In this document: positions 1 to 64,000 of the stretch, piece after piece
Layout of the letters: each line of letters starts with the position of its first letter
How positions within the stretch are numbered: position 1 is the first letter of the stretch
Virus record (IMG/VR): IMGVR_UViG_3300005841_000939
DNA length: 64,000 bases
From: a virus
Lineage: Duplodnaviria > Caudoviricetes
Direction: 5' to 3' (one strand)
Notes under the pieces: model-generated
Told to the model about the DNA's origin: nothing
What the model saw: the letters and a program-made list of their open reading frames with translations, nothing else
Databases searched by the model: none
Position numbers and translations under genes: made by a program

Positions 1-678
1 TCTCAAATTACTTCTGTTACTGGATCTTTTGCAACTCAAGCTCAAGTTACTGCAATAAATTTAGTTGATGCTGGTCAACAAACTGCATTGTCACAATTGA
101 CATCTGTAACAGGTTCATTTGCTACAACTGCTGCTGTTCGTTCATTGACTGGTGGATTACAAACTTCAATCACTGCATTGCAAGTTTCTGATACTGCACA
201 GCAATCAGTATTGTCACAATTGACTTCTGTTACTGGAACTGCAACAAATATCAGAGGTAGAACTGACGGTTTAGCACCAGCATCCGGTTTCATTGGTGAA
301 TATTTAATATCAACATCAAATGGAATTTCAGCAACCATATCTAATGGTTCAATTCCAGTTGGTACTCTTGATTTAACTCCTGGTCTTTGGAGATTGTCTG
401 GTGTTGCACAAGCAGACGCTAATGGTGGTGTAACTGGCACAAGTATTATCAATAGTTGGATCTCTACAATAACTGGTAATTCAGGTGGTTTAACACAAGG
501 ATATGAATTTATTTCAGTTCCTGTTGTTACAACATCATCAACATTAGGATATGCATCAATTCCATCAGTTGTTGTAAATATTTCAGCCAATGCTCGTTAC
601 TATATGGTTGCATCAATTAACTATTCTGGCGGTAAACCAAAATGGTTTGGTAACTTATCAGCCACCAGAATCGGCTAA
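1..678 (+). CDS. tail fibre/structural protein, C-terminal part (5' truncated by window)
   Basis: Frame open from base 1; SQ(I/L)TSVTG repeats x3; S/T-rich stalk and beta-rich C-terminal domain. Confidence 0.65.
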   Translation, partial: SQITSVTGSFATQAQVTAINLVDAGQQTALSQLTSVTGSFATTAAVRSLTGGLQTSITALQVSDTAQQSVLSQLTSVTGTATNIRGRTDGLAPASGFIGEYLISTSNGISATISNGSIPVGTLDLTPGLWRLSGVAQADANGGVTGTSIINSWISTITGNSGGLTQGYEFISVPVVTTSSTLGYASIPSVVVNISANARYYMVASINYSGGKPKWFGNLSATRIG

Positions 679-728
679 AAATAAATAATAAAAACAATAA
701 ATAGAAGATAGAAAATAAGGAAACATAT

Positions 729-3632
729 ATGCCCGGCTTTAGAGATTTTGGTATAGTTTTTGAACAACGCTCAACTGATCCGGCAAATCCGCCATCAGAT
801 AAAGCGATCATTTATGTTTTAAATGACAATACAATGAATGCTATGTTTCCAGATGGATCAAAAGTCCGTTTAGATACAGCAGCAGTAGAGGCAACTCTTA
901 ATTCAATTACTGGAAATTTTGCAACTCATTCCGAAGTTTCAAATGTTTCTGGCGCATTGCTTGTAGATATTGCTGCACTTACTTCAACATTAGGATCTTT
1001 GACAGGTTCTTTACAAGGTCAAATTACTGATCTTGGTGTTGTAAACGGTCTTCAATCGGTAGCTATTGCTTCCTTATCTGGCGCAGTTACTGACCTTGGA
1101 ATTGTTAATAGTCTACAATCATCTGCAATTCAATCATTGTCTGCTGCTGTTTCATCTATTATTGTTCCGGCAGTAACTGGTTACGCAACTGTTGGTTTAG
1201 TTGCTTCTGTTTCTGGTAATCTCCAAAGTGAAATTGATAATCTTTCATCAACAGTAACAAATGTTTCAGCCGGACTTCAAAGTCAAATTCTTACTCTTCA
1301 ATCAGAGATTGATGGTACTAATGCTGATGTAGCCACAAATTATTCAACATTGGTTTCTGTATCAGGAACTCTTCAATCAGAAATTGATGCTCTTGGTTCC
1401 GTTGTTAGTGGTGTATCAGGTTCAGTCCTTTCATCAGTAAGTAGTATTTCAGGAACTCTTCAAACTTCAATTGATGGTGTTTATGCATCATTGGTTTCTG
1501 TTTCTGGATCATTGGATTCACGTTTAACAGATGTTGAAATTGTTAATGGACTTCAATCAAGTGATATTCAAGCATTGTCTGCTGCTGTCGCTTCAATCAT
1601 GGTACCATCTGTAACTGGTTATGCTACCGTTGGTTTGGTTGCTTCTGTTTCTGGTAATCTCCAAAGTGAAATTGATTCTGTATATTCAGACTTAGTTTCC
1701 GTTTCTGGATCAATAGAAGGTGAAATTTCTTCAATCAATAGCAGTATAACTTTCTTGATGGATAATCTTGATGATGTCATTACTGTTAATGGCTTGCAAT
1801 CAACTGCAATTCAAGATTTGTCTGCTGCACAAGAAAACTTTGCGTTACAATCAGACTTGGTTTCAGTTTCTGGAACTTTGTCAGGTGAAATTTCTTCTCT
1901 CAATAGTTATGCAAATGCTATTGAAGCAGAAGTAATTGATCTTCGCGCAATTAGTGATTTGCATTCAACTGCAATTGCTGATTTGTCAGCATCTTTGGCT
2001 GATACAAATCTCAGTTTGAATTCGGATGTTGCTGCATTAAGTGCTCATGTAACAGACATTGAAGTTGTTAATGCATTACAATCTGGTGATATTCAAGCGT
2101 TGTCTGCTGCTCTTGCAAGTTTTGGTGGCGATCTTTCTAATTATGCATTGAAGACCGAAGTTTGGGATGCTTCTGCTGCATTAGATAGTAAGAAGTTTGA
2201 TAAGACTGGCGGCCAAATTGCTGGTGATGTAATTATCTCTGGTAACTTGAGTGTTTCTGGTGGTTATTTCGTTACTTACACTGAACATGTTTCAGCAAAA
2301 GATAATCTCATAACAATCAATGCTGGTGAACAAGGTGCAGGCGTAACTGCAGGTGTTGCTGGTATTGAAGTTGATCGTGGAACATTACCAAAATATGATT
2401 TCTTCTTCGTTGAAGCATCACAATCATTCCGTGTTGGTGAAGAAGGCAATACACAAGCTGTTGCAACTCGCGAAGACACACCAAATGATCAAGTTATTCC
2501 TTTCTGGAATGCTGCTCAATCACGTTTTGATACAACTGAAACATATTTGACTCCATCATTTGTTCGTTCATTGACTGGTCAAGTTGATGGTTCATTACGC
2601 ACAGAAGTTGCTGGTATTACTTCACAATTGGTTGCAATCACTGCATCACATCAATTGCAAATCAATACATTGGCTGCAAGTTCAACCAATCACGAATTCC
2701 GTATTCAACATTTGGAAGCAGAAGTTGCAACAATTTCTGCAAGTCTTGGTGCTGTTTATAAGGGTCTTGAACCAGGTGTTATTGGTCAAAATGTTTACAC
2801 TATCTCTCACGCTGCTGTAAATACTGTAACTGATTTCCCATTGGTTTCTTTGATCACTCCAGCCGCATCATCAACATTGTACGTTCAATCTATCACAAAT
2901 AGAACTTCAACAAGTTTTGATACTGTCCTTTCTGGATTGCCAGATGAGAATGGTTATGCAATTTCATGGCAAATCTCAACAACAAGTGCAAGTATTGTTG
3001 TTCCAAGCGGTAGTGGTAGTGGAAATTATGTTTCTAAGACTGGCAATGAATCAGTTGCTGGTATCAAGATTTTCACCAACAGTATGAATATTTCTGGCGA
3101 TTTAGATATTGCTGGTAAATTGACTGTTGCTGGTTTGATTGATCCAACTGGATTGCAACTTGTTCCACAAGCTTCAAACCCAGGCACTGATCCAACAAAC
3201 ACATTGTGGTTAAATGCATCAGACAGTAACAAACTTTATGTTGGTTCAGATGCAGTTGGTACCGGTGGTTCAACACCAAATCTAAGCGGTGTTGGTTATT
3301 GGGCAGTTGCAACTATTGCTGTTACAAGTCAAGATGCGTTGAATCCAACAATCGTAACAATTGATGCTTCAATAAATACATCACAAGACATTTCATTGCA
3401 AGGCTTTGGTCACATCAATACTCCAAATAATATGCAAAATGGTCAATCAGTAAACATTTTGATGACTCAAGATGCTGAACCTTATGATTGGGATATTGAT
3501 TACTCAACAGACATTGAATTCCCATACGGAGTTCCAGTTGTTCCAACATCAGGTGCAGAAGCAACCACAGTTGTTACTCTCTTGAAGATGCGCAATCGTT
3601 ACTTTGCAACTGGATTGTTTGAGTTCTTATAA
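729..3632 (+). CDS. large tail fibre/virion structural protein with coiled-coil repeats
   Basis: 967 aa; heptad-like S/V/L/G repeats; DNLITINAG..AGIEVDRG segment typical of large-phage fibre proteins. Confidence 0.65.
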   Translation: MPGFRDFGIVFEQRSTDPANPPSDKAIIYVLNDNTMNAMFPDGSKVRLDTAAVEATLNSITGNFATHSEVSNVSGALLVDIAALTSTLGSLTGSLQGQITDLGVVNGLQSVAIASLSGAVTDLGIVNSLQSSAIQSLSAAVSSIIVPAVTGYATVGLVASVSGNLQSEIDNLSSTVTNVSAGLQSQILTLQSEIDGTNADVATNYSTLVSVSGTLQSEIDALGSVVSGVSGSVLSSVSSISGTLQTSIDGVYASLVSVSGSLDSRLTDVEIVNGLQSSDIQALSAAVASIMVPSVTGYATVGLVASVSGNLQSEIDSVYSDLVSVSGSIEGEISSINSSITFLMDNLDDVITVNGLQSTAIQDLSAAQENFALQSDLVSVSGTLSGEISSLNSYANAIEAEVIDLRAISDLHSTAIADLSASLADTNLSLNSDVAALSAHVTDIEVVNALQSGDIQALSAALASFGGDLSNYALKTEVWDASAALDSKKFDKTGGQIAGDVIISGNLSVSGGYFVTYTEHVSAKDNLITINAGEQGAGVTAGVAGIEVDRGTLPKYDFFFVEASQSFRVGEEGNTQAVATREDTPNDQVIPFWNAAQSRFDTTETYLTPSFVRSLTGQVDGSLRTEVAGITSQLVAITASHQLQINTLAASSTNHEFRIQHLEAEVATISASLGAVYKGLEPGVIGQNVYTISHAAVNTVTDFPLVSLITPAASSTLYVQSITNRTSTSFDTVLSGLPDENGYAISWQISTTSASIVVPSGSGSGNYVSKTGNESVAGIKIFTNSMNISGDLDIAGKLTVAGLIDPTGLQLVPQASNPGTDPTNTLWLNASDSNKLYVGSDAVGTGGSTPNLSGVGYWAVATIAVTSQDALNPTIVTIDASINTSQDISLQGFGHINTPNNMQNGQSVNILMTQDAEPYDWDIDYSTDIEFPYGVPVVPTSGAEATTVVTLLKMRNRYFATGLFEFL

Positions 3633-3656
3633 ACTTGAAAGCGAAGTGAAATAACC

Positions 3657-5315
3657 ATGGCAGATATTCTACCTACAGCATTTTGGAAAACTGAAACTGA
3701 ACTTGGTTCATTTTTGATTCACAATTTGGCTGATATTCAATTGTACACAAATTTGCAACCGGGAAAACGCGCTCTCATTTTATGGGGTGATGGATCACGT
3801 ACCCGCATCACATCAACCGGTGAATTTATTGGTGCATCAACTGCACACGTTTATGATTCAAGTGATACCAGTCATTTTAATGATATTAAATATACTCCGC
3901 AAAATAAAATTAGTAATCTTACTGTTCTTACACAAAATATTTCTGGTTTAAATTCAGAGTTCATCGGTACATTGACACTTGATAAAGCTAAAAATTTACA
4001 AGTAATTCAATTAAATGATATTCCATTAAACGATATTTCATTTGATAATGTAATTAATTTGATACAAATGTATTTGGCTTATGGTTCAGTAGATCCACAA
4101 GTTCATAGATTAGAAAATATTGATTTAAATAGTGCATTATCTTTACAAGTTCTCGTATTAACAAATACAAAAGTTGAAACTATTGATATTGTAAATAATA
4201 ATAAATTAGCTTATTTGGATTGCTATAGTAATGATATTAGTTCATTTACAACAAACGTAACAGGTAATGATACATTGTATTGGCTTGGTGTAAGTAGTGC
4301 ATCAACAGCGTTATCTATTGATTTTACTAAGTTACATACATTAGCTAATTTAGAAATAACAAAACCTTTTAATTACACTGGTGTTGATTTTTCAAATTGC
4401 AATTATTTGACTGCAATTATGTTGAATGATCAAGTTGATATGCCATTATCTGCAATGATTACAACATTGGATCCAAATACTGGATATGGAGCATCACAAG
4501 CAAAATATTCAATTCAATTATTGAATTCAGTAATAAGTGATCCAATTATAGATTTGATGCCAATTTATGGAAATGTTAAAGCTTTAGATTTAACAAACAC
4601 AACATATACAGATTTTAAATATTATGAAAATGGAAATTGTGCTCTTTCTGGAACACAAATTTTCATAGTCAACAACTCTGCTATGACTTCAACTGATCTT
4701 GCGAAATTCATTGTTACATTATCATCAGATGGTGGTGACAACGGTATTTTGCGTATGGGTTCACAAGTATTTGATGCAACTGTTGAACATCCTAATGGTA
4801 CATCAGGTGTGGTTGATGTTAATGATGCGTTGAATAATTTGATGGTAAACAAATTCTGGCACATTGATTCAACCAATGTTACTCCATTAAATACGTTTGA
4901 AAGTCTTTCTGCACAATATAATGGCGGCCCATTAGCATATAATCCTGATACACAGCAATTGCAAAACTTTCCAAGTGGATCATGGGTTAGACAAAAAGAA
5001 ACATTATATGTTTGGGATATTCATACATCAGGTACTATTGGATCTTTCCAATCATCCACTCTTGAAGTTTTAGGATATGCTGCTTGGTATCCATCACCAG
5101 GTGGAGGTCAAGCTGGTATCGGAATTAGATTTATTAACGATTATATAAATCCTCTTAATCAAACAACTTGGGATCTTTACCAAAACTTCTCAATTATTCA
5201 ATCAGGTTCATTTGCAAATAACGAATTCCCAACAGTTCCCTATGATCCTGCACAACAATTTGCAGATAATCAAGGCAATTATGTTGCTTTGTATGTTGGT
5301 GGTCCGGTAATTTAA
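3657..5315 (+). CDS. leucine-rich-repeat-like protein, probably virion/receptor associated
   Basis: 552 aa; LxxLxLxN repeats (LQVLVLTNTKV, LAYLDCYSNDI, LANLEIT). Confidence 0.55.
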   Translation: MADILPTAFWKTETELGSFLIHNLADIQLYTNLQPGKRALILWGDGSRTRITSTGEFIGASTAHVYDSSDTSHFNDIKYTPQNKISNLTVLTQNISGLNSEFIGTLTLDKAKNLQVIQLNDIPLNDISFDNVINLIQMYLAYGSVDPQVHRLENIDLNSALSLQVLVLTNTKVETIDIVNNNKLAYLDCYSNDISSFTTNVTGNDTLYWLGVSSASTALSIDFTKLHTLANLEITKPFNYTGVDFSNCNYLTAIMLNDQVDMPLSAMITTLDPNTGYGASQAKYSIQLLNSVISDPIIDLMPIYGNVKALDLTNTTYTDFKYYENGNCALSGTQIFIVNNSAMTSTDLAKFIVTLSSDGGDNGILRMGSQVFDATVEHPNGTSGVVDVNDALNNLMVNKFWHIDSTNVTPLNTFESLSAQYNGGPLAYNPDTQQLQNFPSGSWVRQKETLYVWDIHTSGTIGSFQSSTLEVLGYAAWYPSPGGGQAGIGIRFINDYINPLNQTTWDLYQNFSIIQSGSFANNEFPTVPYDPAQQFADNQGNYVALYVGGPVI

Positions 5316-5896
5316 GCTAACGGAACAGCGATTTGACGAATTTTGTATTTACTTTGTGGATACATTTTCTTCAAATCGCTAAGTGTTGATCTTGCTGTCT
5401 TTCGTTTTGTTTCAGTAGCAATTATTGTTGTATCACTAACGACAAGCCAAGCGTTCTTATAACCTAAAGTTTTAGCTTTTTTAACACGAACCGCAGATTT
5501 GGTAACAATTTTATTCCAAGCTTTTTCTAAATCTTTTTTCTTCTTCAATTCAGTGTTTGCAAAAATCTTACCTTTTTGTGTTTTCTTCTTGGTATTTGAT
5601 GCAATATCACTCCAAGCATCATTGATTTCTTTTTTATTTAAATCTTTTTCGGTTTTTATTTCTGCAACGATTTGATACTTTGGATTATCAAAACGTGTCT
5701 TACCATTTTCTTTCCAATAAATAACACGGTCATCAATAGTACCTTGTATATAGAAATCACCTTCAGTATCTTGTAGTAATGGGCCAACCTTTTTACCTGC
5801 TCTAGTGAGATAACTTTTACCGATTTCAAGCTTAATTATTCTCTCGTATAGAACATCACTTTGAATAAAGGTTTTGACTAATTCATCTTTTTCCAT
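5312..5896 (-). CDS. hypothetical basic protein
   Basis: 194-aa ORF; TTGACA-N16-TAAAAT upstream on - strand. Confidence 0.7.
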   Translation of the reverse strand: MEKDELVKTFIQSDVLYERIIKLEIGKSYLTRAGKKVGPLLQDTEGDFYIQGTIDDRVIYWKENGKTRFDNPKYQIVAEIKTEKDLNKKEINDAWSDIASNTKKKTQKGKIFANTELKKKKDLEKAWNKIVTKSAVRVKKAKTLGYKNAWLVVSDTTIIATETKRKTARSTLSDLKKMYPQSKYKIRQIAVPLA

Positions 5897-5967
5897 TGTG
5901 AAATTTTATCTGCAATTGCATTCGTGTCAAACTCATCCTTTGCAATATAAGGTTGATAACTAAGTCC

Positions 5968-5994
5968 TTGACACATAAAATGATGATATACAGT
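5968..5994 (+). promoter_or_regulatory. class I promoter, leaderless
   Basis: TTGACA-N15-TACAGT; ATG 6 nt downstream. Confidence 0.7.
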
Positions 5995-6000
5995 TAAGGA

Positions 6001-6453
6001 ATGCGTAGTGTAGCTCAATACCTATGTCTCAGTATTCCCACTGTGTTTAAGCTCCTAGATGAAGGTAAAAAAGATATAACGTATCCAGGATTACCAGGTC
6101 CATGTAATCTTGAGTCCATGCGTCTCAGCACTTTCCGTCATAATGGCATTATCTGCCGAGGTTGCGGATTGATGGGGAACCACTTCTCCATGTGCATGCA
6201 TAATGGATCAAAATTACAGTTGCTACATCTTAATCTATTTGCTATAAATGACCGTGGGCATGAAATTCTCATGACCAAGGATCACATTTTAGCCAGATCC
6301 AAGGGTGGACCTGACATCCTGGAAAATCTTCAAACGATGTGTGCCAATTGCAATATGAAAAAGAAGGATACTATTCCAGAGGATCTTCCTGATATCCTCA
6401 AGCAATATATTGGAAAAGATCCTGGTCCTCGCGTTCGTCGGGAATGGTTCTAA
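6001..6453 (+). CDS. HNH endonuclease
   Basis: CxxC..TKDHILARSKGG..NLQTMCANCN. Confidence 0.85.
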   Translation: MRSVAQYLCLSIPTVFKLLDEGKKDITYPGLPGPCNLESMRLSTFRHNGIICRGCGLMGNHFSMCMHNGSKLQLLHLNLFAINDRGHEILMTKDHILARSKGGPDILENLQTMCANCNMKKKDTIPEDLPDILKQYIGKDPGPRVRREWF

Positions 6454-7430
6454 TGGTTAGCTATAATCGTGAACAATTTTTAAGTATAAAAATAAAAGAA
6501 GCTTTCAGACTTCTTGATTGTGGTATTTTTTCTATAACCTATCCTGGAATGATCAAGACTGTAATCATAACGTCTCAGGTCAAAGCATTAAGAAAACATG
6601 GCACTGTTTGTTCTAAGTGCGGTATTAGGGGAACACATTTTATCGCATCAAAATTTGAAAATAAGGAAGATGCTTTCCTTTATTTGGAACTAGTTACATC
6701 AGATAGAAAGGTAAAAATTCACTCATATTCAAATAAAGGACATGTCAACGGTATAGAAATTCTTTGTAACAAATGTAAAAAGGCAAAGAACAAACCAGAT
6801 ATTATTGCCATTGATAATAAAAAAATTCGTGGAAAAGAATTGGATATTGAGCACATAACAGAATGTATTCGGTACAAAGTACCTTTCATATATTATGATG
6901 ATGTACTTGGTGCTGGAGCTAAAATAAATATTTTTGGTAGTGATCGTCTTTCAACTTTCTTAAAAGATGATTTTAGATGCGTTGAATGCGGATTAAAAGC
7001 AACAAAATGTTTTGCAGAGACATATTCTGATGCTCCACATACATATCATGTAAATTTTTATGGATACGATGGGGTTGATCAAGAATTCCTATTTACTAAA
7101 GATCATATTTTGCCAAAGACATACGGTGGTCCTGATAGAACATTCAATTTTGTTACAATGTGCGAAAAATGCAATGCTACCAAATCAAACAAAATTCCTG
7201 AAAATTTGCCAAAATCTCTGTTCAATCATTTAAACGTAAGTAAAAATTTTCCAATAAACAGCAACAACAGAGTTAAAACTAATCATGACTATGCTATAAA
7301 ATTAAAAACCTTTGTTGATACACAATGTGTTGGCAAAGAATACGATTCATGTATCAATTCACCATGTCCATATTCAAGTGGACAAGGCTGCACCCACCCT
7401 TCTCATCCAAAGAATATTCCTAAGGAATAA
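6453..7430 (+). CDS. HNH endonuclease with degenerate N-terminal duplicate domain
   Basis: TKDHILPKTYGG..NFVTMCEKCN; N-half keeps CxxC pairs only; TAATG overlap with upstream gene. Confidence 0.8.
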   Translation: MVSYNREQFLSIKIKEAFRLLDCGIFSITYPGMIKTVIITSQVKALRKHGTVCSKCGIRGTHFIASKFENKEDAFLYLELVTSDRKVKIHSYSNKGHVNGIEILCNKCKKAKNKPDIIAIDNKKIRGKELDIEHITECIRYKVPFIYYDDVLGAGAKINIFGSDRLSTFLKDDFRCVECGLKATKCFAETYSDAPHTYHVNFYGYDGVDQEFLFTKDHILPKTYGGPDRTFNFVTMCEKCNATKSNKIPENLPKSLFNHLNVSKNFPINSNNRVKTNHDYAIKLKTFVDTQCVGKEYDSCINSPCPYSSGQGCTHPSHPKNIPKE

Positions 7431-7434
7431 TCCC

Positions 7435-8370
7435 ATGCCGGCTTCCACCACTCAAAAGAATGCCAAGAAAAACATTGAATTCGTAACGAATTATATTGGA
7501 CATAGCAAATATATTCCCTTGGGATCAACTATTCGTGAACTTTGTAAAAAATATGAAGTTCCAAATTATGATGATGCAGGTTCTCATATCGTCAGTGATA
7601 TGACGCAATATATTTCTAATGCATTTTTGAATAAGAGGGGCCCATTTTTCACTCGTCTAGTCAAATTGGGTCATAGTCGGGCACCATTCGCATATCCTAA
7701 AGAGGATCATGATAAGAATATCCGGTTTATTGATGATATTGTCAAAAATTGGCCAAAAAAGAAACCGCTTTCAACGTACGTGGATCTTTTCAAACCAAAA
7801 TTAAACGAAGAAAAGAAAGATGATCCGGTCGTAATTACGTCAAAACTAATTGGACCAATTGGTGATTTCGGCTTTAAAATAAAAGATTTCCAGGATAAGT
7901 TCAATCAAATTAAACCTGATGATAGAATTACAATATCTACCATTGCGAATAACTTCAAGGTTGATCGTGAATGGATAGAAGCGACAATGAAATCAAAAAG
8001 TTTTGAACCACGCGATGTGCCTGATGAAAATATGAACCGAGTTGCTGGATTATTTGGTGAACAAGCTCGGATTGTTTTACAAGATCATCCGGCGATCAAA
8101 AATTACCACAAGCATCTTGAAATGACACAAAATTGGTGCGATAAGTACGAAAAAATTAAGACAGCCACGACATTATCAAAGAGAGATTTGGTTATTGATC
8201 TTATTGTATCATCTCCTGGCGCACAGAAGATATTCAATCGTGAAACTATGAAACGATCAAACGTAGAATCCCTAATTACTATACTTGAACATCTTCATAT
8301 TACAGTTGTATATCATACTCTGCACACTTCCGGTGTGTTAGAACTCATGCAAACCGTTGAGGTGGAATAA
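7435..8370 (+). CDS. hypothetical protein
   Basis: Long ORF; start moved to ATG after TAAGGA. Confidence 0.75.
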   Translation: MPASTTQKNAKKNIEFVTNYIGHSKYIPLGSTIRELCKKYEVPNYDDAGSHIVSDMTQYISNAFLNKRGPFFTRLVKLGHSRAPFAYPKEDHDKNIRFIDDIVKNWPKKKPLSTYVDLFKPKLNEEKKDDPVVITSKLIGPIGDFGFKIKDFQDKFNQIKPDDRITISTIANNFKVDREWIEATMKSKSFEPRDVPDENMNRVAGLFGEQARIVLQDHPAIKNYHKHLEMTQNWCDKYEKIKTATTLSKRDLVIDLIVSSPGAQKIFNRETMKRSNVESLITILEHLHITVVYHTLHTSGVLELMQTVEVE

Positions 8371-8373
8371 ATC

Positions 8374-8973
8374 ATGGAACCCATAGACCTGCACACTTGG
8401 TTTTTGACGGCGGATGCCAATACCAAGGATACGATGTATTATAAAAAAGCATTTCAAAATCAATGCATGTTCTTTCGTGATACGTTGGCACCCGTCATTT
8501 CAGTAGGGATGCAGAAGACCGAACAGAATCCATATCCAAAAATTAAGCCGATGGTTATTTCAACTCATCGGTCAAAATCAATTGAGCTTCCTGTCGTTCA
8601 AATGTCCAGACCTGATATTGGTTTATCATTTATCATACGTGATAATTTTCATGATTGGAAATTGTCAGTCGTGAGTGATAAACCGATTGACGTGGATTTA
8701 AGTGGTATCGCTTACCTGAATCCACCAATTGATCCTCAGTCTACCAACTATCTTTCGCCACATTATTTTGAAGGATTTCCTGAACATTTAATTTTCGGTC
8801 ACTATGGCGCCAGCGATAAAAAGAAATTCTCCTTGGATTTGGGTGAAGAAAATTTAGTATATATGACGGTGTTCTTGATCATGCGTTCGGTTGGGGCTAT
8901 AAAGCCTCTAGTTCAAAGAGTAAGCAAAGAATTCGCAGCAGCACACCCTGAAATAAAAGCAGAAACATGGTAA
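8374..8973 (+). CDS. hypothetical phage protein
   Basis: 199-aa ORF in operon. Confidence 0.75.
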   Translation: MEPIDLHTWFLTADANTKDTMYYKKAFQNQCMFFRDTLAPVISVGMQKTEQNPYPKIKPMVISTHRSKSIELPVVQMSRPDIGLSFIIRDNFHDWKLSVVSDKPIDVDLSGIAYLNPPIDPQSTNYLSPHYFEGFPEHLIFGHYGASDKKKFSLDLGEENLVYMTVFLIMRSVGAIKPLVQRVSKEFAAAHPEIKAETW

Positions 8974-8976
8974 TTT

Positions 8977-9462
8977 ATGAATTTAGTTTTCCCAGGTTCA
9001 TTTGATCCGTTCCATAATGGGCACCTTGATGTTGTCAAGCGTGCTCATTCTATTCTCGCATCAATCAACATTGATAGAAAAATAATAATTGGATTGGCAT
9101 ATAATCCACAAAAGCATTCAGAATTAACATTTGAAACAAGAATCAAAGCAATAAATGCAACCTTTGCTGAATTGGGTATTGGTGAAGATGAAGTAGAAGT
9201 TGAAACATATACGACTTCAACTGTTGATTTTTGTAAAAAGAAATCAGCAATGCTTATTCGTGGTCTTCGCAACTCTGCGGACTTTGAATATGAAAAACCA
9301 ATGGCAGAAGTGAATAAAAGATTTGGTGTAGAAACATTATTCATTATGACAGGGAGTGAATATTCACACGTCAGTTCCAGTTTAATTCGTAACATGCGTG
9401 CTGCAAAACTTGATGTAAGTGAATATTTACCAAAACCAATTTTAAATTTATTACAAGGATAA
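8977..9462 (+). CDS. coaD: phosphopantetheine adenylyltransferase
   Basis: FPGSFDPFHNGHLDV, LIRGLRNSADFEYE, VSSSLIR. Confidence 0.92.
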   Translation: MNLVFPGSFDPFHNGHLDVVKRAHSILASINIDRKIIIGLAYNPQKHSELTFETRIKAINATFAELGIGEDEVEVETYTTSTVDFCKKKSAMLIRGLRNSADFEYEKPMAEVNKRFGVETLFIMTGSEYSHVSSSLIRNMRAAKLDVSEYLPKPILNLLQG

Positions 9463-9464
9463 TT

Positions 9465-9650
9465 TTGAAAAGTACATATTATATAATTTTAGGTAGATTT
9501 GGACATAAATGTGTTTCCCGAAGAGTTGATAAAAATTCATCACAAAGAATTTATGGAGAAAAACCTTGGGGTGGCGGTCAACCAATATCAACGTTTAGAT
9601 CAAGATCAGATACAGCCGCTATAAAACAATTTAAAGAAAATGTGAAATAA
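9465..9650 (+). CDS. small hypothetical protein
   Basis: Tightly packed ORF. Confidence 0.5.
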   Translation: MKSTYYIILGRFGHKCVSRRVDKNSSQRIYGEKPWGGGQPISTFRSRSDTAAIKQFKENVK

Positions 9651-9651
9651 T

Positions 9652-9939
9652 ATGGAAAATTTTATTGGTACTGTATTTTTGCTTATATGCCAAAGTTATT
9701 TCATTTTCTCATGTTTTACTAAATTGGAAAATTTAGAAATATTGCCAAAATGGCAGATTGAAATGCATCATTTAGTTTTGATATTTTCAATAATGATTGC
9801 ATTAAATATTGATTCAAATAATCCTTTTGTATTGAATGTATACATAGCATTCATTATGGAAATTGTTGGATGTTTTGGTGAATATCTAAAAACGAGATTT
9901 GTTAATAGATCAATCGCTTATCAAATTATAAAAGTGTAA
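9652..9939 (+). CDS. small membrane protein
   Basis: Three hydrophobic segments. Confidence 0.6.
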   Translation: MENFIGTVFLLICQSYFIFSCFTKLENLEILPKWQIEMHHLVLIFSIMIALNIDSNNPFVLNVYIAFIMEIVGCFGEYLKTRFVNRSIAYQIIKV

Positions 9940-9940
9940 T

Positions 9941-10351
9941 ATGACACCCGAAGAATTGGAAATTGAATCAAAACATTTAATGGCAGTCATCCCTGGAGTA
10001 GTTTTAGGGGATTTATTAAACCATATTAAAGAATTGAAAAGTGATTTGTCAAAGGCACAAGCAGAAGGCTGGGTTCATCCTGAGGAAGTAAAAATGTCAT
10101 TAGAACGAACAAAAAATAAAAGTGATAAATCAATTGAACTTTTAAAGAAATTATTTGAAATTCAAAGTGAAATAGTTCTTAATACTGGTTCTGAACAAAT
10201 AAGAAAACAATTCCAAATAAATTTACTGAGTCATCAAATTGCATCTTTTCTTTTTGAAAACGGTATAATTTCACCTAAAGATTATCAAGACTATACGAAG
10301 CAGTTTAATAGTTTAGATAGAGGTCTTGGATATCCTGATGGTGATTCATGA
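9941..10351 (+). CDS. hypothetical protein
   Basis: Packed ORF. Confidence 0.65.
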   Translation: MTPEELEIESKHLMAVIPGVVLGDLLNHIKELKSDLSKAQAEGWVHPEEVKMSLERTKNKSDKSIELLKKLFEIQSEIVLNTGSEQIRKQFQINLLSHQIASFLFENGIISPKDYQDYTKQFNSLDRGLGYPDGDS

Positions 10352-10545
10352 GAATTATTGATAAACTTCGTAAAAATTATCCTTCCAATTGGTCATTTAA
10401 TAGGATACAAAATTGTTGGGAAAGTTCTTTAGGAACTGTTAGAAGAACTGCAATTTTGGAAGATGAAGAATTTTCAAGTAGATTTCCTAGATACCATTTG
10501 TATCCATCCAATAAACAAGAACCTGCTTATATAGTTTTTGTTTAA
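10348..10545 (+). CDS. hypothetical protein
   Basis: ATGA overlap with upstream gene. Confidence 0.6.
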   Translation: MRIIDKLRKNYPSNWSFNRIQNCWESSLGTVRRTAILEDEEFSSRFPRYHLYPSNKQEPAYIVFV

Positions 10546-10584
10546 CCCTTGACTTGAAGGCTATAAGTGTAGACTACTGGCATC

Positions 10585-11142
10585 ATGAATGCTGATTTAC
10601 CTGTAACTTATAATCCTAGCTTCATGTCAAAAGATGAAGCTGACAAAGCATTTAACGATTTATTGACGGGGTGTGCCTGGGTCCATCGCGATACTGCACC
10701 ACGTCAGGAATATTACGTCAATGCGTTCAATGTTTCATATACCTATGGTGCGGTTGCAAGAACCTATGAAGCGCAGCCCGAAATTGAGGCTATTCGCAAC
10801 ATTCGCTTGAAGTTAGAAGAATCCACCGGAACGAAGTTTGAAGTTTGCTTCTTGAATTATTACAAGGATCAGACTCAGCACTTAGGATGGCACTCCGACA
10901 ATTCTCCTGAAATGGATGATAATCGCCCCATCGCAATAATTTCCTTGGGTGTTGAAAGAGAAATTTGGTTCAGACCAATGGAAAAGTCTGATCGCAAGGA
11001 AGTCTTGTTGTTGAATCATGGATCCTTGGCATTGATGCATGCTGGAATGCAGGATACTTGGCAGCACCGAATTCCCAAATGCAGTCGCGTTTGTGGTGGC
11101 AGAATCAGCTTGACTTTCCGTGGATACGTTTCAAATCCTTGA
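10585..11142 (+). CDS. alkB: AlkB-family 2OG-Fe(II) dioxygenase
   Basis: LNYY..GWHSD (HxD), WQHRIP, RISLTFR; promoter TTGACT-N15-TAGACT at 10549. Confidence 0.88.
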   Translation: MNADLPVTYNPSFMSKDEADKAFNDLLTGCAWVHRDTAPRQEYYVNAFNVSYTYGAVARTYEAQPEIEAIRNIRLKLEESTGTKFEVCFLNYYKDQTQHLGWHSDNSPEMDDNRPIAIISLGVEREIWFRPMEKSDRKEVLLLNHGSLALMHAGMQDTWQHRIPKCSRVCGGRISLTFRGYVSNP

Positions 11143-11150
11143 GGTATAAT

Positions 11151-11402
11151 ATGTTTTCTGAATATCGGCCAATGACGGATGAAGAACGTTCCAAGAAAAC
11201 CAAAGAAGATGGTTTGGAAAAGGGTGTGACAGCTTGCAATCGTACTGCATGCCAAACGCCTTTGACCATTGGCGAACGGTTTTGGAATAAATCTACCAGA
11301 GCGTTTTATTGCAGATATTGCGCCAGAAGAATTAACAGTGGTACTAGCACAGGTGAAATCCTTTGCATACCGGAGTCTGAACGTGATCCCTCCATGGAAT
11401 AA
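11151..11402 (+). CDS. small Zn-finger protein
   Basis: CNRTAC..YCRYC. Confidence 0.65.
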   Translation: MFSEYRPMTDEERSKKTKEDGLEKGVTACNRTACQTPLTIGERFWNKSTRAFYCRYCARRINSGTSTGEILCIPESERDPSME

Positions 11403-11682
11403 AACACCACATAAGACTACCCTGAAACATGGTGATCTTGTTCGCACGATGGATGATACCGGAGCATTCGGTATGCAAGTTCGTGTTTGGGTTGCGCTTT
11501 ATGTAACTCCTGAAATGATTCATGGTAGCATATTTGCAAGCCGACCTGGTATCCATCTATTCAAAGGATACTGGTATGGCAAAGATCCATTAAACCCTCG
11601 CTCATATGGAAAAATCAATTCGCCACATGGAGTGAAGATCGGCAAAATCCGACATCATTCACAAGCAGTCGGAATTCTGTAA
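11269..11682 (+). CDS. hypothetical protein (true start probably near 11383)
   Basis: ORF fills gap in operon; 5' part overlaps upstream gene. Confidence 0.5.
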   Translation: MANGFGINLPERFIADIAPEELTVVLAQVKSFAYRSLNVIPPWNKTPHKTTLKHGDLVRTMDDTGAFGMQVRVWVALYVTPEMIHGSIFASRPGIHLFKGYWYGKDPLNPRSYGKINSPHGVKIGKIRHHSQAVGIL

Positions 11683-11930
11683 TGAGTAGCGTCCATAGTA
11701 CACATTGTTGTAAAAGGCATGGATGCAAATATGGTGATGACGAATGTCCTGTAGTTCTTGGAACTGAAACCCAAGAATATCATCAAGAATGTTGCGATAT
11801 AGTCGCTGAACATTTACTTGATGCATATCGCAAAATATATTATGATTTAAAAGAAAAAAATCGTGAACAAATCACAATCGCAGAAATCAAAGCAATCATT
11901 GATAAAGACAAACGTTATGATGGAGAGTAA
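11682..11930 (+). CDS. Cys/His-rich hypothetical protein
   Basis: HSTHCCKRHGCKYGDDECPV. Confidence 0.7.
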   Translation: MSSVHSTHCCKRHGCKYGDDECPVVLGTETQEYHQECCDIVAEHLLDAYRKIYYDLKEKNREQITIAEIKAIIDKDKRYDGE

Positions 11931-12186
11931 ACCAACATATATCAAAGGTGATTGGTATTCTGGTGTTCCTATTAGGAATAAGCAGACAGAAAAAGCATTG
12001 GCTTGGGAAATTGCATTGATGATTGCCGGCAGTGGATCAAAGCAGTTAGAAATTGCTTTAGAAGGCCACATTGGCGTTCAAAAATATACGGATGAACGAT
12101 TTGCTGAAAAGTTTTTAGAATATTGCACCAAACGCCATGATGATCATTGGTGGGAATTTACAGGATGGATTAGGACAGATGAATAA
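11917..12186 (+). CDS. hypothetical protein
   Basis: Packed ORF. Confidence 0.6.
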   Translation: MMESKPTYIKGDWYSGVPIRNKQTEKALAWEIALMIAGSGSKQLEIALEGHIGVQKYTDERFAEKFLEYCTKRHDDHWWEFTGWIRTDE

Positions 12187-13039
12187 AGATAAAATCAATG
12201 AAGTGTTTACCAAAAAATTTGGTAAAACACCTTTAGACGAAAGAATTTCTGACATTTTGAAACAAGCAAATAATCTTTCACGTTTTCAAAATGTGAAAGA
12301 TTTAAGAAAATATACAGGAAATCTTCTTGCATCTGTCATTCAACTTTGTAATGAAAATGATATTAACCCTGAAGAAGTAGTTAACAATTCTCTTGAATTG
12401 ATAACTAATGAATCATTTTTTTATGAGTCATTGGGAAGAAAAAAACGTATTGCAATTCTTGGCGGAGCATTTGATCCAGTTACCTTGGGTCATATTAGAA
12501 CTGCACAATTTGTTTTGAATGAAAGTCGTTGGGCTGATGAAGTATGGATGATGCCTGCTTATGCACATATGTATGGTAAAAAAATGGTGTCACCTGATCA
12601 TCGTATGAATATGCTGCATCGTGCTGTAATGGCTGATAGACGAATCAAAGCAAATAGCTTTGAAATAGATTTGAAGTTGTCGGGCGAAACATACAAAACA
12701 TCAAAAGCATTGGCAGAACAATATCCAGAATATGATTTTGCATTTATAATTGGCTTGGATAATGCTAATACCATAGAGAAATGGGTTAATTCAGAATATC
12801 TGATTGCTCATAGTACGTTCATTGTTGTACCAAGAGTTGGTATTGAAAGAAACAATCAAATAAATTGGTTTAACAATAAGCCACATATTTCATTGATGCA
12901 TTATGATCCACACTCATACATCGGAAATATTTCATCAAGCATGTACAAGCATCGCAGAGTTGATGGTCAAGATGTTTCCGACATCATGGATAAAACTGTG
13001 ATGGAATATATTGCATCACACAACCTCTATAGCATCTGA
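12179..13039 (+). CDS. nadD: nicotinate-nucleotide adenylyltransferase with extra N-terminal helical (MazG-like?) domain
   Basis: ILGGAFDPVTLGH, FIIGLDN, WVN, NISSS motifs; ~85-aa N-terminal extension. Confidence 0.85.
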   Translation: MNKDKINEVFTKKFGKTPLDERISDILKQANNLSRFQNVKDLRKYTGNLLASVIQLCNENDINPEEVVNNSLELITNESFFYESLGRKKRIAILGGAFDPVTLGHIRTAQFVLNESRWADEVWMMPAYAHMYGKKMVSPDHRMNMLHRAVMADRRIKANSFEIDLKLSGETYKTSKALAEQYPEYDFAFIIGLDNANTIEKWVNSEYLIAHSTFIVVPRVGIERNNQINWFNNKPHISLMHYDPHSYIGNISSSMYKHRRVDGQDVSDIMDKTVMEYIASHNLYSI

Positions 13040-13048
13040 GGAACTATC

Positions 13049-13351
13049 ATGACACCGAAAGAAGCTGAATTTCTTAAAGCATTAGCTGCAAGAATTCGTC
13101 ATGCAAGAATTATGGATGATATTGATGCTGCAAATGTGTTAGACAACATTGTTGCAAATAATCAATCGTCATTGCATATACCAATTTCTTTTGAAAATTT
13201 TAATAGAGAGAAAGTTATTGCGCATTTCATGACGTGCAATGAAGATACTAGGCACGTATTTTGTTTAGGATTAGCAAGTGGTTATGTTATCCTTAATGAA
13301 AATCGTCCAGTAAAAAATAAAAGCTGGTATCAAAGATTATTTGGATTCTAA
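13049..13351 (+). CDS. hypothetical protein
   Basis: ORF with GAGG upstream. Confidence 0.65.
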   Translation: MTPKEAEFLKALAARIRHARIMDDIDAANVLDNIVANNQSSLHIPISFENFNREKVIAHFMTCNEDTRHVFCLGLASGYVILNENRPVKNKSWYQRLFGF

Positions 13352-13558
13352 CGGTCCATATTTTCCAGATAGAACATCATTAATTTTATCTTGAGATAAA
13401 TACCCAGGATACACGCACACACCTTTATAGAATTGTGCGCATCCAAATCTCAAAACTTTGTTTGATTCAAACAATTCTTTGAATTCGTCTTCATCTAATT
13501 GTAGTGGCGAAGACCTATCCATATTGTTATAGACACGAAAATAATTAAACTTACTCAT
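13337..13558 (-). CDS. hypothetical protein
   Basis: ORF overlapping upstream stop. Confidence 0.55.
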   Translation of the reverse strand: MSKFNYFRVYNNMDRSSPLQLDEDEFKELFESNKVLRFGCAQFYKGVCVYPGYLSQDKINDVLSGKYGPLESK

Positions 13559-13862
13559 GAGTATCATCCAAATCCAAAACCTTATACACAACAAATTCAT
13601 AATTTTTATCAAAAGTAGAAGTTTGCCACTTCATAGATAAATCGTCAGTTTGCCAATTGATAGGTGGAACAGTTCTTTCAAGGAGTTTATACTTTTCCCA
13701 TTCAATAGGATCCGATTTTGAACTAGGACGTTTATATTTCGCAATCCATTTTTCAAGTTCAGATTTTAAACTTTCTGCTTTTTGTTCATCTGATGTTGCT
13801 CCGATAGGAAGCTCAAAATGTTCATCGTAAAAATGATAAATCAAGGTTATGACATACTTCAT
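13551..13862 (-). CDS. hypothetical protein
   Basis: ORF; TTGACT-N16-CATACT upstream. Confidence 0.65.
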   Translation of the reverse strand: MKYVITLIYHFYDEHFELPIGATSDEQKAESLKSELEKWIAKYKRPSSKSDPIEWEKYKLLERTVPPINWQTDDLSMKWQTSTFDKNYEFVVYKVLDLDDTHE

Positions 13863-13945
13863 GATTTCAGCAGTATGAACAGATAGACCTATAAGTCAAG
13901 AGTTATTTTAAAACCTGTTCAAGCCATTACCTGACATTTGGTAAA

Positions 13946-14362
13946 TCATTTATTACCGAAATCAGGATAGAAGTTATCATCATACAGTCTATCATTATCG
14001 GTTGGTGGTTTGTTCCAATACGAATATTGGCTTGATCTAAAAACTTCTTGTACAGAATCTAAAGCAGTCTTTCTTTTTGTATTATCTGGTGCTTTAGACG
14101 CTACTGGTAATTGTACTTGTTTAGGTTCTTTTACGACTTCAATTGGTTCAACTTTGCTTGTAATGCCATATGAAGCTTCCATTAACAATGAAATAAGCTC
14201 CGCCATTCGTGGGATTGGTATAAATTTTAGAGTATTTGGGTAAATACGTCCATTGGCACCAGGATAAATCAAATCAATTTTAGCACGAATGGCGGTATTG
14301 TGTTTATACCATTCGGTCTTATAAAGTCTTTCAAATAGGGCAATTTGCTTTTCAGTCGCCAT
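13946..14362 (-). CDS. hypothetical protein
   Basis: ORF. Confidence 0.65.
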   Translation of the reverse strand: MATEKQIALFERLYKTEWYKHNTAIRAKIDLIYPGANGRIYPNTLKFIPIPRMAELISLLMEASYGITSKVEPIEVVKEPKQVQLPVASKAPDNTKRKTALDSVQEVFRSSQYSYWNKPPTDNDRLYDDNFYPDFGNK

Positions 14363-14380
14363 ATTTGAAATTTTATTCAA

Positions 14381-15013
14381 TTATTTTTGTTTTGCAGCAA
14401 TCATTTCTGTAGAAGAAAAGAATGGACCTATATCTCTATTGTTTGGGAAAATCATCGTCCAGGAAAAATCAATGGCAGTTATAATAATGTCATCCCAATA
14501 TGAAGTCCAGTCAAACAGTTTCTTATTATGTGTAATGAGTAATGCCATATCATCATTAACTTCATTCCAAATATAATATCCTGCAGTAACATCTTGTGAA
14601 AAATAATGGCATAGTGCCTCAAATCCAGTGACATGAGGAGTATTACCTAACAAAAATGAATTATAATCAAAATCTTTCACTTTCCATCTTTTATATTTTT
14701 GATGAAGATGTATAGAGAAAGTTTTTCTCCATTTCTTTTTACCTTTCTTCAATGCTTTAGGTCCACGCATCATCGCTCGTTCATGGACCTCATGTTTTTC
14801 TGATGTTATCCTCTTTAAAAAGTTTGGTGTTTCTAAATTTTCATATGGATTGAAGATAAAATTATTTACAGTAGTGTTAGAACTTGTTGAATTATAAGAA
14901 ATAGACACAGTTGCTGCCGTATTTGTCGCATTAAAAGCAAAAGTTGATGGAAATACTGAATATGAAGGCGTAGGTATCATAGCAGATTTACCTATTGGAA
15001 GAACAGTACCCAT
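14381..15013 (-). CDS. hypothetical phage protein
   Basis: ORF; TTGACA-N17-TATAGT upstream; C-term YIWNE..DIIITAIDFSWTMIF. Confidence 0.65.
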   Translation of the reverse strand: MGTVLPIGKSAMIPTPSYSVFPSTFAFNATNTAATVSISYNSTSSNTTVNNFIFNPYENLETPNFLKRITSEKHEVHERAMMRGPKALKKGKKKWRKTFSIHLHQKYKRWKVKDFDYNSFLLGNTPHVTGFEALCHYFSQDVTAGYYIWNEVNDDMALLITHNKKLFDWTSYWDDIIITAIDFSWTMIFPNNRDIGPFFSSTEMIAAKQK

Positions 15014-15100
15014 GATACCTAGAACTATATATGATGCACTTATGAATGTCAAGGATATATGGTTGATCTCCTATTTCATTGATGTATACTTTTGACCATT

Positions 15101-15343
15101 ATGTCAAAATTCCCACAACCAAAAACAATGCCAACTCCTCCAACCAATGAAGAATTTGAAATTGCAAATATAATTTTCACTTCTGATTCAAAAGAAGTTA
15201 AGGAAAAAATCCTAAAAATAAGTAAAAAAACAGAGGCCAAGAAAACCATAAAGAAATTGACCAAGGACTTATTCCGAGATATAAAGACTTTGGAAAAAGC
15301 TGTCATGCATGCGAATAATTGCCTTAAAGAATTGGATAAGTAA
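15101..15343 (+). CDS. hypothetical protein
   Basis: ORF behind TTGATC-N16-TATACT. Confidence 0.6.
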   Translation: MSKFPQPKTMPTPPTNEEFEIANIIFTSDSKEVKEKILKISKKTEAKKTIKKLTKDLFRDIKTLEKAVMHANNCLKELDK

Positions 15344-15385
15344 TCAATATATTGACTTGGTTTTCTAAATCGTAAAATAAAAAAC

Positions 15386-15583
15386 ATGAATCGTTTTATA
15401 GAATTTCTTGAAAAGTTCTGCCTTGAATATGGAATATTCATATTATTTGGATTATTCATTATCGCCTGGGCTATTATAAATCACTACAAGGATAAAGATG
15501 ATTTAGAGCGCATGAAGATTCAAGCTCAAATCCAGGTTCAAATAAACGCATCATCTCAATCTCAGGTTCCTGAGAAAAAGTAA
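15386..15583 (+). CDS. small membrane protein
   Basis: Single TM segment. Confidence 0.6.
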   Translation: MNRFIEFLEKFCLEYGIFILFGLFIIAWAIINHYKDKDDLERMKIQAQIQVQINASSQSQVPEKK

Positions 15584-15939
15584 TGAAAGCTAAACTTAAA
15601 AAACAATGGTTAAAAGCTTTACGCTCTGGAAAATATAATCAGGGTCGGGCTAATCTTGTAAAATCAACAGAAACCCAAATACATCACTGTTGTTTAGGTG
15701 TTCTTTGTGATGTTCTTGTGCAAAATGGCAAGGATATGACATATGTTCAAGAAGAAAATAGCTATGAAGGGTTTATGTATTCAAAACATAACCTTCTTAT
15801 GTTAGATGATTTGACAAGCGATTTAAGAAAAGATATAGGTATAAGTGAAGAAATTCAAAACAAACTCATAAAAATGAATGATGAGTATTTCTGCACGTTT
15901 GAAGAAATTGCTGATTACATAGAAAAAGAAAAAATATAA
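15583..15939 (+). CDS. paralog family A, copy 1
   Basis: WLKALRSGKYNQ..HCCLGVLC..MND..F.EIAD.I. Confidence 0.8.
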   Translation: MKAKLKKQWLKALRSGKYNQGRANLVKSTETQIHHCCLGVLCDVLVQNGKDMTYVQEENSYEGFMYSKHNLLMLDDLTSDLRKDIGISEEIQNKLIKMNDEYFCTFEEIADYIEKEKI

Positions 15940-15947
15940 GGAAAACC

Positions 15948-16298
15948 ATGGACAAGAACATAAAAAAGAAATGGGTTAAAGCCCTTCGCTCTGGCAAATA
16001 TAAACAAACAACAACAGATTTATGTGATATTACTTCTAATACACATTGTTGTTTAGGTGTACTATGTGAAGTACTTATTAAAGATGGTCACAATATAAGA
16101 AAAACAACGGATGGTTGTTTTAGTTTTAACAAAAAAAGAAAAATGGGAGGTCAATTAAGTACTCCATTGTTAAATCATGTTGGATTGACTGCTGAACAGC
16201 AAACATATTTAATTCATTTAAATGATGAGAAAGAATGGTCATTTAAACACATTGCTGATGCAATTGCAAAAGATGAATTAGATGAAACGGATATTTAA
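15948..16298 (+). CDS. paralog family A, copy 2
   Basis: WVKALRSGKYKQ..HCCLGVLC..LND..F..IAD. Confidence 0.8.
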   Translation: MDKNIKKKWVKALRSGKYKQTTTDLCDITSNTHCCLGVLCEVLIKDGHNIRKTTDGCFSFNKKRKMGGQLSTPLLNHVGLTAEQQTYLIHLNDEKEWSFKHIADAIAKDELDETDI

Positions 16299-16306
16299 GA
16301 ATAATC

Positions 16307-16636
16307 ATGAAGAAAAAACTCAAAAAGAAATGGGTTAAAGCCCTTCGCTCTGGTAAATATGATCAAGGTACAGGGGGACTACACAGTGAAGATGACAATA
16401 CACATTGTTGTTTAGGTGTATTATGTGAGGTCCTCGTCAAAAAAGATAAAAAGAATTTCAGTAAACATGGTGATTCTTTTATATTTAATAATAAACGTAT
16501 GTTAGGTGAATTAAATGATGAATTACTTAAAAAGGTCAAGATTACTGACGAACAGCAAGTAGAACTAATTTGTATGAATGATTCTGATGATATGTCATTC
16601 AAAAAAATTGCAAAATACATAGAAAAAAATCTGTAA
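16307..16636 (+). CDS. paralog family A, copy 3
   Basis: WVKALRSGKYDQ..HCCLGVLC..MND..F.KIA. Confidence 0.8.
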   Translation: MKKKLKKKWVKALRSGKYDQGTGGLHSEDDNTHCCLGVLCEVLVKKDKKNFSKHGDSFIFNNKRMLGELNDELLKKVKITDEQQVELICMNDSDDMSFKKIAKYIEKNL

Positions 16637-16641
16637 TTGTT

Positions 16642-16875
16642 TTGATAAAGAAACCCCATTTTAATATAGAAGATGCAATATCTGATTACAAAGATTTTGA
16701 CTCCTATATTAAAATGGCAAATTATCATTTAGAAACTGAACCTGCAACATTAGCAGTAATAGATCATATTAATTTAAAAATTAACAGACATACTGATCCA
16801 AATGATCTTGTAAGAATTTTAGGATATGGATGGATTATCAGATTTAAATTTTTAAAAGAATTATATGTTAAATAA
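16642..16875 (+). CDS. hypothetical protein
   Basis: Packed ORF. Confidence 0.5.
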   Translation: MIKKPHFNIEDAISDYKDFDSYIKMANYHLETEPATLAVIDHINLKINRHTDPNDLVRILGYGWIIRFKFLKELYVK

Positions 16876-17167
16876 TCAAAAAGAATTATTTGATGGAAAA
16901 ATTGAAGATACATTAGAAATTTCTTTATTTATTGCGGGCAGAAAAACAAAATTTGATTACAGTTTTCTTTATCAAGAATTACAACATAGATGTGTTAGAG
17001 GATATAGATGTCCTATTAAAAGAACATCTATACGGTCCAGGCATCTTCCTGGAATCATTATGATGTTTTTACATAAGAAAAACCTAGACATTACTAAGTC
17101 AAGGGTTAGTATGAAAACATGCCAATCGTTATCTCATCTGAGGATGTCCTTAAACATAAAATTCTGA
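16865..17167 (+). CDS. hypothetical protein
   Basis: Packed ORF, overlaps next gene. Confidence 0.45.
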   Translation: MLNNQKELFDGKIEDTLEISLFIAGRKTKFDYSFLYQELQHRCVRGYRCPIKRTSIRSRHLPGIIMMFLHKKNLDITKSRVSMKTCQSLSHLRMSLNIKF

Positions 17168-17586
17168 AAGCCTTGCTTAAAGAATATAAGCCTGAGGAAA
17201 ATATTCCATTTGATGTTGATGAAAAGGGTGCAGCTACAGGTACCAAGACTATCAGACTTGAGATTTCAGACGATTGGAAAACGGCCAAGTTCGTTATCAT
17301 AAGCAATTATGCCAATAAATTGCAAGTTGATGTGATTTCATATATTTTTAAAAATGCTAGAATCCATCGTGATTTTGATATAGAAGATGATAGAGAAGGA
17401 ATTTGGTATAGAACCTATGATGATGCAGTAAAGCATATTGATGAAGAAAAAGATTATCACACTAGGACTAATCCATATTCGCTGTTTTTAGGGTGTGGTT
17501 CAAATATATGCGTATTTTGTAAAGAATATTTCAAATATGGAGTTATGCCTAAAGCATTGCCATATTCAACTGTTCCAACAATTTGA
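17119..17586 (+). CDS. paralog family B, copy 1 (C-terminal GCG-x3-CxFC)
   Basis: DWKTA..GCGSNICVFC..GVMP. Confidence 0.8.
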   Translation: MPIVISSEDVLKHKILKALLKEYKPEENIPFDVDEKGAATGTKTIRLEISDDWKTAKFVIISNYANKLQVDVISYIFKNARIHRDFDIEDDREGIWYRTYDDAVKHIDEEKDYHTRTNPYSLFLGCGSNICVFCKEYFKYGVMPKALPYSTVPTI

Positions 17587-17588
17587 TC

Positions 17589-18053
17589 ATGCAATTAATT
17601 TCGGTTGATGACATCAAACGTCATAAGATCATTTCTAGGTTAATTAAAATTAGACCTCCTGTAATTGATAAACCTATTGATAATAATGCACTTGTATCTA
17701 ATCGCATAGAAATTGCCAATGATTGGAAATCTGCTAAAATAATTATTAAAACAGAATATCCAAAAATAATTATTTTTTTCCAAATGAATTTTAAAATTAA
17801 AAACACAAAATGTGTTTATTCAGATCATACTGATGAAAGTATTTGGTTTAAAGATTTATCATATGCAATTGATCATGCAAAAAAGTTTGACAATATGATA
17901 AAGACAATGAAAAATCATAGTCTCGCACATTATATAAGAAAACATCTTAATTCGCCGCATATTGGATGTGGCAACGATTCTTGTGCATTTTGTATGTTGT
18001 ATTCTAACACTGGTATCATGCCAACTTCACTCCCAACTATTCCAAAATTTTAA
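17589..18053 (+). CDS. paralog family B, copy 2
   Basis: DWKSA..GCGNDSCAFC..GIMP. Confidence 0.8.
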   Translation: MQLISVDDIKRHKIISRLIKIRPPVIDKPIDNNALVSNRIEIANDWKSAKIIIKTEYPKIIIFFQMNFKIKNTKCVYSDHTDESIWFKDLSYAIDHAKKFDNMIKTMKNHSLAHYIRKHLNSPHIGCGNDSCAFCMLYSNTGIMPTSLPTIPKF

Positions 18054-18056
18054 ATC

Positions 18057-18527
18057 ATGAAATTCATTACAGAATTGGATATTAAGCAGCATAAAATTAT
18101 AAACTATTTAATTAAACAGGGTGCTCCATATGATAATAAACCTATTGTATCGCCTTTCGGAGAAACAGGTTTTTCATCAAGCAAAATTATAATTGAAGAT
18201 AATTGGAAATCTGCAAAAGTATATATGCTAAATGAATATGCCGGTTATATATTAATAACTTTATTCAACTATGATATTAAAAATATAAAATGCATCTATA
18301 AAGGATATTCTGACACTCAGTGTTGGTTTAAAGATATTAAACTTGCAATTGAACATGTAAAACATGAGGAAACCATGATAGATAAACTTAAACAACATTA
18401 TAATGTTAAAATTGGTGAATATGGTTTTCCAAAATTTGGTTGTGGTAAAACAGGTTGTACATTTTGTATGATGTATGAAAAGACTGGCGTAATGCCAACC
18501 ACACTTCCAACTATTCCAATATTATGA
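18057..18527 (+). CDS. paralog family B, copy 3
   Basis: NWKSA..GCGKTGCTFC..GVMP. Confidence 0.8.
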   Translation: MKFITELDIKQHKIINYLIKQGAPYDNKPIVSPFGETGFSSSKIIIEDNWKSAKVYMLNEYAGYILITLFNYDIKNIKCIYKGYSDTQCWFKDIKLAIEHVKHEETMIDKLKQHYNVKIGEYGFPKFGCGKTGCTFCMMYEKTGVMPTTLPTIPIL

Positions 18528-18772
18528 ATATTACTGAAAGAGAAATAATTGATGAATTAATTCATCGCAGAAAAAGAGAAGATGAATCAACTTCTCTAGG
18601 TAGAATAAATACACCTGATTTTTGGCATATGAAACATGCATTTGAAAGAATAAGAAATGTTAAAATAGATAGAAATTTTTATAATAAAACCGCTAGATTA
18701 CAAGATGTATGGATGTTTATTCATAATTATCTAAAAGATAAAAATATTGGTGATCTAAAATACGATGAGTAA
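18524..18772 (+). CDS. hypothetical protein
   Basis: ATGA overlap. Confidence 0.6.
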   Translation: MNITEREIIDELIHRRKREDESTSLGRINTPDFWHMKHAFERIRNVKIDRNFYNKTARLQDVWMFIHNYLKDKNIGDLKYDE

Positions 18773-19037
18773 ATATAAAAAGTATAACAATTATAATAAT
18801 GTATGGCATAAAGTATTTGATCCTGCCATGCATAAAAATGATGCTACAGATATTCAAAAATATATTGACAACGTATCTGAAAATGATTTAATAGAATATA
18901 TTCAAACGGTTGTTCTAGATAATCGTGTAAAGATTAATCGTCACGATCAACATATATTCCAGCCCTATACTGATGATATATTTTGCATTATCGCTGAATT
19001 TTTATATAATAGGTATCACTGCTGTACAATAAAGTAG
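18765..19037 (+). CDS. hypothetical protein
   Basis: Packed ORF. Confidence 0.55.
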   Translation: MSKYKKYNNYNNVWHKVFDPAMHKNDATDIQKYIDNVSENDLIEYIQTVVLDNRVKINRHDQHIFQPYTDDIFCIIAEFLYNRYHCCTIK

Positions 19038-19072
19038 CTTGACATCATCATATAAGGTGTACTATTCAAGGT

Positions 19073-19534
19073 ATGCCAATCATTGTTGATGATTTGTTTA
19101 TTAAGCGTCACAAGGCTCTGCAGGCTTTATTTAAACGGGATATTCCTGTAGAAAATGCGCCTAGTACACTTACTAGTTACAATAAAAAAGAATATGGTGT
19201 ACGTAAAGTTGTCATTGAAATTGCGGAAGATTGGCAATCAGCCGCGCAATTAACTGTTAACGATTTTCCAAGTTGTGTATATATTGAAGTAAATTTATTT
19301 AAAATTACAGGATCTAGGATTAAACTTCTAGATCAAGATGATCCAAGACATGGACATTGGCATAAAACATATCAAACAGCAATGGATCATTTTGCAGATG
19401 CTGAAAAATGGTTTAAAGGTCGTATTTTAAACCAAGCATTTAATGGATGTGGTGCATGGTATTGTCATTTTTGTAATGAATTTAAAAAGACAAATATCAT
19501 ACCATCGTCAGTTCCACCAGTTCCACAGGTTTAA
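19073..19534 (+). CDS. paralog family B, copy 4
   Basis: DWQSA..GCGAWYCHFC; own promoter TTGACA-N15-TACTAT at 19039, leaderless. Confidence 0.8.
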   Translation: MPIIVDDLFIKRHKALQALFKRDIPVENAPSTLTSYNKKEYGVRKVVIEIAEDWQSAAQLTVNDFPSCVYIEVNLFKITGSRIKLLDQDDPRHGHWHKTYQTAMDHFADAEKWFKGRILNQAFNGCGAWYCHFCNEFKKTNIIPSSVPPVPQV

Positions 19535-19536
19535 TC

Positions 19537-19767
19537 ATGCCAAACTACTCTGCTGATCTAGGTCGTTGGGAAGAAGGTATCGTTGTCTCATTTCATGCAA
19601 GAAATGAGGACGATGCCATTGAAAAAGCAATTGCCCTCAAAGAAAAGAATATCAAAGAGGGCAAGCTGAAAGACAATGCGATGGTGGTTCAGATTGGCGA
19701 AGTCCTGTCAAATAAAACCAACAGACGTATTTTCTATGACTATATGAATGGTCATATGCAGAATTAG
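19537..19767 (+). CDS. hypothetical protein
   Basis: Packed ORF. Confidence 0.6.
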   Translation: MPNYSADLGRWEEGIVVSFHARNEDDAIEKAIALKEKNIKEGKLKDNAMVVQIGEVLSNKTNRRIFYDYMNGHMQN

Positions 19768-20081
19768 TTCCAAGGTGGAACTGGAATTGATTTTCTAGTT
19801 TTCTCAATTTCTGCTTCACGCAGTTGATGCTTCAACTTAAATGCGTGATACCAAATAGCCTTCATTAATGCTTTTTTAGCTTCTTCTATAGATTCAAAAT
19901 CAGACGAAAATGATATGTGTCCATACCAGGTATACACATATCCTAAGTGTTTATATTCTTTAACAAGCAAATAATGCCCATTATGATTAATGACATTCCA
20001 TTTACTTCCACAAGGTTTAATTTCATAACTTGCTTTAATTTTAAATAATTTATCAAACCAAGTTCTCGTAGTTTTTCTCAT
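19764..20081 (-). CDS. hypothetical protein
   Basis: ORF. Confidence 0.65.
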   Translation of the reverse strand: MRKTTRTWFDKLFKIKASYEIKPCGSKWNVINHNGHYLLVKEYKHLGYVYTWYGHISFSSDFESIEEAKKALMKAIWYHAFKLKHQLREAEIEKTRKSIPVPPWN

Positions 20082-20172
20082 GATTGTTTATATTGTACAA
20101 ACAAATTTTGTATGGCCTACATAATTTTAAGGAATTAACTTAACCTTATATATAGATTTGTTGGAATAAATA

Positions 20173-22368
20173 TTGACTGCTAGTGATGCGATGGATAAGA
20201 TGCGAATCCACCAAGCTATCAATTATATGACCACCAATCATCAAGACGTGATTAACACGTATCTTCCCATTACCCCAAAGATTGTACAAACAAGCCCCAT
20301 TCTTTTGAATGTTGTTTGTTTTTACTATTTTTTGCATAAGCGTTTTATAACGTTTGATGGGTATCATGCGATGTCTGTCAAAGAAAAATTTGAAATTTTC
20401 AAGCAATTCATTGACCCAAATGATGAAATTTTTAATCGTGAAGAAGTGAAATGGTTTGTCAATGAATTGCTTCACGTCATTGAAGGTAAAATTGCCGACG
20501 GAATAACCAATCCAACTCATTTACTACCTGCACAAACATTGTTATTTGGTTTGACTGGAACTGGAAAAAACAGTTTCGGATACCGAATAATATTTGGGTT
20601 TATGGTATTTGTCCTGACTTTGAGCAAAAATGTTTCAGACTGTATGTTATTGACTGAGTTGTTTTGTATTTCACACACATCACAAGTTACCAGTTTAACA
20701 TATACACATAAATCAGTTGATGGCATAAAGACTGATGAGAGCACTATTTTCAGACAGCCGCAGTTTAAAGCTCTGTTCAATGAATATACAAAAAAACATT
20801 CTTCAAATAAAGATTCCATTGATGAATTTGTTGATTCATTTGTCAAATGCGATAATGTTAGAAATTGGAGTAAAGGTGTAGATAGTGATGGCGAAGAAAA
20901 AATTGATTTACAGAAAATACTTATTGAAAAAGCAAATTGCCTCATCTGGATGGATGAAATTCAAAGTTTGGTAAGAAATGACGACATTTATGAAACTGCT
21001 ATAGGCAGAACCATGAATGAAAATTATGGACAAAATATTGAACAAAATCCATATGCATTTTCAAATCCTCAAGCAATACAAGCATTACGAAATAAAAATG
21101 TATGTACGGTGTTTTCAACTGCTACTCCTGAAAATGCCAGACAGGCAACTTCAAGAAATGTTGCCTTATATAGATTAGAAACTATCAAGAACTCGGAATC
21201 TGGAGAATTCTTAATTACTGAAATATCTCCTGGACCAAATTATCGTGGTATCAAAGATGCAATAGATACGGGCAGATTTATTCAAATAAATCCAAAAGAA
21301 GAAGGATGGGAAAAAAAGTTTGACCTTGCCTATCAAACCATGTTCAATATGTTAGCAACACAAGAAAATAAGAACATTGTAGTTCGTGGAAAAGGTGATA
21401 ATGCTGAGTATATCAAAGCCTCAATCAAAAAGATGAATTCATTTTTTGGGAAAGCTGCGTCTTTCTCATATAAGCATGTCATGGTTGATTCACAACATGA
21501 TAATGATTTGGCTAAATCATTGAAATCTTCTACTAAATCAAGACCGATTTGTGCAATCCTTAAGCAAATGATGAAGGAATGCATACATATGGAGGATACG
21601 GTTAAAATTTCAGTGGGCGGAGTAGTGTGCTCTGTTGTACATTCAACTACAGATTTATTTCAATTCGGCGGACGTTTCTGCAATAACAGTGGCAAGGATT
21701 TCCCATATTTTATAGTAGTTACGTCAAAGGATTTAATATCTGTCATTAATAATTCTTACCGTTTACTTGAAATCATTCAAGAAAAGGCCAGTGGTAAACT
21801 TGGTCATGAAGAATTCCTCAATGAATTCAAAGTTCTAAAAATGAATGAGGATTCATCTATCACGAATTGGATGATCAATGGTTGGAATATTTTAAAAGGT
21901 TTCTACGTTGATATTCCATTCAATTCGGAAGTTTTTGATATGTCTAAAACTGACATGAAGAAAGCTATGCAACATGCAATAAATTTAGGACTTGTGACAA
22001 CTAAAAACGTTTGCGCAGGATTTAAGCAAACTCAAGAAGCATCATTCAAACTGATTTCTGAATTCATGGATCCAAATGATCCTAGAAACGACTGGTCACG
22101 AACCATGAATGAAACTGAATTTGGTAAAAAGGTGAAAAAAATTGACATGGATACATTGATCCTAGACAATCCAACAAAAAATAAGAAGGAAAACTCTCGT
22201 ATCATCAGTGAATGTTTTCAGCATATCACTCAACGTCCACGCACTATGATTTCGTGGACTAATACGAACAGGACTAATATAAGAGTGTGGTGCATTGAAC
22301 GCGGCATCCACTCAGATTTCTCTGGCACTAGAACAAGAGGTAAATCAGTTATACAAGCAGGTAACTGA
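20173..22368 (+). CDS. divergent SF2 helicase-like ATPase
   Basis: Walker A GLTGTGKN, Walker B WMDEIQ, motif III-like STAT, motif VI-like QFGGRF; start codon uncertain. Confidence 0.6.
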   Translation: MTASDAMDKMRIHQAINYMTTNHQDVINTYLPITPKIVQTSPILLNVVCFYYFLHKRFITFDGYHAMSVKEKFEIFKQFIDPNDEIFNREEVKWFVNELLHVIEGKIADGITNPTHLLPAQTLLFGLTGTGKNSFGYRIIFGFMVFVLTLSKNVSDCMLLTELFCISHTSQVTSLTYTHKSVDGIKTDESTIFRQPQFKALFNEYTKKHSSNKDSIDEFVDSFVKCDNVRNWSKGVDSDGEEKIDLQKILIEKANCLIWMDEIQSLVRNDDIYETAIGRTMNENYGQNIEQNPYAFSNPQAIQALRNKNVCTVFSTATPENARQATSRNVALYRLETIKNSESGEFLITEISPGPNYRGIKDAIDTGRFIQINPKEEGWEKKFDLAYQTMFNMLATQENKNIVVRGKGDNAEYIKASIKKMNSFFGKAASFSYKHVMVDSQHDNDLAKSLKSSTKSRPICAILKQMMKECIHMEDTVKISVGGVVCSVVHSTTDLFQFGGRFCNNSGKDFPYFIVVTSKDLISVINNSYRLLEIIQEKASGKLGHEEFLNEFKVLKMNEDSSITNWMINGWNILKGFYVDIPFNSEVFDMSKTDMKKAMQHAINLGLVTTKNVCAGFKQTQEASFKLISEFMDPNDPRNDWSRTMNETEFGKKVKKIDMDTLILDNPTKNKKENSRIISECFQHITQRPRTMISWTNTNRTNIRVWCIERGIHSDFSGTRTRGKSVIQAGN

Positions 22369-22380
22369 CAAAGAAGTGCA

Positions 22381-22716
22381 TCACAAATAAGTGTTGATGC
22401 TTTTCATGTCCCATGCTGTTGAAGGACATCCAGCACGATCCAGAATTTCCGATATGGCTGGGAAAATAGTTCCTATGCCATATTTGGGATGGAGAATACA
22501 AAACGTGCGTTTTTCAAAGGTATTGTGCTTCTCTACCACAATATCGGTATAAGGACCACCCAAATAACATTTTGAATCGGTCAAACGACGATATTTCAGG
22601 TCTGCTATTTCCCAAGAGTGTGCAAAATATCTGCAATTAACAGATATGTTAGCCATGAAAATCTTGGGATCAATGTCAGTTTGAATCAATTTCTCGTATT
22701 CAAGTGCTAGGAACAT
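22381..22716 (-). CDS. hypothetical protein
   Basis: ORF. Confidence 0.6.
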   Translation of the reverse strand: MFLALEYEKLIQTDIDPKIFMANISVNCRYFAHSWEIADLKYRRLTDSKCYLGGPYTDIVVEKHNTFEKRTFCILHPKYGIGTIFPAISEILDRAGCPSTAWDMKSINTYL

Positions 22717-22717
22717 G

Positions 22718-22942
22718 TTATTTCCTAAGATCCATTTTGGCTTTGTATTCTTTTGCAGCTTTCACTATCTGATTGATACAATGCTTGCAGGTCACTGTAT
22801 GATGGAAATTGGAAATGAATATGGTGAAATCCTTCTTCTTTTTCCAACCAAGGTCTTGCAGTTTACGAATACTAATTCCACATTCTGCTTTAAACGGATT
22901 ATTTTGACGCATATGCATGGTGTAATGTGCGTGAATTTTCAT
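22718..22942 (-). CDS. small Zn-ribbon protein
   Basis: AECG..VTCKHC. Confidence 0.6.
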   Translation of the reverse strand: MKIHAHYTMHMRQNNPFKAECGISIRKLQDLGWKKKKDFTIFISNFHHTVTCKHCINQIVKAAKEYKAKMDLRK

Positions 22943-23532
22943 GATTTCATTTTCTTTTCACGTTTGACATGAGCTTTACCTTCATTGAAATTCAACCTAA
23001 TCGTATATAAACCATCGGGGGCACCAAATAATTCTTTCTCTACTCGTTTCAACATCCCTTCAACTGAAACTCTATTTTTATATTCTTTATTCGCAAGCTC
23101 ATAGCCATGCGACATCCACAATTTGACATTAGTGATGAATTTATCAAGATCAGAAGTCAAACTAAGATGCTTCATCTTCTCTTTAATCATGTTTTCTTGT
23201 CTGAGAAAATTATTATCAGTCCATTGGGTAATATCATATGAATGAGGGCAAGCCGGTATATCAAGTTTCGTATTCAGCACGGAAAACAAAAACTTATACC
23301 AAGTCAAAAAATCTGTTAAAAAATAATTACCTTGAAGTCGCCATTTCTTCACACCAAGTGCAACAAACTCTTCATAAAATTCATTACCAAAAGGAAGTAT
23401 ATGGTCAAACAAATCATGCGACAGATTGAAGAAACTGGTTGGTACAAAACTTTCAGGTGCATTAACCAAATGAAAGGTCAATCTTGTGTCTGATTTGGAC
23501 TTTATGATTTGTTTCGTAACGATCATGATCAA
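22939..23532 (-). CDS. hypothetical protein
   Basis: ORF. Confidence 0.7.
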   Translation of the reverse strand: MIMIVTKQIIKSKSDTRLTFHLVNAPESFVPTSFFNLSHDLFDHILPFGNEFYEEFVALGVKKWRLQGNYFLTDFLTWYKFLFSVLNTKLDIPACPHSYDITQWTDNNFLRQENMIKEKMKHLSLTSDLDKFITNVKLWMSHGYELANKEYKNRVSVEGMLKRVEKELFGAPDGLYTIRLNFNEGKAHVKREKKMKS

Positions 23533-24053
23533 GCAAACGGCAGAAGTTGATCAGGAATTTTGTAAGAGTTTTCCTGCAAAAGCTTTATCACATCAGGTAA
23601 TCTAAAAAAGTTTCTTGGCACTGTCTTATCCCTATCACCAACATATACATTTAAATATCTGCCACGGAAAATAATCCACGGCGAAAAATATTCTTGTGAT
23701 TTGATGACATCGCGAGAAACATATCCAAGAAACCATGGGACATTTTTTGTATCATCAATCGGTTCCAACTTCAACAATTCCATTCCATGAACCGGAGAAG
23801 TCGCTGAAAAAGGCGCATGCGGAGGAATTGGTTCACTATGACGAACACACCACGCCTGCACTGTCCTAATATGACCATCTTGATTCGTCGGAACAATCCG
23901 AACACCAATACCATTCCAGGCATCAAAGATCACTGCACTATACCACTTAGGAAACTTGCTTTCAGGGATATACGAGAAATAGCAATCCATACCCTTCTTA
24001 CAGGTTAGTGCCATCTGGTAATCCAGCCGAATTAATGCTTCATGGTCTGGCAT
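23529..24053 (-). CDS. hypothetical protein
   Basis: ORF; TTGACA-N15-TACGAT just upstream of ATG 24053. Confidence 0.7.
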   Translation of the reverse strand: MPDHEALIRLDYQMALTCKKGMDCYFSYIPESKFPKWYSAVIFDAWNGIGVRIVPTNQDGHIRTVQAWCVRHSEPIPPHAPFSATSPVHGMELLKLEPIDDTKNVPWFLGYVSRDVIKSQEYFSPWIIFRGRYLNVYVGDRDKTVPRNFFRLPDVIKLLQENSYKIPDQLLPFA

Positions 24054-24169
24054 AAACCGTATCGTAGTAGATAAAAACACATGTCAAGGCTTAAGGTTAC
24101 ACCCATACACTCTATAAGTCCTTGACTCTCAACCCAAACCTATACACTGATAACTCTAAGGATTCCATC

Positions 24170-24595
24170 ATGGCCAAGAAGAAGTCAATCCCCCAGGTCG
24201 CAGTTAAGGTGACTGCTTACAAAACATTCCTCGCAATTGAATTGCTCGCTACAAAAAGTATCAGCGAAAAGCTTACCCTTTCTATTGACAATCCAGGATG
24301 CATCGGTCAAGTCATTCATGGTCTGAAAGATCAACTCGGCGTATCCAAGGAAGCCCTCAAGCTCCTCGCTCAAATTGGTAAAAGTCGTGATTCCATCGGT
24401 GATGTGGATTGCTTCAAGTCAGATGATGGCAACCTCAATTTCTGCTGGCTTGGTGGCACGCATAAGCTGATCAATGTTACTCCAGGAAATGCCCTCGGTA
24501 GCAGTACGTATGTTGCTCCCACTGAAAAGGATGTCACTGTCATCCCCAACGAATTTCCGGCAGAAGCAAAAGCCGTAGTGGATAAGAATTCGTAA
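24170..24595 (+). CDS. hypothetical protein
   Basis: ORF; TTGACT-N15-TACACT at 24122. Confidence 0.75.
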   Translation: MAKKKSIPQVAVKVTAYKTFLAIELLATKSISEKLTLSIDNPGCIGQVIHGLKDQLGVSKEALKLLAQIGKSRDSIGDVDCFKSDDGNLNFCWLGGTHKLINVTPGNALGSSTYVAPTEKDVTVIPNEFPAEAKAVVDKNS

Positions 24596-25045
24596 TAGGC
24601 ATTTCCTATCTACGAAATGAATTGAAGGAATTTCCCAGCCCAATCAATTTCCTGGCGGCCGAATTTTTTCTAAGGAATTACGAAAAGCTAAAAGTTTAAT
24701 CCTAGCCAGTATGGACATTTTATAAAGCTGTCCAGATAGAAGGCATTCTCTGACCCTCAGATTTTTCGCCACAAACGGTCGGATTCTTCTGAAGGCAATG
24801 AGAAAGGATTAAAATAAGAAAGAAAAGGCGGCTTAGCGTGCAGGCCTGGGGGGTCAAGTACCAGTTAGAACTGTGTTTGGGACACCCCACTAAAGTCCCC
24901 CATTTTGGGGAGAGTCTATGGCTTTCAAGCACTTACATATACCCCTCCATAGTGGGGGTGTTGTGGGGGAGTTGCTTCATGGGTTGATCATAACTACATG
25001 TGCTACAAGTCAATACCTATTTTTTTAGATAAAGCGCCCTCCTAG

Positions 25046-25069
25046 TATCATGCTTTGGAATATGTCAAG
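25046..25069 (-). promoter_or_regulatory. class II motif TTGACA-N10-CATGATA
   Basis: One of ~19 copies (see findings). Confidence 0.6.
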
Positions 25070-25194
25070 CGGTATCTTTAAGAGTTTGTCGCATATCATG
25101 ATACCGCATGAATGCAATTTAAAAGAAAGGTATTGACCTGCCTAGAAGAAGGTATATAGTCTTAATTGTCATCCACTCATACTCCTGGAATATC

Positions 25195-25326
25195 ATGAAC
25201 ATCACTGCCCTTGCTCTTGCTGACATTGCTTCAGACACTCATGAGGAGCAGATGGAAATCCGGGCGCGTGAGAAGCAAGCCGAAGAGGATCAGTACACCG
25301 CTGATATGGATTTGTATGATGAATAG
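25195..25326 (+). CDS. 43-aa acidic peptide
   Basis: Own promoter TTGACC-N16-TATAGT; below ORF-track cutoff. Confidence 0.6.
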   Translation: MNITALALADIASDTHEEQMEIRAREKQAEEDQYTADMDLYDE

Positions 25327-25420
25327 GAGAAATCCTTTCATTACGACCAGTTGAGCCTTTATCATGCTTTGAATGATTGCAAGTAATAAATGATTCGGAA
25401 AGATAACAGGCAAATAGTTC

Positions 25421-25447
25421 TTGACCTTACCTAAGTATTCCTATGAT
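25421..25447 (+). promoter_or_regulatory. class I promoter
   Basis: TTGACC-N15-TATGAT. Confidence 0.7.
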
Positions 25448-25469
25448 AAAGGTATACAAAGGTTATCCC

Positions 25470-25973
25470 ATGAATATCATGAACATCCGTAGCCAAGCAT
25501 CCCTGAAGAATACCATCGCGCATTTCCGACTGCGTGCTGCAAATTTCTTCAAGAATGAAGATGGTACTACGGATGTATACACCGTTGATAAGTGTGATTA
25601 CTGCAAGACTGTGTGTCGTGCTCCGAATGGTGTGAAGTTCATGAAAGAAACCAAGCAGGAATGGTTTGGTCAGATTGGCATGACCGAAGATAAGGTCATG
25701 TTGGATGAAATCAGTGCAAACGATGACGGTGATGCAGTTTGTGAAAATTGCTACAATGAGCCATCGGATGAGGTGACTGTTACGGTGGTGATTCCGTTCA
25801 AGGCCGATCACTATCAATTCACGTTCAAGACTGGAAAGGATGAGGATGCTCTGTGGATTCGTCGCGTGTATATCGGAAAGGATATGAACGCCATCCATAC
25901 GAAGGCAAAGGCACGTGCTCTGCGTGAGTATCCTGAGTCCTACGGTCATGTCACTCATTCCCCTCAGTGCTAA
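25470..25973 (+). CDS. Zn-finger hypothetical protein
   Basis: CDYC..VCENC. Confidence 0.7.
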   Translation: MNIMNIRSQASLKNTIAHFRLRAANFFKNEDGTTDVYTVDKCDYCKTVCRAPNGVKFMKETKQEWFGQIGMTEDKVMLDEISANDDGDAVCENCYNEPSDEVTVTVVIPFKADHYQFTFKTGKDEDALWIRRVYIGKDMNAIHTKAKARALREYPESYGHVTHSPQC

Positions 25974-25983
25974 AGGATAAGTC

Positions 25984-26256
25984 ATGCCTATTCCCGCTGG
26001 TATTGCTGAAGCATTCCCCTGGATGGTTGGGACGAAGGAAATACAAGCTTCGGCCTTCATCTGGAATGAATGGCAAGGGGACAATTCCTTTTTGGGTAAT
26101 TTTGATGAAACGGGGTGTGCTGTACGCAAGCCTGAAGGATGGAATGTCTTGGGATGGTGCGATGGTGGCAAACTGACTGTCCGACCACGTCCAGGCATGC
26201 TTGCTGTGATGTTCGAGGATGAATCAGGTGAACGGTTCTGGTGTCATATCGTATAA
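25984..26256 (+). CDS. hypothetical protein
   Basis: ORF with AAGGA. Confidence 0.65.
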   Translation: MPIPAGIAEAFPWMVGTKEIQASAFIWNEWQGDNSFLGNFDETGCAVRKPEGWNVLGWCDGGKLTVRPRPGMLAVMFEDESGERFWCHIV

Positions 26257-26311
26257 AAAAGGTATTGACCTTCCTTATTTATTCCTACAATAAAGGTATA
26301 AGAAGATAATT

Positions 26312-26647
26312 ATGTACAACCATTCAGATTTCCAAGGCAGTCCCAAAGAAGTTGCAGAGAAGCGAGAGCAGGCCTTGAGTGAAGGTCTGGTTCGTTTGGG
26401 TGCAAAGTATGGATTGACCTTTGAGTCAGTCCGACGGATGAACCCGAATGGAGATTTCAGTCTGACGCTGACCCGAATTCCGTATGGTCATCCCCAGCCT
26501 AAATATGGTGAAGAGTTCGCAAAGATCCTTTCAAAGTACGGAGTCTTCTGCGGTAATGTGATAACGCATCATATGCACGCCAATGATAATTGGTGCTATA
26601 TGAATCATTTTACAGTTGAAACGATGTTAGAGGAGTTGGGGATCTAA
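26312..26647 (+). CDS. hypothetical protein
   Basis: Own class I promoter. Confidence 0.7.
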   Translation: MYNHSDFQGSPKEVAEKREQALSEGLVRLGAKYGLTFESVRRMNPNGDFSLTLTRIPYGHPQPKYGEEFAKILSKYGVFCGNVITHHMHANDNWCYMNHFTVETMLEELGI

Positions 26648-26749
26648 TCCCTTTCTCTTTTATCTATCTGTGCTTGGTATCATGCTTTATAATTAGGTCA
26701 AGAACAAATAAAGGTATTGACTGAGGATATATTATTGTATGATAAAGGA

Positions 26750-26959
26750 ATGGCTGAAACTCCAATTATCCCTGAGAAGTCTTGCAAGAACTGCATTCAT
26801 TATCGGCCTTACCAAACCTGGCATATGAAACAGGCAGTCATGCAGTGTGAAGGTGATGCGGCCAATCATGTTGTTGCAGATGCTTCGGATGATACGGGAT
26901 TGCAATCATGGTTCAGACCACCCGAGACGTTTTGTTGCAGTGGTTGTGGTGAAAAATAA
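26750..26959 (+). CDS. small Cys-rich protein
   Basis: SCKNCIHY..FCCSGC; TTGACT-N15-TATGAT, ATG 6 nt later. Confidence 0.65.
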   Translation: MAETPIIPEKSCKNCIHYRPYQTWHMKQAVMQCEGDAANHVVADASDDTGLQSWFRPPETFCCSGCGEK

Positions 26960-27013
26960 GGTTTGCAATCATCTAAGACCTTATACAATAAAGTTATACA
27001 AAGGATACCAATT

Positions 27014-27334
27014 ATGCCGCAGCCCATCCAAGCTATTTCAATGACGTACGTTTCTGCTCGGGATCGGAATGGCAACAAGTACGAATTTTCCCTCGTCTGG
27101 TCAGTTTTGCAAGGGAAGGAGAAGGTGTTGAGTTTCGGTGACTGTTCGGCCAGTAACATTCGCACGATCCTTACCAATTTTTTCGGTGGTAATCATGAAG
27201 TGTCCCTGAGCTTGGAACAAACGAATATTAAGCGGGCCGAATGGGATGAACTGCGGCGTATCAATAAAGCCATGTATCGCAATGGTCTGGAAACGCAACT
27301 GGCCTTGCAAGAGATGTTCCCGAAGAAAGGGTGA
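27014..27334 (+). CDS. hypothetical protein
   Basis: TTGCAA-N15-TACAAT upstream. Confidence 0.65.
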   Translation: MPQPIQAISMTYVSARDRNGNKYEFSLVWSVLQGKEKVLSFGDCSASNIRTILTNFFGGNHEVSLSLEQTNIKRAEWDELRRINKAMYRNGLETQLALQEMFPKKG

Positions 27335-27337
27335 ACC

Positions 27338-27595
27338 ATGGATCCGATGACTACCCGTTGTGTCTATGAGGCTGTCCGAGGAGCATTGCTTCCATGTAAG
27401 GTGGTGGCAATGTTCAATTCAAAGGCATATGGGCCACGTTTCCATATCAAGTTCACATCAAAAAATGATATTTTCAAGAAGGGTGAAGTAATCGGAGTAT
27501 TCCCTTCACAAGTTCACCCAAGAAAGAATGTCCGAATGAAAAGGGGAATCAAGTATGTAACCCCTGTTGAATGGCAGGTGCCTCCAGTGAAATAA
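27338..27595 (+). CDS. hypothetical protein
   Basis: ORF. Confidence 0.65.
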   Translation: MDPMTTRCVYEAVRGALLPCKVVAMFNSKAYGPRFHIKFTSKNDIFKKGEVIGVFPSQVHPRKNVRMKRGIKYVTPVEWQVPPVK

Positions 27596-27648
27596 AGGTG
27601 TTGACCTTAGTCCCGTTTTCCTACAATACAGTTATAAGGAAAACAATC

Positions 27649-27906
27649 ATGACTGAGTTCTTCAACACCAAGGAATTTCTCAACACCCCGAGGGGCCCGC
27701 TGCCCACCGATCGGCTGGAGCGGATGCGCATGCTTGGCGCACAGGACGCGCATGAAAGCGGAAGCTGCATCAAAGGTGCCATGTACGATGAGGCTGAAGC
27801 CCTGGAATCAATGTCGGAACTGTACGATGACACCCCAACCGAAGCGGACAAGGCCGCATACACCGAGGGTTGGAATGATTTCATGGATGGTGAGGAAGAA
27901 GAATAA
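27649..27906 (+). CDS. acidic hypothetical protein
   Basis: TTGACC-N15-TACAAT at 27601; terminator downstream. Confidence 0.7.
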   Translation: MTEFFNTKEFLNTPRGPLPTDRLERMRMLGAQDAHESGSCIKGAMYDEAEALESMSELYDDTPTEADKAAYTEGWNDFMDGEEEE

Positions 27907-27920
27907 TCCTCAGAGAAGAG

Positions 27921-27948
27921 AAGGTCCTATTACAAAATAGGACTTTTT
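27921..27948 (+). terminator. intrinsic terminator
   Basis: AGGTCCTAT..ATAGGACT + T-run. Confidence 0.7.
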
Positions 27949-27951
27949 CTT

Positions 27952-28140
27952 CTACTTCTTTATCCTAATATCATGCTTTTTATGGGGTGCAAGGGGAAGT
28001 TTTGGGCAATTTTGTGGGTACGGTCTTAGTTCATATTTGATGAATTTGTAATCATCAGTTATATGACTGACGATTGACCATCCGGTAACTCTTAGAATTG
28101 GGTTTAAGAGCACCTTTATGAAAGTTCTATGTCTTACCAT
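27952..28140 (-). CDS. hypothetical protein
   Basis: ORF in - operon. Confidence 0.5.
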   Translation of the reverse strand: MVRHRTFIKVLLNPILRVTGWSIVSHITDDYKFIKYELRPYPQNCPKLPLAPHKKHDIRIKK

Positions 28141-28141
28141 A

Positions 28142-28336
28142 TTATTTTGAAAAGGTGGTCACAACGTTAAATGCATACCACTTGCCATCTATTTTGATGG
28201 TTGAATGCTGTTGATGATACTCTGATGTGAGAGCATTGGCCTGATTGATAGCTTCCTTTCGGGTTTCTACCCCTTTGGTTGCACAGTCTTCGGGCTTGAG
28301 GTCTTTGCGTTTCATTTGATACCCAGGGCACCGCAT
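28142..28336 (-). CDS. hypothetical protein
   Basis: ORF in - operon. Confidence 0.55.
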   Translation of the reverse strand: MRCPGYQMKRKDLKPEDCATKGVETRKEAINQANALTSEYHQQHSTIKIDGKWYAFNVVTTFSK

Positions 28337-28581
28337 TCCTGGATATGAATGAGGTTCGCATGTTCATCACATGCAGCCTTTGCGTCCTTCATGGTGCGAT
28401 GGAAAATCACCTCAGAATTGACATCAATGATCGGACCATTGTACTTGGCATCATGACGCTTTGCCGTCCAACTTTCATCCTCATCCTTGGTAATACGATA
28501 AACATACTTTCCCAGGTGAGAAAAGTAGCTACCTTTTCTGAAATTATTTTTGGTCCAGTAAAGCTTTATGGGATCTATCAT
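28312..28581 (-). CDS. hypothetical protein
   Basis: TTGCAA-N15-TATAGT upstream. Confidence 0.65.
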   Translation of the reverse strand: MIDPIKLYWTKNNFRKGSYFSHLGKYVYRITKDEDESWTAKRHDAKYNGPIIDVNSEVIFHRTMKDAKAACDEHANLIHIQECGALGIK

Positions 28582-28674
28582 AATACCGAAACTATATAAG
28601 GATATTAGGTTTTGCAAGACCTTTTCATTACATAAAAGGTCTTGACCTAGGGTAAGCAGGTATATGATTCGGGT

Positions 28675-29019
28675 ATGAATCTTCCAGTCAAGCGTGCCTT
28701 AAAGGTTGGTGGGTTGAAACCCCTCAAGCAATTTTTTGTGAAGGCTCAGTTCATTTCGGAAACTGAGCAGCGAGCCATTGCCCAACAGATCCTGAATCGT
28801 CTGGAACAGGACAACGTGTTGAAGCATGTGCAGCTTCGTGGCGCAATCGAACGGGTTGTGCATCCGTATCGTGTTCGTGGCCCCTATCAGATTGATAACA
28901 GGGCGGCTGATGCCTTGTTAGTTCGCTGGATTCAGCAAGGCATCGCCACAAATCCTGGTCGGAAGCCGTTCTACATCATCAATCGCGAAAGGCTGATCCA
29001 ATGGATGTCACAGCCCTGA
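28675..29019 (+). CDS. hypothetical (possibly winged-helix) protein
   Basis: TTGACC-N15-TATGAT at 28642, leaderless. Confidence 0.7.
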   Translation: MNLPVKRALKVGGLKPLKQFFVKAQFISETEQRAIAQQILNRLEQDNVLKHVQLRGAIERVVHPYRVRGPYQIDNRAADALLVRWIQQGIATNPGRKPFYIINRERLIQWMSQP

Positions 29020-29020
29020 A

Positions 29021-29097
29021 TGGTGGGAAGTCAGGGACTCGAACCCTGGACCTGGGGTTTATGAGACCCTTGCTCTAACCGACTGAGCTAACTTCCC
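29021..29097 (-). tRNA. tRNA with CAT anticodon (elongator Met or Ile2/lysidine)
   Basis: GGGAAGT/ACTTCCC acceptor, loop CTCATAA, TTCGAGT, encoded CCA. Confidence 0.9.
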
Positions 29098-29111
29098 TTA
29101 TGGAACTGTTG

Positions 29112-29134
29112 TATCATGCTTTATGCATTGTCAA
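29112..29134 (-). promoter_or_regulatory. class II motif directly upstream of tRNA(CAT)
   Basis: TTGACA-N10-CATGATA ending ~14 nt before tRNA 5' end. Confidence 0.65.
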
Positions 29135-29186
29135 TAGGAAATAAAATGTGTTGCAATTAGGTTAACCACCTTATATTGAAGCAATC

Positions 29187-29477
29187 ATGATCGAACTTAA
29201 CGAAGCCGCCATCATCGAAGCATCCCAACTCTTGATCAAGGAAGTCAATGGTGAAGACCTGGGAGTCTATGGCAAAAATGCTGGCAATCATGCAGGACGT
29301 CCGATCTCCTTCTTCTACAGCAAAAACGACAAGATCAAGAAGCAGGCATACAAGATCCATGCGATCCTGTGGTTCCGAATCAACTACGGCCTGGGTCTGG
29401 TTGAGGCCAAGTACCATGCCGAACAGATGATGAGCGATGCGAAATACGGAATGTCCAAGCACTTTATTACGTGGTAA
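29187..29477 (+). CDS. hypothetical protein
   Basis: ORF with promoter. Confidence 0.7.
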   Translation: MIELNEAAIIEASQLLIKEVNGEDLGVYGKNAGNHAGRPISFFYSKNDKIKKQAYKIHAILWFRINYGLGLVEAKYHAEQMMSDAKYGMSKHFITW

Positions 29478-29516
29478 TAAGGCTTGACCTTTCTCTAAAC
29501 TCCTTACACTAAAATT

Positions 29517-29780
29517 ATGAATAAGATCGAAATCATCGTGGATCAAAAGGAACAGGAAGCTTTCAATGCTGGAAAGGAAGCATGGTTCTCCATCGGCATC
29601 AAGAATCCTCACAATGATCCAGTCCTGGCAGCTTTCTGGACGCTTGGTTTCAACCAATCGGCACAGTCAGAGCAACGGCATTGTGACAGCCTGATCAAGC
29701 CCATCACGAACGAAAACCTCAAGAAAATCGATGAACTGATGACCCGCAACATCGAAGCAATGCACGATGATATGACCTGA
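29517..29780 (+). CDS. hypothetical protein
   Basis: TTGACC-N15-TACACT at 29484, leaderless. Confidence 0.7.
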   Translation: MNKIEIIVDQKEQEAFNAGKEAWFSIGIKNPHNDPVLAAFWTLGFNQSAQSEQRHCDSLIKPITNENLKKIDELMTRNIEAMHDDMT

Positions 29781-29894
29781 TCCAAAAGATCGGGTTCTTT
29801 ATTGACATGACCATCAAGCATGATATAGGAAACGACCAGGAATAATATATCAATAAAGGTCTTGCAATAAGGTAATTCCCTTTACGATCATGTT

Positions 29895-30218
29895 ATGAGC
29901 TACAATTTTGACACCAAGAGCATCCCCGCAATCTTCACTTCGGCCGAAGCTGAATCCATGGTGCAGGCCATGAATATGTGCGACATTCTGTCCGAAGTTA
30001 TTGACGTGCTGAAGGAGTCTCTGTATTGGTTCGGTGATCGTGAATTCACCGAGGAGTCAATTGAAGCCACTACCAAGCAGGCCTATCGCGTTGCTGCTCG
30101 CATCATCTATCGTTCGGATGTGCTGAAAAACCCTGGCCAAATCGAGCAAGTCCGTTTGCTGATGAATGGCGATGAAAAGACTACCAATCATTTCAGGGAT
30201 CTGATTAAGTTTTATTAA
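29895..30218 (+). CDS. hypothetical protein
   Basis: TTGCAA-N15-TACGAT at 29862, leaderless. Confidence 0.7.
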   Translation: MSYNFDTKSIPAIFTSAEAESMVQAMNMCDILSEVIDVLKESLYWFGDREFTEESIEATTKQAYRVAARIIYRSDVLKNPGQIEQVRLLMNGDEKTTNHFRDLIKFY

Positions 30219-30552
30219 ATCCCAATTTGCGCAATGATTCTTCCGTATACTGAAAGGTATACATTCCCCAAAATACCTTTGCATGAGGAGGAAATAGAAC
30301 AATTAGCGTCATAAAATTATCTTTCCGATCATGAACATGAAATAATGTCATTTCTTCATGTTCAAACATTTTGAAAAGAGTTTGCCAGGGATTCAAATCA
30401 AATTTATCAATTGCGATTGAATGCTTCAAAATCCATTCATCCTGGTTTTCTTTAGGAACTCTGACAGTTCCAAGCACAGATGCCTCTAATGCAGCTTTCA
30501 GTTCCTCATCAGTATAAGGCATTTGTACAAAAGGAGTGGTGTCGTCTGGCAT
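30205..30552 (-). CDS. hypothetical protein
   Basis: ORF directly behind class II motif 30562-30585. Confidence 0.65.
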   Translation of the reverse strand: MPDDTTPFVQMPYTDEELKAALEASVLGTVRVPKENQDEWILKHSIAIDKFDLNPWQTLFKMFEHEEMTLFHVHDRKDNFMTLIVLFPPHAKVFWGMYTFQYTEESLRKLGFNKT

Positions 30553-30590
30553 ACCTTCTTCTATCATGTTTTATGTTATGGTCAAGGTAC

Positions 30591-30846
30591 AAAAAGAAAC
30601 ACCCTGCACTTCTCATGTCAGGGTGTTTCGGGGTTGCCGAGTTCTGTAGGATATTGGGGTTCAGGGTAGTCTAAGCTACCCTAAGTACATCGGAATGGCG
30701 TAGTCATTGCTCCGCTTCCTCTTGCCCGGACTTTGCCGGGTGTTGCCTGGGGCTTCCAGATGTCCGATTAGCAGCAACCGTTTATTGTCTGATCCATCAA
30801 GCGATACGCCTTTTTTGGATCTTTATGGCGCTGCATCATCGTAGCG
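30591..30846 (-). ncRNA. candidate structured ncRNA (~255 nt), may include a 23-aa uORF
   Basis: Own promoter TTGCAT-N15-TATAGT (30879-30853) and terminator (30628-30591); long-range helix GGTTGCTG/CGGCAACC; several hairpins. Confidence 0.5.
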
Positions 30847-30938
30847 AGATTCACTATACGAGGCTCACCTTATATGCAAGGGTAATTTTATGGCCATCTA
30901 ATCCTTGCAATAAGGATATTAGGTAGTACACTTCTGTT

Positions 30939-31736
30939 ATGAAAAGCATCACTCTGTTGTTAATATCATCAGTAATTGTTGCAAGTGAAAACAATGTGAT
31001 TGAGGTACCAACCTTGGCGAATGTGAATCATTCCTGGACTATTCAGGGTGAGGAGAATATGTTCGCTGGCGATGATTCGCGAACCTTTTCATTGACTTCG
31101 GCATATGAATGGGGAAATAATCGTATCCTTTTCAATTACGATATGTTAACACAGTTTGATAATTATAATTGGGAACGCATCAATTCGGGTCTTAACATTC
31201 GTCACAACACCGTTTTGCGTACGGATCGCTTGGATGGAATCTATTCATACAAGTTTGGTGATGATTCCTTATATCTTAGAGCTGGCACGGGTTTCAGACT
31301 CTACAGCAACCTCGGTGGTGGAGAACTGCAAACGTTCATCCATCGTGATTTGCTGCACGATTTCAACACCACAACTCCTAGTGCCCTGAGACATTATGAT
31401 GATAAGAATGATTTAGCGGCACTTGGCCAAATCATTTCGGCTGGCATCATTGGTGACCGTTTCGGTGGATTCTTCAATATGAATGCTGATGCATCAACTT
31501 CCGAAGAGTTGAACGCTAGCGGATTCGCTGGCATCCATATCAATAAAACCTTTTTTGTGGGTGGTTGCTTCAATCAGGAAATAAATCCAGTGAGCGAGAC
31601 TGCTAGGTCATACCACGGCACTCCCAGGGATGAGAACAACATCGGCATTCGTTTGGCATTCATGAGCAACCATTTTTATTCGGATATTTGCTACACTACT
31701 GGCATGGGCCATTTCCGAGTAGGCTTCACGTTTTAA
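30939..31736 (+). CDS. secreted outer-membrane beta-barrel-like protein (LpxR/DUF2219-like N-terminus)
   Basis: Signal-peptide-like N-terminus; ENMFAGDDSRTF; C-terminal FRVGFTF. Confidence 0.55.
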   Translation: MKSITLLLISSVIVASENNVIEVPTLANVNHSWTIQGEENMFAGDDSRTFSLTSAYEWGNNRILFNYDMLTQFDNYNWERINSGLNIRHNTVLRTDRLDGIYSYKFGDDSLYLRAGTGFRLYSNLGGGELQTFIHRDLLHDFNTTTPSALRHYDDKNDLAALGQIISAGIIGDRFGGFFNMNADASTSEELNASGFAGIHINKTFFVGGCFNQEINPVSETARSYHGTPRDENNIGIRLAFMSNHFYSDICYTTGMGHFRVGFTF

Positions 31737-31739
31737 GCG

Positions 31740-31809
31740 TGTCGCGATTCAATATTAAATCCTATTAAATTAGCTGATTGCGACATGATGTCGGGATTTA
31801 TGTCGCGAT
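31740..31809. repeat. TGTCG(C/G)(G/A)AT repeats, 3 direct + 1 inverted
   Basis: 31740, 31777 (inverted), 31789, 31801. Confidence 0.6.
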
Positions 31810-31929
31810 CCGTTAGTTATCATGCAATTTATATATTGCAAGTAATAGGTCTTGATATGCATGGTTTAAAAGAATGTTGATTTTAAGGGCCAGGGTGTAC
31901 AGTGCAAATATAGAAACAGGAGAGTAATC

Positions 31930-32367
31930 ATGCACGATCTGTTCGCTCAAGTGAATACGAATGCACCCTTCACCATCGATCAGGATGACCTGGCCGAGTT
32001 CGCTGCCGAGCAGGGCTGGAAGGTGAGGACGGATTCCGATGCCATGCGGGTACATGAAATCATCTACACCAAACCCATCGAAGGAAATTCACATTACGAG
32101 TTCCAAATTTGGACGGGTGTGCATCGCCCCTCAGCACCACGTCCTGGCAAGCATCCCTTCCGAATCTTCGGATACAACAATGTCCTGAAGCAGAATCGCA
32201 CACACGAAGAAGTCGTCCTGCATCGCCCGGGATGGCGCATCAATGTCCCGATGACGATGGCACGCATGGAGGCGAAGCTGCGTGAACGCTGGATGAATCC
32301 GAAGCGTCCCCGGATGCTTGCTGCAGGTTACGTGGTGACCGAGTTCGGACAGCAGGTCCGATACTGA
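31930..32367 (+). CDS. hypothetical protein
   Basis: Own promoter; terminator 32371-32404. Confidence 0.75.
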   Translation: MHDLFAQVNTNAPFTIDQDDLAEFAAEQGWKVRTDSDAMRVHEIIYTKPIEGNSHYEFQIWTGVHRPSAPRPGKHPFRIFGYNNVLKQNRTHEEVVLHRPGWRINVPMTMARMEAKLRERWMNPKRPRMLAAGYVVTEFGQQVRY

Positions 32368-32437
32368 ATCAAAGAAGGGGTGCCAGCAATGGCGCCCTTT
32401 CTTATTGCATCTTAGTAAGGATACATACACTCACAAT

Positions 32438-32617
32438 ATGTATCCTGAATTTCATGAATTAGTTCCTTTGTTCAATAAGGCCAATCAGGGAGGGTTTATG
32501 CGTTTAGGTCAATGGTTCCTAAACACATATGATCCTTTGGCCGATAATATGGAACTTTTCTATTGTACTGATCAAAAGCATGCTATGGACCTCATCAGGT
32601 TGACCTATTACAAATAG
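32438..32617 (+). CDS. small hypothetical protein
   Basis: TTGCAT-N15-TACACT, near-leaderless. Confidence 0.65.
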   Translation: MYPEFHELVPLFNKANQGGFMRLGQWFLNTYDPLADNMELFYCTDQKHAMDLIRLTYYK

Positions 32618-32666
32618 TCCTCATAATTAATCCTTGCAGTCAGGCCTTTCCGTATACGATCAATCC

Positions 32667-32984
32667 AACGAACCAGCCAACACGCTAAGATGCGTGAGAA
32701 AATAACGGGGAAGGACAATGAACACTTGAGAACGTCACTCCATCCCCAACAGCATCTGTGCTGACGGGTGGGAGCTAAATTACGCAGATGTAGGCATGGG
32801 GTAGTTAGTCGAATCTCACCCATGTTGAAACTGAAATATAATCGGCAAACGATTGCTTGATTAGTCCATGCTTGCGATCCCGCTGCACTGTGGCCACTCT
32901 GCAGGTCTGCCCGCACTCCGATTTATCATTCAAATTCGTACTAGAACACCCCTGGGCAGACGTGCTCAAGGGTGTCTTGTTTTT
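32667..32984 (+). ncRNA. candidate structured ncRNA/cis-regulator (~320 nt)
   Basis: Promoter TTGCAG-N15-TACGAT (32634-32660); no credible ORF; multiple stems; terminator 32944-32984. Confidence 0.5.
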
Positions 32985-33114
32985 CAGGCTTCCTTTTTCT
33001 ACCTTCCTAGAACTAGGAAAATAATCCTTGCAAGTAAGGTCAGTTACTTACGATGTGAGTATCAAAGCAAGCAACCAAACCAATCAACCCACTCGCTTGC
33101 AAAGGATAAAAATC

Positions 33115-33456
33115 ATGGCTCACGGCATCAAGTACTGCAATAATGGTGTGCATAAGTTCATCGGCCTCGGCACTGTCCTGATCAAAAAGGATGTGCTCGC
33201 ATTCATGACGGAAGATGATCTTCCGAAGGGCTGGATGCACTACAAGGAGTTCGCTCGCAAGGCTGATATTTCGCTCCAGCGGATCTCCGAACTGGTCAAG
33301 ACGGGAGTCCTGGCGCATCGGCGACATCAGCGTGAAGGTCAGCGTGGTCGTCCGCTGCTGATGATCGCTGTAACCGAAGTCAAGCGGGTCCAGGAGTTCA
33401 AGGATCTGGTGAAGCGTGCTGCCGAACTTGGCTATAAGGCTGTTCCCAAGAAGTAA
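33115..33456 (+). CDS. HTH/excisionase-like DNA-binding protein
   Basis: EFARKADISLQRISELVKTG HTH-like; RGRP motif; promoter and terminator. Confidence 0.6.
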   Translation: MAHGIKYCNNGVHKFIGLGTVLIKKDVLAFMTEDDLPKGWMHYKEFARKADISLQRISELVKTGVLAHRRHQREGQRGRPLLMIAVTEVKRVQEFKDLVKRAAELGYKAVPKK

Positions 33457-33587
33457 GCAGAAAGATCCCAGGCAACCATGCTTGGGATTTTTTATTGCCT
33501 AATATATCTGCGACTATCATGCTTAGGTAATGTGTCAAATATAAAAATGAGGCTTGACACCATCCTAATACCCTGTAAAGTGCAATT

Positions 33588-33809
33588 ATGAACGCAACCA
33601 CCATCAACAATGCGGTTTCCATCATCAGTGCAGGCATCCTTCCGAATGGTGTGAAGGTCCTGGAAATCGGCTACGATGGTACGCATGATGGATATATCAA
33701 TGCGCCCGTTGCTCTGAATTTTGATGGTGTCCAATACGGCCGTTCCTCACACAATTCCGATTCCATGCGTATCACTTATCGGTCTGATAAGAAGTTCGCA
33801 ACCAAATAA
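33588..33809 (+). CDS. hypothetical protein
   Basis: Own class I promoter, leaderless. Confidence 0.7.
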   Translation: MNATTINNAVSIISAGILPNGVKVLEIGYDGTHDGYINAPVALNFDGVQYGRSSHNSDSMRITYRSDKKFATK

Positions 33810-33823
33810 ACAGGAGAAAAATC

Positions 33824-34135
33824 ATGACCGAAGCCATCGCCAACGTTTTCGCCGAAGCCATCAAGGGGAACCAGGACTATCGCATCGAGGAAAAGCGAAG
33901 CGCAAAACCCGACCCGCAATTCGGCAGCACTTCGGAATTGGTGTGCTACATCGCACATCATAAGAATGGCACGAAGGCCTTGGTGTCATGGAGTGATCGG
34001 TGTCCTGCTTGGTTGAAGGATACAGCAATTCCGTTCAACCCTGCATATCACGGATGGCCCGAAATCAAGCGCCCAGCCCCTAAGAAGGTCCCAAATCGCG
34101 CAAGCAATGGGCGCTTCCTTCCCAAGTCCAAGTAA
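33824..34135 (+). CDS. hypothetical protein with C-terminal RxxxGRF motif
   Basis: AGGAG RBS; NRASNGRFLPKSK. Confidence 0.75.
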   Translation: MTEAIANVFAEAIKGNQDYRIEEKRSAKPDPQFGSTSELVCYIAHHKNGTKALVSWSDRCPAWLKDTAIPFNPAYHGWPEIKRPAPKKVPNRASNGRFLPKSK

Positions 34136-34138
34136 TAG

Positions 34139-34170
34139 AAAAAGGACAAGTAATGAGCTTGTCCTTTTCT
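34139..34170. terminator. bidirectional intrinsic terminator
   Basis: AAAAAGGACAAG..CTTGTCCTTTT. Confidence 0.75.
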
Positions 34171-34227
34171 TACCTTAATTGATTGTGTTTGCTATCATGC
34201 TTTGATGATAGTCAAATGAAAAAACTA

Positions 34228-34458
34228 TCAGGGAGCACAGTTCCTGGTAGCATAAGCCATATTGACCCGACCGCTATAGAGCATGGCGGAGAGCAAAATT
34301 CCAGCAACACCCATGAAAAGAAGAACAATTCGCCAGTTTTCAAGACCATGAATTGGCGTTCCGAACTTCAACATCAGCCAGATGATAATACCAACCAATC
34401 CCATGATCCGAGTGATCAGGATATTGTCATTTCTCAGGTGATTTACTTTGGTATCCAT
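34228..34458 (-). CDS. small two-TM membrane protein
   Basis: Two hydrophobic helices. Confidence 0.6.
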   Translation of the reverse strand: MDTKVNHLRNDNILITRIMGLVGIIIWLMLKFGTPIHGLENWRIVLLFMGVAGILLSAMLYSGRVNMAYATRNCAP

Positions 34459-34540
34459 GTGATTATATTACTCCTTATATGGTAAAGTCAATAATAAAAA
34501 CAAGGGTTGACTCCATTCTAAGTGCTGTATAGTAAGGAAT

Positions 34541-34840
34541 ATGAACGCCAACGACACGCTTTTTATGACGATGGCCACCCCTGAGCGTGATCCTATGCTC
34601 TACATCAATGATGCTGCAAACGCATCGGTCAAGGAGTGCGTGCGACTCCTGAGTGACAATCCGACCAGCAGCATTAAAAAGGTCATCACCATTCAGGATC
34701 ATGGCGTCCATACGTTCACTGGTTACCCGTATTCGCGTGATACGAATATTTTCCATGTGATGGATCGTCTGGATCGGAACATGAATGTTAAGGAAATCGA
34801 ATACAACGTTGATACGAATGCATATGAAGAATCAATGTAA
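34541..34840 (+). CDS. hypothetical protein
   Basis: TTGACT-N15-TATAGT at 34507, leaderless. Confidence 0.7.
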   Translation: MNANDTLFMTMATPERDPMLYINDAANASVKECVRLLSDNPTSSIKKVITIQDHGVHTFTGYPYSRDTNIFHVMDRLDRNMNVKEIEYNVDTNAYEESM

Positions 34841-35087
34841 GACGGGTGGTCCCGTAGTTGCGCGCTACAAATTCAACGGGCGCACCCGAATCATTTATGG
34901 AAAGCTCCATTCAGTTGATGGAACTTCCTGGGTTACTGTTGAAGTCCAAACATGGAATGATGGAAAAAAGGGTTTTGACTTTTTAGCCTGTAGGAAGTAC
35001 AACGTTAAAGACTGCACGCAAGAGGAAGTAGACTTCTACAACAAACAAGTTGAGGGGTGGGCTAAAGAACCCGCTGCAATAAAATGA
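34824..35087 (+). CDS. hypothetical protein
   Basis: Packed ORF. Confidence 0.6.
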   Translation: MKNQCKTGGPVVARYKFNGRTRIIYGKLHSVDGTSWVTVEVQTWNDGKKGFDFLACRKYNVKDCTQEEVDFYNKQVEGWAKEPAAIK

Positions 35088-35296
35088 GCAAAGCTACTGA
35101 ATTAGTTGAAGAACTGAACAAAAAGCAAAAGGAGTTTTGGGAAGTTGAACGCAAAGAAAACGAAGCATATGCCGAAGCTGAAAAACAATACAATATCAGA
35201 TATGGCATATATAAAGAAATGGAAAAATTGAAGAGAGAACTTGACGAACTTCCTGAGGAAGAAAAAGAAGGGGTTGAGTTCCATAAGCTGCCGTAA
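35084..35296 (+). CDS. coiled-coil acidic protein
   Basis: ATGA overlap. Confidence 0.65.
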   Translation: MSKATELVEELNKKQKEFWEVERKENEAYAEAEKQYNIRYGIYKEMEKLKRELDELPEEEKEGVEFHKLP

Positions 35297-35339
35297 AATA
35301 ATACCTTGCAATAGGTATGAGGACCATATAGTTAAGCCC

Positions 35340-35420
35340 ATGAGCAAAGAAACCAAAAAACTGATCATCGCTTCCATCGGGCTTATCGCCTGCATCCTCC
35401 TGGCTGGCATCGCCAAGTAA
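35340..35420 (+). CDS. 26-aa membrane peptide
   Basis: MSKETKKLIIASIGLIACILLAGIAK; ATG 7 nt after TTGCAA-N15-TATAGT. Confidence 0.55.
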   Translation: MSKETKKLIIASIGLIACILLAGIAK

Positions 35421-35430
35421 GGGATTCATC

Positions 35431-35643
35431 ATGGTCTCCTTCACAACTGATGTTGTCACTCACACTTTCCATGCTGAATTTTCGGAAGAAGAGGTGAAGG
35501 CTATCCTTCTTGATCATATCCGAAAGAACGATCCCAAGGCGAAGCTGGTGAAGCATGGTTCCGATGAAAAGTTCGATGTAACGTTTCACATCGGGCATGA
35601 CATTCTTCGGAACGTCACTGTCGAATGCAAGGTGATCAAGTAA
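35431..35643 (+). CDS. hypothetical protein
   Basis: ORF. Confidence 0.65.
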   Translation: MVSFTTDVVTHTFHAEFSEEEVKAILLDHIRKNDPKAKLVKHGSDEKFDVTFHIGHDILRNVTVECKVIK

Positions 35644-35647
35644 ACAC

Positions 35648-35863
35648 ATGCATCTCCCTCTTGCGTCATTGCGCGAAAAGTTAGGAGTAACTCAGACAGA
35701 GCTTGCCAAGAGGTTGAACATTTCCCAGCCCTCAGTTTCACATATCGAAAGCAGCCAAAACCTGCACGTCAGTACATTGAAAAAATATGTAGAGGCTCTC
35801 GGTTGTACGTTGGAAATCGTTGCAAAATCCCCTGGCAAAAAATCCATCATCCTTTTTAATTAG
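35648..35863 (+). CDS. XRE-family HTH regulator
   Basis: LREKLGVTQTELAKRLNISQPSVSHIE. Confidence 0.88.
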   Translation: MHLPLASLREKLGVTQTELAKRLNISQPSVSHIESSQNLHVSTLKKYVEALGCTLEIVAKSPGKKSIILFN

Positions 35864-35872
35864 AAATTAATC

Positions 35873-36103
35873 ATGGAATATTCCTTCACTATCCCCAATC
35901 CATCCTTCATCGGAAATGTTCCTGTCAAGAAGGGTGATGTAATTTCCTGGGGTGGATCAGATAATGAAGGTAAGTCCTCAGTGACATACGCTTTCTATAT
36001 CAATGATAAAACCCGTGTTGAGAATAAAGGGGATATGCTGCATAAGTATCTCACTCGCACCAGGAATCGTGCTGACGCTGAGAAGCTCCTTAATAAGAAA
36101 TAA
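35873..36103 (+). CDS. hypothetical protein
   Basis: ORF. Confidence 0.6.
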   Translation: MEYSFTIPNPSFIGNVPVKKGDVISWGGSDNEGKSSVTYAFYINDKTRVENKGDMLHKYLTRTRNRADAEKLLNKK

Positions 36104-36158
36104 GGCTTGCATTCTCCTAATCCCTTGTACAGTAGAGTTATCACAAGGGATAACAATT

Positions 36159-36638
36159 ATGACGCAGGTCAATTTTTTCTATCGCAATGATCAGTTGATC
36201 CTCGAATACTATATGATCTATTTCGAGATTCCTTTCTCAATGGATCCTACGGGTGAGGATGACATGGTTGCCTACGATGATTTGGTGCATGTTGCTACCC
36301 GAACTTTTGAGAGGCATTTTTCCCCGATTCATTCGGAACGTACGCACATGCCGGAAGAGCATCCCATCCTTGCTGAAAGTGAGGACTTCATTCTCTTCCT
36401 GGCAAACAATGGCCAGACCTGGGCAATCGTGCTGGGCATCAAAGTAAACAGCACCATTCCGAATACATATGAAACGGGTGCAAAGATTCAGGCCTTTTTC
36501 CGTGGCATGATGATCGTCTATCCGAACTCCTGGCGATACAGGACCTGCGATTTGAGCACATCACCAATCAAAGTTGGTGAACAAATTCCGGCATATGTGA
36601 CTTCGTGTGCATGGTGCAGAGAAACTGTTCCTGCATAA
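36159..36638 (+). CDS. hypothetical protein
   Basis: TTGCAT-N15-TACAGT upstream. Confidence 0.7.
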   Translation: MTQVNFFYRNDQLILEYYMIYFEIPFSMDPTGEDDMVAYDDLVHVATRTFERHFSPIHSERTHMPEEHPILAESEDFILFLANNGQTWAIVLGIKVNSTIPNTYETGAKIQAFFRGMMIVYPNSWRYRTCDLSTSPIKVGEQIPAYVTSCAWCRETVPA

Positions 36639-36645
36639 AAACGTT

Positions 36646-36872
36646 GATACCCTGGGGGGCTTTTAAGGCCTCACCCCAGGGTATCCCCTTTATTGGCGGA
36701 CCAAGTTGCGATCTTGGTCGGATAGTGATCAAACTTCCTTGCCAACAGGATTGATTTGTATACCGCTCTCCATCGAAGCGGGGCATTTAAGCTAGTTGTA
36801 ATCAACGAGTGATCAAACACGGGGGATTGGTTACCTCCATCGTCCTATTACAAGCAGGACTGCTTTGCCCTT
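36646..36872 (-). ncRNA. candidate small structured RNA behind class II motif
   Basis: Class II motif 36902-36879; repeat GTTTGATCACT x2; hairpins; 12-bp terminal stem. Confidence 0.4.
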
Positions 36873-36964
36873 ACGTTGTATCATGTCATTAGATACTGTC
36901 AAGGTTATATTTAATAAGGTATTTGAGGTATTGACTTGCCTTATATGTGATGTAGTATGACGGT

Positions 36965-37219
36965 ATGAAAACGATTTTTGATGCATTCATGCTTGAAGTT
37001 GAACATCAGGTCATCTTCATGTGGTCGCAAATTCAGGAAAGCGAAACACATCAATTTTACGTTCATGTATGGGAAGACAAGAACGGGATTCAATATCGGG
37101 TCACCATTGAGGAACCAAATGGTCCGTGCATGATTATCAAGTATTCGGATCGTCTTGATGAAGTCCTAGATGCTCTGGCAGAATACATCAACAATTGCAA
37201 GGAGTGTGCTGTTGCATAA
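36965..37219 (+). CDS. hypothetical protein
   Basis: TTGACT-N16-TAGTAT, leaderless. Confidence 0.7.
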   Translation: MKTIFDAFMLEVEHQVIFMWSQIQESETHQFYVHVWEDKNGIQYRVTIEEPNGPCMIIKYSDRLDEVLDALAEYINNCKECAVA

Positions 37220-37269
37220 GTGAAAATTGTTGATATTATTTGAATCAACAATTTAAAAAGGACAATCTT

Positions 37270-37887
37270 ATGTGTACAGACACAGATAAATTTTACAAGG
37301 GCAATATTTACAGAGCCCGTGACGGAAAAACCACATTGGTCAGCACACAAAAGACTGGCCTCAATGATCAAAATGTGTGGGTAATTCACAGTACCACTAA
37401 CCCAAAATACAGCAAGGGTCAATGGTTCCGTGGTTCAATGGGTCATGCACTCCCATGCAAGAATCCTCGTGGTTTCACTGAATCGGAACGTGAATGTCGT
37501 TTGCATCAACTTGATGCAGTTTCATATTCAGGTGATGATTTGTCATGGAATGATGTTGATAAGCTGGTCCTCAGCGATGCAGACAAGCTAGTCCCTAATC
37601 TCGCAATTGATGACATGGTTTCATTGAATGCGCCAGTCAAGGCAGTTGAAGTCAAAAAGCCTGTAGCATCAGTTGCAGCTCCTACAGCTAAAAAGCTGTC
37701 TGTTGCTGTTGTTCGTGATCCACAAGCCAAACCAAGCACTTCAAACGCCAAGGTCAGTGCAAAGGTAAAGAAGGTTGTTGCAAGCACTGGTTGGAAATCA
37801 CAGAAGCGCGATAGCTCAGGGCGTTTCCTCAGCAAATCAAAGGTTGTTGCAGGTCAGAAGCGTGATCGTAACGGACGTTTCGTCTAA
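37270..37887 (+). CDS. hypothetical protein, basic tail with two RDxxGRF motifs
   Basis: KRDSSGRF and KRDRNGRFV at C-terminus. Confidence 0.75.
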   Translation: MCTDTDKFYKGNIYRARDGKTTLVSTQKTGLNDQNVWVIHSTTNPKYSKGQWFRGSMGHALPCKNPRGFTESERECRLHQLDAVSYSGDDLSWNDVDKLVLSDADKLVPNLAIDDMVSLNAPVKAVEVKKPVASVAAPTAKKLSVAVVRDPQAKPSTSNAKVSAKVKKVVASTGWKSQKRDSSGRFLSKSKVVAGQKRDRNGRFV

Positions 37888-37895
37888 GAGCACGC

Positions 37896-37922
37896 TTGAC
37901 AGCAGGCCTTAAGGCGTAGACT
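37896..37922 (+). promoter_or_regulatory. class I promoter for large ncRNA candidate
   Basis: TTGACA-N15-TAGACT. Confidence 0.7.
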
Positions 37923-37927
37923 TCACA

Positions 37928-39000
37928 CATCGAAGACGATGATTCGCTAATAAGCTCGAAAGAGTAAAAAGGTGGTCATCTGACATCGGGCTCTTTGATG
38001 CATAGGGTGCAGACAGAACGGATGAGTCTAAACCAGTAATGCCGGGTACGGTTGATCTAACGGTAACTCCATTTAACGTGTGGAAGCCCAAAGATACAAA
38101 GGCCATGCATGAACGGTGTTCAAAGCCGAACATAAGATAAGCCGGAAACTTCTGCAACACCGATTCCTGGGATAGCAAAAAAACATTTGCCACCCATATA
38201 CCCAGGAAAGAAATGGGTTCACATATCTAGGAAGGGGCGGATAGACCTTCATCCCTGGCTCTATGTGAAACATTAACATTGTGGTGGCAGCAGGCGCAGT
38301 TGGTGAAAGCCTATTGCGATTGAAAACCGAGACTCTGATTGATGCGTGGAGGGTAAAGGGCCGTAGATCCGCATCAATAAATTGACTAGTGGCATCTAGT
38401 CAGCATCTTATCCCATGCCAGGGATGTTGCTCCACGTTTGAAAATTCCTGTGGAGGACGATATAGCGGGTGTTAATAACACTCAAAATGTGCAGCGGAAT
38501 GCTGCATATATGCGTATCGGTGCAAGAGTAAGTCAATGCGCGTTATAGCAACGTCGCCTAGGTTTTGAGACAGGATCAGCCCAATAAAGGGGTTGGTCCT
38601 GTTAGTTTTTCCTTGCGGCCTTACCTGTTCTGGATACATTAAGGCATATGGCTGTGAGCATCAGGAAAATATCTGATTTTCATATGTTCCTGGAGATTCC
38701 AGGGCATAAGCTCATGCTTGTCACTGTCTTCGGACGCATGAGCATTTCCAATAAGCCAATGCCTCCAACCCATTCATATCAGATTATGCGAAGGAATAAT
38801 CATAATAGATCCTAATTACATCTATACATTTATTTCTGAGGCTGGCAATCGTGGCGCAGGAAATAGTGTTGATGCAGCAATCAGGTCGGCACTTGGTGTT
38901 GACGCTCCTAAAAACCTGAAATATGGAAAATATGAATTGAGCAAGCCTCCAAGTACATATTTTAGGTCTTGTGATATTTTCCAGGTGCTTCACTCTGAAG
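37928..39000 (+). ncRNA. candidate large ornate structured ncRNA (~1.07 kb)
   Basis: No credible ORF; more than 10 stems, nested helices, GAAA and UUCG tetraloops; own promoter. Confidence 0.65.
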
Positions 39001-39144
39001 AAGAAGTCCTCATGGGGAAATTATACGTCTGAATTTTTGTTGCATTGTCTAGAAGCATGATATAGGATCCTGACAGTCCTGTTATCTTCTTGACTCAAAG
39101 ATGTCTAGGGTATATGAATAGTATTAAGCCCTAAAAGCATCCAT

Positions 39145-39384
39145 ATGTTTACTACTGCAACACATTATTACATTGTCTTCAAAGCAAGTAATGGAGAAGT
39201 CCTTTTCTTGCATGAGGATGATGATGGTTACAAGTTGCGTTTAAAGGCTGATAATGATGATTCAATTTGCTGTTTTGAATTAGGATCGGAAGCACATTAC
39301 GAAATGGGTCGGGCTGAATTGACCTTTCCGAAAATAAGGCTTGAAATCCTTCCTGAGGCGTGTACAGTGTGCGTAAGAAAGTGA
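39145..39384 (+). CDS. hypothetical protein
   Basis: ORF. Confidence 0.65.
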   Translation: MFTTATHYYIVFKASNGEVLFLHEDDDGYKLRLKADNDDSICCFELGSEAHYEMGRAELTFPKIRLEILPEACTVCVRK

Positions 39385-39392
39385 ATCATACC

Positions 39393-39953
39393 ATGAAGAA
39401 CATCCTCAACATTCTCTCACTGCTGGTCATCTGCATCGCGCCGATCCTGGCTGCTGATAGCAAGCCCACGCTCCCCGGAAAGGTGGCGTACGAAAAGGCC
39501 TTGGATGATGCAACCAAGGTGTTCACCCAGGCCAAGCTGAAGGCACTCGACAAGTTCAAGAAGGACCTCAAGAAGGCCCTCGCTGATGAAGTGAAGGCTG
39601 GCAATCTCGACAGTGCCAACGCCATTAACCTCGAAGTCAAGGCCCTCGATGACGAACAGGCCAAGCTGACGGGAATGGACGATGTCAATCCCAAGGTGGC
39701 CCTGCTCGGCAAATGGCTGGTCACCCGAACGGATGGCCATGTCGGTGTCTGGATCTTCAAGGAAGATCAGACAGTAGTGATGGATGGAAAGAACTTCAAT
39801 GGCAAATGGGCCATCGAAGGGACTGTCGCAAAAATCGTCTGGATGAACGATCCGACGAAGTGGGACACGTTCACGCTTCCGGTTAGTGACAAGACTTCGG
39901 GTGATGGCTGGAATATCCCGAAGGGTGGGTTGTCAGCAACGCGCCAGAAGTAA
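39393..39953 (+). CDS. secreted protein (signal peptide, helical domain, beta domain)
   Basis: N-terminal signal-like segment; KAGNLDSANAI helix motif; GC-rich codons; terminator 39960-39990. Confidence 0.7.
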   Translation: MKNILNILSLLVICIAPILAADSKPTLPGKVAYEKALDDATKVFTQAKLKALDKFKKDLKKALADEVKAGNLDSANAINLEVKALDDEQAKLTGMDDVNPKVALLGKWLVTRTDGHVGVWIFKEDQTVVMDGKNFNGKWAIEGTVAKIVWMNDPTKWDTFTLPVSDKTSGDGWNIPKGGLSATRQK

Positions 39954-40182
39954 ACCAGAAAAGATGGATCGTAATTGATCCATCTTTTTTTACCTTTATA
40001 CTCGGACCATGAACTATTGGGATTTTGTCAAAGAGTTTTTTACCTCAGAAGCTGGGCAATGGTTCAGTATGTGCCTTTTCCTTTCTATCATGCTTATTCT
40101 TTCAATCAAGGGGTATCATTGGATTAGGGATCATATCTAAAATAAGGTTTGACTTAGGAATTTGGGCCTTATACTCAATATT

Positions 40183-40413
40183 ATGAGCGAGCAACAACCC
40201 ATCAAAAATGCTCCCCGTGATGGTTCGGTAATCCTTACCAATGACGGCCCTGCTCGTTATGTGGATACCGGAAGTTGGGGTGAGCCTACTCCAATCGGTT
40301 GGTATCTCTGTTCACCCAACGGCATTATTCCAACATGTTCAAAAGAAGGAATCGCAATCGCATTCCTCATTCCCAAGCTCTGGATCCCTCTTCCAAAATG
40401 GATGCAACCATGA
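40183..40413 (+). CDS. hypothetical protein (DUF551-like N-terminus)
   Basis: QPIKNAPRDGSVIL; TTGACT-N15-TATACT, leaderless. Confidence 0.65.
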   Translation: MSEQQPIKNAPRDGSVILTNDGPARYVDTGSWGEPTPIGWYLCSPNGIIPTCSKEGIAIAFLIPKLWIPLPKWMQP

Positions 40414-40751
40414 CTACTCCCATCCCTTTCGCCGAAGCTCTGGCAGGTTACGTCAAGACCGTGCAGGCCATCAATGATGAATACTACGCCAAGAACTTCC
40501 CCAATTCAACGGCAGTCAAATCGCCGCTGATCGTGACCGAAGAAGGTCCGAAGAGGGTGCGCATCATCAAGCAGGACCGAATCGGTGATAATCGTTCGGT
40601 GCATACGTTCATCGACAAGGCAACTGGTGACATCCTGAAGGCTGCTGGATGGAAAGCCCCTGCGCCCAATGGCAAGCGTGGCAATATCTACGATGTCAAC
40701 TATCCGAAGTGCATCAACTGGCATGGCGCCGAATATCTGAGGGGTGGCTGA
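40410..40751 (+). CDS. conserved phage hypothetical protein
   Basis: SVHTFIDKATGDILKAAGWKAPA..RGNI. Confidence 0.75.
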   Translation: MTTPIPFAEALAGYVKTVQAINDEYYAKNFPNSTAVKSPLIVTEEGPKRVRIIKQDRIGDNRSVHTFIDKATGDILKAAGWKAPAPNGKRGNIYDVNYPKCINWHGAEYLRGG

Positions 40752-40753
40752 TT

Positions 40754-40906
40754 ATGTCAATCATCCACATCCTGCAAGATAACCAGCGCATACCTCCGGT
40801 GAAGCCACCAACGAAAATGCCTTGGAAGGAAGCTTGCAGGCGTTGCAAGCAGTTCAATATCCAATATCCGAAAGGGTCAAATGTTAAGGCCAAAGTAGGA
40901 CAATAA
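40754..40906 (+). CDS. small hypothetical protein
   Basis: Packed ORF. Confidence 0.5.
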   Translation: MSIIHILQDNQRIPPVKPPTKMPWKEACRRCKQFNIQYPKGSNVKAKVGQ

Positions 40907-40908
40907 TC

Positions 40909-41187
40909 ATGGACATCGGAATTATCTGCCCAAGAACGCATGTTGCCTATTATCGTGGATGGCTTGCTGAACCATCAAAGCACAAAGCCATTAGCTTGAA
41001 ATATTTCGGAAAGGCACCAGTGCATCCTAACATCAAGCCTGAAGCTCAGGGCGTTTGGATGGAAAGTGAAATCTGGATCCTTGGTGTGTTCAATGTGAAA
41101 GAAGCAGAACGGCAACTTGATCTCCTGATAAATTTATGGTCAGGAAAGAATCCTGCTGATTGGCAATACAGAAGGACGAAGGACTAG
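40909..41187 (+). CDS. hypothetical protein
   Basis: ORF. Confidence 0.65.
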   Translation: MDIGIICPRTHVAYYRGWLAEPSKHKAISLKYFGKAPVHPNIKPEAQGVWMESEIWILGVFNVKEAERQLDLLINLWSGKNPADWQYRRTKD

Positions 41188-41299
41188 AAATAGTCCTTTT
41201 TTTATTTGAACACCTAATCCCCTTTATCATGCTTTAAAGAATATCAAGGTATATTCCTATAAGGATTTTAAATGCCTTGACTTTATTAATTAAAGGTAT

Positions 41300-41557
41300 A
41301 TGTTACAAGTTACTATGCGTATTCGTACAAGTGTTTGGCTTCTAATTGCTGCTTTATTTTTGATTGGTGGATTATTTTTAGAATGGTCAACAATAAGTTA
41401 TGAAAAGGGGGTCATTAGTGAAAAATATAATGTTCCTGTTGATAAGTTAGAATTATGTTTTTTTGATCATAGACTTGGAAAGTATAAGCATTCAAGGACC
41501 TATGAATATGATGGAAAATATTATACGATTGATTGGTTTAATATTTCCGTAGAATAA
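41300..41557 (+). CDS. small membrane-anchored protein
   Basis: N-terminal TM. Confidence 0.6.
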   Translation: MLQVTMRIRTSVWLLIAALFLIGGLFLEWSTISYEKGVISEKYNVPVDKLELCFFDHRLGKYKHSRTYEYDGKYYTIDWFNISVE

Positions 41558-41597
41558 TCATTGACTTAAGGTAATAACCTTTTATATTGAACGCATC

Positions 41598-42341
41598 ATG
41601 GAAAATATTGATCGCGAAGCTATTATCCGTCGTGCTGCCAAGCTGGCCGCATTCAATGATAAGAATGCATCTCCTGAGGAAGCCATGCTCGCGGCAGAGC
41701 GTTTGGCGGCAATGCTCAAAGAAAACAATATGTCCATGCGGGATATTGATGTTGACCGAATCAAGAAGGGAATTCGTCAGGAAGCAGTACATGACCTGGA
41801 AAATCGTAGGAAGTGGGTTAGTTGGCTTTCATACGCAATTGCCACTGCCTGTGATTGCAAGGTCATTGTTGTTGAATATCCAACGTGCATTTATTATTTC
41901 GTTGGTTATGAGGAAGATGCAATTGTCGCTTCGTGGTTTTTCGAGCGTATGCGCGATATTCTTCCTGGTATCTGTGCAAAACACATGAAGGCATGGAAGA
42001 AAATTCCCCGTGCTGGATATTCAAGGGAATATCTCAGAGAAAAGCAGAAAGCTGAAAAGAACGGCTTCATGTCTGGTTTTTCCACCCGAATTGGTACGAA
42101 AATCCGTGATGTGATCAAGCCCAAGGAAGAAACGACAGAAAATCATAACGAATTTGCATTAATAGATTTGAAAAAGCAAGCTGTTGATGAAAAATACAAA
42201 GAATGGTTTCCTAAGGCATATCTATTAAAAAATAAAGAAAGATTTTCGGAAGAAGGAAAGAAAGCTGGCGCCGAAGCTGCTGAAAAGGTCAGCGTCAATA
42301 TCCCTCTTCCAGAAACCATGGAACACAAGAGGTTGACATAA
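41598..42341 (+). CDS. DUF2786-domain protein
   Basis: IIRRAAKLAAF..ASPEEAMLAAERLAAMLKENN. Confidence 0.75.
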   Translation: MENIDREAIIRRAAKLAAFNDKNASPEEAMLAAERLAAMLKENNMSMRDIDVDRIKKGIRQEAVHDLENRRKWVSWLSYAIATACDCKVIVVEYPTCIYYFVGYEEDAIVASWFFERMRDILPGICAKHMKAWKKIPRAGYSREYLREKQKAEKNGFMSGFSTRIGTKIRDVIKPKEETTENHNEFALIDLKKQAVDEKYKEWFPKAYLLKNKERFSEEGKKAGAEAAEKVSVNIPLPETMEHKRLT

Positions 42342-42383
42342 AAAATGTGTTGACCTTTTAAATCAAGGTCTTACACTTTAATT

Positions 42384-42659
42384 ATGAACAAGGGAACCAT
42401 CATCAATCAAGAAGGTGTTCGTGTTGGTCACTGGACCGATTCCACCCTCTCCCCTGGTGCAAAAACTTTTGAAATTATGGTGAATGGTCAATGGTATTCG
42501 GCACGCAGCAAGTCGGATCCCAATGAAACGTTTTCAAGTGCAATTCACAACGAATCATGGTTGCTGGTGTCATCGGATAAGAGCACCCCGCCATTCACTA
42601 CCCGCAACATCATCTGTCATTTTCTGAACAAAAACCAACTTTATCTGATGGACAACTGA
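42384..42659 (+). CDS. hypothetical protein
   Basis: TTGACC-N16-TACACT, leaderless. Confidence 0.7.
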   Translation: MNKGTIINQEGVRVGHWTDSTLSPGAKTFEIMVNGQWYSARSKSDPNETFSSAIHNESWLLVSSDKSTPPFTTRNIICHFLNKNQLYLMDN

Positions 42660-42661
42660 TC

Positions 42662-43108
42662 ATGGCAAAATACTACGTCCAGGCCTTCTATGCTGATGGT
42701 CGCCCCATCTTGGGAAATGGCGATGGTCAGACTGTCATCAAAGCCAAGAAGCCTCTCCTGACTGATGCATGGAAGCGGATCGAAAAACTTCCCCTCAGCA
42801 TGCTGACGATGCACAAAGGAGACATCAAATATCAACTGGTCACCGAATATGGTACGGTCCTGCGAACTGTCATCCGTTCGGCAACTGCTGTGGAAACCGA
42901 ATGGTCAAAGCTGGCCCCGCTTCGTCAGCAATGGCATGATGTGAAAAAGCAGGGAAAGCGTTTGATGGTGCAGATTGATGGTGGCCACATGAGGCTTCCC
43001 GTCACTGGATTCCGTGAGCATCCGCAGTATGGAACTGCACAATTCCAAGTCTCAGGCCGGCAGTGGAACTATCTGAATGCTGCTTTATTCACCTTCTTCG
43101 GAGAATGA
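42662..43108 (+). CDS. hypothetical protein
   Basis: ORF. Confidence 0.7.
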   Translation: MAKYYVQAFYADGRPILGNGDGQTVIKAKKPLLTDAWKRIEKLPLSMLTMHKGDIKYQLVTEYGTVLRTVIRSATAVETEWSKLAPLRQQWHDVKKQGKRLMVQIDGGHMRLPVTGFREHPQYGTAQFQVSGRQWNYLNAALFTFFGE

Positions 43109-43110
43109 TC

Positions 43111-43374
43111 ATGAGTGAGTCCTTTTCGGTTCGTCTCAATCTGAACTATGAAAATGTTGGCGATTCCGCTAACAACTTAGTCAGTGATACCAAGGACGTT
43201 AATGTGAATGCACTCCCTTCCCAAGGAGTGACTATTTACATGGAAACGAAAACTCATCAGATTGAGGGAGTTGTTACTCGCCCTCCCCATTTGATGATCA
43301 TCGGCCCGTTTACTGGCACGTACCTCATTCATGTTCAGGTCACCAGTTACAAAGCCAGGCAGACCAAGGCCTAA
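43111..43374 (+). CDS. hypothetical protein
   Basis: Packed ORF. Confidence 0.6.
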   Translation: MSESFSVRLNLNYENVGDSANNLVSDTKDVNVNALPSQGVTIYMETKTHQIEGVVTRPPHLMIIGPFTGTYLIHVQVTSYKARQTKA

Positions 43375-43544
43375 GCAGCGTCAAACGATTCCTCAATCCG
43401 TTCAATCTGAGATAAGGACAAGTGGATTCCCCATTTGTCCTTTATCTTTTTTTGCAGTTCCACACCATTATTGTCAAGGATGAGGGTTTCAAGCTCCTTC
43501 TGGCTGATTGAATGCTTTTCGGAGATGCGTTGCCAGTAAATCAT
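43371..43544 (-). CDS. small hypothetical protein
   Basis: Behind class II variant TTGACA-N11-CATATTA (43604-43581). Confidence 0.45.
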   Translation of the reverse strand: MIYWQRISEKHSISQKELETLILDNNGVELQKKIKDKWGIHLSLSQIERIEESFDAA

Positions 43545-43653
43545 AAGGGTAGCCTGAAAGGGGTGGTGTTCCCAATGTGCTAATATGCTTATTGCATCTG
43601 TCAACAACCAAAAAATAGTTTGTGTCCTTGAATATAAGGTGTAGTATGCATAT

Positions 43654-43866
43654 ATGACAACCAAGGTTACGAAAATAAACAACCCAGGTTGTGCTGCTCC
43701 CTGCTTCAAAGCAGAATCCTCAGAGGAACTTACAGACACTATCTGTGAGGATCTACAGCATAAAGCAGGATATCCTCCTGCTGGCTATGGAATGAGCCGA
43801 GTCAAGTACGAAAAAGAAGGTGATACTTTCATCGCCACATGGTCCTGTCTCCCTTCAAGTGACTGA
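43654..43866 (+). CDS. hypothetical protein
   Basis: ORF. Confidence 0.6.
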   Translation: MTTKVTKINNPGCAAPCFKAESSEELTDTICEDLQHKAGYPPAGYGMSRVKYEKEGDTFIATWSCLPSSD

Positions 43867-43876
43867 AAGGTCATAC

Positions 43877-44080
43877 ATGCTGCTCATGTCATCCAATGCG
43901 TTCCTCCCTCATCACCTTTCAGTCCTGAATGAACGTGGTGAAATCAACCGAGTTCAAAAAGGAGTGTTCATCAATGTCACCAAGGTTAATAAATCGTTGG
44001 TGCAAGTGAATTTCTCAAAGATTCAGGATGCTGAATTCATCGTGCAGCCCTCTCAGGAGGTGGTGGCTGGTGGGGTCTAA
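43877..44080 (+). CDS. hypothetical protein
   Basis: ORF. Confidence 0.55.
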   Translation: MLLMSSNAFLPHHLSVLNERGEINRVQKGVFINVTKVNKSLVQVNFSKIQDAEFIVQPSQEVVAGGV

Positions 44081-44235
44081 CCCTGCCTTCACCTCGCGGC
44101 TGCCGTTAGTTATCATGCTTGAGGGTAGATGCAAGGATGAAGGTGAGAAGGAATGTCTACGGAAAACATCCTTGACTCCTAGAAAGAGTGTGCATGATGC
44201 GAGGTATCACCCATACCCATACAAGGGAAACGACC

Positions 44236-45021
44236 ATGACTGCTACTCTCATCGCCCACGCCGGATCGTATGTCGCCACCAAGGACCAGGTCTACGGCAG
44301 CAAGCCGGTGATGGATGCGTCCAAGACCTACGATCCCATCGGCCACGGACGCTTCGTGGACCTCATCGAGGAGGGCCTGGAGCGCAATAAGTGGAACGTC
44401 GCCAAGCGTTCCTACGCCCTCGGGAAGGAAGGCAATGGTCAGCTCTTCGGAGCGTATGACCTGGTCGCATCGGGCAACGCTGGCCACACGCTGTGTCTCG
44501 GCTTCCGCAACAGCACGGACAAGTCGCTGCAGGCTGGTCTGGCGTGCGGATCGCGTGTCTTCGTGTGCGATAATCTCGCATTCTCCTCGGACATCGTCAT
44601 CCAGACCAAGCATCGCGCCCACGTCCAGGAGAATCTGCCCAACCTGATCGACAAGGGCCTGGAAAAGTTCCTGATCGATGGCGCCGAACAGGAGAAGGAG
44701 TTCGCTTTCTGGAAGCAATTCCGGATCGATGTCGCTTCGGCCAGCAATCTCATCTGTCAGGCTGCTGAGGAGAAGGTGATCCATTCCGAACGTCTCATCA
44801 TCCCCGTGCGTGCTGAATTCATCAAGCCCCGTTTCAACGAATTCAATGACGGTGGGACGGCCTGGAGCCTGTACAACGCTTTCACCACGATTCATCGCCA
44901 TGTCCGTACTGATGTCGAGCCGGTGAACCAGTTCGGTGCGTTGAAGCTGACGCATGCGTTCATGCGCAAGGTGGCCCCGATGCCCAAGGAAACCACCCCG
45001 GCGGATGCGCTGGCCAACTGA
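44236..45021 (+). CDS. DUF932/DUF945-like protein
   Basis: LCLGFRNSTDKS..GSRVFVCDNLAF..KHR..WSLYNAFT; terminator 45031-45064. Confidence 0.75.
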   Translation: MTATLIAHAGSYVATKDQVYGSKPVMDASKTYDPIGHGRFVDLIEEGLERNKWNVAKRSYALGKEGNGQLFGAYDLVASGNAGHTLCLGFRNSTDKSLQAGLACGSRVFVCDNLAFSSDIVIQTKHRAHVQENLPNLIDKGLEKFLIDGAEQEKEFAFWKQFRIDVASASNLICQAAEEKVIHSERLIIPVRAEFIKPRFNEFNDGGTAWSLYNAFTTIHRHVRTDVEPVNQFGALKLTHAFMRKVAPMPKETTPADALAN

Positions 45022-45314
45022 GGCCAAACGAAAGATCCCTGGACTAACCACCCAGGGATTTTTTACCTGCAAAATTCCTGCGTTTTTTCAAGAATTTATG
45101 GCGGCTATCATGTTTTCTCTAGTTGTCAAGGAATCCTTTAAAAGTGGTTGCCTTATATAAGAAGAAAGGGGTCGTTCCGAACTGATTAGGAAGACCTACG
45201 AAATATTCCTTGACCTTGAAATAGAGGCATTAGATTGAACACATAACCCAAGCATGGGAAATGTAGCAAAGCTACCAAACCCCATGCGCAACTTCCCAAG
45301 AAAGGGAATGCATC

Positions 45315-45944
45315 ATGCGTAAGCTCATCTCTGTCCTCGTCGGTTCGGACACCAAGTACATCGGTGATCGCAACGGCTCCACCCTCGTCGCTCGCATGTC
45401 GGATGCCCATCGCTTCAACAGCGGTTCGGCCGAGCAGCGCGCCAAGGACTTCAAGTCCAGCGACTTCATCAAGCAGGCCGGTGGCACCACCCTGGTGGTG
45501 ATCGATGACGAGGGCAAGGCCAAGTCGGCCAGCGCCAAGGACGCGAAGGCCCCCAAGGCGAAGCGTGGTCGCCCGGCCAAGGCCACGACCGAGAAGGTCA
45601 AGGGCAAGCCGGGTCGCAAGCCCAAGGCCGAGAAGGTCGAGAAGGTGGCCAGCGGCAAGCGTGGTCGCCCGGCTGGTGCGGTCAGCGCCCTGATCGGCAA
45701 GCGCCAGATGGGCATGCTGATCGAGGACCTGAAGGCGGGGCTGCTCCCCTCGCTGCTGGAAGCGATCAAGGCCATCGTGATCCCCGCCCCGGCGGTGCCC
45801 GCGGTCGCCACCCCGTCGGCTCGTCGCGCCCCCGCCAAGGAAAAGGCCCAGGTCGCGGCCCCCGCGACGAATGCCCAGGGTGACCAGGCGAACGCCAGCG
45901 CCCAGGTCCAGACCCCGGCGACCAGCGGTACCCCGGCGGCCTGA
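45315..45944 (+). CDS. histone H1-like Lys/Ala-rich protein with AT-hook-like motifs
   Basis: KRGRPAK, KPGRKPK, KRGRPAG; very GC-rich codons; terminator 45961-46004. Confidence 0.7.
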   Translation: MRKLISVLVGSDTKYIGDRNGSTLVARMSDAHRFNSGSAEQRAKDFKSSDFIKQAGGTTLVVIDDEGKAKSASAKDAKAPKAKRGRPAKATTEKVKGKPGRKPKAEKVEKVASGKRGRPAGAVSALIGKRQMGMLIEDLKAGLLPSLLEAIKAIVIPAPAVPAVATPSARRAPAKEKAQVAAPATNAQGDQANASAQVQTPATSGTPAA

Positions 45945-46042
45945 TACAGCGAACTCGGCAAAGAGAAGCCCTGGGGTGTAAAAACCCTGGGGCTTCTCTT
46001 TTTTCGTTGACATTTGACCTTACCTGTTAAACTGGCGGTAGC

Positions 46043-46495
46043 ATGAGTAGAAAAAATGTTAAATGGAGGAATGGGAGTATTCTCCCCGAACATGCTAGGG
46101 CGCTAGAAACTTTTCACCTGCCCAAAGAGATAGCAACCTTTATTCCGCCAACTGTTGGAACTCATCAGATTAACCATCGCTTTACCGTCACCATCCAGGG
46201 AAGTATGGCAATCAGACAATCATATGAAGAAATGGTCCCTATTGGTTTGGATATGCGTTTAGCTTTTGCTACAGCCATGAACCATATCCCTAAAGAGCAA
46301 TGGGAAACGGTATGGAATGCAATTGCAAACGCCATGGAAAACCCCTTAGCGTTCAATCAAATTGCTGATCGTATCATTGATGAAGCAGAAACACACATCC
46401 CGAATGCTCAAGTAAAGATTCCCCAATCAAAAAGAGGGCCGACATTGTGGGCAAAAGATACAAAAATAAATGTTGAAGTTGAAGAACTTGAATAA
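46043..46495 (+). CDS. hypothetical protein
   Basis: TTGACA-N15-TAAACT upstream. Confidence 0.7.
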   Translation: MSRKNVKWRNGSILPEHARALETFHLPKEIATFIPPTVGTHQINHRFTVTIQGSMAIRQSYEEMVPIGLDMRLAFATAMNHIPKEQWETVWNAIANAMENPLAFNQIADRIIDEAETHIPNAQVKIPQSKRGPTLWAKDTKINVEVEELE

Positions 46496-46594
46496 TTTTT
46501 TAATTTCCTCCAATGTCATCTATCATGCTTATATGAAATGTCCATAGGAATTTGAACATAAAAATATTGTTGACATAGGTTTATATTCTCCACA

Positions 46595-47353
46595 ATGGAC
46601 GTATCACCACATAGGAACGCAATCATGGGCGATGAAGCTGATGCACTTTGGGAAATCTACACTGATGTCGGTCCCGACGTTACGTGCAAATTCTGTGGCA
46701 AGGGAAACCTGCTGTGGGATCAAGCCTCCAACGGGAAGTTTTTCCTGACAGATGAAGACGGCACCATGCATACGTGCTTGCGCAAGCGTCTTCCGAAGTT
46801 CCGGCCCAGCATGATCCAACCCCCTCCTGGCCAAGCTGAACACTCCCAGGAAACTCTTGACATCCTCAATAGCCCACAAGTCAGCAAGCTCCTGCGCTAC
46901 AAAGGTCAAGCTGTCAAGCTCAAAAAGATCAAGGAGTGCAAGCTGCTGGCGGCCCATCGCGGTAAGGTGATCGTCACCAAGGAAAGCGAATACGTCACCC
47001 GCATCGGCATCAGCTACAACAACATGCAGGACGTTATTCGCAAACGGCAAACTGGTGAATTGCCTGCGACTCCCCAGCCGATGGCATGGGGTGAATGGGT
47101 TCCTGGTCTGGAAAACTACGTCAAGCGCCATACCAAGGATGGTGTTGTCCACCTGTACTTCCGCTGCTATACTGTCAAGGGAGACTTGAAGCACAGCAAG
47201 GCCCGGTACTACGTGAATGGTAAGGAAGTTACCAAGGAAGAAGCGCAGGTGTACTGCACCAAGTTCGCTGATGAATTCACTGACAACCAGGACTGTTTTG
47301 ACATCCACATCAAGGACATGGTTGAAGTCAACGGCGAAAACATCCAGGCCTGA
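46595..47353 (+). CDS. Zn-ribbon plus conserved phage domain
   Basis: TCKFCG..HTC. Confidence 0.7.
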   Translation: MDVSPHRNAIMGDEADALWEIYTDVGPDVTCKFCGKGNLLWDQASNGKFFLTDEDGTMHTCLRKRLPKFRPSMIQPPPGQAEHSQETLDILNSPQVSKLLRYKGQAVKLKKIKECKLLAAHRGKVIVTKESEYVTRIGISYNNMQDVIRKRQTGELPATPQPMAWGEWVPGLENYVKRHTKDGVVHLYFRCYTVKGDLKHSKARYYVNGKEVTKEEAQVYCTKFADEFTDNQDCFDIHIKDMVEVNGENIQA

Positions 47354-47674
47354 ACTGGAGGATAAATCATGTGGCCATTCCATACACATAAGATGACGAA
47401 GGCCAACTCGCTTTTTATTGGTGATTATGTCATCACTAATAAAACTCCTGTGTATGTGAATGTTGAACAATGCGATTATCCTGTGTTAAGTCATGTTGAA
47501 GAAAAAGAAGTAACCTATAAGGATTGTTCATTAATAATCAATGAATGTAAAAAGTGTGGCAAGCGTGAAGCTCACATTGTCGCACCAACCGAAAAATTTC
47601 CAGTGCAAGTTGATTGGGCTGATTGTTTCATTTACAATTTTTATCAAAAGAATCAAACTGGAGGATAAATCATG
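47353..47674 (+). repeat. 19-bp direct repeat AACTGGAGGATAAATCATG (RBS+start) flanking one gene
   Basis: Exact copies at 47353-47371 and 47656-47674. Confidence 0.85.
47369..47668 (+). CDS. hypothetical Zn-ribbon protein
   Basis: GGAGG RBS; CKKCG. Confidence 0.65.
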   Translation: MWPFHTHKMTKANSLFIGDYVITNKTPVYVNVEQCDYPVLSHVEEKEVTYKDCSLIINECKKCGKREAHIVAPTEKFPVQVDWADCFIYNFYQKNQTGG

Positions 47675-48037
47675 GCTATTTGCATCACTCCAAAACCTGA
47701 TCATCCAATTGATAAGTCCCGTCTTAAATTGAAAGTTAAGACTCAGAAGATCATCAATGTGATGCACAACGACCTTGATCATTTCATCAATCTGATGCTT
47801 GATATTCCAAAGGAAAGCCAATTTTGTTTGGAGGATCATTTACGAGAAGGACGTGATGCCAAATACAATTTCATGGCCAAGAAGGAATATGACCGTGACA
47901 TCACAATGAAAATTCAAAACTGGATTTTCGCAAAGTATCCTGTCAACAACAAACCTACTGTCCGAGAAATGATCAAGTATCTGGCAGACTCAAAGCGCAT
48001 TATGCATGGAATGTATATTGTGCGGGTTACTGGATAA
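47672..48037 (+). CDS. hypothetical protein
   Basis: GGAGG RBS. Confidence 0.7.
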   Translation: MAICITPKPDHPIDKSRLKLKVKTQKIINVMHNDLDHFINLMLDIPKESQFCLEDHLREGRDAKYNFMAKKEYDRDITMKIQNWIFAKYPVNNKPTVREMIKYLADSKRIMHGMYIVRVTG

Positions 48038-48048
48038 AAACCAACTGG

Positions 48049-48303
48049 ATGATAATAATGAAAATAATTAAATACATTGAACAGATGCCCGTCAAAGGAA
48101 AAGAACATATTCCTGTCAAACCAGATTTAGGCATTGGAACTATTGTTGAATACATGGGAACTGTTTGCACTGTGCAACATAGAAGGCAAACAGAATTAAA
48201 TTCAGGTTGGTTATATACCCTTTTGACACCTGATGGAAAATTTTTACCTGTCTATGGTACAGAAGCTATCATGCATTATAATAAGGTCAATAATAAAAAA
48301 TAG
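48049..48303 (+). CDS. hypothetical protein
   Basis: ORF. Confidence 0.55.
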   Translation: MIIMKIIKYIEQMPVKGKEHIPVKPDLGIGTIVEYMGTVCTVQHRRQTELNSGWLYTLLTPDGKFLPVYGTEAIMHYNKVNNKK

Positions 48304-48343
48304 GTCTTGACCTTAACTCATTTATATGTAAGCTATAAACATC

Positions 48344-48700
48344 ATGGCACAGATCACTTACTACCACGTAACCGAATCTCAGAACGTGGAATCCATTATG
48401 CAAAAGGGTCTTGTGCCGCAGGTTGGCAATCAGACTCGCGATCGGGATGCTGATATTTTCAATCGTGTTGATGCGGTATATGTGTTCATCTATAAGGATG
48501 ACATGCAGAAGTTTTTGGACAAAGGTGTGTATGGTGATTTTTACTATATGCAGAACACCTTTGTGTCTGTCTTTGAAGTGACATGCGATGACAGCATATT
48601 CCCAATCAAAACGAATTGGTATGCATCAACGAACAAAGTTATTCCGCCATCGTGCTTGAAGGTGATCGTTTCAGAATTCCCCGTCAACAGCATTTTCTAA
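48344..48700 (+). CDS. ADP-ribosyltransferase-fold-like small protein
   Basis: YYHVT..NVESIMQKGL..AVYVF..IPPSCL. Confidence 0.55.
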   Translation: MAQITYYHVTESQNVESIMQKGLVPQVGNQTRDRDADIFNRVDAVYVFIYKDDMQKFLDKGVYGDFYYMQNTFVSVFEVTCDDSIFPIKTNWYASTNKVIPPSCLKVIVSEFPVNSIF

Positions 48701-48711
48701 AGGAAAATATC

Positions 48712-49233
48712 ATGAGCCAGATTCACACTGCGGGCGCTATCACTGTCTGCAAATTAGTTAAAGGTGATTCCGATAACAAGTGGAATGAAAATATCATCCT
48801 GATCATCAGTGGACACAAGGCCGTTACGGTGACTCTGGAATCAGTCATTGTTAATGGTGTGAATTATCATGCTCGCATCACATACTATCGTGACAATCAA
48901 GATTTAAGTAAGTGGCATCGCGATGGCGAAAATACATTCGTTCATCGGAATGATCAACCGAGAAAGAAGCCCATCCCTGCTGATAAGGATGTCATCTATA
49001 TCCTGACAGACAAAATCATGGAAGAATCTCATAACGCCTTTCCGAATTTGTTCATGATGGCAGATAAAACATATTATCTGGATCAAGTTAATATTAATAC
49101 CGCAAAGGCAATTGAGCTTGAAAAACAGGCTGCTGGTTTGCGTGGGTTCAGCAAAACCTTGGAACATAATCTGATGGAGCGAAACAAATTCTATAATCAA
49201 ATCATCGCGGATAGGAATGCGGCGAAGACTTGA
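48712..49233 (+). CDS. hypothetical protein
   Basis: AAGGA RBS. Confidence 0.7.
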   Translation: MSQIHTAGAITVCKLVKGDSDNKWNENIILIISGHKAVTVTLESVIVNGVNYHARITYYRDNQDLSKWHRDGENTFVHRNDQPRKKPIPADKDVIYILTDKIMEESHNAFPNLFMMADKTYYLDQVNINTAKAIELEKQAAGLRGFSKTLEHNLMERNKFYNQIIADRNAAKT

Positions 49234-49287
49234 CAAACCTTAATCATCGTTAGTTATATCCCATTCAGCAATGAGTGGGATTTTCCT

Positions 49288-49692
49288 TTGAATAAAAGAA
49301 TACTTGAGGAAGCTGTAAAGATTGCCCTCAAAAAATTAAGTTCCCATCCTCAATATTCTTGTTATCCTCATTACTCATTTCTTGTGCAGGGAAACAAAAT
49401 CCTTGCTACGGGAATGAATAATACCGGCAACTCAATGCCAAGGCATTATGGCCATTACTCTAGGATAACTGATGGTTTACCCAAAACCCATGCAGAAGTG
49501 GTTGCATGGAAGAAGGGAAGAGGTCTGATGGACAAATCAAAGCCTTGGGAAATGATTAATATCAGGCTCAATCGTCAATCAAAGATCATGAATTCAGCAC
49601 CTTGCCCTGATTGTTTTACATTAATGAAGTCCTTGGGCTGTACGAATATTCATTATTCTACGGATTTAGGTTTCGTTAAATTGCCGACTTGA
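49288..49692 (+). CDS. cytidine/deoxycytidylate deaminase-family Zn protein
   Basis: THAEV..SAPCPDC (HxE..PCxxC). Confidence 0.8.
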   Translation: MNKRILEEAVKIALKKLSSHPQYSCYPHYSFLVQGNKILATGMNNTGNSMPRHYGHYSRITDGLPKTHAEVVAWKKGRGLMDKSKPWEMINIRLNRQSKIMNSAPCPDCFTLMKSLGCTNIHYSTDLGFVKLPT

Positions 49693-49736
49693 CTCTCACC
49701 TTAAGTATGTTAGTCCATTAATCCCCAGGAAACACC

Positions 49737-50042
49737 ATGGCCAAGATCAAGACCAACGACATGAGCATCAACCCTGATGCAATGCCCAAGAGCAACACCC
49801 AGGAATCGTCTGCCAACGGAAAGGCAAAGCGTGTTCGTGAACGCAAGGTCCTGCCCAAGAATCTGCGTTCGCATCGTCGTGGCCACCGGGCGCGTGCCAA
49901 TCGCATCTACGTCCAGACCAACAAGGCCGCCATCGTCTACATCCCTGCTGCCGAAGCTGATAAGCTGGTAGCTGAAGGTTCGGGCAAGTACATTGCTCGC
50001 CAGAAGGCCAAGGCTATCCTCGCCAAGAAGAAGGCTGCGTAA
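49737..50042 (+). CDS. very basic hypothetical protein
   Basis: Arg/Lys-rich; CAGGA RBS. Confidence 0.7.
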   Translation: MAKIKTNDMSINPDAMPKSNTQESSANGKAKRVRERKVLPKNLRSHRRGHRARANRIYVQTNKAAIVYIPAAEADKLVAEGSGKYIARQKAKAILAKKKAA

Positions 50043-50351
50043 ATGCGCAAAGCATATACTCTTTCTGAATTGATTGGGTGCCTTTCAATTATCATCTTTG
50101 TGGTCGTATTGATCGCAGTGATGATCAACTGGATGTTTCATACCCAATGGTTCGCTCGGCATTGGGGCGGCTCGTATACCATGGAACTGCCAGCCAATGA
50201 AAAGGTTGTGACAGTTTCATGGAAGGATTCCAATCTCTGGATCCTGACTCGTCCCATGAAAAAGGATGAGGTTGCTGAAACCTTTACACTGCATGAGAGT
50301 TCCAACTTCGGAGTTCTCCAGGGTACTGTTGTTATCACAGAGAAAAAATAA
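50043..50351 (+). CDS. membrane-anchored phage protein with prepilin-like N-terminus
   Basis: MRKAYTLSELI + TM; body WGG..ELP..SWKDSNLWILTRPM. Confidence 0.7.
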   Translation: MRKAYTLSELIGCLSIIIFVVVLIAVMINWMFHTQWFARHWGGSYTMELPANEKVVTVSWKDSNLWILTRPMKKDEVAETFTLHESSNFGVLQGTVVITEKK

Positions 50352-50393
50352 GAATTGACATGTAAAGGATATCTATATACTCTTTACATATAT

Positions 50394-50469
<76 letters not shown>

Positions 50470-50542
50470 TATTCAAATGCTCTTTAGAGACAACGGATCA
50501 TACATTTGCAAGTAATTTAGGAGAGCAAATTCTCCTCAGCTC

Positions 50543-50631
50543 GGGCGAGTACCGGACTGTTCTTATAAAGCAGATTACCGTAATCGGTGGCGATAGTATC
50601 AATGTGGGTTCGAGTCCCACCTTGCCCACCA
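50543..50631 (+). ncRNA. D-armless tRNA-like RNA with TAT anticodon-type loop and long variable region
   Basis: GGGCGAG/CTTGCCC acceptor, GTGGG-TTCGAGT-CCCAC T-arm, ACCA; stem CTGTT/AGCAG with loop CTTATAA. Confidence 0.6.
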
Positions 50632-50665
50632 AAAAGGCGTTGATTTACTTCACTTGTATGATAAA

Positions 50666-50752
50666 CGGCTTGTGGCGGAATTGGCAGACGCGGGGGACTT
50701 AAAATCCCCTCCCAGCAATGGGGTGCGGGTTCGAGTCCCGCCGGGCCGACCA
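50666..50752 (+). tRNA. tRNA-Leu(TAA)
   Basis: Class II cloverleaf, loop CTTAAAA, CCA. Confidence 0.93.
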
Positions 50753-50832
50753 AATTAATAGAACCCATGTCAATGACAGGCATGGGTATTTTTACCTTGT
50801 ATCTGAACCTTATTTGCTATTATAAAGTCATC

Positions 50833-51300
50833 ATGAACGAACCAATCACCCTGACCAATCCTCACGATGGCGAAAAATGGACTTCGGGCAAGCGTGGTCG
50901 CAAGCCGAAGTGGGTGACCGAAATGTTGGAAGGCAAAGTGCCAACCAAAATCGAAGAAGTGGTGAAGGTGGCAAAGGAACCATCTGAGAAGAAGGTGGCT
51001 GCTGAAAAGCCGGTTGAAGTGAAAGTGGAGCCGACTTCCTTCTGCTGGTGGTACAAAGGTGAGGATGATGACAGTGGCGTGAACTATGGCGCCAAGGTTC
51101 GCTGCTTCGTCCATGCGAAAAACTTCAAGGATGCTCTCGCTCTGCTCTCCGCAACGTTCAGCACTCCCGTTACGCAATATGAATTGCAAACGAAGTGGAA
51201 GGTTGGTAGTGATGCCGCTCTGACCCATAACGGGAGGTTTGGCGTCTGGAACTACATCAACGGCCAGTGGGTTGAACGCGAAGCCAAGAAACGCGCTTGA
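50833..51300 (+). CDS. protein with N-terminal H-NS-like DNA-binding motif
   Basis: NPHDGEKWTSGKRGRKPKW resembles H-NS C-terminal consensus. Confidence 0.6.
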   Translation: MNEPITLTNPHDGEKWTSGKRGRKPKWVTEMLEGKVPTKIEEVVKVAKEPSEKKVAAEKPVEVKVEPTSFCWWYKGEDDDSGVNYGAKVRCFVHAKNFKDALALLSATFSTPVTQYELQTKWKVGSDAALTHNGRFGVWNYINGQWVEREAKKRA

Positions 51301-51332
51301 CATCGCAGTATCAATGACTTATCAATGAGGCC

Positions 51333-51581
51333 ATGAAGACATCTGCACTCGCTTTGACCCTTATCGCAAATAATGTGAAAGAGGACGAAGCGAATGCGAT
51401 GCTTTATGTGCTTGGTCATGATGGACATAAGGCATTGATGTCGCGGATCCCATTTTCCGTAATAGAAGATGGTAAGATTATCCGCAAGTGGAAGGTACAA
51501 GCGTATCTTCCTCAACATAAAGCACAGAAAATAAAGAAGGCAGTGAGGAACGCATGTTTGCCAGCATTAAGCGTTTCGTAA
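51333..51581 (+). CDS. hypothetical protein
   Basis: ORF. Confidence 0.6.
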   Translation: MKTSALALTLIANNVKEDEANAMLYVLGHDGHKALMSRIPFSVIEDGKIIRKWKVQAYLPQHKAQKIKKAVRNACLPALSVS

Positions 51582-51817
51582 AATACCTGCTGCATTGCAT
51601 TGATCAACTGGCGGATCAAGGAGAGTTTTGTAAGAAATTACCTTTGAAGAGTCAGGTATATTTCTATTCAGGCAAGCAAATTTATATTGGTGTCATCATG
51701 CATTATGATCCTGATGACAAACATGATATTCATTTCATGTATGAGAATAAACCGTGGCATATTATTTTGTCACACAATGCTGTAATTCCTTGCTGTATGG
51801 AATTGCAAAGCACTTAG
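51554..51817 (+). CDS. hypothetical protein
   Basis: GAGGA RBS. Confidence 0.6.
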   Translation: MFASIKRFVKYLLHCIDQLADQGEFCKKLPLKSQVYFYSGKQIYIGVIMHYDPDDKHDIHFMYENKPWHIILSHNAVIPCCMELQST

Positions 51818-51923
51818 TAACAAAAAGTGCTACTAGGAACAGCAAACAGACTATTGACGCTGAAATCTGTTTGCATACAGTGCTGAGTAATCCAATCAAT
51901 TAACCTTAAAGAAAGGGCATACC

Positions 51924-52535
51924 ATGCTCGAAGAAACCTCCCAAACGGTGGCTGAAGAAATTATTGCCGAAACTCCTGCCTTATCTGATGTGTCTGAAAC
52001 TGTTGAAAGTAATGAGGAGATGCAGGCGCGTATCATGCGTCGGAAAACAATCAATGCCGAAATAATACGTTCCCTCAAATCCAATCGCAAGATCAATAAA
52101 TGGATGACGGGATCCAGAGATTTTAACGAAGAAGATATTGTCCGTGATGAAGATGGAAACGAAGTAAAATCCGAATCACACAAAGAAGATAACAAATGGC
52201 CACAGCTTGAAGAAGTAGTAAACCCTGTCGGCACTCTTGAAATTCTGCTTGTGGTTGGCTGTTTGGAAGAGTTGACCCGTGTAGATCCAACGTGGGTTTA
52301 TTTGAAGAATGAACCATCATCAATAGTCAAACGTGTCAGAAAATGGTTGATCAATAATAACCAATCAATTATAGGTGCCTTTGAACATGGCTCCTTAACT
52401 TCTGCAATTGAATTCTGTAAAATCCGAGATGATAAATGGGGAATATGGGAATATCTCAGCACTCCTGAATCAACTGTTGAAGGATATTTCCCAGCAGAAA
52501 ATATTGTTGACAAGGTCCAAGATCCCGTACAGTAA
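51924..52535 (+). CDS. hypothetical acidic protein
   Basis: Promoter TTGACG-N16-TACAGT. Confidence 0.75.
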   Translation: MLEETSQTVAEEIIAETPALSDVSETVESNEEMQARIMRRKTINAEIIRSLKSNRKINKWMTGSRDFNEEDIVRDEDGNEVKSESHKEDNKWPQLEEVVNPVGTLEILLVVGCLEELTRVDPTWVYLKNEPSSIVKRVRKWLINNNQSIIGAFEHGSLTSAIEFCKIRDDKWGIWEYLSTPESTVEGYFPAENIVDKVQDPVQ

Positions 52536-52556
52536 AGGGATACAAGGGTTTATATC

Positions 52557-52976
52557 ATGGCTGAAACCATTCATCGTGTTCAGGAACTCGCTCATGCATT
52601 AGGGTTCACAAATGCCTTTGAGATGGTTCAGGCCCTGTATGAAAATGAAAAAGCGATTCGTGAATGCGGTGTGGAATTGATTTTGTATTATTCGCACAAC
52701 ATCACTTTTAGTTCACGGAATAATTGCGCACAACAACATCTTCCTAATGATAAACATCCATCACTTTCCTGGAGTGTTCCGATCCGAGAATATACTTGGT
52801 ATGCTCCTGGTAATCCTGATTCATTTATCTTTAAATCAATCAATGCTGATGGGGAAGAAGTATATACCGAACAATTCATCTTCGGATTTTCAAACTGCAA
52901 CAAAGAAGAAATAGAAAAAGCATTAGACACCTTAGACGATACAGTCTACCTCTCCAACAAAGAAACCACCAAATGA
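52557..52976 (+). CDS. hypothetical protein
   Basis: ORF. Confidence 0.7.
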   Translation: MAETIHRVQELAHALGFTNAFEMVQALYENEKAIRECGVELILYYSHNITFSSRNNCAQQHLPNDKHPSLSWSVPIREYTWYAPGNPDSFIFKSINADGEEVYTEQFIFGFSNCNKEEIEKALDTLDDTVYLSNKETTK

Positions 52977-53410
52977 AAAAACTCCTCATTCTCATCGGCC
53001 CACCTGGCTCAGGCAAAAGCACATTCGCCAAAGAATATACGGCGAAGCTTGAAGCTGCGGGCAACAATTTCAGCATCCGTTCAACTGATGATCAGTTCAT
53101 GAAGGATGGCAAGTATTGTTTCGACCGCACCAAGTTGGGCCAATATCATCACAACAATATGATCCTGGCTGCAAAAGACATGGATTTGAATATTGATGTG
53201 GTGATCATCGACAACACCAACGTTAATCCCAGGGATTACAAAGTGTACATTGATGCTGCCAATTCGCGCGGCTACGAAGTTGAATATCACACGATGGATA
53301 CCGATTTGGATACGTGCTTGGCTCGCAATGCCACTCGTACACCCGATCGCAAAGTTCCTGATGATGTGGTCAAGCGCATGTGGGAAACTGTCAATAAACA
53401 AAACAAGTGA
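52973..53410 (+). CDS. P-loop kinase (AAA_33/polynucleotide-kinase-like)
   Basis: LIGPPGSGKST, STDD, IIDNTN, CLARN..VPDDVV.RM. Confidence 0.85.
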   Translation: MKKLLILIGPPGSGKSTFAKEYTAKLEAAGNNFSIRSTDDQFMKDGKYCFDRTKLGQYHHNNMILAAKDMDLNIDVVIIDNTNVNPRDYKVYIDAANSRGYEVEYHTMDTDLDTCLARNATRTPDRKVPDDVVKRMWETVNKQNK

Positions 53411-53416
53411 TAGAAT

Positions 53417-53674
53417 TTGCTGATGAAGTTTTATCAGCCTATTCAAGACATCACTCAGGTTATCAAGGAGCCCTTCTTTAAAAAGAATGTGGCTCCGACA
53501 TTGCTTTCTGGTGGCGTCTTCATTTTCAATAAATTTGAAGATTCCTCAGAATATTTTGTAGTGATGGTGCGACAACACGACGAAATCAGCCAAATACCTC
53601 CCTCAAGACCTAGCAATTGGTTCTTGACTGAGGAAGATATACCGATAAATAATGATCATCATGAAGAAGACTAA
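53417..53674 (+). CDS. hypothetical protein
   Basis: ORF. Confidence 0.55.
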   Translation: MLMKFYQPIQDITQVIKEPFFKKNVAPTLLSGGVFIFNKFEDSSEYFVVMVRQHDEISQIPPSRPSNWFLTEEDIPINNDHHEED

Positions 53675-53810
53675 GGAAATAAAGGGAGCTAATAGAGAAG
53701 TTCGCCAAGAAATGATCCGTAAGCACGGTGATTCTTGGAAAGTTCCTGCTCCCAAAGTCTTCAGAGATAAGAAGCGTGAAGCTAGCCGACGCTGGAATTC
53801 TGACGATTAA
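53661..53810 (+). CDS. 49-aa basic peptide
   Basis: MKKTKEIKGANREVRQEM..; below ORF-track cutoff. Confidence 0.45.
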   Translation: MKKTKEIKGANREVRQEMIRKHGDSWKVPAPKVFRDKKREASRRWNSDD

Positions 53811-53970
53811 TCCAGAGTTCCTTGGCTGTCTCAGCCATAAACTTTGTTCGAGTAAGCTTTTCTAATGCATCTGTGAAGTGTTCACAGTCAAAGCTTTCCT
53901 CCATGATGCCAGTAATCATTTCCTCTGATAGGCCAGTTTCGGATGATAGCTGGGTTAAATGAGAACTCAT
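53782..53970 (-). CDS. small hypothetical protein
   Basis: TTGACA-N15-TAGAAT and GGAG upstream. Confidence 0.6.
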   Translation of the reverse strand: MSSHLTQLSSETGLSEEMITGIMEESFDCEHFTDALEKLTRTKFMAETAKELWINRQNSSVG

Positions 53971-54142
53971 CAGGTCTCCATTCTAAGAACGCTTGGCATG
54001 TGTCAACAATACCTTCTTAACATGCATTTAAGCCTAGTCAAGAATTACCTTAGTATCTGATTAGACCTAAAAATGTTTATTGCTTTTTCACCTTAAGTCT
54101 TTACAGTCATCAACATACCAATCATACAGAAAGCGAATAATC

Positions 54143-56488
54143 ATGCTTGTAGCAACCAAGTCGGAACAAGTCGGTCGCCATGGGGAAATGAAAGTTTCCA
54201 CTCTGACCATCGATAATCCTGGCATGATGCTTGCGCACATGTTTGATACGATCTATACCAACAAGGCAAAAATCGTTGTTCAGGAGATCGCTTGCAATTG
54301 TCGCGATGCTCACAGAGAAGTAGGAAAGGCTGATGTTCCGATTACCATCAAGCTGCCGAACAAGCTTGACACTTCTTTGCAGTTCATTGATGAGGGTCCA
54401 GGCCTTTCTCCCCAACGAATCGATGCGATATACAACAGTGTCGGTGCATCTACCAAGCGCGGCAGCAACGATCAAACTGGCGGGTTTGGTATCGGATCAA
54501 AAACTCCTTGGTCCCTGACCAACATGTTCCTGGTCAAGACAACTGCCTGGGAAGGAGAAGGTGAAAATCGCGAATTGGTATATCGCGAATACACCATGCT
54601 CCGTGAAGGATTATTTTTCACTTGCAATCAAACTGGTGATCCTGAAGTGAAGGACCCTGCTCTGAATAAGAGCGGCACCATTATTGAAATGCAACTGGAG
54701 GAAAAGGAATGGCAGAATATTGAATCAGAAATTCAGAAAATCTTTATCTCATGGGATCCCAAGCCAAATATCCTTGGTTATTCTAGCGGTGAATGGGTTT
54801 GGAAAACCAGACTTGATCCGCTGTTTGAGGGAAAAGGTTGGAAAGTTTACAATGGTCAGGCTTATTACAATCACACGCATGTCTTCATGGACAATATTCC
54901 ATATCCGTTGGATTGGAGCGCAATGGAAACTGCGTTTGTCAGCTTGATGACTGATGTTTCAATTCCTGGAACTGCCACGGAAGAAATGAATGACATCGTC
55001 ATCAATAAGAACAATGATCCGATGACAAGTGCAAGAATTCGCACGTTGTGGCATCAGGCAGCAATCCTGCAAAATGTAACTTGCGGATTGTTCTTCAAGA
55101 CGGGTGAACTGGATCCCGCATTGAATCGTGAATCGTTGCAGTATACCCCTCAGACTGTTCGGCGCATTGTGGCTCGCATGTTGGCTGCAACTCAAATCAT
55201 CCTCACCACATATCAGAAAAAGGTTGAAGCTGCACCAACGTATGTTGCTGCATTGACCATGTGGAAGGAGTTGGCCAGCAACGTTATCAGAAATCTTATT
55301 TCAGGTTCGCGTGCCAACTGGCGGGGACTGCCTCTGAATACTGCCATGACGATTCACTTCCCTGAATCAGTCATTGTAAACAAAGTGATGCTCCGCAGTA
55401 ATTATAGCCGTCGCGCCAAGTTTTCAATGCGGCAAGAGGAAAGCATCAAACTGGAGGGAATTGATCAAAAGAAGCAAATTTTCGTCAACACTGGCTACAA
55501 CGAACGCAATGTACGCCATTACATGGAGCAAAATAACTTTGGTGGAAATAGCTATGACAGGGAATGCTTATATTTCCTGAGCTTCAAGCCAGGGTTCTCT
55601 GATCGTACTCTTCCACTCCCTGACATTGATGCTAAGGTCATGGAAGAAAGGTTCTTCAAGTCTGATCTATGGGTCGGTTTGGAACATGGTGGCAACAGTG
55701 ATCAGTTCCCGAAAAGGCCGATTATCAGAAATTCAGCAACGGGAAGTCGCGGACCGAAGAAGGATCCCCTCGCTGCCAATATATGGAATTCTGGTTTGAA
55801 GAAATTCCATGCATCTGATGTGATGCTGTCAGTTGACGAGGAAGATGAATCTGAGGATGCCGATCAAAAGGACATCGTCTATGTCTTGACTTTCCGAAAG
55901 GACTGCAACGAATTCAATGGCGACCAATTGAATACGTTGGAACATGCATTGAACATTTCCATCTATGGCGTTTCGGAACGCTTGAAGCATCGCATCCCTG
56001 ATCATTGGGTATCACTTGGGGAAAAGGCACGTGAATGGTTGTCTCAACAGCCTTTGGATTCAACTATCGCCGAATACATTCGCAAGCGCAATATCAATTC
56101 GGTGATGATCAATGCTTGCAAGGATATTTCTGCATCATTTGCAAGCATCATGGCAGATCCGGATTTGGAACAACTTGTCACTGCACCCGATTGGATTGAA
56201 ATGGCCCGTCTCTTCAAGACGACATTCAATTCAGAAACTCAATTGGATACGACTCCTGAATCCAATATCCTCAAGAAAATCAAGGACGTCAACAAAGTCC
56301 TGAGCAATCCACTGACGATTCCCGATATGCCTGAAGCAGAAGAAACCTCTCCTGAAGCAGAAGCTTTGAAAGCTCTGGTTGAAAAGTATTACTTGGTGAG
56401 GCAGGCTGCTGCAAGCTATACGCTTGATGCAACAGTGCTCAATCGCATCATTCCAGACCTGGCTATCTTCATTAATGCCAAAGGATAA
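54143..56488 (+). CDS. rIIA: rIIA-like protein
   Basis: IYTNK..VQEIACNCRDAH, D.GPGL, STK..SN.QTGGFGIGSK.P (GHKL-type N-terminus); adjacent to rIIB. Confidence 0.85.
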   Translation: MLVATKSEQVGRHGEMKVSTLTIDNPGMMLAHMFDTIYTNKAKIVVQEIACNCRDAHREVGKADVPITIKLPNKLDTSLQFIDEGPGLSPQRIDAIYNSVGASTKRGSNDQTGGFGIGSKTPWSLTNMFLVKTTAWEGEGENRELVYREYTMLREGLFFTCNQTGDPEVKDPALNKSGTIIEMQLEEKEWQNIESEIQKIFISWDPKPNILGYSSGEWVWKTRLDPLFEGKGWKVYNGQAYYNHTHVFMDNIPYPLDWSAMETAFVSLMTDVSIPGTATEEMNDIVINKNNDPMTSARIRTLWHQAAILQNVTCGLFFKTGELDPALNRESLQYTPQTVRRIVARMLAATQIILTTYQKKVEAAPTYVAALTMWKELASNVIRNLISGSRANWRGLPLNTAMTIHFPESVIVNKVMLRSNYSRRAKFSMRQEESIKLEGIDQKKQIFVNTGYNERNVRHYMEQNNFGGNSYDRECLYFLSFKPGFSDRTLPLPDIDAKVMEERFFKSDLWVGLEHGGNSDQFPKRPIIRNSATGSRGPKKDPLAANIWNSGLKKFHASDVMLSVDEEDESEDADQKDIVYVLTFRKDCNEFNGDQLNTLEHALNISIYGVSERLKHRIPDHWVSLGEKAREWLSQQPLDSTIAEYIRKRNINSVMINACKDISASFASIMADPDLEQLVTAPDWIEMARLFKTTFNSETQLDTTPESNILKKIKDVNKVLSNPLTIPDMPEAEETSPEAEALKALVEKYYLVRQAAASYTLDATVLNRIIPDLAIFINAKG

Positions 56489-56555
56489 GGTTTGACATTG
56501 CTGTCCCCTTATGTAGAATCAACCCATACAACCAACCCAACCTTGGATCACAGTC

Positions 56556-57488
56556 ATGTCAAAGAACAAGCGCAAAATCATCCTCACTGAGAACCAGGTG
56601 GCACTGACCATCAAGGGGCAGACGAGAACCATCAACAAGAAACATCCTGCATTCAAAAAGGTGCTGGACCTCATTCACGTCGGTGGCAGTGATGAAGACC
56701 TGTTGAAGGCCATCGAACCCGTCAAAGCCATCAACACCAGCAAGAAGGCTGCGAATTGGGGCATCAAGGTGGTGGATGGTTCCATCAAAATGCAGGAAGA
56801 GGTGCTGCCCGCTGATATTGCGGATACCATTCTCGAATTCAAAGCTGCAAACGAACCGTTCGAACCGCTGGTGAAGTTCTACGAGAACTGCAAGCTGAAT
56901 CCTGATGTGCGTGTCAAGGAAGGTCTCTTCCGGTTCTTGAAGGCTCATCGCTTCCCTCTGACGGAAGATGGTTGCTTCATCGGCTATCGCAAAGTCGCAA
57001 ACGACTTCAAGGACTTCTATACTGGCAAGCTCGACTTCTCCCCCGGCCAGACTGTGACCTTGGATCGCAGTCTTTGCGATTCGGACAATAACAATACGTG
57101 CTCCCGTGGTTTGCACGTCGCCAACTTCCGCTATGCGAAGGAAGTCTATCATCCTGGCTCCGGCAAGATGATCAACGTCAAGATCAATCCCCGTGATGTG
57201 GTCGCATTCCCAACGGACTATCATTTCGAGAAAATGCGCGTGTGCGCAATGTACGTCATCGGCGAGAATGGTACCAGCGAAGCTGATGCCCAAGAATATC
57301 AGGAGCTGTTCAAGCAGCAGAATCCTGATTGGAAAAAGAATGACAAGGACGTTGACGAAGCTGAGGAAGAAGACATCGAAACTGGTGCTGTCAGTGTCAA
57401 GGGCAATCCCCAGGATGCTGTCGAAATTCCGGTCTGGATGTCACAGAAGCGTGACGCTCGCGGTCGCTTCGGCAAGGTCAAGAAGTAA
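56556..57488 (+). CDS. rIIB: rIIB-like protein
   Basis: LFRFL..LTEDGCFIGYRKV..CSRGLHVA..KINPRDVVAFP.D..KMRVC. Confidence 0.9.
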   Translation: MSKNKRKIILTENQVALTIKGQTRTINKKHPAFKKVLDLIHVGGSDEDLLKAIEPVKAINTSKKAANWGIKVVDGSIKMQEEVLPADIADTILEFKAANEPFEPLVKFYENCKLNPDVRVKEGLFRFLKAHRFPLTEDGCFIGYRKVANDFKDFYTGKLDFSPGQTVTLDRSLCDSDNNNTCSRGLHVANFRYAKEVYHPGSGKMINVKINPRDVVAFPTDYHFEKMRVCAMYVIGENGTSEADAQEYQELFKQQNPDWKKNDKDVDEAEEEDIETGAVSVKGNPQDAVEIPVWMSQKRDARGRFGKVKK

Positions 57489-57545
57489 GAAATTGACTGG
57501 CAAAGTATTTCACATATAAGTGTGAAGCTTTGCCAGTCCCCACAA

Positions 57546-57621
57546 GTACCTGTAGCTCAGTCGGAAGAGCGACAACCTTCTAAGTTGTTGGTCGTAGGTT
57601 CGAGTCCTACCAGGTATACCA
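57546..57621 (+). tRNA. tRNA-Arg(TCT)
   Basis: Canonical cloverleaf, loop CTTCTAA, CCA. Confidence 0.95.
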
Positions 57622-57638
57622 CCACAAGGAATCACATC

Positions 57639-58076
57639 ATGGCTATCGCCATTTCCCGTCTCTCAACCAATACCGCATTCTTCTATCTGCGTCATCAATT
57701 GATGCATAAGGGAGTGTTGAGCAAACATCGCATCGGTGCAATTGCCATCGCTCCAAGTACCGATCCGAATAAAATCATCGTCAGCATCTTCATCGCAAAT
57801 CCCAACAAGAAGGTTCAGCCATCGTACATGAAGACCGCTGCGATCGGTCGCCTCAACTCGACAAAAAAGTTCGTTGAGGTTGACATTAGCAGGGGCAATG
57901 ATGGTGAACTGGATGCTGAAGCAACGATGAGTTCGATCATCTCGTTGGTTGGTATCAGCGAATGGCTTGACACCAAATATGGTGTTACTGATGAAAATCA
58001 GTTCGCTGATCTGTGGACTTCTGGCCTTGCTGGAGCGTATAAAAATATGCTCAAGAGTGAAAAAGCTACTGCTTAA
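57639..58076 (+). CDS. hypothetical protein
   Basis: AAGGA RBS; terminator 58103-58132. Confidence 0.7.
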   Translation: MAIAISRLSTNTAFFYLRHQLMHKGVLSKHRIGAIAIAPSTDPNKIIVSIFIANPNKKVQPSYMKTAAIGRLNSTKKFVEVDISRGNDGELDAEATMSSIISLVGISEWLDTKYGVTDENQFADLWTSGLAGAYKNMLKSEKATA

Positions 58077-58258
58077 TTCACGCGTCAATCGGCTTTGACT
58101 CTGACCCACTGGAGGGCTTCCAGTGGGTTTTTTGCCGTGCAATGTGAATGATTCTTACCACAACTTAATGAATAGTCCGCATTACCAAATTTAAGTTTGA
58201 CTATTTGATCATATTGGTGTATATTAATCACTGAAATACGTAACTAGAACACTTCATA

Positions 58259-58528
58259 ATGACTTACACCAACTTAGATAAAGCTGCACTCACCAATCTT
58301 TATGCTTTGGCTGGCATTTGGCACATGCTCCAAGAATCAACCAGGGAGGACTTTCAAGAAAACCTCAGTCTACATCATGATGTTTTAAAAGACATCATTA
58401 AGGAATTAGTCTCTTATCAAGGTGATAACCAGGAGATTAAGAATGGCATCAGAATCAACCTAAGTCATGTATCAGAGCTTGAAGCATTTTGCTCAGGCAT
58501 TTCAAGTCTCATTCCAGCATCCACATAA
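58259..58528 (+). CDS. hypothetical protein
   Basis: ORF with promoter. Confidence 0.6.
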   Translation: MTYTNLDKAALTNLYALAGIWHMLQESTREDFQENLSLHHDVLKDIIKELVSYQGDNQEIKNGIRINLSHVSELEAFCSGISSLIPAST

Positions 58529-58551
58529 CATATTACCTAAAAGGTACTATC

Positions 58552-59013
58552 ATGTCATTGAACGACCGCAACCCTTCTTCAAATATCCATCCCCTTCTGC
58601 ACGCCAAGCGCCAGAGAGTCATGCAGAAGGAATATTACTTAGTCAATCTTCGTACAGGTGAACGGCTTATCGTGAAAGCTCCTCGTGGGCCTGGAATTAA
58701 TGAAGATTGGCAGAATCCGATGAATGAGAAAGGAGAGTATATTCGCATCTTTAGAATAATCAATTTCAACAATATTAAAGTGTTTACTCGGCCAGCAATT
58801 GCTATGTTCCATATGCCGGGAACTCTCCCGAGAACCACTGATTCCGTCAATGGTGATATTTGGGCTGTGCAAGAGATTCCTGGAATCCGTGCTCCAAAAC
58901 CAAGAACCAAAATCAGTTTGATTCCCGCAGAACAAGTCAGCTTTGCAACTGCTACTCGTTCAGAATCATCTGTAAAGAAGACGGGCGATACTGGAATATT
59001 TACAGTATCGTAA
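58552..59013 (+). CDS. hypothetical protein
   Basis: ORF; terminator 59039-59066. Confidence 0.7.
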   Translation: MSLNDRNPSSNIHPLLHAKRQRVMQKEYYLVNLRTGERLIVKAPRGPGINEDWQNPMNEKGEYIRIFRIINFNNIKVFTRPAIAMFHMPGTLPRTTDSVNGDIWAVQEIPGIRAPKPRTKISLIPAEQVSFATATRSESSVKKTGDTGIFTVS

Positions 59014-59173
59014 TCAACAATTCATATGTTGAGGGAAATGGGGTCTTAACTAGGCCCCATTTTTTTACCTCTAGATCACTGTTGACAGGGGTTAGCATCT
59101 GAGTATAAATCAGGAATCATCAATAGCGAAGCAACCCTACTTCGTAAACACACCACTGACAAGGAAATCCTCC

Positions 59174-59803
59174 ATGGCCAAAATTCTGAGAATCCTGAAC
59201 AAGGACTACAAACTGGTAAACCAGGCTGATCCGTCCCAACACATCATCGTTCATCGCGTCTCTCAGGAGATGGGTGAGAATCGCCTCAAGCCCAAGAACG
59301 CTACGGACACCTGGAAGAAGATGTATAACGTGGTGGACAACTGCGGCATCACCAAGTGGCCCAACGGCACCAAGATCCAGCTTCAAAACAAGCCTGGCGC
59401 TGCCGGTGCTGTCGCTGAATGGCCCTGGATCATCGATTCGGACAACGCCAAGTGGATCATGGAGGAAATCCCCGAGGTCGCAGAAGTCAAGGTCAGCACT
59501 GGCACTGGCAAGCGTGGTCGCCCCCCTGGCTCGAAGAACAAAGCCAAGGTCGCTGCTCCCGTCGCTCAGGTCAATGCCCCTGTCGCTGATACCACCCCTG
59601 CTGACACTACGCCAGCCGCTGCTGATGCGATTCCCGCAGATACCAAGATCGAGGAACCCATCGCCACGGCGACTGATGAGGCAACTGCTGCCACGGATGC
59701 AGTTCAGCCGGTCGCTGAGGTTGAAGTTCCCAAGACCGAGACTGCCATCATGAATGGCGATGGAACTCCTGCTGTTGAAGATGCTTCCGCTGCCCAGGCG
59801 TAA
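59174..59803 (+). CDS. protein with AT-hook and Ala/Thr/Pro-rich acidic tail
   Basis: GKRGRPPGSKNK; GC-rich codons. Confidence 0.75.
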   Translation: MAKILRILNKDYKLVNQADPSQHIIVHRVSQEMGENRLKPKNATDTWKKMYNVVDNCGITKWPNGTKIQLQNKPGAAGAVAEWPWIIDSDNAKWIMEEIPEVAEVKVSTGTGKRGRPPGSKNKAKVAAPVAQVNAPVADTTPADTTPAAADAIPADTKIEEPIATATDEATAATDAVQPVAEVEVPKTETAIMNGDGTPAVEDASAAQA

Positions 59804-59894
59804 ATATCCCAACAACTTAAGGTCTTGACTGGACCCTTGGTGATGCTATATTTAGCAAAGCCAAGGGTCTAACTTTTTAAGGTCTGCCGCCATC

Positions 59895-60485
59895 ATGCGC
59901 TTCATCACTCTCAAAGAATGCCAAGATGTTTTGAATGAAGCTGCACGTGCCTTTCAGAATTCAAATACATCTGATAAAGCAAAAAGGGCTGTGGCAAATA
60001 CCCAATACACATTGTTGCTAGAATACAAAAACAAGAGGAATAACTTCGGCCAATGTCAGTGGGACCGAGAAACTAATACTCATGGAATCCTCATTAATGG
60101 TTCGTTAATGAGCAATATGAGTAAAGAGGACTTCCAAGATACATGCAGGCACGAATTCGCCCATTTCATCGTTCATGCATTGTGTTCGGCAAATCTTTTG
60201 AAAAAGAATGTCCGTTCACATGGTGCTGAATGGAAAGCAGTATGCCTGCTTGTTGGTGCTCGGCCTCGTACTCATACCAAATCTGCCAAAGCAGGTGTAT
60301 GCGGTCTTGCAGGGTATCTCATTGATAACAAGAAGAACAAGATACATGCTATCTCCCTCAAGACACTGAATAAATGGAAAAAGAAAGGGGCATTCAAATC
60401 TGGAAGATGGACTATCAAAGCCGCAGACCGTTCTGAAATCATGGATCCAAAAATCTTCAAAGACCTTGAGAAATTCAAGCTCTAA
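59895..60485 (+). CDS. SprT-like zinc metalloprotease
   Basis: DTCRHEFAH..SHGAEWKAVC..GA. Confidence 0.85.
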   Translation: MRFITLKECQDVLNEAARAFQNSNTSDKAKRAVANTQYTLLLEYKNKRNNFGQCQWDRETNTHGILINGSLMSNMSKEDFQDTCRHEFAHFIVHALCSANLLKKNVRSHGAEWKAVCLLVGARPRTHTKSAKAGVCGLAGYLIDNKKNKIHAISLKTLNKWKKKGAFKSGRWTIKAADRSEIMDPKIFKDLEKFKL

Positions 60486-60495
60486 AGGACACATC

Positions 60496-60735
60496 ATGGC
60501 CACCAATATCTTCATGTGCAAAAACGGAGCGTACTGCTGCGTGGTTGCTGCCAGAACTGAGGGTTCTGCACTCCGTCAGGCTCGAAACATCATGGATGCT
60601 CATCATGTTCAGGTCTGTCCAGCAACCGTTGAGGATGTTAATCATGTGATTGGCATGGGAAGTCATATTCACAACATGACCGAAAAACAGGTCAATAAAT
60701 GGCTCAAAAAGAATGAGGTGGAACATGCAGGATGA
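60496..60735 (+). CDS. hypothetical protein
   Basis: AAGGA RBS. Confidence 0.65.
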   Translation: MATNIFMCKNGAYCCVVAARTEGSALRQARNIMDAHHVQVCPATVEDVNHVIGMGSHIHNMTEKQVNKWLKKNEVEHAG

Positions 60736-60973
60736 AACTGGCATCCTCATCAAACCAACTGATGTGCCAGCCGATGCAAAGGAACAAGACCTTCGCAAAA
60801 TTGAATCCCTCATTGAGGCTGATTTAGAAAAGAAATACGGAAAGGGAATCTGGAATACACTTGAATCCCTCCAACTCATCGAAGAAGCCTTGAAGAAGAT
60901 TCGTATCCAGAAGGATCAGAAGATCATGAAAGAACTTAACAAACAAGGAATATCGTTTATCAAACCCCGATAA
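60713..60973 (+). CDS. hypothetical protein
   Basis: ORF. Confidence 0.55.
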   Translation: MRWNMQDETGILIKPTDVPADAKEQDLRKIESLIEADLEKKYGKGIWNTLESLQLIEEALKKIRIQKDQKIMKELNKQGISFIKPR

Positions 60974-61056
60974 ACAGATAGAATGGAGTCATATGCCGTC
61001 AGAAACCTCTGTAGTGAATGACTCTAGCAATAATCAACCCTTGACCCTATGTCCTT

Positions 61057-61332
61057 GTGATGTATTCTGGTGGGAGCAAGAGGGATGGGACCATGAAGCA
61101 GATAAAGCTGATCAAGAGCCCCTCTCCAGAATCTACTTGCACGGATAATCCCCGCAAAGAAGAATGGCAGGCTTATAGAGCCATACCATCCGATGATAGA
61201 GTTGAATACCCCAAGGTCTATAATCCTCTCACTTGGACATCCAGAATCTGGAACCAAGTCCTCATCATCGTTATCATCCTGTCAGCTTTCTTCTATCTCT
61301 GGTGCTTCAACACCATTCCCCAAGGATTCTGA
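61057..61332 (+). CDS. membrane protein
   Basis: C-terminal TM; class I promoter. Confidence 0.6.
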   Translation: MMYSGGSKRDGTMKQIKLIKSPSPESTCTDNPRKEEWQAYRAIPSDDRVEYPKVYNPLTWTSRIWNQVLIIVIILSAFFYLWCFNTIPQGF

Positions 61333-61334
61333 TC

Positions 61335-61616
61335 ATGTGGAAAGAAATCAAAGAGAAGGTTGATAGCTCCTGCTACTTCTTCGCAATCGTTGGGGCAACC
61401 CTGACCTTTTGCGTATGCTTCTTTTTGGCACTCAAGTCTGGTGCGCTATTCAGCATCATCGGATTGGGCTTGGTAATTCTCTCACCCATCATCGGCGCGT
61501 TCATTGGTGGCATGATCTTTGGGGTGTTCTTGGCATTCCCCCTCATTGTGGTTTGGGAAGTGCTGATCCTCCCCATCGTTCGCATCCTCAATTCTCACAA
61601 CAGCCGTCATCACTGA
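61335..61616 (+). CDS. membrane protein
   Basis: Three hydrophobic segments. Confidence 0.65.
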   Translation: MWKEIKEKVDSSCYFFAIVGATLTFCVCFFLALKSGALFSIIGLGLVILSPIIGAFIGGMIFGVFLAFPLIVVWEVLILPIVRILNSHNSRHH

Positions 61617-61618
61617 TC

Positions 61619-61933
61619 ATGCCCTGGCCAGGTAAATGTCCCTATTGCAATGAGGTCATGACTACTCGGCGTGGACCGTCAGAAGTCACTAATGACCATA
61701 TCATCCCTTTAAACAAAGGTGGTGATACGAACGATGCCAATACCATCTACGTGTGCCAAAAGTGCAACAACGTCAAAAGCAACCATCTCCCATGCGATCC
61801 TGAATGGGGCAATGATCCTAGAAGAGTCATCATCACTAATCGTGTATTGAAAATTATCTTTGATAGGAAATTGGCGTACCCTTGGGAAAAACACGTCAAA
61901 GACCTTAAAATAGATAAACAAGATGCCTCATAA
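61619..61933 (+). CDS. HNH endonuclease
   Basis: CPYC..TNDHIIPLNKGG..NTIYVCQKCN. Confidence 0.85.
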   Translation: MPWPGKCPYCNEVMTTRRGPSEVTNDHIIPLNKGGDTNDANTIYVCQKCNNVKSNHLPCDPEWGNDPRRVIITNRVLKIIFDRKLAYPWEKHVKDLKIDKQDAS

Positions 61934-61951
61934 TAGAGAAAAATTTGGTCC

Positions 61952-62194
61952 TTGCGAATATGCACTGATCATTGTATTCTCTCTCGCAAGCCACTTATTT
62001 TACAGTATCTTAGAATACCTTTTCACGAAATTCTGGTAATGCCCACGTCCTCCATCAGCGAACGCCTCAAACTCCACACTTCATTAGCCATGGAGCTTGT
62101 AGACGTAATTGATCAACTCAAACAAGATCCAGCTAATGAAGAGTTGAAAGCTCGGCGTCTTGAACTCCAAGCCCGCATTGATGAGTCAGCTTAA
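61952..62194 (+). CDS. small hypothetical protein (start probably ~62039)
   Basis: C-terminal helical ORF. Confidence 0.45.
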   Translation: MRICTDHCILSRKPLILQYLRIPFHEILVMPTSSISERLKLHTSLAMELVDVIDQLKQDPANEELKARRLELQARIDESA

Positions 62195-62356
62195 AATATC
62201 CTTTCGGAATTGAAAGAATGAAGATTTTAAATTATTGATTTGCTCTGCATAAATTTTTAGATGATCATATCTACTATTGCGATGATATAAGAATCCAACG
62301 AAGGCTACATTTTGTCCCTCTACATTACTTAAATCTGGTTCAAAAATATATTTCAT
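62186..62356 (-). CDS. 56-aa hypothetical protein
   Basis: Fills gap in - operon. Confidence 0.45.
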   Translation of the reverse strand: MKYIFEPDLSNVEGQNVAFVGFLYHRNSRYDHLKIYAEQINNLKSSFFQFRKDILS

Positions 62357-62563
62357 TCAATATCCTGACAGCATGTTGAATCGTTTTCGGTCATCTAAGA
62401 AATCCCGAACAATATCTGATATAGATTTTGGTTCAATCAATGGATGATCATACCTATTGTTTTGTTGTTCTAATATAAAAGGAAACATAACATCAATACC
62501 ATATATTGATTCAAAATCTTGTATGGCTTCTTGAGTGTATTTTATTTTCATGATTCTATTCAT
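62357..62563 (-). CDS. hypothetical protein
   Basis: ORF. Confidence 0.6.
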   Translation of the reverse strand: MNRIMKIKYTQEAIQDFESIYGIDVMFPFILEQQNNRYDHPLIEPKSISDIVRDFLDDRKRFNMLSGY

Positions 62564-62606
62564 AGGATTCTAAGTTTCTTATTGACTTCCGTCTCAAGCA
62601 TGATAG

Positions 62607-63119
62607 CTAGGCCAGTATCATGTCTTTACTGATTTGCAACCACATTTTATGGGTCGCATAGTTCTGACGGTCCATTTTCAATCTTTCTATTGCATCTGTA
62701 GTTTCAATAAAATCTACATGTTCATATTCAAAGGGCAATAAAGCCGGATCTACTTTTTCACCTTTCCGCAAAATAAACAATATAGCAAAAAACTTTATAT
62801 TGACATGACCATTTGAATTTGAAAGACCTTTTCTATCAAGAACTTCTAATTGATATTGATTGTGCGTGACAGATGTTATCTCCATATCTTTTGCACATAA
62901 TTCTAATACTTCTAATGAAAAGGCACTTTCCGCATTACTAATAATAGAATTGACATGATCGTTGTAATGAATAGCAGGTCTTCCCATTCTAGAAACAAAC
63001 CATGCTAAATTATAATGTTTTAAATAATCTACCGGTAAATATTTCCTAAGCGTTATAGCTTCAGGTGTATTTGCTAAGTGGAGGTCCTTAGCAAACATAT
63101 TTTGAACTGGAGGAATCAT
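62607..63119 (-). CDS. hypothetical protein
   Basis: ORF. Confidence 0.7.
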   Translation of the reverse strand: MIPPVQNMFAKDLHLANTPEAITLRKYLPVDYLKHYNLAWFVSRMGRPAIHYNDHVNSIISNAESAFSLEVLELCAKDMEITSVTHNQYQLEVLDRKGLSNSNGHVNIKFFAILFILRKGEKVDPALLPFEYEHVDFIETTDAIERLKMDRQNYATHKMWLQISKDMILA

Positions 63120-63295
63120 TAATATGTATACCGCAAATGAACAAAGCCAATCACTAGAGAATCATAGGTGTTTTCTATTGCAACTCTTTCATAACTATAA
63201 TAGGTATAACGATTCATCTTTTCCTGTAGATTAATTTGGATGCTACTATTACCAAATGCTACACCATAATTTTTTCCACCAGTAAATCTAATCAT
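63119..63295 (-). CDS. 58-aa hypothetical protein
   Basis: Overlaps neighbours at both ends. Confidence 0.5.
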   Translation of the reverse strand: MIRFTGGKNYGVAFGNSSIQINLQEKMNRYTYYSYERVAIENTYDSLVIGFVHLRYTY

Positions 63296-63492
63296 ATATA
63301 TTTCTTTAGTATAAAACTTTCCCAGGTATAAACCATATCACTAATATCATAAGTAATTATGGAATGTCTGGATTCTTTTGGTAAGGCTAATAAGTTTTGA
63401 GTAAAAAAGAAAAAATTATCCCATTCAGGACTGTCCCGTTCAAATACTAACGGAACTCTAATAAATTCATTTATTTGAATCCTATTTGCCAT
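63292..63492 (-). CDS. hypothetical protein
   Basis: Packed ORF. Confidence 0.55.
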   Translation of the reverse strand: MANRIQINEFIRVPLVFERDSPEWDNFFFFTQNLLALPKESRHSIITYDISDMVYTWESFILKKYI

Positions 63493-63847
63493 ATACGTAA
63501 TTCAAATGGTAAATATCACCAGCACTGGTACCACGTCTAGGATATACTTTCTTTCTACCATTCATGAAACAATCAACAACTTCTTTCCATGTTGATTTAA
63601 TTAATCTCTTCTTGTATTCCTTTGTGTAATCATATCGGTTATCTGTAGCATCCAAATCCATTACAGGATCACCACCCATAGGCTGAACACTTATTAAATC
63701 TTCTATAACTAAAGAAGGGAATGACTGCATAATAGTCGGAAATGCCATGCTATCAAACCCACCAATAGTAGTATTAGGCTTTTTTAAATCATCAGCCCAT
63801 TGTTGTGTATTCTTTAATAATTCGTCTATGTTACTCATTATCTCCAA
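63482..63847 (-). CDS. small protein containing a T4 gp23 major-capsid-like segment
   Basis: AFPTIMQSFPSLVIEDLISVQPM. Confidence 0.55.
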   Translation of the reverse strand: MEIMSNIDELLKNTQQWADDLKKPNTTIGGFDSMAFPTIMQSFPSLVIEDLISVQPMGGDPVMDLDATDNRYDYTKEYKKRLIKSTWKEVVDCFMNGRKKVYPRRGTSAGDIYHLNYVYGK

Positions 63848-64000
63848 TTATACTGTTTAACTTATCAGACTTCAAGCTATCCCATAAATCATTAAATACT
63901 TGTTTACCATAAACCTTTATAAAATTTTCATTATAAAAACAACTGTTCCTATCATCACGGTAATCTATAAACAAACTGAACCATAAATCTCTATTTGTCA

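Follow-up and report, generated by a model that had tools for sequence, protein, structure and literature searches.

Two-part signal TTGAC-N10/11-CATGATA in an uncultured soil phage of 380 kb and the few relatives known

The window analyzed here, a stretch of 64,000 nt, belongs to an uncultured 380-kb soil phage and includes an early block with a GC content of 44% (25.0-62.6 kb). The ordinary early promoters of this phage, which we refer to as class I, comprise about 60 members of the form TTGAC-N15/16-TAnnnT, with spacers of 15-16 bp, as exemplified by the forward promoter aaaGGTATTGACT-N15-TATGAT at 26717-26743 (+). A second two-part signal, TTGAC followed after 10-11 bases by CATGATA (class II), is carried by this phage and its few known relatives.

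The pattern TTGNNN-N10/11-CATGATA matched 24 times in the window, where about one match was expected. The spacing TTG-N14-CATGATA (11 nt between hexamer and core) was found 16 times against 0.55 +/- 0.70 in 100 dinucleotide shuffles, and TTG-N13-CATGATA (10 nt) 8 times against 0.42 +/- 0.73; no shuffle attained the real count at either spacing, and all other TTG-to-CATGATA spacers stayed at background level, revealing a sharp optimum at 10/11. The matches at 14995 (+), 18014 (-), 52031 (-) and 58548 (-) look like chance, as they are intragenic, have a poor upstream box and lack the AAG. The good sites, which include a copy with the upstream box TGGACA at 46521-46544 (-), number 21; they range from 25046 to 62639, all within the early block, and 18 of them lie on the minus strand and 3 on the plus strand. 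Plausible variants with one or two mismatches amount to only about three (54018-54041, 43581-43604 and 50640-50663). The motif described in the initial annotation is real, non-random and intergenic; exact copies are present at all the coordinates it listed, and its catalogue is to be extended by two exact copies that it overlooked, 48267-48290 (-) and 62616-62639 (-).

Several copies accompany class I promoters. At the left end of the block, TTGACA-N10-CATGATA (25046-25068, -) forms a tandem with a class I promoter downstream of it on the minus strand (TTGACT-N15-TATGAT, 25013-24987), and TTGCAT-N11-CATGATA (25094-25117, -), whose core forms the palindrome TATCATGATA, is 15 bp away from a class I promoter (25133), back-to-back with it. 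TTGACC-N11-CATGATA (26678-26701, -) follows the terminator of gene 26312-26647, with a gap of 15 to the class I promoter at 26717. Gene 33028-33456 has its terminator 26 nt before the copy at 33515-33538 (-), which is separated by 15 bp from a class I promoter (33554); for the copy at 48267-48290 the corresponding distance, to a class I promoter at 48307, is 16 bp. TTGATA-N10-CATGATA (41225-41247, -) is also found 26 nt past a terminator (41178-41199). TTGCAA-N10-CATGATA (25360-25382, -) and TTGCAA-N11-CATGATA (31818-31841, -) are antisense to the small plus-strand gene 25195-25326 and to gene 30939-31736, respectively. The stand-alone copy at 27969-27992 (-), between convergent gene ends, faces a symmetric terminator (27914-27953), the one at 34193-34215 (-) a bidirectional terminator (34139-34170), and the one at 36879-36902 (-) a 240-nt ORF-free structured stretch (36640-36872). 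Further minus-strand copies are TTGATT-N11-CATGATA (40086-40109), TTGCAT-N11-CATGATA (44111-44134) and TTGACA-N11-CATGATA (45106-45129). Two copies are in sense orientation: that at 29802-29825 (+), followed after 36 nt by the class I promoter of gene 29895-30218, and that at 39040-39062 (+), ahead of gene 39145-39384. A TTGACT box, read by eye, starts 27 nt downstream of the latter core, and a scan for N15/16-TAnnnT gave no class I match near it. At the right edge of the block, the copy at 62582-62605 (+), antisense to the 3' end of the minus-strand gene 62607-63119, is face-to-face with that at 62616-62639, with 10 bp between the cores. Among the variants, the site at 50640-50663 (+) has the core TATGATA, and TTGACT-N11-CATGTTA (54018-54041, -) precedes both a class I promoter on the minus strand (in tandem, at 11 nt) and a conserved 62-aa gene (53782-53970).

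A class II element is the sole promoter-like site in front of four candidate products. The copy at 29112-29134 (-) lies 14 nt upstream of tRNA-Met (CAT; 29021-29097, -), the only minus-strand tRNA, flanked by plus-strand genes; that at 30562-30585 (-) immediately follows the terminator that closes the minus-strand unit 30879-30591 and immediately precedes ORF 30205-30567 (-); the variant TTGACA-N11-CATATTA (43581-43604, -) precedes an uncalled 57-aa ORF (43371-43544, -); and the copy at 62616-62639 is 53 nt upstream of ORF 62357-62563 (-). This placement favors the proposal of the initial annotation that the motif can plausibly act as a promoter. Most copies show no obvious product downstream, which speaks against a promoter, and a terminator usable in the class II direction follows only some of them. 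A search for RNA runs containing this DNA found none. Some of the minus-strand products probably rest on wrong gene calls; in 44179-46013 the family hits belong to plus-strand ORFs.

The aligned copies yield the consensus ccTTGAC(a/c/t)-N6/7-(a)AAG-CATGATA-(g), and 4-5 nt past the core there is a purine. It consists of two boxes with 1 bp of play between them; the core heptamer is almost invariant and the spacers and flanks carry no information, which implies that the copies are not recent duplicates. Near four sites covered in a strain variant (X4), every substitution spares the boxes and affects only the spacer or the DNA outside the element: both changes at 33515-33538 (positions 33528 and 33530) are in the spacer, and none of the four near 40086-40109 affects the motif. 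The near-invariant core, the free spacers and the recurrence in relatives indicate, from the sequence, that the element is under selection. The only core variants, CATGTTA, CATATTA, TATGATA and the CACGATA of a sister lineage, all keep the A at position 2 and the T at position 6, which correspond to A-11 and T-7, the two bases that a -10 element cannot do without. The upstream box has an unusual TTGAC/TTGCA spectrum, which matches that of the -35 boxes of the class I promoters of the same phage.

Class II shares with canonical and extended -10 sigma-70 promoters an upstream hexamer resembling TTGACA and, with A-11 and T-7 in place, a hexamer resembling a -10, but its spacer is 10-11 bp instead of 17 +/- 1 bp or the 15-16 bp of class I. 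The initial annotation had offered two registers for this element. The first takes CATGAT as a -10 with a short spacer, used by a non-standard sigma factor or co-activator, and fits better, given that A-11 and T-7 are found in every copy, in the variants and in the CACGATA lineage. The second supposes a class-I-spaced extended -10 (TGnTAnnnn), that is, a host sigma-70 promoter or polymerase-parking site with TTGACA, the extended -10 TG and TAnnnn at 15-16 bp, which would bind the holoenzyme and open poorly. In its favor, N10/11 to CATGATA equals N15/16 to TA, the peak of the class I spacers, and the TG of the copies in the window is at the correct extended -10 position. In this register, however, the -7 T appears in only 1 of 19 copies, under the base frequency, the invariant C and A and the AAG are left unexplained, and the lineage L112/113 replaces TG by CG in 6 of 6 copies while keeping all else. 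A restriction to certain lineages would not be expected of a site with no specific reader either, and we consider this second register quite improbable.

With respect to their surroundings, 14 of the 21 copies are aimed at the 3' end of the preceding gene, in antisense, and about 13 of 21 are back-to-back with a forward class I promoter, in agreement with the initial description of the motif. Measured from the class II box to the -35 of the divergent class I promoter, the distances group at 14-16, 25-29, 35-39 and 48-54 bp, steps of about 10.5 bp (Rayleigh p ~0.001). Helical phasing of this kind is what one would expect of an activator or repressor site and argues against a promoter; the main rival explanation is that class II represents an asymmetric site bound by a phage-encoded regulator with two domains that controls the adjoining class I early promoter as activator, repressor or insulator, with no RNA starting at the element. 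We hold this to be possible but rather unlikely. MarA/SoxS-type marboxes, which work in a fixed orientation and helical phase, offer an analogy. The C at -12 and the strict invariance of all seven core bases are unlike sigma-70 -10 elements, and a sequence-specific binding protein would fit them equally well. The core also co-varies by lineage (CATGATA vs CACGATA), as a phage protein and its target would be expected to do, relatives contain the palindromic core, and face-to-face overlapping copies, as at 62582-62639 and in relative L117, are awkward for promoters. On the other hand, no class I promoter lies near the copies at 27969, 30562, 34193 and 62582/62616; the elements take both orientations relative to class I, at differing distances; and tRNA-Met and a few minus-strand ORFs would be left with no promoter at all. 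Furthermore, an upstream box that copies the class I -35 spectrum points to sigma region 4 and not to a separate protein, and the window yielded no match to an HTH or regulator family.

The motif recurs in the only relatives found, whose rIIA is 29-38% identical, in a comparison that the initial annotation had proposed. L114-116 (rIIA 38% identical) contains 6 copies in 15.7 kb; L112/113 (37%) has 6 copies, all with the CACGATA core and the rest of the motif unchanged; and L117 (29%) has 4 copies by the strict pattern, among its features being a fully symmetric, overlapping site, TTGACC-N10-TATCATGATA-N9-GTCAA, and the site at 5881-5919 reading on the plus strand too, with a 12-nt spacer. In three lineages an orthologous class II site, with a diverged spacer, is conserved upstream of a homologous 62-70-aa gene beside rIIA; the variant at 54018-54041 is the orthologue of the sites in L112 and L114. 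The motif was absent from 80 more distant rIIA loci (~850 kb) and from ~1.9 Mb of IMG/VR stretches.

The location of class II at the borders of cassettes, flanked by terminator and promoter among small ORFan genes, and its nearly uniform orientation could also reflect a DNA-level signal for cassette shuffling or strand-specific processing, such as a recombination hotspot or the site of a nicking or homing enzyme; the window does encode an HNH endonuclease. PeSLs, the promoter-early stem-loops at the boundaries of T4-type hyperplastic regions, are conserved promoter-terminator composites (PMC4122927; PMC2839356) and count in favor of this idea. As with PeSL and PmSL (promoter-middle stem-loop), the small ORFan genes here each have a stem-loop terminator and a conserved promoter and occupy a plastic region of a large rIIA/rIIB phage (PMC4122927; PMC2839356). 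In contrast to the described PeSLs, which have one forward N17 promoter, the forward spacer here is 15-16 bp, and an extra element of opposite orientation and different build lies between stem-loop and promoter. A DNA-level role nevertheless seems highly improbable, since two conserved boxes of 5 + 7 bp do not offer enough length for homologous recombination, transcription signals typically show such a 10/11 play and -35-like box, orientation tracks the neighboring gene and not the absolute strand (the plus-strand copy at 62582 faces the 3' end of a minus-strand gene), and sites are kept at orthologous positions and not only at indel boundaries.

A close precedent for a second, phage-specific promoter class is the set of MotA/AsiA-dependent middle promoters of T4, (a/t)3TGCTTtA-N11-13-TAtaAT with GCTT at -30 to -27 (PMC1524935). 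As in class II, some 10-13 bp separate the box, near -30 and not -35, from a -10 in which A-11 and T-7 are retained, and the genes they precede often possess an early promoter as well, which also applies at 54018-54041 and in L112 and L114. They differ in that the class II box is the -35-like TTGAC/TTGCA, not TGCTT, and is 1-3 bp closer; in that class II has, in place of TAnnnT, an invariant CAYGATA as its -10, C occupying -12; and in that most class II copies, unlike T4 middle promoters, face back into the preceding gene. The search for such a factor proposed in the initial annotation detected no sigma, MotA or AsiA family member among the 76 ORFs of the window. The middle mode is itself poorly conserved among T4 relatives, some of which encode AsiA with no known MotA partner (PMC1524935).

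Taken together, the enrichment, the 10/11 optimum, the retention of A2 and T6, the -35-like box, the relatives, the orthologous site and the T4-like geometry lead us to propose, with a probability of about 0.5 and from sequence comparison, that class II is a second promoter class. CAYGAT would supply the -10 element (A-11, T-7), after which come the invariant A at -6 and, 4-5 nt further on, a purine at which transcription probably starts. At about -29 to -24, the TTGAC/TTGCA box would be read by the sigma region-4-type module that also reads the class I -35, across 10-11 bp in place of 15-17 bp. An unmodified sigma-70 holoenzyme would be unable to span this distance and a phage-specified factor would therefore be needed, which might be an alternative or split sigma, or a sigma-appropriation-type co-activator like MotA/AsiA.

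About one third of the copies would act on genes in their own direction, driving tRNA-Met and several small minus-strand ORFs or serving as a second promoter in front of class I promoters. Most, just past the terminator of an early cassette, would fire back into it. The oop RNA of lambda is a short antisense RNA transcribed from an ordinary sigma-70 promoter at the 3' end of cII, at a single locus. The candidate promoters described here are likewise placed at the 3' ends of early genes and directed into them, and some would fire through a bidirectional terminator (e.g., 34139-34170), but they form an array of about 14 predicted, non-canonical sites. The tiny hairpin RNAs, polymerase trap and antisense layer suggested in the initial annotation may be roles of such sites. 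Class II would thus constitute a second promoter class, dependent on a phage-specified factor, in a clade of uncultured giant rIIA/rIIB phages; once that factor appears, it may shut off early cassettes through antisense RNA over the 3' ends of early mRNAs, or through collision with, or occlusion of, the neighboring class I promoter.

Within the window, a TTGAC-like box followed after 10 or 11 nt by CATGATA, referred to here as the class II element, was present in numbers strongly above those of shuffled DNA. TTGNNN-N11-CATGATA occurred 16 times against 0.55 expected and TTGNNN-N10-CATGATA eight times against 0.42; no shuffle came near either observed count, and spacings other than N10 and N11 were at background level only. 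This removed the reservation in the initial annotation that the frequency and spacing of the motif might be no different from those of shuffled sequence. An exact copy was found at every coordinate listed there, although its tally of about 19 was incomplete, as the copies at 48267 and 62616 had been overlooked. After dropping four weak intragenic matches and including the TGGACA copy, we retained 21 good sites, 18 of them on the minus strand. The logo reads ccTTGAC(a/c/t)-N6/7-(a)AAG-CATGATA, with a purine 4-5 nt past the core and no information elsewhere, which argues that the copies are not recent duplicates. The upstream box was TTGAC in 12 cases, TTGCA in seven, TTGAT in two and TGGAC in one, and only about three near-variants were present in the window: CATGTTA (54018-54041), CATATTA (43581-43604) and TATGATA (50640-50663).

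The motif was restricted to a block of about 44% GC (24-62.6 kb), flanked by DNA of about 33% GC. This 38-kb block is packed with small genes, mostly on the plus strand, and includes a local island of 58% GC at 44-46 kb (44001-46000). Paired class II copies lie at both of its ends (25046-25117 and 62582-62639). The window, which carries rIIA (54080-56488), rIIB (56556-57488) and four tRNAs, is part of a metagenomic contig of 379,560 bp (ENA ERZ27252182, k141_6275370). Two or three further data sets from the rhizosphere contain identical sequence, but no RNA run with this DNA was found, and six other contigs with the region were uninformative, being 100% identical; no near match was found among 50,697 GenBank phage records.

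The ordinary forward promoters of the phage (class I) provide the background for this element. Counts of TTG(A/C)N-spacer-TAnnnT peaked at 34 for a spacer of 15 and at 29 for one of 16, with about 12 at each other spacing, 17 included, and gave the consensus aaataaGGTATTGAC(c/t)-N15/16-TAyrrT. In the region 24500-62700 an ATG often follows the class I -10 by 6-7 nt, suggesting leaderless mRNAs; such starts, together with spacers of 15-16 bp, are atypical of sigma-70-type hosts, and they may be useful for host identification. The upstream box of class II shows the same TTGAC/TTGCA spectrum as the class I -35, but lies 5 bp closer. At most gene gaps a terminator and a class I promoter separate ORFan genes, as in the PeSL modules of T4-type hyperplastic regions, which have single forward N17 promoters (PMC4122927; PMC2839356). 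The class II element is an extra part, undescribed for PeSLs (PMC4122927).

Two readings of the core had been proposed in the initial annotation, CATGAT as a -10 hexamer with a short spacer, or an extended -10. A-11 and T-7 are the two -10 bases essential for opening, and in the CATGAT register both are invariant, all variants included. In the alternative register, where the final TA of CATGATA opens a TAnnnn hexamer (spacer 15/16), the window's copies have the TG of an extended -10, but a -7 T is found in only 1 of 19, below base frequency; the TTGACA-like hexamer of a sigma-70 promoter is present, and its TAnnnT, normally 16-18 bp downstream and N15/16 in this phage, is not. The relatives described below were decisive, since in the L112/L113 loci all six copies read TTGAC-N11-CACGATA, losing the TG yet retaining A2 and T6, the bases that would be A-11 and T-7. 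We therefore favor CATGAT as the -10 and consider it improbable that the element is an extended -10 or a polymerase trap. Other registers were discarded: GATAnn has a final T in just 4 of 21 copies, and TATCAT as a plus-strand -10 has no -35 upstream, while the tRNA and ORF contexts face the other way. The ATG of the core did not behave as a leaderless start codon either, as ORFs starting from it are mostly of 2-46 aa, background-like, although three gene calls do start there. The call for ORF 30205-30567 begins exactly at the ATG within CATGATA, and in the related locus L114 two successive minus-strand calls do so (12418-12441 and ~12755-12790); these starts may be artefacts of the gene caller or point to a very short leader.

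Given two boxes with 1 bp of play between them, one of the -35 type and the other a -10-type hexamer, the class II element is best read, from its sequence, as a promoter; we regard a recombination or processing signal as very unlikely. Among known promoters, T4 middle promoters come closest in geometry: their consensus is (a/t)3TGCTTtA-N11-13-TAtaAT, in which GCTT occupies -30 to -27, and they are read by AsiA-remodelled sigma-70 together with MotA (PMC1524935). The class II box, TTGAC/TTGCA at about -29 to -24, has a similar position to that of the MotA box but is 1-3 bp closer, and whereas the MotA/AsiA -10 is TAnnnT at 11-13 bp, the proposed -10 of class II is CAYGAT at 10-11 bp, with A-11 and T-7 kept and -12 always C. 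The T4-type late promoter, TATAAATA at -10 without an upstream box, differs from a CATGATA core that has one. TATAAATA was absent from either strand of the whole window, against 3.4 +/- 1.9 expected from shuffles; this resembles late-promoter avoidance in a non-late region, a weak indication on its own. No sigma-54 pattern (GG -24/GC -12, 10 bp apart, TGGCAC-N5-TTGCA) was present in the class II logo, and no relevant report of CATGATA promoters was found in the literature. The element would thus not qualify as a promoter of the sigma-70, extended -10, MotA-box, late or sigma-54 kind, and by analogy appears to behave most like a middle promoter.

The placement of the copies agreed with the antisense orientation claimed in the initial annotation: 14 of the 21 aim back at the 3' end of the gene before them, usually 16-26 nt past its terminator. 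One of the 14, at 62582, lies on the plus strand and points at the end of a gene on the minus strand; therefore, orientation tracks the neighboring gene and not the absolute strand. The antisense placement at these 14 sites recalls an oop-like layout. A T-run hairpin on the antisense strand was clear at only a few of them (such as 34139-34170 and 39964-39990), and our scan downstream of class II sites, which was crude, detected a strong hairpin in a subset only. A 233-nt ORF-free stretch (36640-36872) separates a gene's terminator from the class II site at 36879; it folds well, but its folding did not indicate a strand, being equal both ways (z -3.4 and -3.5).

The remaining seven copies are sense-oriented. 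That at 29112 lies 14 nt before a tRNA-Met with no other promoter candidate, and those at 30562 and 62616 lie ahead of ORFs 30205-30567 and 62357-62563, respectively. Two others are 5' of plus-strand genes: the copy at 29802 has a class I promoter 36 nt downstream, and that at 39040 has a TTGACT box 27 nt downstream, where the promoter scan scored no class I match. The copies at 25046 and 25094 stand in tandem ahead of a minus-strand class I promoter (25013); these three candidate promoters lie 5' of a G/C-rich, ORF-poor stretch at 24720-24990 (minus strand), which lies at the block's left edge and may encode a small RNA. The variant at 43581 (TTGACA-N11-CATATTA) precedes an uncalled minus-strand ORF of 57 aa (43371-43544), situated in a supposedly gene-free gap and giving only a faint winged-HTH match (E 0.16). 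Public minus-strand gene calls nearby, at 44179-46013, are probably wrong, because family matches sit on overlapping plus-strand ORFs (44188-45021, a weak DUF932 match; 45315-45944, an AT hook match). The variant at 50640-50666 (TTGATT-N11-TATGATA) ends 2-3 nt before tRNA-Leu, too near to be that tRNA's -10; TGATAAAcggc also precedes the equivalent tRNA in L114.

Conservation in related phages, suggested in the initial annotation as a check, was found in three groups of loci identified by rIIA homology. Among 5.8 billion proteins, the closest rIIA homologues were those of L112/113 and L114-116 (37-38% identity) and of L117 (29%), and all three groups carry the element. L114 has six copies in 15.7 kb, and L117 has four when the pattern is applied strictly. 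In most of the L117 copies the core is the palindrome TATCATGATA, and one site is fully symmetric, TTGACC-N10-TATCATGATA-N9-GTCAA, with a spacer of 12 nt when read on the plus strand. In the relatives nearly all copies run opposite to the direction of rIIA, sense before minus-strand genes and antisense inside plus-strand arrays. A minus-strand gene of 62-70 aa, located beside rIIA and divergently upstream of it, is kept in three lineages with 34-39% identity (window 53782-53970; L112 5393-5605; L114 5119-5331), and in each it is preceded by a class II and then a class I element whose boxes are conserved and whose spacers have diverged. L112, L114 and L117 also share a site upstream of GP88; the window has no orthologue of it, since comparison showed that its gene 46595-47353 is not a GP88 homologue. 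In a strain variant about 2-3% divergent from the window, substitutions near the four covered sites hit the spacer (33528, 33530) or DNA beyond the motif, but never the boxes. Eighty more distant rIIA loci (~850 kb) gave counts at background and no TTGAC-bearing copy; in IMG/VR, two pattern scans (AAAGCATGATA and TATCATGATA versions) returned single chance-level matches only and an rIIA scan returned none, and GenBank held no near-identical phages. Kept boxes, diverged spacers and absence from the distant rIIA loci together argue that the class II element is under selection and clade-restricted, with a core that is evolving by lineage.

These features might also be those of a binding site for a regulator, which we consider a tentative possibility. 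Seven strictly invariant bases plus the C at -12 suit a sequence-specific binding protein, and overlapping face-to-face copies are awkward for promoters. Moreover, the distances that separate the class II box from the -35 of a divergent class I promoter fall into groups of 14-16, 25-29, 35-39 and 48-54 bp (Rayleigh p ~0.001, n=20), and phased gaps are typical of a regulator that must face the polymerase. However, if the element were a regulator site, no promoter would be left for the tRNA-Met and a few ORFs, and the stand-alone copies would not be accounted for.

If, as we prefer, the element is a promoter, CATGAT at -12 to -7 would put the box at about -29 to -24, beyond the reach of region 4 in a normal holoenzyme; for this reason we propose that a phage-specified factor would read it, which could be a sigma (alternative or split) or a co-activator of the appropriation type. 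That the core changes by lineage fits a phage-encoded reader. The initial annotation had advised searching for such a factor: among the Pfam and PHROG matches listed for 76 window ORFs and six small ORFs there was no sigma factor, MotA or AsiA and no significant HTH family, the matches listed being the best 25 of 30 Pfam and the best 25 of 37 PHROG families for the 76 ORFs. Middle mode is poorly conserved, and in some T4 relatives AsiA has no known partner (PMC1524935). After synthesis of the proposed factor, the antisense majority would yield transcripts able to pair with early mRNAs at their 3' ends or, alternatively, would interfere with the adjacent class I promoters. Taken as a whole, we assign a probability of roughly 0.3 to a specificity system of the clade's own (a phage sigma, a split region-2-like plus region-4-like pair, or a new appropriation pair) that reads the -26 box and CAYGATA as a programmed, array-wide antisense switch, silencing about fourteen early cassettes together and activating a tRNA as well as a few minus-strand genes.

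What is new here is a candidate second promoter class that seems phage-specific and is deployed, unusually, mostly in antisense. Of the transcription stages of T4-related phages, the middle mode is both the least conserved and the one understood least. A promoter class confined to one clade, in which a -35-like box sits half a turn too near the -10, would represent a new means of redirecting bacterial RNA polymerase. Its backward placement at early-gene ends would be a rare organised antisense shut-off programme in a phage and, if the proposal is true, the replacement of CATGATA by CACGATA in a sister lineage would mark the co-evolution of factor and promoters. Furthermore, TTGAC-N10/11-CAYGATA provides a simple marker to find and subdivide this uncultured group of giant soil phages.

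What the first reader, a model, noticed from the sequence alone, without database searches (positions are those of the whole stretch)
37896..39000. ~1.07-kb ORF-free, densely base-paired transcription unit: candidate large ornate ncRNA
Seen: in a genome that is otherwise wall-to-wall small ORFs, a class I promoter (TTGACA-N15-TAGACT, 37896-37922) is followed by ~1.07 kb with no credible ORF. Complementary segments: CATCG/CGATG (37928/37937), CTC-GAAA-GAG (37955), TTCCTGGG/CCCAGGAA (38164/38201), TTCACATA/TATGTGAA (38218/38262), ATTGATGCG/CGCATCAAT (38338/38370), TGACTAG/CTAGTCA (38383/38396), ATGTGCAGC/GCTGCATAT (38487/38501), ACAGGATCAGCC/GGTTGGTCCTGT (38570/38591, two G-U pairs favouring the + strand), CCTGGA/TCCAGG (38689/38698), GCTCATGC/GCATGAGC enclosing GTC-TTCG-GAC (38710-38743), TGGAAAATAT/ATATTTTCCA (38924/38974). 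Established: phages and prophages carry large ornate RNAs of unknown function (GOLLD, ROOL). Inference: this is such an RNA or a new class. I saw no group II intron domain V, tmRNA ends or RNase P signature.
Basis: partly seen in the sequence, partly recalled or inferred. Interest (0 to 1): 0.88.

Follow-up and report, generated by a model that had tools for sequence, protein, structure and literature searches.

The report
New large folded RNA, soil jumbo phage
The gene-free stretch holds a stand-alone gene for a roughly 680-base folded RNA that matches no catalogued RNA family and is kept in three related lineages of giant soil phages; the last quarter of the flagged interval is an unrelated spacer plus a small protein gene, and the RNA's function is unknown.

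Summary
Window 37888-38801 has stop codons of all three kinds in all six frames and matches no Rfam family. The RNA is about 684 nt (about 37929-38612, + strand), not 1.07 kb. It runs from a conserved TTGACA-N15-TAGACT promoter to a conserved intrinsic terminator.

The rest of the flagged interval is a 190-nt insert found only in this phage, followed by a 76-codon gene (38802-39032). That gene has ATG-starting homologs in relatives but begins with ATA here.

Homologs exist only in soil and rhizosphere metagenome contigs. Two are full length (L004 = L010/L013/L014, and L012) and one is partial (L009). Differences show no codon periodicity. A 40-nt core block is 97% identical, while the neighbouring genes are 58-76% identical.

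The two-sequence consensus fold is far more stable than column-shuffled controls (-132 versus -67 ± 6 kcal/mol). Coding controls show no such excess. Compensatory changes are enriched two- to three-fold, which is real but moderate given only three lineages. Three variable arms stay hairpins although their sequences are unrelated.

One soil metatranscriptome holds 45% of the sampled words of the relative's RNA. The function is unknown. My best guess is a trans-acting folded RNA of the GOLLD/ROOL/OLE kind, with two invariant hairpin loops (UGGCAU and AUGCCA) that could kiss.

Earlier follow-ups in this scan reported other undescribed large RNAs in jumbo phages. This one shares no detectable sequence with any catalogued phage.

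The parts
37896..37922 (+). Promoter TTGACA-N15-TAGACT. The inferred transcript start is about 37929.
   Evidence: Exact match. The hexamers and 9 of 15 spacer bases are identical in L004, although a different gene lies upstream there. The same N15 layout sits upstream of many + strand genes in the window. In L012 homology starts just downstream of the promoter's place. The start site is inferred, not mapped.
37929..38612 (+). The structured non-coding RNA, about 684 nt
   Evidence: Stops in all frames and no codon periodicity. Homologous to L004:1975-2622 and L012:36-736. Consensus fold -132 versus -67 ± 6 kcal/mol in column shuffles. No Rfam family.
37954..37965 (+). 5' hairpin GCUC-GAAA-GAGU
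   Evidence: Two both-sided compensatory changes against L004 and L012 (GCGU/ACGU).
38008..38156 (+). Domain closed by the helix UGCAGA/UCUGCA (38008-13 / 38151-56). It contains variable arm 1 (38039-38110) on a conserved AUGC/GCAU base.
   Evidence: The closing helix is invariant in the window and L004. In L012 one C becomes U, giving a G-U pair that is valid only on the + strand. The arm folds as a long stem-loop in all three lineages with unrelated sequence.
38164..38208 (+). Variable hairpin (UUCCUGGG/CCCAGGAA with an inner GCAAA/UUUGC)
   Evidence: L004 and L012 have a different stem (CUCUCAG/CUGAGAG with an inner GGCA/UGCC) at the same place. Fold z is -4.7 in the window and -2.4 in L004.
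38219..38268 (+). Hairpin UCACAUA/UAUGUGA with an inner stem
   Evidence: One compensatory change in the outer stem and two in the inner stem.
38291..38322 (+). Hairpin of 11 bp
   Evidence: Three compensatory and two one-sided changes against L004. One wobble pair is lost in L012.
38323..38566 (+). The 3' core, the most conserved part. It is bounded by AAAACC/GGUUUU (38323-28 / 38561-66) and ACUCU/AGAGU (38332-36 / 38525-29).
   Evidence: The bounding helices carry one and two compensatory changes. 86% identity over 148 nt and 97% over 38391-38430, against 58-76% in the neighbouring genes.
38338..38378 (+). Hairpin AUUGAUGCG/CGCAUCAAU, capped by a nearly invariant 23-nt loop that contains GGAGGGUAAAGGGCCGU
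   Evidence: Two compensatory changes in the stem. The loop segment GCGUGGAG can instead pair with CUCCACGU (38430-37), with one compensatory change of its own. This is a possible alternative fold.
38383..38402 (+). Hairpin UGACUAG/CUAGUCA with loop UGGCAU (38390-38395)
   Evidence: One compensatory change (A-U to G-C). The loop is invariant and is the exact complement of the loop of the next hairpin (read).
38409..38426 (+). Hairpin UAUCCC/GGGAUG with loop AUGCCA (38415-38420)
   Evidence: Invariant in all full-length sequences. The loop-loop pairing with 38390-38395 is inferred, not tested.
38428..38457 (+). Hairpin CUCCAC/GUGGAG with a conserved 14-nt loop
   Evidence: Invariant in the window, L004 and L012. 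In L009 the 3' arm reads CCCAGGG, but the contig ends before the 5' arm.
38458..38517 (+). Variable arm 2 (two hairpins)
   Evidence: There are two hairpins of unrelated sequence in the window, L012 and L009, and one in L004.
38538..38557 (+). Hairpin GCGCGUU/AACGUCGC
   Evidence: One compensatory change (C-G to A-U), shared by L004, L012 and L009.
38569..38612 (+). Intrinsic terminator: a 14-pair stem followed by UUAGUUUUUCC
   Evidence: Found by the terminator scan. The stem with one compensatory change and the U tract are kept in L004, L012 and L009.
38613..38801 (+). Insert of about 190 nt found only in this phage. It has several hairpins, and an AAGGA ribosome-binding-like site at 38791-38795.
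   Evidence: Absent from L004, L012 and L009, where the small gene follows the terminator within about 10-40 nt. There is no other copy in the window or in the loci.
38802..39032 (+). Small acidic protein gene (76 codons). Its first codon is ATA where the relatives have ATG.
   Evidence: 46% identity to the L004 product by BLASTP, E = 1e-25. Alignment. Differences by codon position are 25/22/47 (window versus L004) and 17/7/46 (L004 versus L009). pI is 4.4-5.7. AlphaFold2 pLDDT is 85, with no fold match.

Best explanation
Window about 37929-38612 (+) is a stand-alone gene for an approximately 684-nt, multi-domain structured RNA of an undescribed family. It is carried by a rare clade of T4-like jumbo phages from soil and rhizosphere.

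Shown:
- It is non-coding.
- Its boundaries, a sigma-70-like promoter of the phage's common N15 type and an intrinsic terminator, are conserved while the DNA upstream differs between relatives.
- Its fold is conserved, with compensatory changes in about ten helices and three arms that keep their shape while their sequence is replaced.
- The + strand is the RNA strand.

Inferred:
- Host RNA polymerase makes the RNA, and most transcripts stop at the terminator, giving a stable RNA that acts in trans as a folded particle.
- The nearly invariant 3' core is the working part. It has two adjacent hairpins whose 6-nt loops, UGGCAU and AUGCCA, are exact complements.
- The first hairpin abuts the GCAUC/GGUGC helix directly and the second follows it after one base. 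If the three stack end to end, the loops point apart, which would favour pairing between molecules (dimers or larger assemblies, as in OLE, ROOL and GOLLD). A within-molecule kiss is equally possible.
- The 76-codon gene downstream has no room for a promoter of its own in the relatives, so it is probably made from read-through transcripts.

The cellular target or role of the RNA is not known.
For: Non-coding:
- Stops of all three kinds occur in all six frames.
- Differences from L004 fall evenly on positions mod 3 (70/72/63). A coding control gives 34/100/59.

Unit boundaries:
- The promoter is conserved in L004 behind a different upstream gene.
- In L012 homology begins at the RNA's 5' end.
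- The terminator is found by scan and kept in three relatives.

Conservation:
- The core is 86% identical over 148 nt and 97% over 40 nt. The flanking genes are 58-76% identical.

Structure:
- The RNAalifold consensus energy is -132.45 kcal/mol against -66.8 ± 6.2 in 100 column shuffles.
- It has 26 compensatory pairs against 13.2 ± 3.6 in shuffles (maximum 20).
- Two coding alignments treated the same way give z = -0.9 and -0.5.
- Pairs taken from either sequence's own minimum-energy fold show 7 both-sided changes in well-aligned blocks. Sliding the partner by 1-3 columns gives 0-2.
- Conserved helices of at least 6 bp with at least one compensatory change number 10, against 3.2 ± 1.7 in shuffles.
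- The variable arms fold as hairpins in every lineage.

Strand:
- The - strand consensus is only -88.8 kcal/mol.
- A C-to-U change in L012 gives a G-U pair that is valid only on the + strand.

Expression hint:
- A soil metatranscriptome run holds 45% of the sampled words of the L010 RNA.

No known family:
- Rfam finds none for the window or the relatives.
- ARAGORN finds no tmRNA or tRNA there.
Against: - There are only three lineages, two of which are 91% alike, plus one fragment. No statistical covariation test such as R-scape is possible.
- In the unbiased test, 11-13 changed pairs are broken alongside 12-14 kept. So part of any predicted fold is wrong or not conserved.
- Roughly half of the covarying helices could arise by chance.
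- The long-range helices differ between the two- and three-sequence consensus folds.
- The single-sequence z of -4.3 is matched by 2 of 29 background windows.
- Both kissing loops are invariant, so that pairing has no covariation support. I estimate a chance probability of 0.05-0.1 for such a match among about 15 loops.
- Transcript ends and abundance were not measured.
- No function is shown.
Confidence: 0.72

Rival explanations
1. The RNA is a giant cis-acting leader. Its fold would decide whether transcription passes the terminator into the 76-codon gene, as in an attenuator or riboswitch-like control. It would not be a trans-acting RNA.
For: In L004, L012 and L009 the small gene starts about 10-40 nt after the terminator's U tract, which leaves no room for a promoter. 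The next gene downstream has its own conserved promoters. The segment CUCCAC(G/A)U has two possible partners, each supported by a matching change, which suggests a switch.
Against: A 680-nt leader for a 76-codon gene would be without precedent that I know of. No antiterminator pairing with the terminator's 5' arm is conserved (my reading). In this phage a 190-nt insert and the loss of ATG have loosened the link to the gene, yet the RNA core stays 86-97% identical. The RNA evolves much more slowly than the gene it would control, which is 46-52% identical at protein level.
Confidence: 0.13
2. The RNA is one half of a ribonucleoprotein. The co-transcribed small protein would be its partner, as OLE RNA pairs with the product of the gene that follows it.
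For: The RNA followed by the small gene is conserved in all four independent contigs. The gene probably depends on the RNA's promoter.
Against: The protein is acidic (pI 4.4-5.7). It has no recognisable RNA-binding fold or family. The genes further downstream are just as syntenic, so adjacency carries little weight. In this phage the gene has lost its ATG.
Confidence: 0.1
3. The stretch is not a functional RNA. It would be decayed coding DNA, a plain spacer, or a DNA-level element such as a replication origin.
For: No transcript was measured directly. The region's MFE z-score is not unique in the window. Many predicted pairs are not conserved.
Against: The core is more conserved than the flanking genes. 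There is no codon periodicity. Compensatory changes are enriched and coding controls are flat. Energies and G-U pairs are specific to one strand. The promoter and terminator are conserved. Cumulative GC skew has no turning point here.
Confidence: 0.04
4. It is a self-splicing intron or another known ribozyme or RNA class (group I or II intron, RNase P, tmRNA, GOLLD, ROOL) that is too diverged for the models.
For: The size is compatible with an ORF-less group II intron or with GOLLD or ROOL. The upstream neighbours differ between relatives, as they would for a mobile element.
Against: No Rfam hit inside the RNA unit even at E <= 10, in the window or in the relatives. No gene is interrupted. The unit has its own promoter and terminator. 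The upstream reading frame ends at a normal stop at 37885-37887. ARAGORN finds nothing.
Confidence: 0.02

Closest known systems
ROOL RNA (Rfam RF03087) and GOLLD RNA (RF01998)
   Same: They are large (about 580 to over 800 nt), multi-domain, protein-free-looking RNAs encoded by phages and prophages, with unknown function. They combine a conserved region with poorly conserved linker or arm regions. Kissing loops hold them together, and cryo-EM shows homo-oligomeric cages (PMC12286853, read).
   Different: There is no covariance-model match even at E <= 10, so it is not a member. It is not next to a tRNA island: the nearest tRNA genes are 9-12 kb away. It is found so far only in soil and rhizosphere jumbo-phage contigs. 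Oligomerisation is untested.
OLE RNA (RF01071) with its downstream partner gene
   Same: A structured RNA of about 600 nt sits directly upstream of, and is co-transcribed with, a small gene. OLE forms a dimer partly through a kissing loop (PMC12286853). That OLE's downstream gene encodes its protein partner is from my own knowledge.
   Different: There is no model match. OLE is bacterial (extremophilic Firmicutes) and its partner is a membrane protein. Here the downstream protein is a soluble-looking acidic 76-mer with no known fold.
Undescribed large RNAs of other jumbo phages reported earlier in this scan (RaK2-like enterobacterial phages; a Pseudomonas jumbo phage)
   Same: Each is a stand-alone promoter-to-terminator gene for a 0.5-0.9 kb folded RNA in a jumbo phage, absent from Rfam, of unknown function (AI notes, not checked by me).
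   Different: blastn of this region against 50,697 phage records finds nothing, and the scan's sequence index finds no look-alike. It is single-copy in this window, whereas the RaK2-type family is multi-copy.

Membership tests
GOLLD (RF01998), ROOL (RF03087), OLE (RF01071), raiA and the other large Rfam RNAs | A match to the family covariance model (sequence plus consensus structure) | tested here: not met
   cmscan of the whole window at gathering score finds only 4 tRNAs. In 37700-39300 at E <= 10 there are only chance-level miRNA and snoRNA hits, none of them inside the RNA unit. The relatives L012 and L009 at E <= 5 give nothing in the RNA.
GOLLD / ROOL | Homo-oligomeric cage held by intermolecular kissing loops and A-minor contacts | not testable with these tools
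   Only a candidate pair of complementary loops is seen (38390-95 and 38415-20). Testing needs native gels, SEC-MALS or cryo-EM.
GOLLD / ROOL | Usual location next to tRNA islands in phages and prophages | tested here: not met
   The nearest tRNA genes are at 29021-29097 (-) and 50394-50469 (+), 9-12 kb away.
Group I / group II self-splicing introns | Catalytic core (P3-P9 with P7, or domain V with GUGYG...AY ends) and an interrupted host gene | tested here: not met
   There is no Rfam intron hit at E <= 10. The upstream ORF ends at a normal stop. The unit has its own promoter and terminator.
tmRNA / RNase P RNA | A tRNA-like domain with a tag reading frame; or the P4 helix formed by conserved regions I and V | tested here: not met
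   ARAGORN finds no tmRNA. Rfam gives no RNase P or tmRNA hit. By eye, an ACAGAAC and a GAGUAAGUC segment occur in the wrong order and cannot form P4.
Riboswitch / attenuator leader | A conserved alternative pairing that competes with the terminator stem | tested here: inconclusive
   No conserved antiterminator for the 38569-38603 stem was seen. A possible alternative pairing exists elsewhere in the core.
Structured non-coding RNA gene (generic) | Non-coding, own transcription signals, and a structure conserved with compensatory changes | tested here: met
   non-coding; signals; structure. Transcription itself is only hinted at.

The most novel reading that the evidence does not exclude
This is the founding member of a new class of self-assembling phage RNAs. 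The invariant UGGCAU and AUGCCA loops on the two hairpins that flank a short helix would pair between molecules, building dimers or larger RNA-only assemblies, as OLE, ROOL and GOLLD do by unrelated sequences. The competing CUCCAC/GUGGAG pairings could act as a conformational switch for assembly.
Probability: 0.15. Interest if true: 0.85.

Novelty: new variant of a known kind. Interest (0 to 1): 0.6.

Why it matters
Large, intricately folded RNAs with no known job are rare. The few known ones (GOLLD, ROOL, OLE) turned out to form RNA-only assemblies of a kind not seen before. A further, unrelated family would show that such RNAs are a recurrent phage invention. This one comes from uncultured soil jumbo phages and has a clean promoter-to-terminator unit, a 97%-conserved core and a candidate loop-loop contact. 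It would also give structural biologists a defined 684-nt construct to transcribe and image. On the practical side, gene callers left this 1.26-kb gap empty in most assemblies of the phage and missed the ATA-start gene inside it.

Tried and rejected
- **Recoded gene:** rejected. All three stop codons are frequent in all six frames.
- **Known RNA family:** no credible match in the region, in the window or the relatives. ARAGORN finds nothing there.
- **Similarity to catalogued phages, or to E. coli including its rRNA:** none.
- **More homologs, all empty:**
  - IMG/VR by protein and by four DNA patterns.
  - One genome per prokaryote species, by two patterns.
  - HMMER over 1.84 billion representative proteins with the 79-aa neighbour found only the query itself, plus one weak unrelated hit.
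  - The single metagenome scan returned only L010, which is identical to L004.
- **Strain variation for covariation:** L001-L003 and runs X1-X4 are base-for-base identical to the window.
- **Paralogs:** none by blastn or by a covariance model of the 3' core, in the window or in the other loci.
- **More distant relatives:** phages with a 37%-identical upstream protein (L005-L008), and L011, have small ORFs at this position and no such RNA.
- **Small protein:** no Pfam family, no solved-fold match by Foldseek, and a best VIA-align Z of 4.5. Its function stays unknown.
- **Whole-genome search for other copies:** not possible, because the record is not held.
- **RNase P-like reading of ACAGAAC and GAGUAAGUC:** rejected by eye. 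The order is wrong and no P4 pairing is possible.
- **Single-sequence folding energy as proof of structure:** downgraded after the background scan.
Full report
**Setting**

The window comes from a giant phage. It encodes rIIA and rIIB and four tRNAs. It lies on a 379,560-bp contig assembled from rhizosphere metagenomes. No record in a 50,697-genome phage collection resembles it at DNA level. No whole genome is held for it.

**Checking the observation**

The promoter-like TTGACA-N15-TAGACT is exactly at 37896-37922, and the listed complementary segments I checked are at the stated places. From 37888 to about 38740 every one of the six frames is broken many times by TAA, TAG and TGA, so reassigning a stop codon cannot rescue an ORF.

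Rfam gives only the four tRNAs at gathering score. At E <= 10 it gives nothing within the RNA unit in 37700-39300.

The + strand of 37925-38925 folds at -325.7 kcal/mol, against -286.9 ± 10.1 for dinucleotide shuffles (z = -3.85). The - strand gives z = -2.35. For the final 684-nt unit z is -4.3 with 100 shuffles.

That figure needs a control. I ran 29 other 684-nt windows of the same phage. They average z = -1.95, and two are as low as the RNA. Folding energy of one sequence is therefore suggestive, not decisive.

**The 3' end of the interval is not RNA**

Frame +0 is open from 38742 to 39032 but has no ATG, GTG or TTG until 38937. Its product aligns with a called 83-aa gene of a related contig (46% identity, E = 1e-25) and with a 76-aa gene of a third contig.

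Differences between the copies pile up on third codon positions: 25/22/47 and 17/7/46. This is a real gene under purifying selection. The relatives start it with ATG. This phage has ATA at 38802, preceded by AAGGA. So the gene either uses a weak near-cognate start or has just lost its start.

The protein is acidic (pI 4.4-5.7). Its model is confident (pLDDT 85) but matches no family or solved fold.

**Relatives**

Identical copies (L001-L003, runs X1-X4) give no variation. Homologs of the flanking proteins led to three further lineages, all from soil or rhizosphere metagenomes:
- L004, which is identical to L010, L013 and L014.
- L012, which is 91% identical to L004.
- L009, a 756-bp contig that covers only the last 195 nt of the RNA.

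Window 37894-38457 aligns to L004:1945-2504 at 69% identity, and 38518-38614 aligns to L004:2525-2619 at 78%. In L004 two extra genes sit between the homolog of the window's upstream gene and the RNA. In L012 the DNA upstream of the RNA's 5' end is different again. The element is therefore a module with its own boundaries.

More distant phages keep the neighbouring genes but have small ORFs here instead (L005-L008, L011).

**Boundaries**

The promoter hexamers and most of the spacer are identical in L004. The same TTGACx-N15-TAnnnT layout precedes many + strand genes in this window.

The terminator scan finds a 14-pair stem at 38569-38603 followed by a U tract. The stem, with one compensatory change, and the U tract are kept in L004, L012 and L009.

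The RNA is thus about 37929-38612, roughly 684 nt. This agrees with another first-stage note on the same stretch.

Window 38613-38801 is absent from the relatives. There the small gene begins about 10-40 nt after the U tract. The insert is unique.

**Is it a structured RNA?**

- *Non-coding pattern.* Differences from L004 are spread evenly over positions mod 3 (70/72/63). A neighbouring coding stretch gives 34/100/59.
- *Conservation.* It is patchy in the way of RNAs. There are blocks of 97% (38391-38430) and 86% over 148 nt, set between arms of 7-50% identity. The flanking genes are 58-76% identical.
- *Consensus fold.* RNAalifold on the window plus L004 gives -132.45 kcal/mol, with 152 pairs, 26 of them with both sides changed. 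I ran 100 column shuffles that keep each column's conservation class and re-predicted the fold each time. They give -66.8 ± 6.2 kcal/mol and 13.2 ± 3.6 such pairs, with a maximum of 20.
- *Coding controls.* Two coding alignments of similar identity, treated the same way, give z = -0.9 and -0.5.
- *Strand.* The reverse strand reaches only -88.8 kcal/mol. A C-to-U change in L012 turns a G-C pair of the UGCAGA/UCUGCA helix into G-U, which is valid on the + strand only.
- *A less flattering test.* I took the pairs from one sequence's own minimum-energy fold and scored them in the other sequence, within well-aligned blocks. This finds 7 both-sided compensatory changes, against 0-2 when the partner is slid by 1-3 columns. 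It also finds 11-13 changed pairs that are broken.
- *Helices counted without an energy model.* Conserved helices of at least 6 bp with at least one compensatory change number 10, against 3.2 ± 1.7 in shuffles.
- *Reading of these tests.* Covariation is real but moderate. A good part of any single predicted fold is unreliable, and the long-range helices differ between the two- and three-sequence consensus.
- *Variable arms.* Three arms (38039-38110, 38164-38208, 38458-38517) have essentially unrelated sequences in the different lineages. Yet each folds as a hairpin or a pair of hairpins on a conserved base.

**Architecture**

The best-supported helices are listed under parts. In order, the RNA has:
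- a 5' domain with a covarying GAAA-capped hairpin;
- a domain closed by UGCAGA/UCUGCA that carries variable arm 1;
- three hairpins;
- the conserved 3' core, closed by AAAACC/GGUUUU and ACUCU/AGAGU;
- the terminator.

The core holds these elements:
- a hairpin with a nearly invariant 23-nt G-rich loop;
- two adjacent hairpins whose 6-nt loops, UGGCAU (38390-95) and AUGCCA (38415-20), are exact complements;
- a CUCCAC/GUGGAG hairpin;
- variable arm 2;
- a small covarying hairpin.

CUCCAC(G/A)U can instead pair with GCGUGGAG in the 23-nt loop region. The base change in L004 fits that pairing too, which hints at two alternative folds. Both loop sequences are invariant, so the loop-loop contact rests only on complementarity and position.

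**Expression**

No RNA run holds the window's own sequence. One soil metatranscriptome holds 45% of the sampled 31-mers of the L010 RNA. I could not lay those reads, because that call was already spent. This is therefore only a hint.

**What it most likely is**

It is a stand-alone, trans-acting structured RNA of a new family, of the same general kind as GOLLD, ROOL and OLE. Those are large phage or bacterial RNAs of unknown function, shown by cryo-EM to form RNA-only oligomers through kissing loops and A-minor contacts (PMC12286853). It is not a member of any of these families, and it does not sit by a tRNA island.

The small gene downstream is probably expressed by terminator read-through. 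This leaves two rivals open: a giant regulatory leader, and an RNA-protein pair as with OLE. The first is weakened by the RNA's much slower evolution and by the loosened link in this phage. The second is weakened by the protein's acidity and lack of any RNA-binding signature. Decayed DNA, a replication origin and an intron are each unlikely, for the reasons given under rivals.

**Relation to earlier notes of this scan**

Follow-ups on other genomes reported undescribed large RNAs in RaK2-like and Pseudomonas jumbo phages. I did not check those reports. This RNA shares no detectable sequence with any catalogued phage or with any indexed window. It would be a further, separate family.

**Verdict**

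The finding is real but smaller than flagged: 684 nt of RNA, a 190-nt lineage-specific insert and a missed small gene. It is a new RNA family on present evidence, supported by three lineages only, with unknown function.

Noticed in passing
window 38802-39032: A conserved 76-codon gene begins with ATA where the relatives have ATG, 6 nt after an AAGGA. Gene callers in all three assemblies of this phage missed it. It either uses a near-cognate start or has recently lost its start.
   Followed up: partly
L004:1546-1950 (= L013:704-1108); L011:567-1004: A 134-145-aa phage protein whose C-terminus matches the ribosomal L7/L12 C-terminal domain above Pfam's cut-off (29.2 and 27.4 bits against 25.9). 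In L004 it lies directly upstream of the RNA's promoter. No clear homolog was found in this window.
   Followed up: partly
L004:903-1373: A 156-aa protein made largely of about 8-residue repeats of the form x-T-G-x-x-C-T-F. The repeats also show up as internal DNA repeats in blastn.
   Followed up: no
window 24000-53000, + strand: A family of promoter-like sites, TTGAC(A/C/T)-N15-TAnnnT, lies in front of many small + strand genes. There are 42 matches against 28 ± 6 expected. The 15-nt spacer is shorter than the usual 16-18 nt, so the standard scan misses them.
   Followed up: partly
window 47900-48583 and 53100-53783: These two background windows fold as far below their shuffles (z = -4.4 and -4.2) as the RNA studied here. 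The windows at 32300 and 59600 are also low (-3.9 and -3.6). They may hold other structured elements.
   Followed up: no
window 39040-39130: Two N15-type promoter-like sites (TTGCAT...TATAGG and TTGACT...TATATG) precede the 79-aa gene at 39145. Both have counterparts in L004. That gene therefore does not depend on the RNA's promoter.
   Followed up: partly
window 38613-38801: A unique 190-nt insert between the terminator and the small gene folds into several stable hairpins (-56 kcal/mol). One of them has a UUCG loop. Its origin is unknown.
   Followed up: partly

What the first reader, a model, noticed from the sequence alone, without database searches (positions are those of the whole stretch)
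50543..50631. D-armless tRNA-like RNA with a UAU anticodon loop inside the tRNA cluster
Seen: between tRNA-Lys and tRNA-Leu lies an 89-nt element with a 7-bp acceptor stem (GGGCGAG/CTTGCCC), a perfect T-arm (GTGGG-TTCGAGT-CCCAC) and encoded ACCA. It has a 5-bp stem with a canonical-looking 7-nt loop C-T-TAT-A-A, only ~7 nt where the D-arm should be, and a ~30-nt two-hairpin variable region (TTACCG-TAAT-CGGTGG; GAT-AGT-ATC). It has no G3-U70 pair, so it is not a tmRNA-like Ala acceptor. Established: AUA is normally read in bacteria by lysidine-modified CAU tRNA, and UAU tRNAs are rare. Inference: an atypical AUA decoder, a decoy for host anticodon nucleases or synthetases, or a decaying tRNA. 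The other canonical anticodons (UUU, UAA, UCU) also read A-ending codons.
Basis: partly seen in the sequence, partly recalled or inferred. Interest (0 to 1): 0.7.

Follow-up and report, generated by a model that had tools for sequence, protein, structure and literature searches.

The report
Rewired phage isoleucine tRNA, anticodon UAU
The 89-base element is a real, conserved gene of a jumbo phage, most likely a working tRNA for the rare isoleucine codon AUA; its core is wired differently from the classic cloverleaf, and it belongs to a large phage family that tRNA finders miss and that I could not find described in any paper.

Summary
The sequence features are all at 50543-50631 (+). These are a 7-bp acceptor stem, a 5-bp stem with loop CUUAUAA, a canonical T arm and an encoded ACCA.

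The RNA is not truly D-armless. Nucleotides 11-13 of the 7-nt "linker" pair with the 3 nt just before a conserved UAA, on the 3' side of the anticodon arm. This D-stem-like helix was 100% paired in 39 distinct relatives with many compensatory changes. A D-loop-like GG segment follows it.

ARAGORN misses the element. The Rfam tRNA model scores it 38.7 bits, and only with sensitive filters. Two syntenic relatives, whose rIIA proteins are only about 37% identical, keep it at 96% and 85% identity while the spacers have diverged.

It belongs to a family of at least 91 distinct sequences, almost all from phage contigs. Their anticodons are only Arg (UCU, CCU, ACG) or UAU. The base after the conserved GG is A in 42 of 42 Arg members and U in 43 of 45 UAU members. 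All 11 UAU members tallied for the discriminator carry A73.

The most likely reading is an isoleucine-charged AUA decoder. There is no RNA or charging evidence. This scan has noted the same family before on other DNA. I found no paper describing it.

The parts
50543..50549 (+). Acceptor stem, 5' strand (GGGCGAG).
   Evidence: Pairs with 50621-50627. All 7 pairs show compensatory changes across 39 relatives, and 98.9% of cells are paired.
50550..50552 (+). U8, A9 and C10.
   Evidence: U8 and A9 are invariant in all 39 aligned members.
50553..50555 (+). D-stem-like helix, 5' strand (CGG).
   Evidence: Pairs with CCG at 50578-50580. The helix is 100% paired in 39 sequences. Pair types at the two variable pairs are GC/UA/AU and GC/CG/AU/UA. 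The relative L002 has CAU/AUG.
50557..50573 (+). Anticodon arm: stem 50557-50561 with 50569-50573, loop CUUAUAA at 50562-50568, anticodon UAU at 50564-50566.
   Evidence: Read directly. All 5 pairs covary. L001 carries a U-G to G-U swap at one pair.
50574..50577 (+). Four unpaired nt (AUUA) between the anticodon stem and the 3' strand of the D-stem-like helix.
   Evidence: Alignment A1.
50578..50580 (+). D-stem-like helix, 3' strand (CCG).
50581..50591 (+). D-loop-like segment UAAUCGGUGGC. It holds the invariant UAA, the conserved GG (50586-50587) and the 'position-20-like' U (50588).
   Evidence: UAA is invariant and GG is conserved. The base after GG is A in 42 of 42 Arg-anticodon members and U in 43 of 45 UAU members.
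50592..50600 (+). Small extra hairpin GAU-AGU-AUC, the mark of the 'long' subtype.
   Evidence: GAU/AUC is present in all 9 long-type members with variable loops. L024 has a longer hairpin at the same place.
50604..50620 (+). T arm GUGGG-UUCGAGU-CCCAC.
   Evidence: Read directly. The stem is 100% paired, with covariation at two pairs.
50621..50631 (+). Acceptor stem 3' strand (CUUGCCC), discriminator A73 (50628) and encoded CCA.
   Evidence: Read directly. All 11 UAU members tallied for the discriminator have A73.
50394..50469 (+). Canonical tRNA-Lys(UUU), upstream neighbour.
   Evidence: ARAGORN and Rfam.
50666..50752 (+). Canonical tRNA-Leu(UAA), downstream neighbour.
   Evidence: ARAGORN and Rfam.
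50763..50797 (+). Terminator-like hairpin plus T run that closes the three-gene RNA cluster.
   Evidence: Consensus scan. This is a match to a consensus only.
50519..50536 (+). Conserved 6-bp hairpin ending 6 nt upstream of the element.
   Evidence: Fold. The same hairpin, with changed base pairs, is in L001 and L002. Its role is unknown.

Best explanation
The element is a gene for a working elongator tRNA that reads the isoleucine codon AUA (anticodon UAU) and is charged by the host isoleucyl-tRNA synthetase.

Its acceptor stem, T arm, anticodon arm and ACCA end are ordinary, but the core is rewired. The 5' strand of the D stem (nt 11-13) sits in its usual place. The anticodon arm follows directly, where the D loop would normally be. 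The 3' strand of the D stem comes only after the anticodon arm. After that come a D-loop-like segment (UAA..GG.U), a small extra hairpin, and then the T arm.

Shown here:
- the gene is conserved;
- the rewired helix is supported by covariation;
- the element belongs to a large, phage-associated family restricted to Arg and UAU anticodons;
- it sits in a tRNA cluster.

Inferred, not shown:
- it is transcribed with tRNA-Lys and tRNA-Leu and processed like them;
- the GG segment docks on the T loop to give an L shape;
- it is charged with isoleucine;
- it supplies AUA decoding for the phage's AT-rich genes without needing lysidine modification of a CAU tRNA.
For: 1. Conservation. Syntenic relatives L001 and L002 (rIIA 36-38% identical) carry the element between the same tRNAs. 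Identity is 96% and 85%, against 52-66% for the spacers and 71-78% for tRNA-Leu. There are compensatory changes in the acceptor stem, the anticodon stem and the D-like helix.

2. Fold. The helix between nt 11-13 and the 3 nt before UAA is 100% paired in 39 distinct sequences, with 12 and 10 double changes. Partners slid by 1-3 columns give only 40-46% pairing for the whole structure. Across 91 members I counted at least 12 different complementary triplet pairs.

3. Identity signals track the anticodon. The family carries only Arg anticodons (UCU 39, CCU 2, ACG 1) or UAU (45). The base after the conserved GG is A in 42 of 42 Arg members and U in 43 of 45 UAU members. This holds in both the short and the long scaffold. 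All 11 UAU members tallied for the discriminator carry A73. A20, C35 and A/G73 form the E. coli arginine identity set. A73, the anticodon and D20/D21 belong to the isoleucine set (PMC9976931).

4. Same slot as a normal tRNA. In L002 a short rewired UCU member lies 57 nt after rIIB. The window and L001 have a canonical tRNA-Arg(UCU) at exactly that place.

5. It fills a gap. In array L179, 20 canonical tRNAs include Ile(GAU) and Arg(ACG, CCG, UCU). The two rewired genes add exactly UAU and CCU. In L185 the rewired UAU gene is packed 1-2 nt from tRNA-Val and tRNA-Thr.

6. Demand. The four tRNA-type genes near rIIA read AAA, AUA, UUA and AGA. In the AT-rich part of the window (1-23 kb) these make up 73%, 23%, 33% and 40% of their amino acids' codons.
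Against: - No RNA, processing or aminoacylation data exist for this or any family member that I could reach.
- The conserved helix is only 3 bp long.
- An unmodified or xm5U-modified U34 could also read AUG.
- The minor E. coli isoleucine determinants are only partly present. C4-G69 is present, but the pair at 29-41 is G-C rather than C-G.
- The A/U switch after GG could have a structural cause rather than an identity cause. In the long type the U could pair with A9.
- The window also has a CAU tRNA (29021-29097, minus strand). If that is a lysidine-type tRNA-Ile, the UAU gene would be partly redundant.
- Only 64 kb of a genome of about 380 kb could be read.
Confidence: 0.6

Rival explanations
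1. It is a decoy or sponge. The tRNA-shaped RNA is made to bind or absorb a host tRNA-targeting nuclease, a defence sensor or a synthetase, and is not used in translation.
For: The layout is non-canonical and standard tools miss it. The family is almost confined to phages: 47 IMG/VR loci matched a pattern that found only 2 true members in one genome each of 185,579 species. A polynucleotide-kinase-like gene lies nearby.
Against: A decoy of an anticodon loop would not need a covarying 7-bp acceptor stem, A73 and CCA. It would not need a position-20-like base that switches with the anticodon. It would not need to fill exactly the missing anticodons of large tRNA arrays, nor to replace a canonical tRNA-Arg at the same slot.
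Confidence: 0.12
2. It is a truly D-armless tRNA with an unpaired 7-nt connector and a two-hairpin variable region, like mitochondrial D-armless tRNAs.
For: The hairpin UUACCG-UAAU-CGGUGG is in the minimum-energy fold of the window copy and of L001.
Against: That hairpin is only 72% paired in the 9 long-type members and has no compensatory change. In L002 it falls to 2 bp, while the rival helix is kept there by two double changes. The 30 short-type members lack its 3' strand altogether but keep the linker pairing.
Confidence: 0.12
3. It is a working tRNA with another identity. It might be mischarged with arginine because of its Arg-type scaffold, or charged with another amino acid so that AUA is recoded.
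For: Its nearest relatives in core sequence are long-type UCU members such as the one in Sinorhizobium phage Phosso.
Against: Both main arginine determinants are changed together: C35 to A, and the A after GG to U (PMC9976931). ORFs in the window read normally under the standard code.
Confidence: 0.08
4. It is a decaying tRNA pseudogene.
For: ARAGORN does not call it, and there is no D-arm hairpin.
Against: It is 96% and 85% identical between phages whose proteins are about 37% identical. Compensatory changes are present, and the same layout occurs in 91 distinct sequences.
Confidence: 0.02

Closest known systems
Canonical bacterial and phage tRNA (Rfam RF00005), e.g. the tRNA-Arg(UCU) at window 57546-57621.
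   Same: It shares the 7-bp acceptor stem, U8, the 5-bp anticodon stem with a 7-nt loop (U33, A37), the GUUCGANUC T loop, the discriminator and CCA. It also sits inside a tRNA cluster.
   Different: There is no D hairpin. The two D-stem strands lie on either side of the anticodon arm, and the GG-containing loop follows the 3' strand. ARAGORN does not call it. Rfam scores it only 38.7 bits, and not in the default pipeline.
TilS-independent bacterial tRNA-Ile(UAU), e.g. Mycoplasma mobile tRNA-Ile2 (Taniguchi et al. 2013, PMC3575796).
   Same: UAU anticodon for AUA, A73, A37 and A38. It decodes AUA without lysidine.
   Different: Those are ordinary cloverleaf tRNAs of cells. This one is phage-borne and rewired. 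I took only the title and abstract of that paper.
Mitochondrial D-armless tRNAs, e.g. [quoted passage not shown]
   Same: No D hairpin, and a short stretch between the acceptor stem and the anticodon stem.
   Different: In those tRNAs the connector is flexible and unpaired and the T arm is reduced. Here the connector pairs across the anticodon arm, the T arm is fully canonical, CCA is encoded, and the setting is bacterial translation.
Rewired Arg members of the same family, unannotated in Agrobacterium phage Atu_ph04, Stenotrophomonas phage SOVA965 and Sinorhizobium phage Phosso.
   Same: The same architecture and motifs: UA, C11-G, UAA..GG, then the T arm. Phosso has the long type with the same extra hairpin.
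   Different: They carry UCU with GGA. The window element carries UAU with GGU and A73.

Membership tests
Canonical tRNA (RF00005 cloverleaf) | 7-bp acceptor stem, T arm with GUUCRANYC-type loop, and NCCA end | tested here: met
Canonical tRNA (RF00005 cloverleaf) | D arm as a hairpin between nt 10 and nt 25, 5' of the anticodon arm | tested here: not met
   The Rfam alignment deletes 11 D-arm positions. ARAGORN makes no call.
Canonical tRNA (RF00005 cloverleaf) | Score at or above the Rfam gathering threshold of 29 bits | tested here: met
   38.7 bits with sensitive filters. The hit is absent from the default gathering run.
Rewired phage tRNA family (defined here by model R1; no published name found) | Helix between nt 11-13 and the 3 nt before an invariant UAA, 3' of the anticodon arm | tested here: met
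   CGG/CCG in the window. The helix is 100% paired with covariation in 39 sequences.
Rewired phage tRNA family (defined here by model R1; no published name found) | U8-A9, C11-G, the UAA..GG motif, and a high score with the family model | tested here: met
   Invariant columns. 82.8 bits, E 1.5e-22.
Bacterial tRNA-Ile (isoleucine identity) | Anticodon N-A-U with A37 and A38, and discriminator A73 | tested here: met
   Loop CUUAUAA and A at 50628. Identity set taken from PMC9976931.
Bacterial tRNA-Ile (isoleucine identity) | Charged with isoleucine by IleRS | not testable with these tools
   This needs an aminoacylation assay.
Bacterial tRNA-Arg (arginine identity) | A20 and C35 | tested here: not met
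   A35 in the anticodon, and U after the conserved GG. All 42 Arg-anticodon relatives have A there (PMC9976931). Equating this base with position 20 is an inference.
Mitochondrial-type D-armless tRNA | Unpaired connector in place of the D arm | tested here: not met
   The connector nt 11-13 pair with covariation.
tmRNA or alanine-accepting tRNA-like domain | G3-U70 pair and tmRNA model match | tested here: not met
   Pair 3-70 is G-C. tmRNA_permuted scores 13.3 bits, E 1.4. ARAGORN finds no tmRNA.

The most novel reading that the evidence does not exclude
Phages have evolved, and spread widely, a non-cloverleaf tRNA topology that works in ordinary bacterial translation. The anticodon arm is nested inside the D stem and the D loop is moved behind it. 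The amino-acid identity of this scaffold was switched at least twice between arginine and isoleucine by changing two bases (position 35 and the base after GG). The rewiring may let these rare-codon tRNAs escape host tRNA-targeting defences or dependence on host modification such as lysidine.
Probability: 0.35. Interest if true: 0.9.

Novelty: new variant of a known kind. Interest (0 to 1): 0.75.

Why it matters
Outside mitochondria, the cloverleaf is treated as universal for elongator tRNAs. If this family works in translation, three things follow.

- A family of phage tRNAs with a different chain topology would be a new natural tRNA design.
- It would show that RNase P, synthetases, EF-Tu and the bacterial ribosome accept such a design.
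- tRNA counts in phage genomes would be systematically too low. Members are unannotated even in cultured phages.

The paired switch of anticodon base 35 and the base after GG gives a directly testable case of tRNA identity change. It also offers a scaffold for tRNA engineering.

For this phage, the gene completes a set of four decoders for A-ending rare codons (AAA, AUA, UUA, AGA). These match its AT-rich genes.

Tried and rejected
- **Close relatives.** Searches for close relatives found none: INPHARED by DNA, IMG/VR by the downstream ORF, by an exact 25-mer and by rIIA. Relatives came only through rIIA homologues in the large protein collection. The contigs holding the window's own rIIA could not be fetched, and no whole genome is held.
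- **Loose UAU pattern.** It returned 117 loci that were chance matches. None scored with the family model.
- **RNA evidence.** No RNA holder is listed for the cluster. The DNA holders are two rhizosphere metagenomes that may be the source of the window. I did not lay reads.
- **Promoter.** The sigma-70 scan found none upstream of tRNA-Lys.
- **Alternative pairing.** Pairing of UACCG (50550-50554) with CGGUG (50585-50589) is 80% paired in the long types, has no compensatory change, and competes with the supported helix. I rejected it.
- **tmRNA-like or Ala acceptor.** Rejected: no G3-U70, and a weak model score.
- **Second anticodon-type hairpin showing GAU.** This idea came from earlier notes of this scan on another Ile(UAU) family. 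It does not apply here, because the GAUAG motif of the small hairpin is shared by the long-type UCU (Arg) members. L171, L184 and L187 seem to belong to that other family.
- **Literature.** Seven searches and two reviews gave no description of this layout. Most subscription-journal papers are not in the library.

Full report
**Observation.** I read 49800-51400 directly.
- a 7-bp acceptor stem (one G-U);
- seven nt, UACCGGA;
- a 5-bp stem (one U-G) closing the loop CUUAUAA;
- 30 further nt;
- a perfect T arm with loop UUCGAGU;
- A73 and an encoded CCA.

Pair 3-70 is G-C. ARAGORN calls four tRNAs in the window (Met-CAU, Lys-UUU, Leu-UAA, Arg-UCU) but not this element. The default Rfam run also misses it. 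With sensitive filters, RF00005 matches at 38.7 bits (gathering score 29), with 11 D-arm positions deleted and a 27-nt insertion.

**Setting.** The window is part of a large lytic phage.
- rIIA (54080-56488) and rIIB (56556-57488) are recognised by PHROGs.
- The window's own rIIA occurs on a 379,560-bp metagenome contig.
- The DNA is held by two rhizosphere metagenomes.
- The element lies between tRNA-Lys and tRNA-Leu, and a terminator-like hairpin follows the cluster.
- A kinase related to polynucleotide kinases lies at 52973-53410.

**Relatives.** The phage collection and IMG/VR hold no close relative. rIIA homologues of 36-38% identity led to three syntenic metagenome contigs, L001-L003. 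L001 and L002 carry the element in the same place. Identity to the window copy is 96% and 85%. The flanking spacers are 52-66% identical and tRNA-Leu is 71-78%. The differences include a U-G to G-U swap in the anticodon stem (L001) and double changes in the acceptor stem (L002). So this is not a decaying gene.

**A large family.** A pattern taken from the conserved 3' half found 47 IMG/VR loci. Almost all of them have the same layout. Further patterns and a covariance model (R1) raised the set to 91 distinct sequences. Members come in two forms:
- a short form of about 77-80 nt;
- a long form of 88-97 nt with a small extra hairpin.

The window element is of the long form. Members occur, unannotated, in three cultured phages: Atu_ph04, SOVA965 and Phosso. 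The same pattern found only two true members in one genome each of 185,579 bacterial and archaeal species, and both are on MAG contigs. ARAGORN misses every member I checked.

**Fold.** I tested three candidate folds on an alignment of 39 distinct members (A1).
- *Rewired helix.* The three nt after U8-A9-Y10 pair with the three nt just before an invariant UAA, 3' of the anticodon arm. This helix is 100% paired. Pair types are CG only, then GC/UA/AU, then GC/CG/AU/UA. There are 12 and 10 double changes at the two variable pairs. For the whole structure, partners slid by 1-3 columns give 40-46% pairing. Across 91 members I counted at least 12 complementary triplet pairs. In the window the helix is CGG (50553-50555) with CCG (50578-50580). 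In L002 it is CAU with AUG.
- *Third pairing.* UACCG with CGGUG fares no better.

The small hairpin GAU-NNN-AUC is present in all nine long members. In L024 it is replaced by a longer hairpin.

The chain order is therefore: acceptor strand, U8-A9, D-stem 5' strand, anticodon arm, D-stem 3' strand, a D-loop-like segment with UAA and GG, the extra hairpin in long forms, T arm, acceptor strand.

One caveat stands. Nearest-neighbour energies prefer the local hairpin in this copy by about 5 kcal/mol, and the conserved helix has only 3 bp. The L-shaped tertiary fold is an inference.

**What it does.** The family carries only arginine anticodons (UCU 39, CCU 2, ACG 1) or UAU (45).
- The base after the conserved GG is A in all 42 Arg members and U in 43 of 45 UAU members.
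- The contrast holds in the short scaffold and in the long one. L179 even has a CCU member with GGA beside a UAU member with GGU on a similar scaffold.
- All 11 UAU members tallied for the discriminator have A73. Arg members have A, G or U there.
- In E. coli, arginine identity rests mainly on A20, C35 and A/G73. Isoleucine identity rests on A73, the anticodon loop and D-loop positions that include D20 and D21 (PMC9976931).

Reading the base after GG as a stand-in for position 20 is my inference. Still, the joint switch is what selection by synthetases would produce, and a decoy would not need it.

Three further points favour decoding.
1. In L002 a short rewired UCU gene sits 57 nt after rIIB. 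That is exactly where the window and L001 have a canonical tRNA-Arg(UCU).
2. In the 20-tRNA array of L179 the canonical genes include Ile-GAU and Arg-ACG, CCG and UCU. The two rewired genes supply just the missing UAU and CCU. In L185 the rewired UAU gene is packed 1-2 nt from its neighbours, like any array member.
3. The window's four tRNA-type genes near rIIA read AAA, AUA, UUA and AGA. In the AT-rich part of the window (1-23 kb, GC about 0.33) these make up 73%, 23%, 33% and 40% of their amino acids' codons. In the rest of the window the figures are 38%, 9%, 7% and 9%.

**Limits.**
- No RNA run holds the cluster, so expression, processing, modification and charging are untested.
- U34 might also read AUG.
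- The CAU tRNA at 29021-29097 could be a second AUA reader if it is a lysidine substrate. I did not test this.
- Only 64 kb of the genome was available.

**Comparison and novelty.** The element works like a tRNA-Ile(UAU) of the TilS-independent kind (PMC3575796), but it fails the cloverleaf test for a D hairpin. It is not a mitochondrial-type D-armless tRNA, because the connector is paired and the T arm is canonical. A 2020 review of natural non-canonical tRNAs mentions no phage or virus example (PMC7609411). Seven full-text searches found no description, though the library lacks most subscription papers.

Earlier notes of this scan describe the same rewired Arg and Ile family on other DNA, and one covers this very stretch. 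I reached the pairing and the family before reading those notes and tested them here. One note warns that part of the same claim, made on other DNA, later fell, so I keep the functional claim at moderate confidence. I rate this as a new variant of a known kind (tRNA).

Noticed in passing
L002:290-419: The tRNA-Lys(UUU) gene of relative L002 is interrupted inside the anticodon loop by an insert of about 54-57 nt. Removing the insert would restore the loop CUUUUAA. The whole gene folds well (z -3.3), and the insert forms its own hairpins. It could be an intron-like element or a disrupted gene.
   Followed up: partly
L002:8856-8934 (compare window 57546-57621 and L001:9138-9213): A short rewired tRNA-Arg(UCU) lies 57 nt after the rIIB stop codon. 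The window and L001 carry a canonical tRNA-Arg(UCU) at exactly that place, so this looks like a replacement at the same slot.
   Followed up: yes
window 50519-50536; L001 about 717-735; L002 about 460-477: A 6-bp hairpin ends about 6 nt upstream of the element. It is kept in all three phages with changed base pairs (GGAGA/UCUCC, GGGGAA/UUCCCC, GGGAA/UUCCC). It may be a processing or regulatory signal.
   Followed up: partly
window 1-23000 versus 23000-62000: There is a sharp compositional split, GC about 0.33 against about 0.44. Codon use differs strongly: AUA, AGA, UUA and AAA are three to five times more frequent among synonyms in the AT-rich part.
   Followed up: partly
window 52973-53410: A 145-aa P-loop kinase matches AAA_33 and KTI12 and the PHROG polynucleotide-kinase family. 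It is conserved next to rIIA in L001-L003. I saw no ligase or phosphatase domain nearby.
   Followed up: no
L179:2526-2605, L038:8418-8494, L046:8010-8092: Rewired family members with the other arginine anticodons: CCU (two) and ACG (one). All have GGA after the UAA motif.
   Followed up: partly
L024:4566-4744 (minus strand): A short rewired UCU gene and a 97-nt long-type rewired UAU gene lie 3 nt apart in tandem. ARAGORN calls no tRNA in this 8.9-kb locus.
   Followed up: partly
L018:2729-2805 and L044:678-754: A 77-nt tRNA-like sequence has an acceptor stem and a T arm but no recognisable anticodon arm and no CCA. It shares the GGUGG and AUCAAUG motifs.
   Followed up: no
L002:12133-12204: An odd tRNA-like sequence scores 45.5 bits with Rfam tRNA. 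It has an enlarged anticodon loop and a non-canonical T loop, and ARAGORN does not call it.
   Followed up: no
window 29021-29097 (minus strand): A tRNA with a CAU anticodon is called Met by ARAGORN. It has an A27-C43 mismatch. Whether it is an elongator Met or a lysidine-type Ile tRNA was not determined.
   Followed up: no
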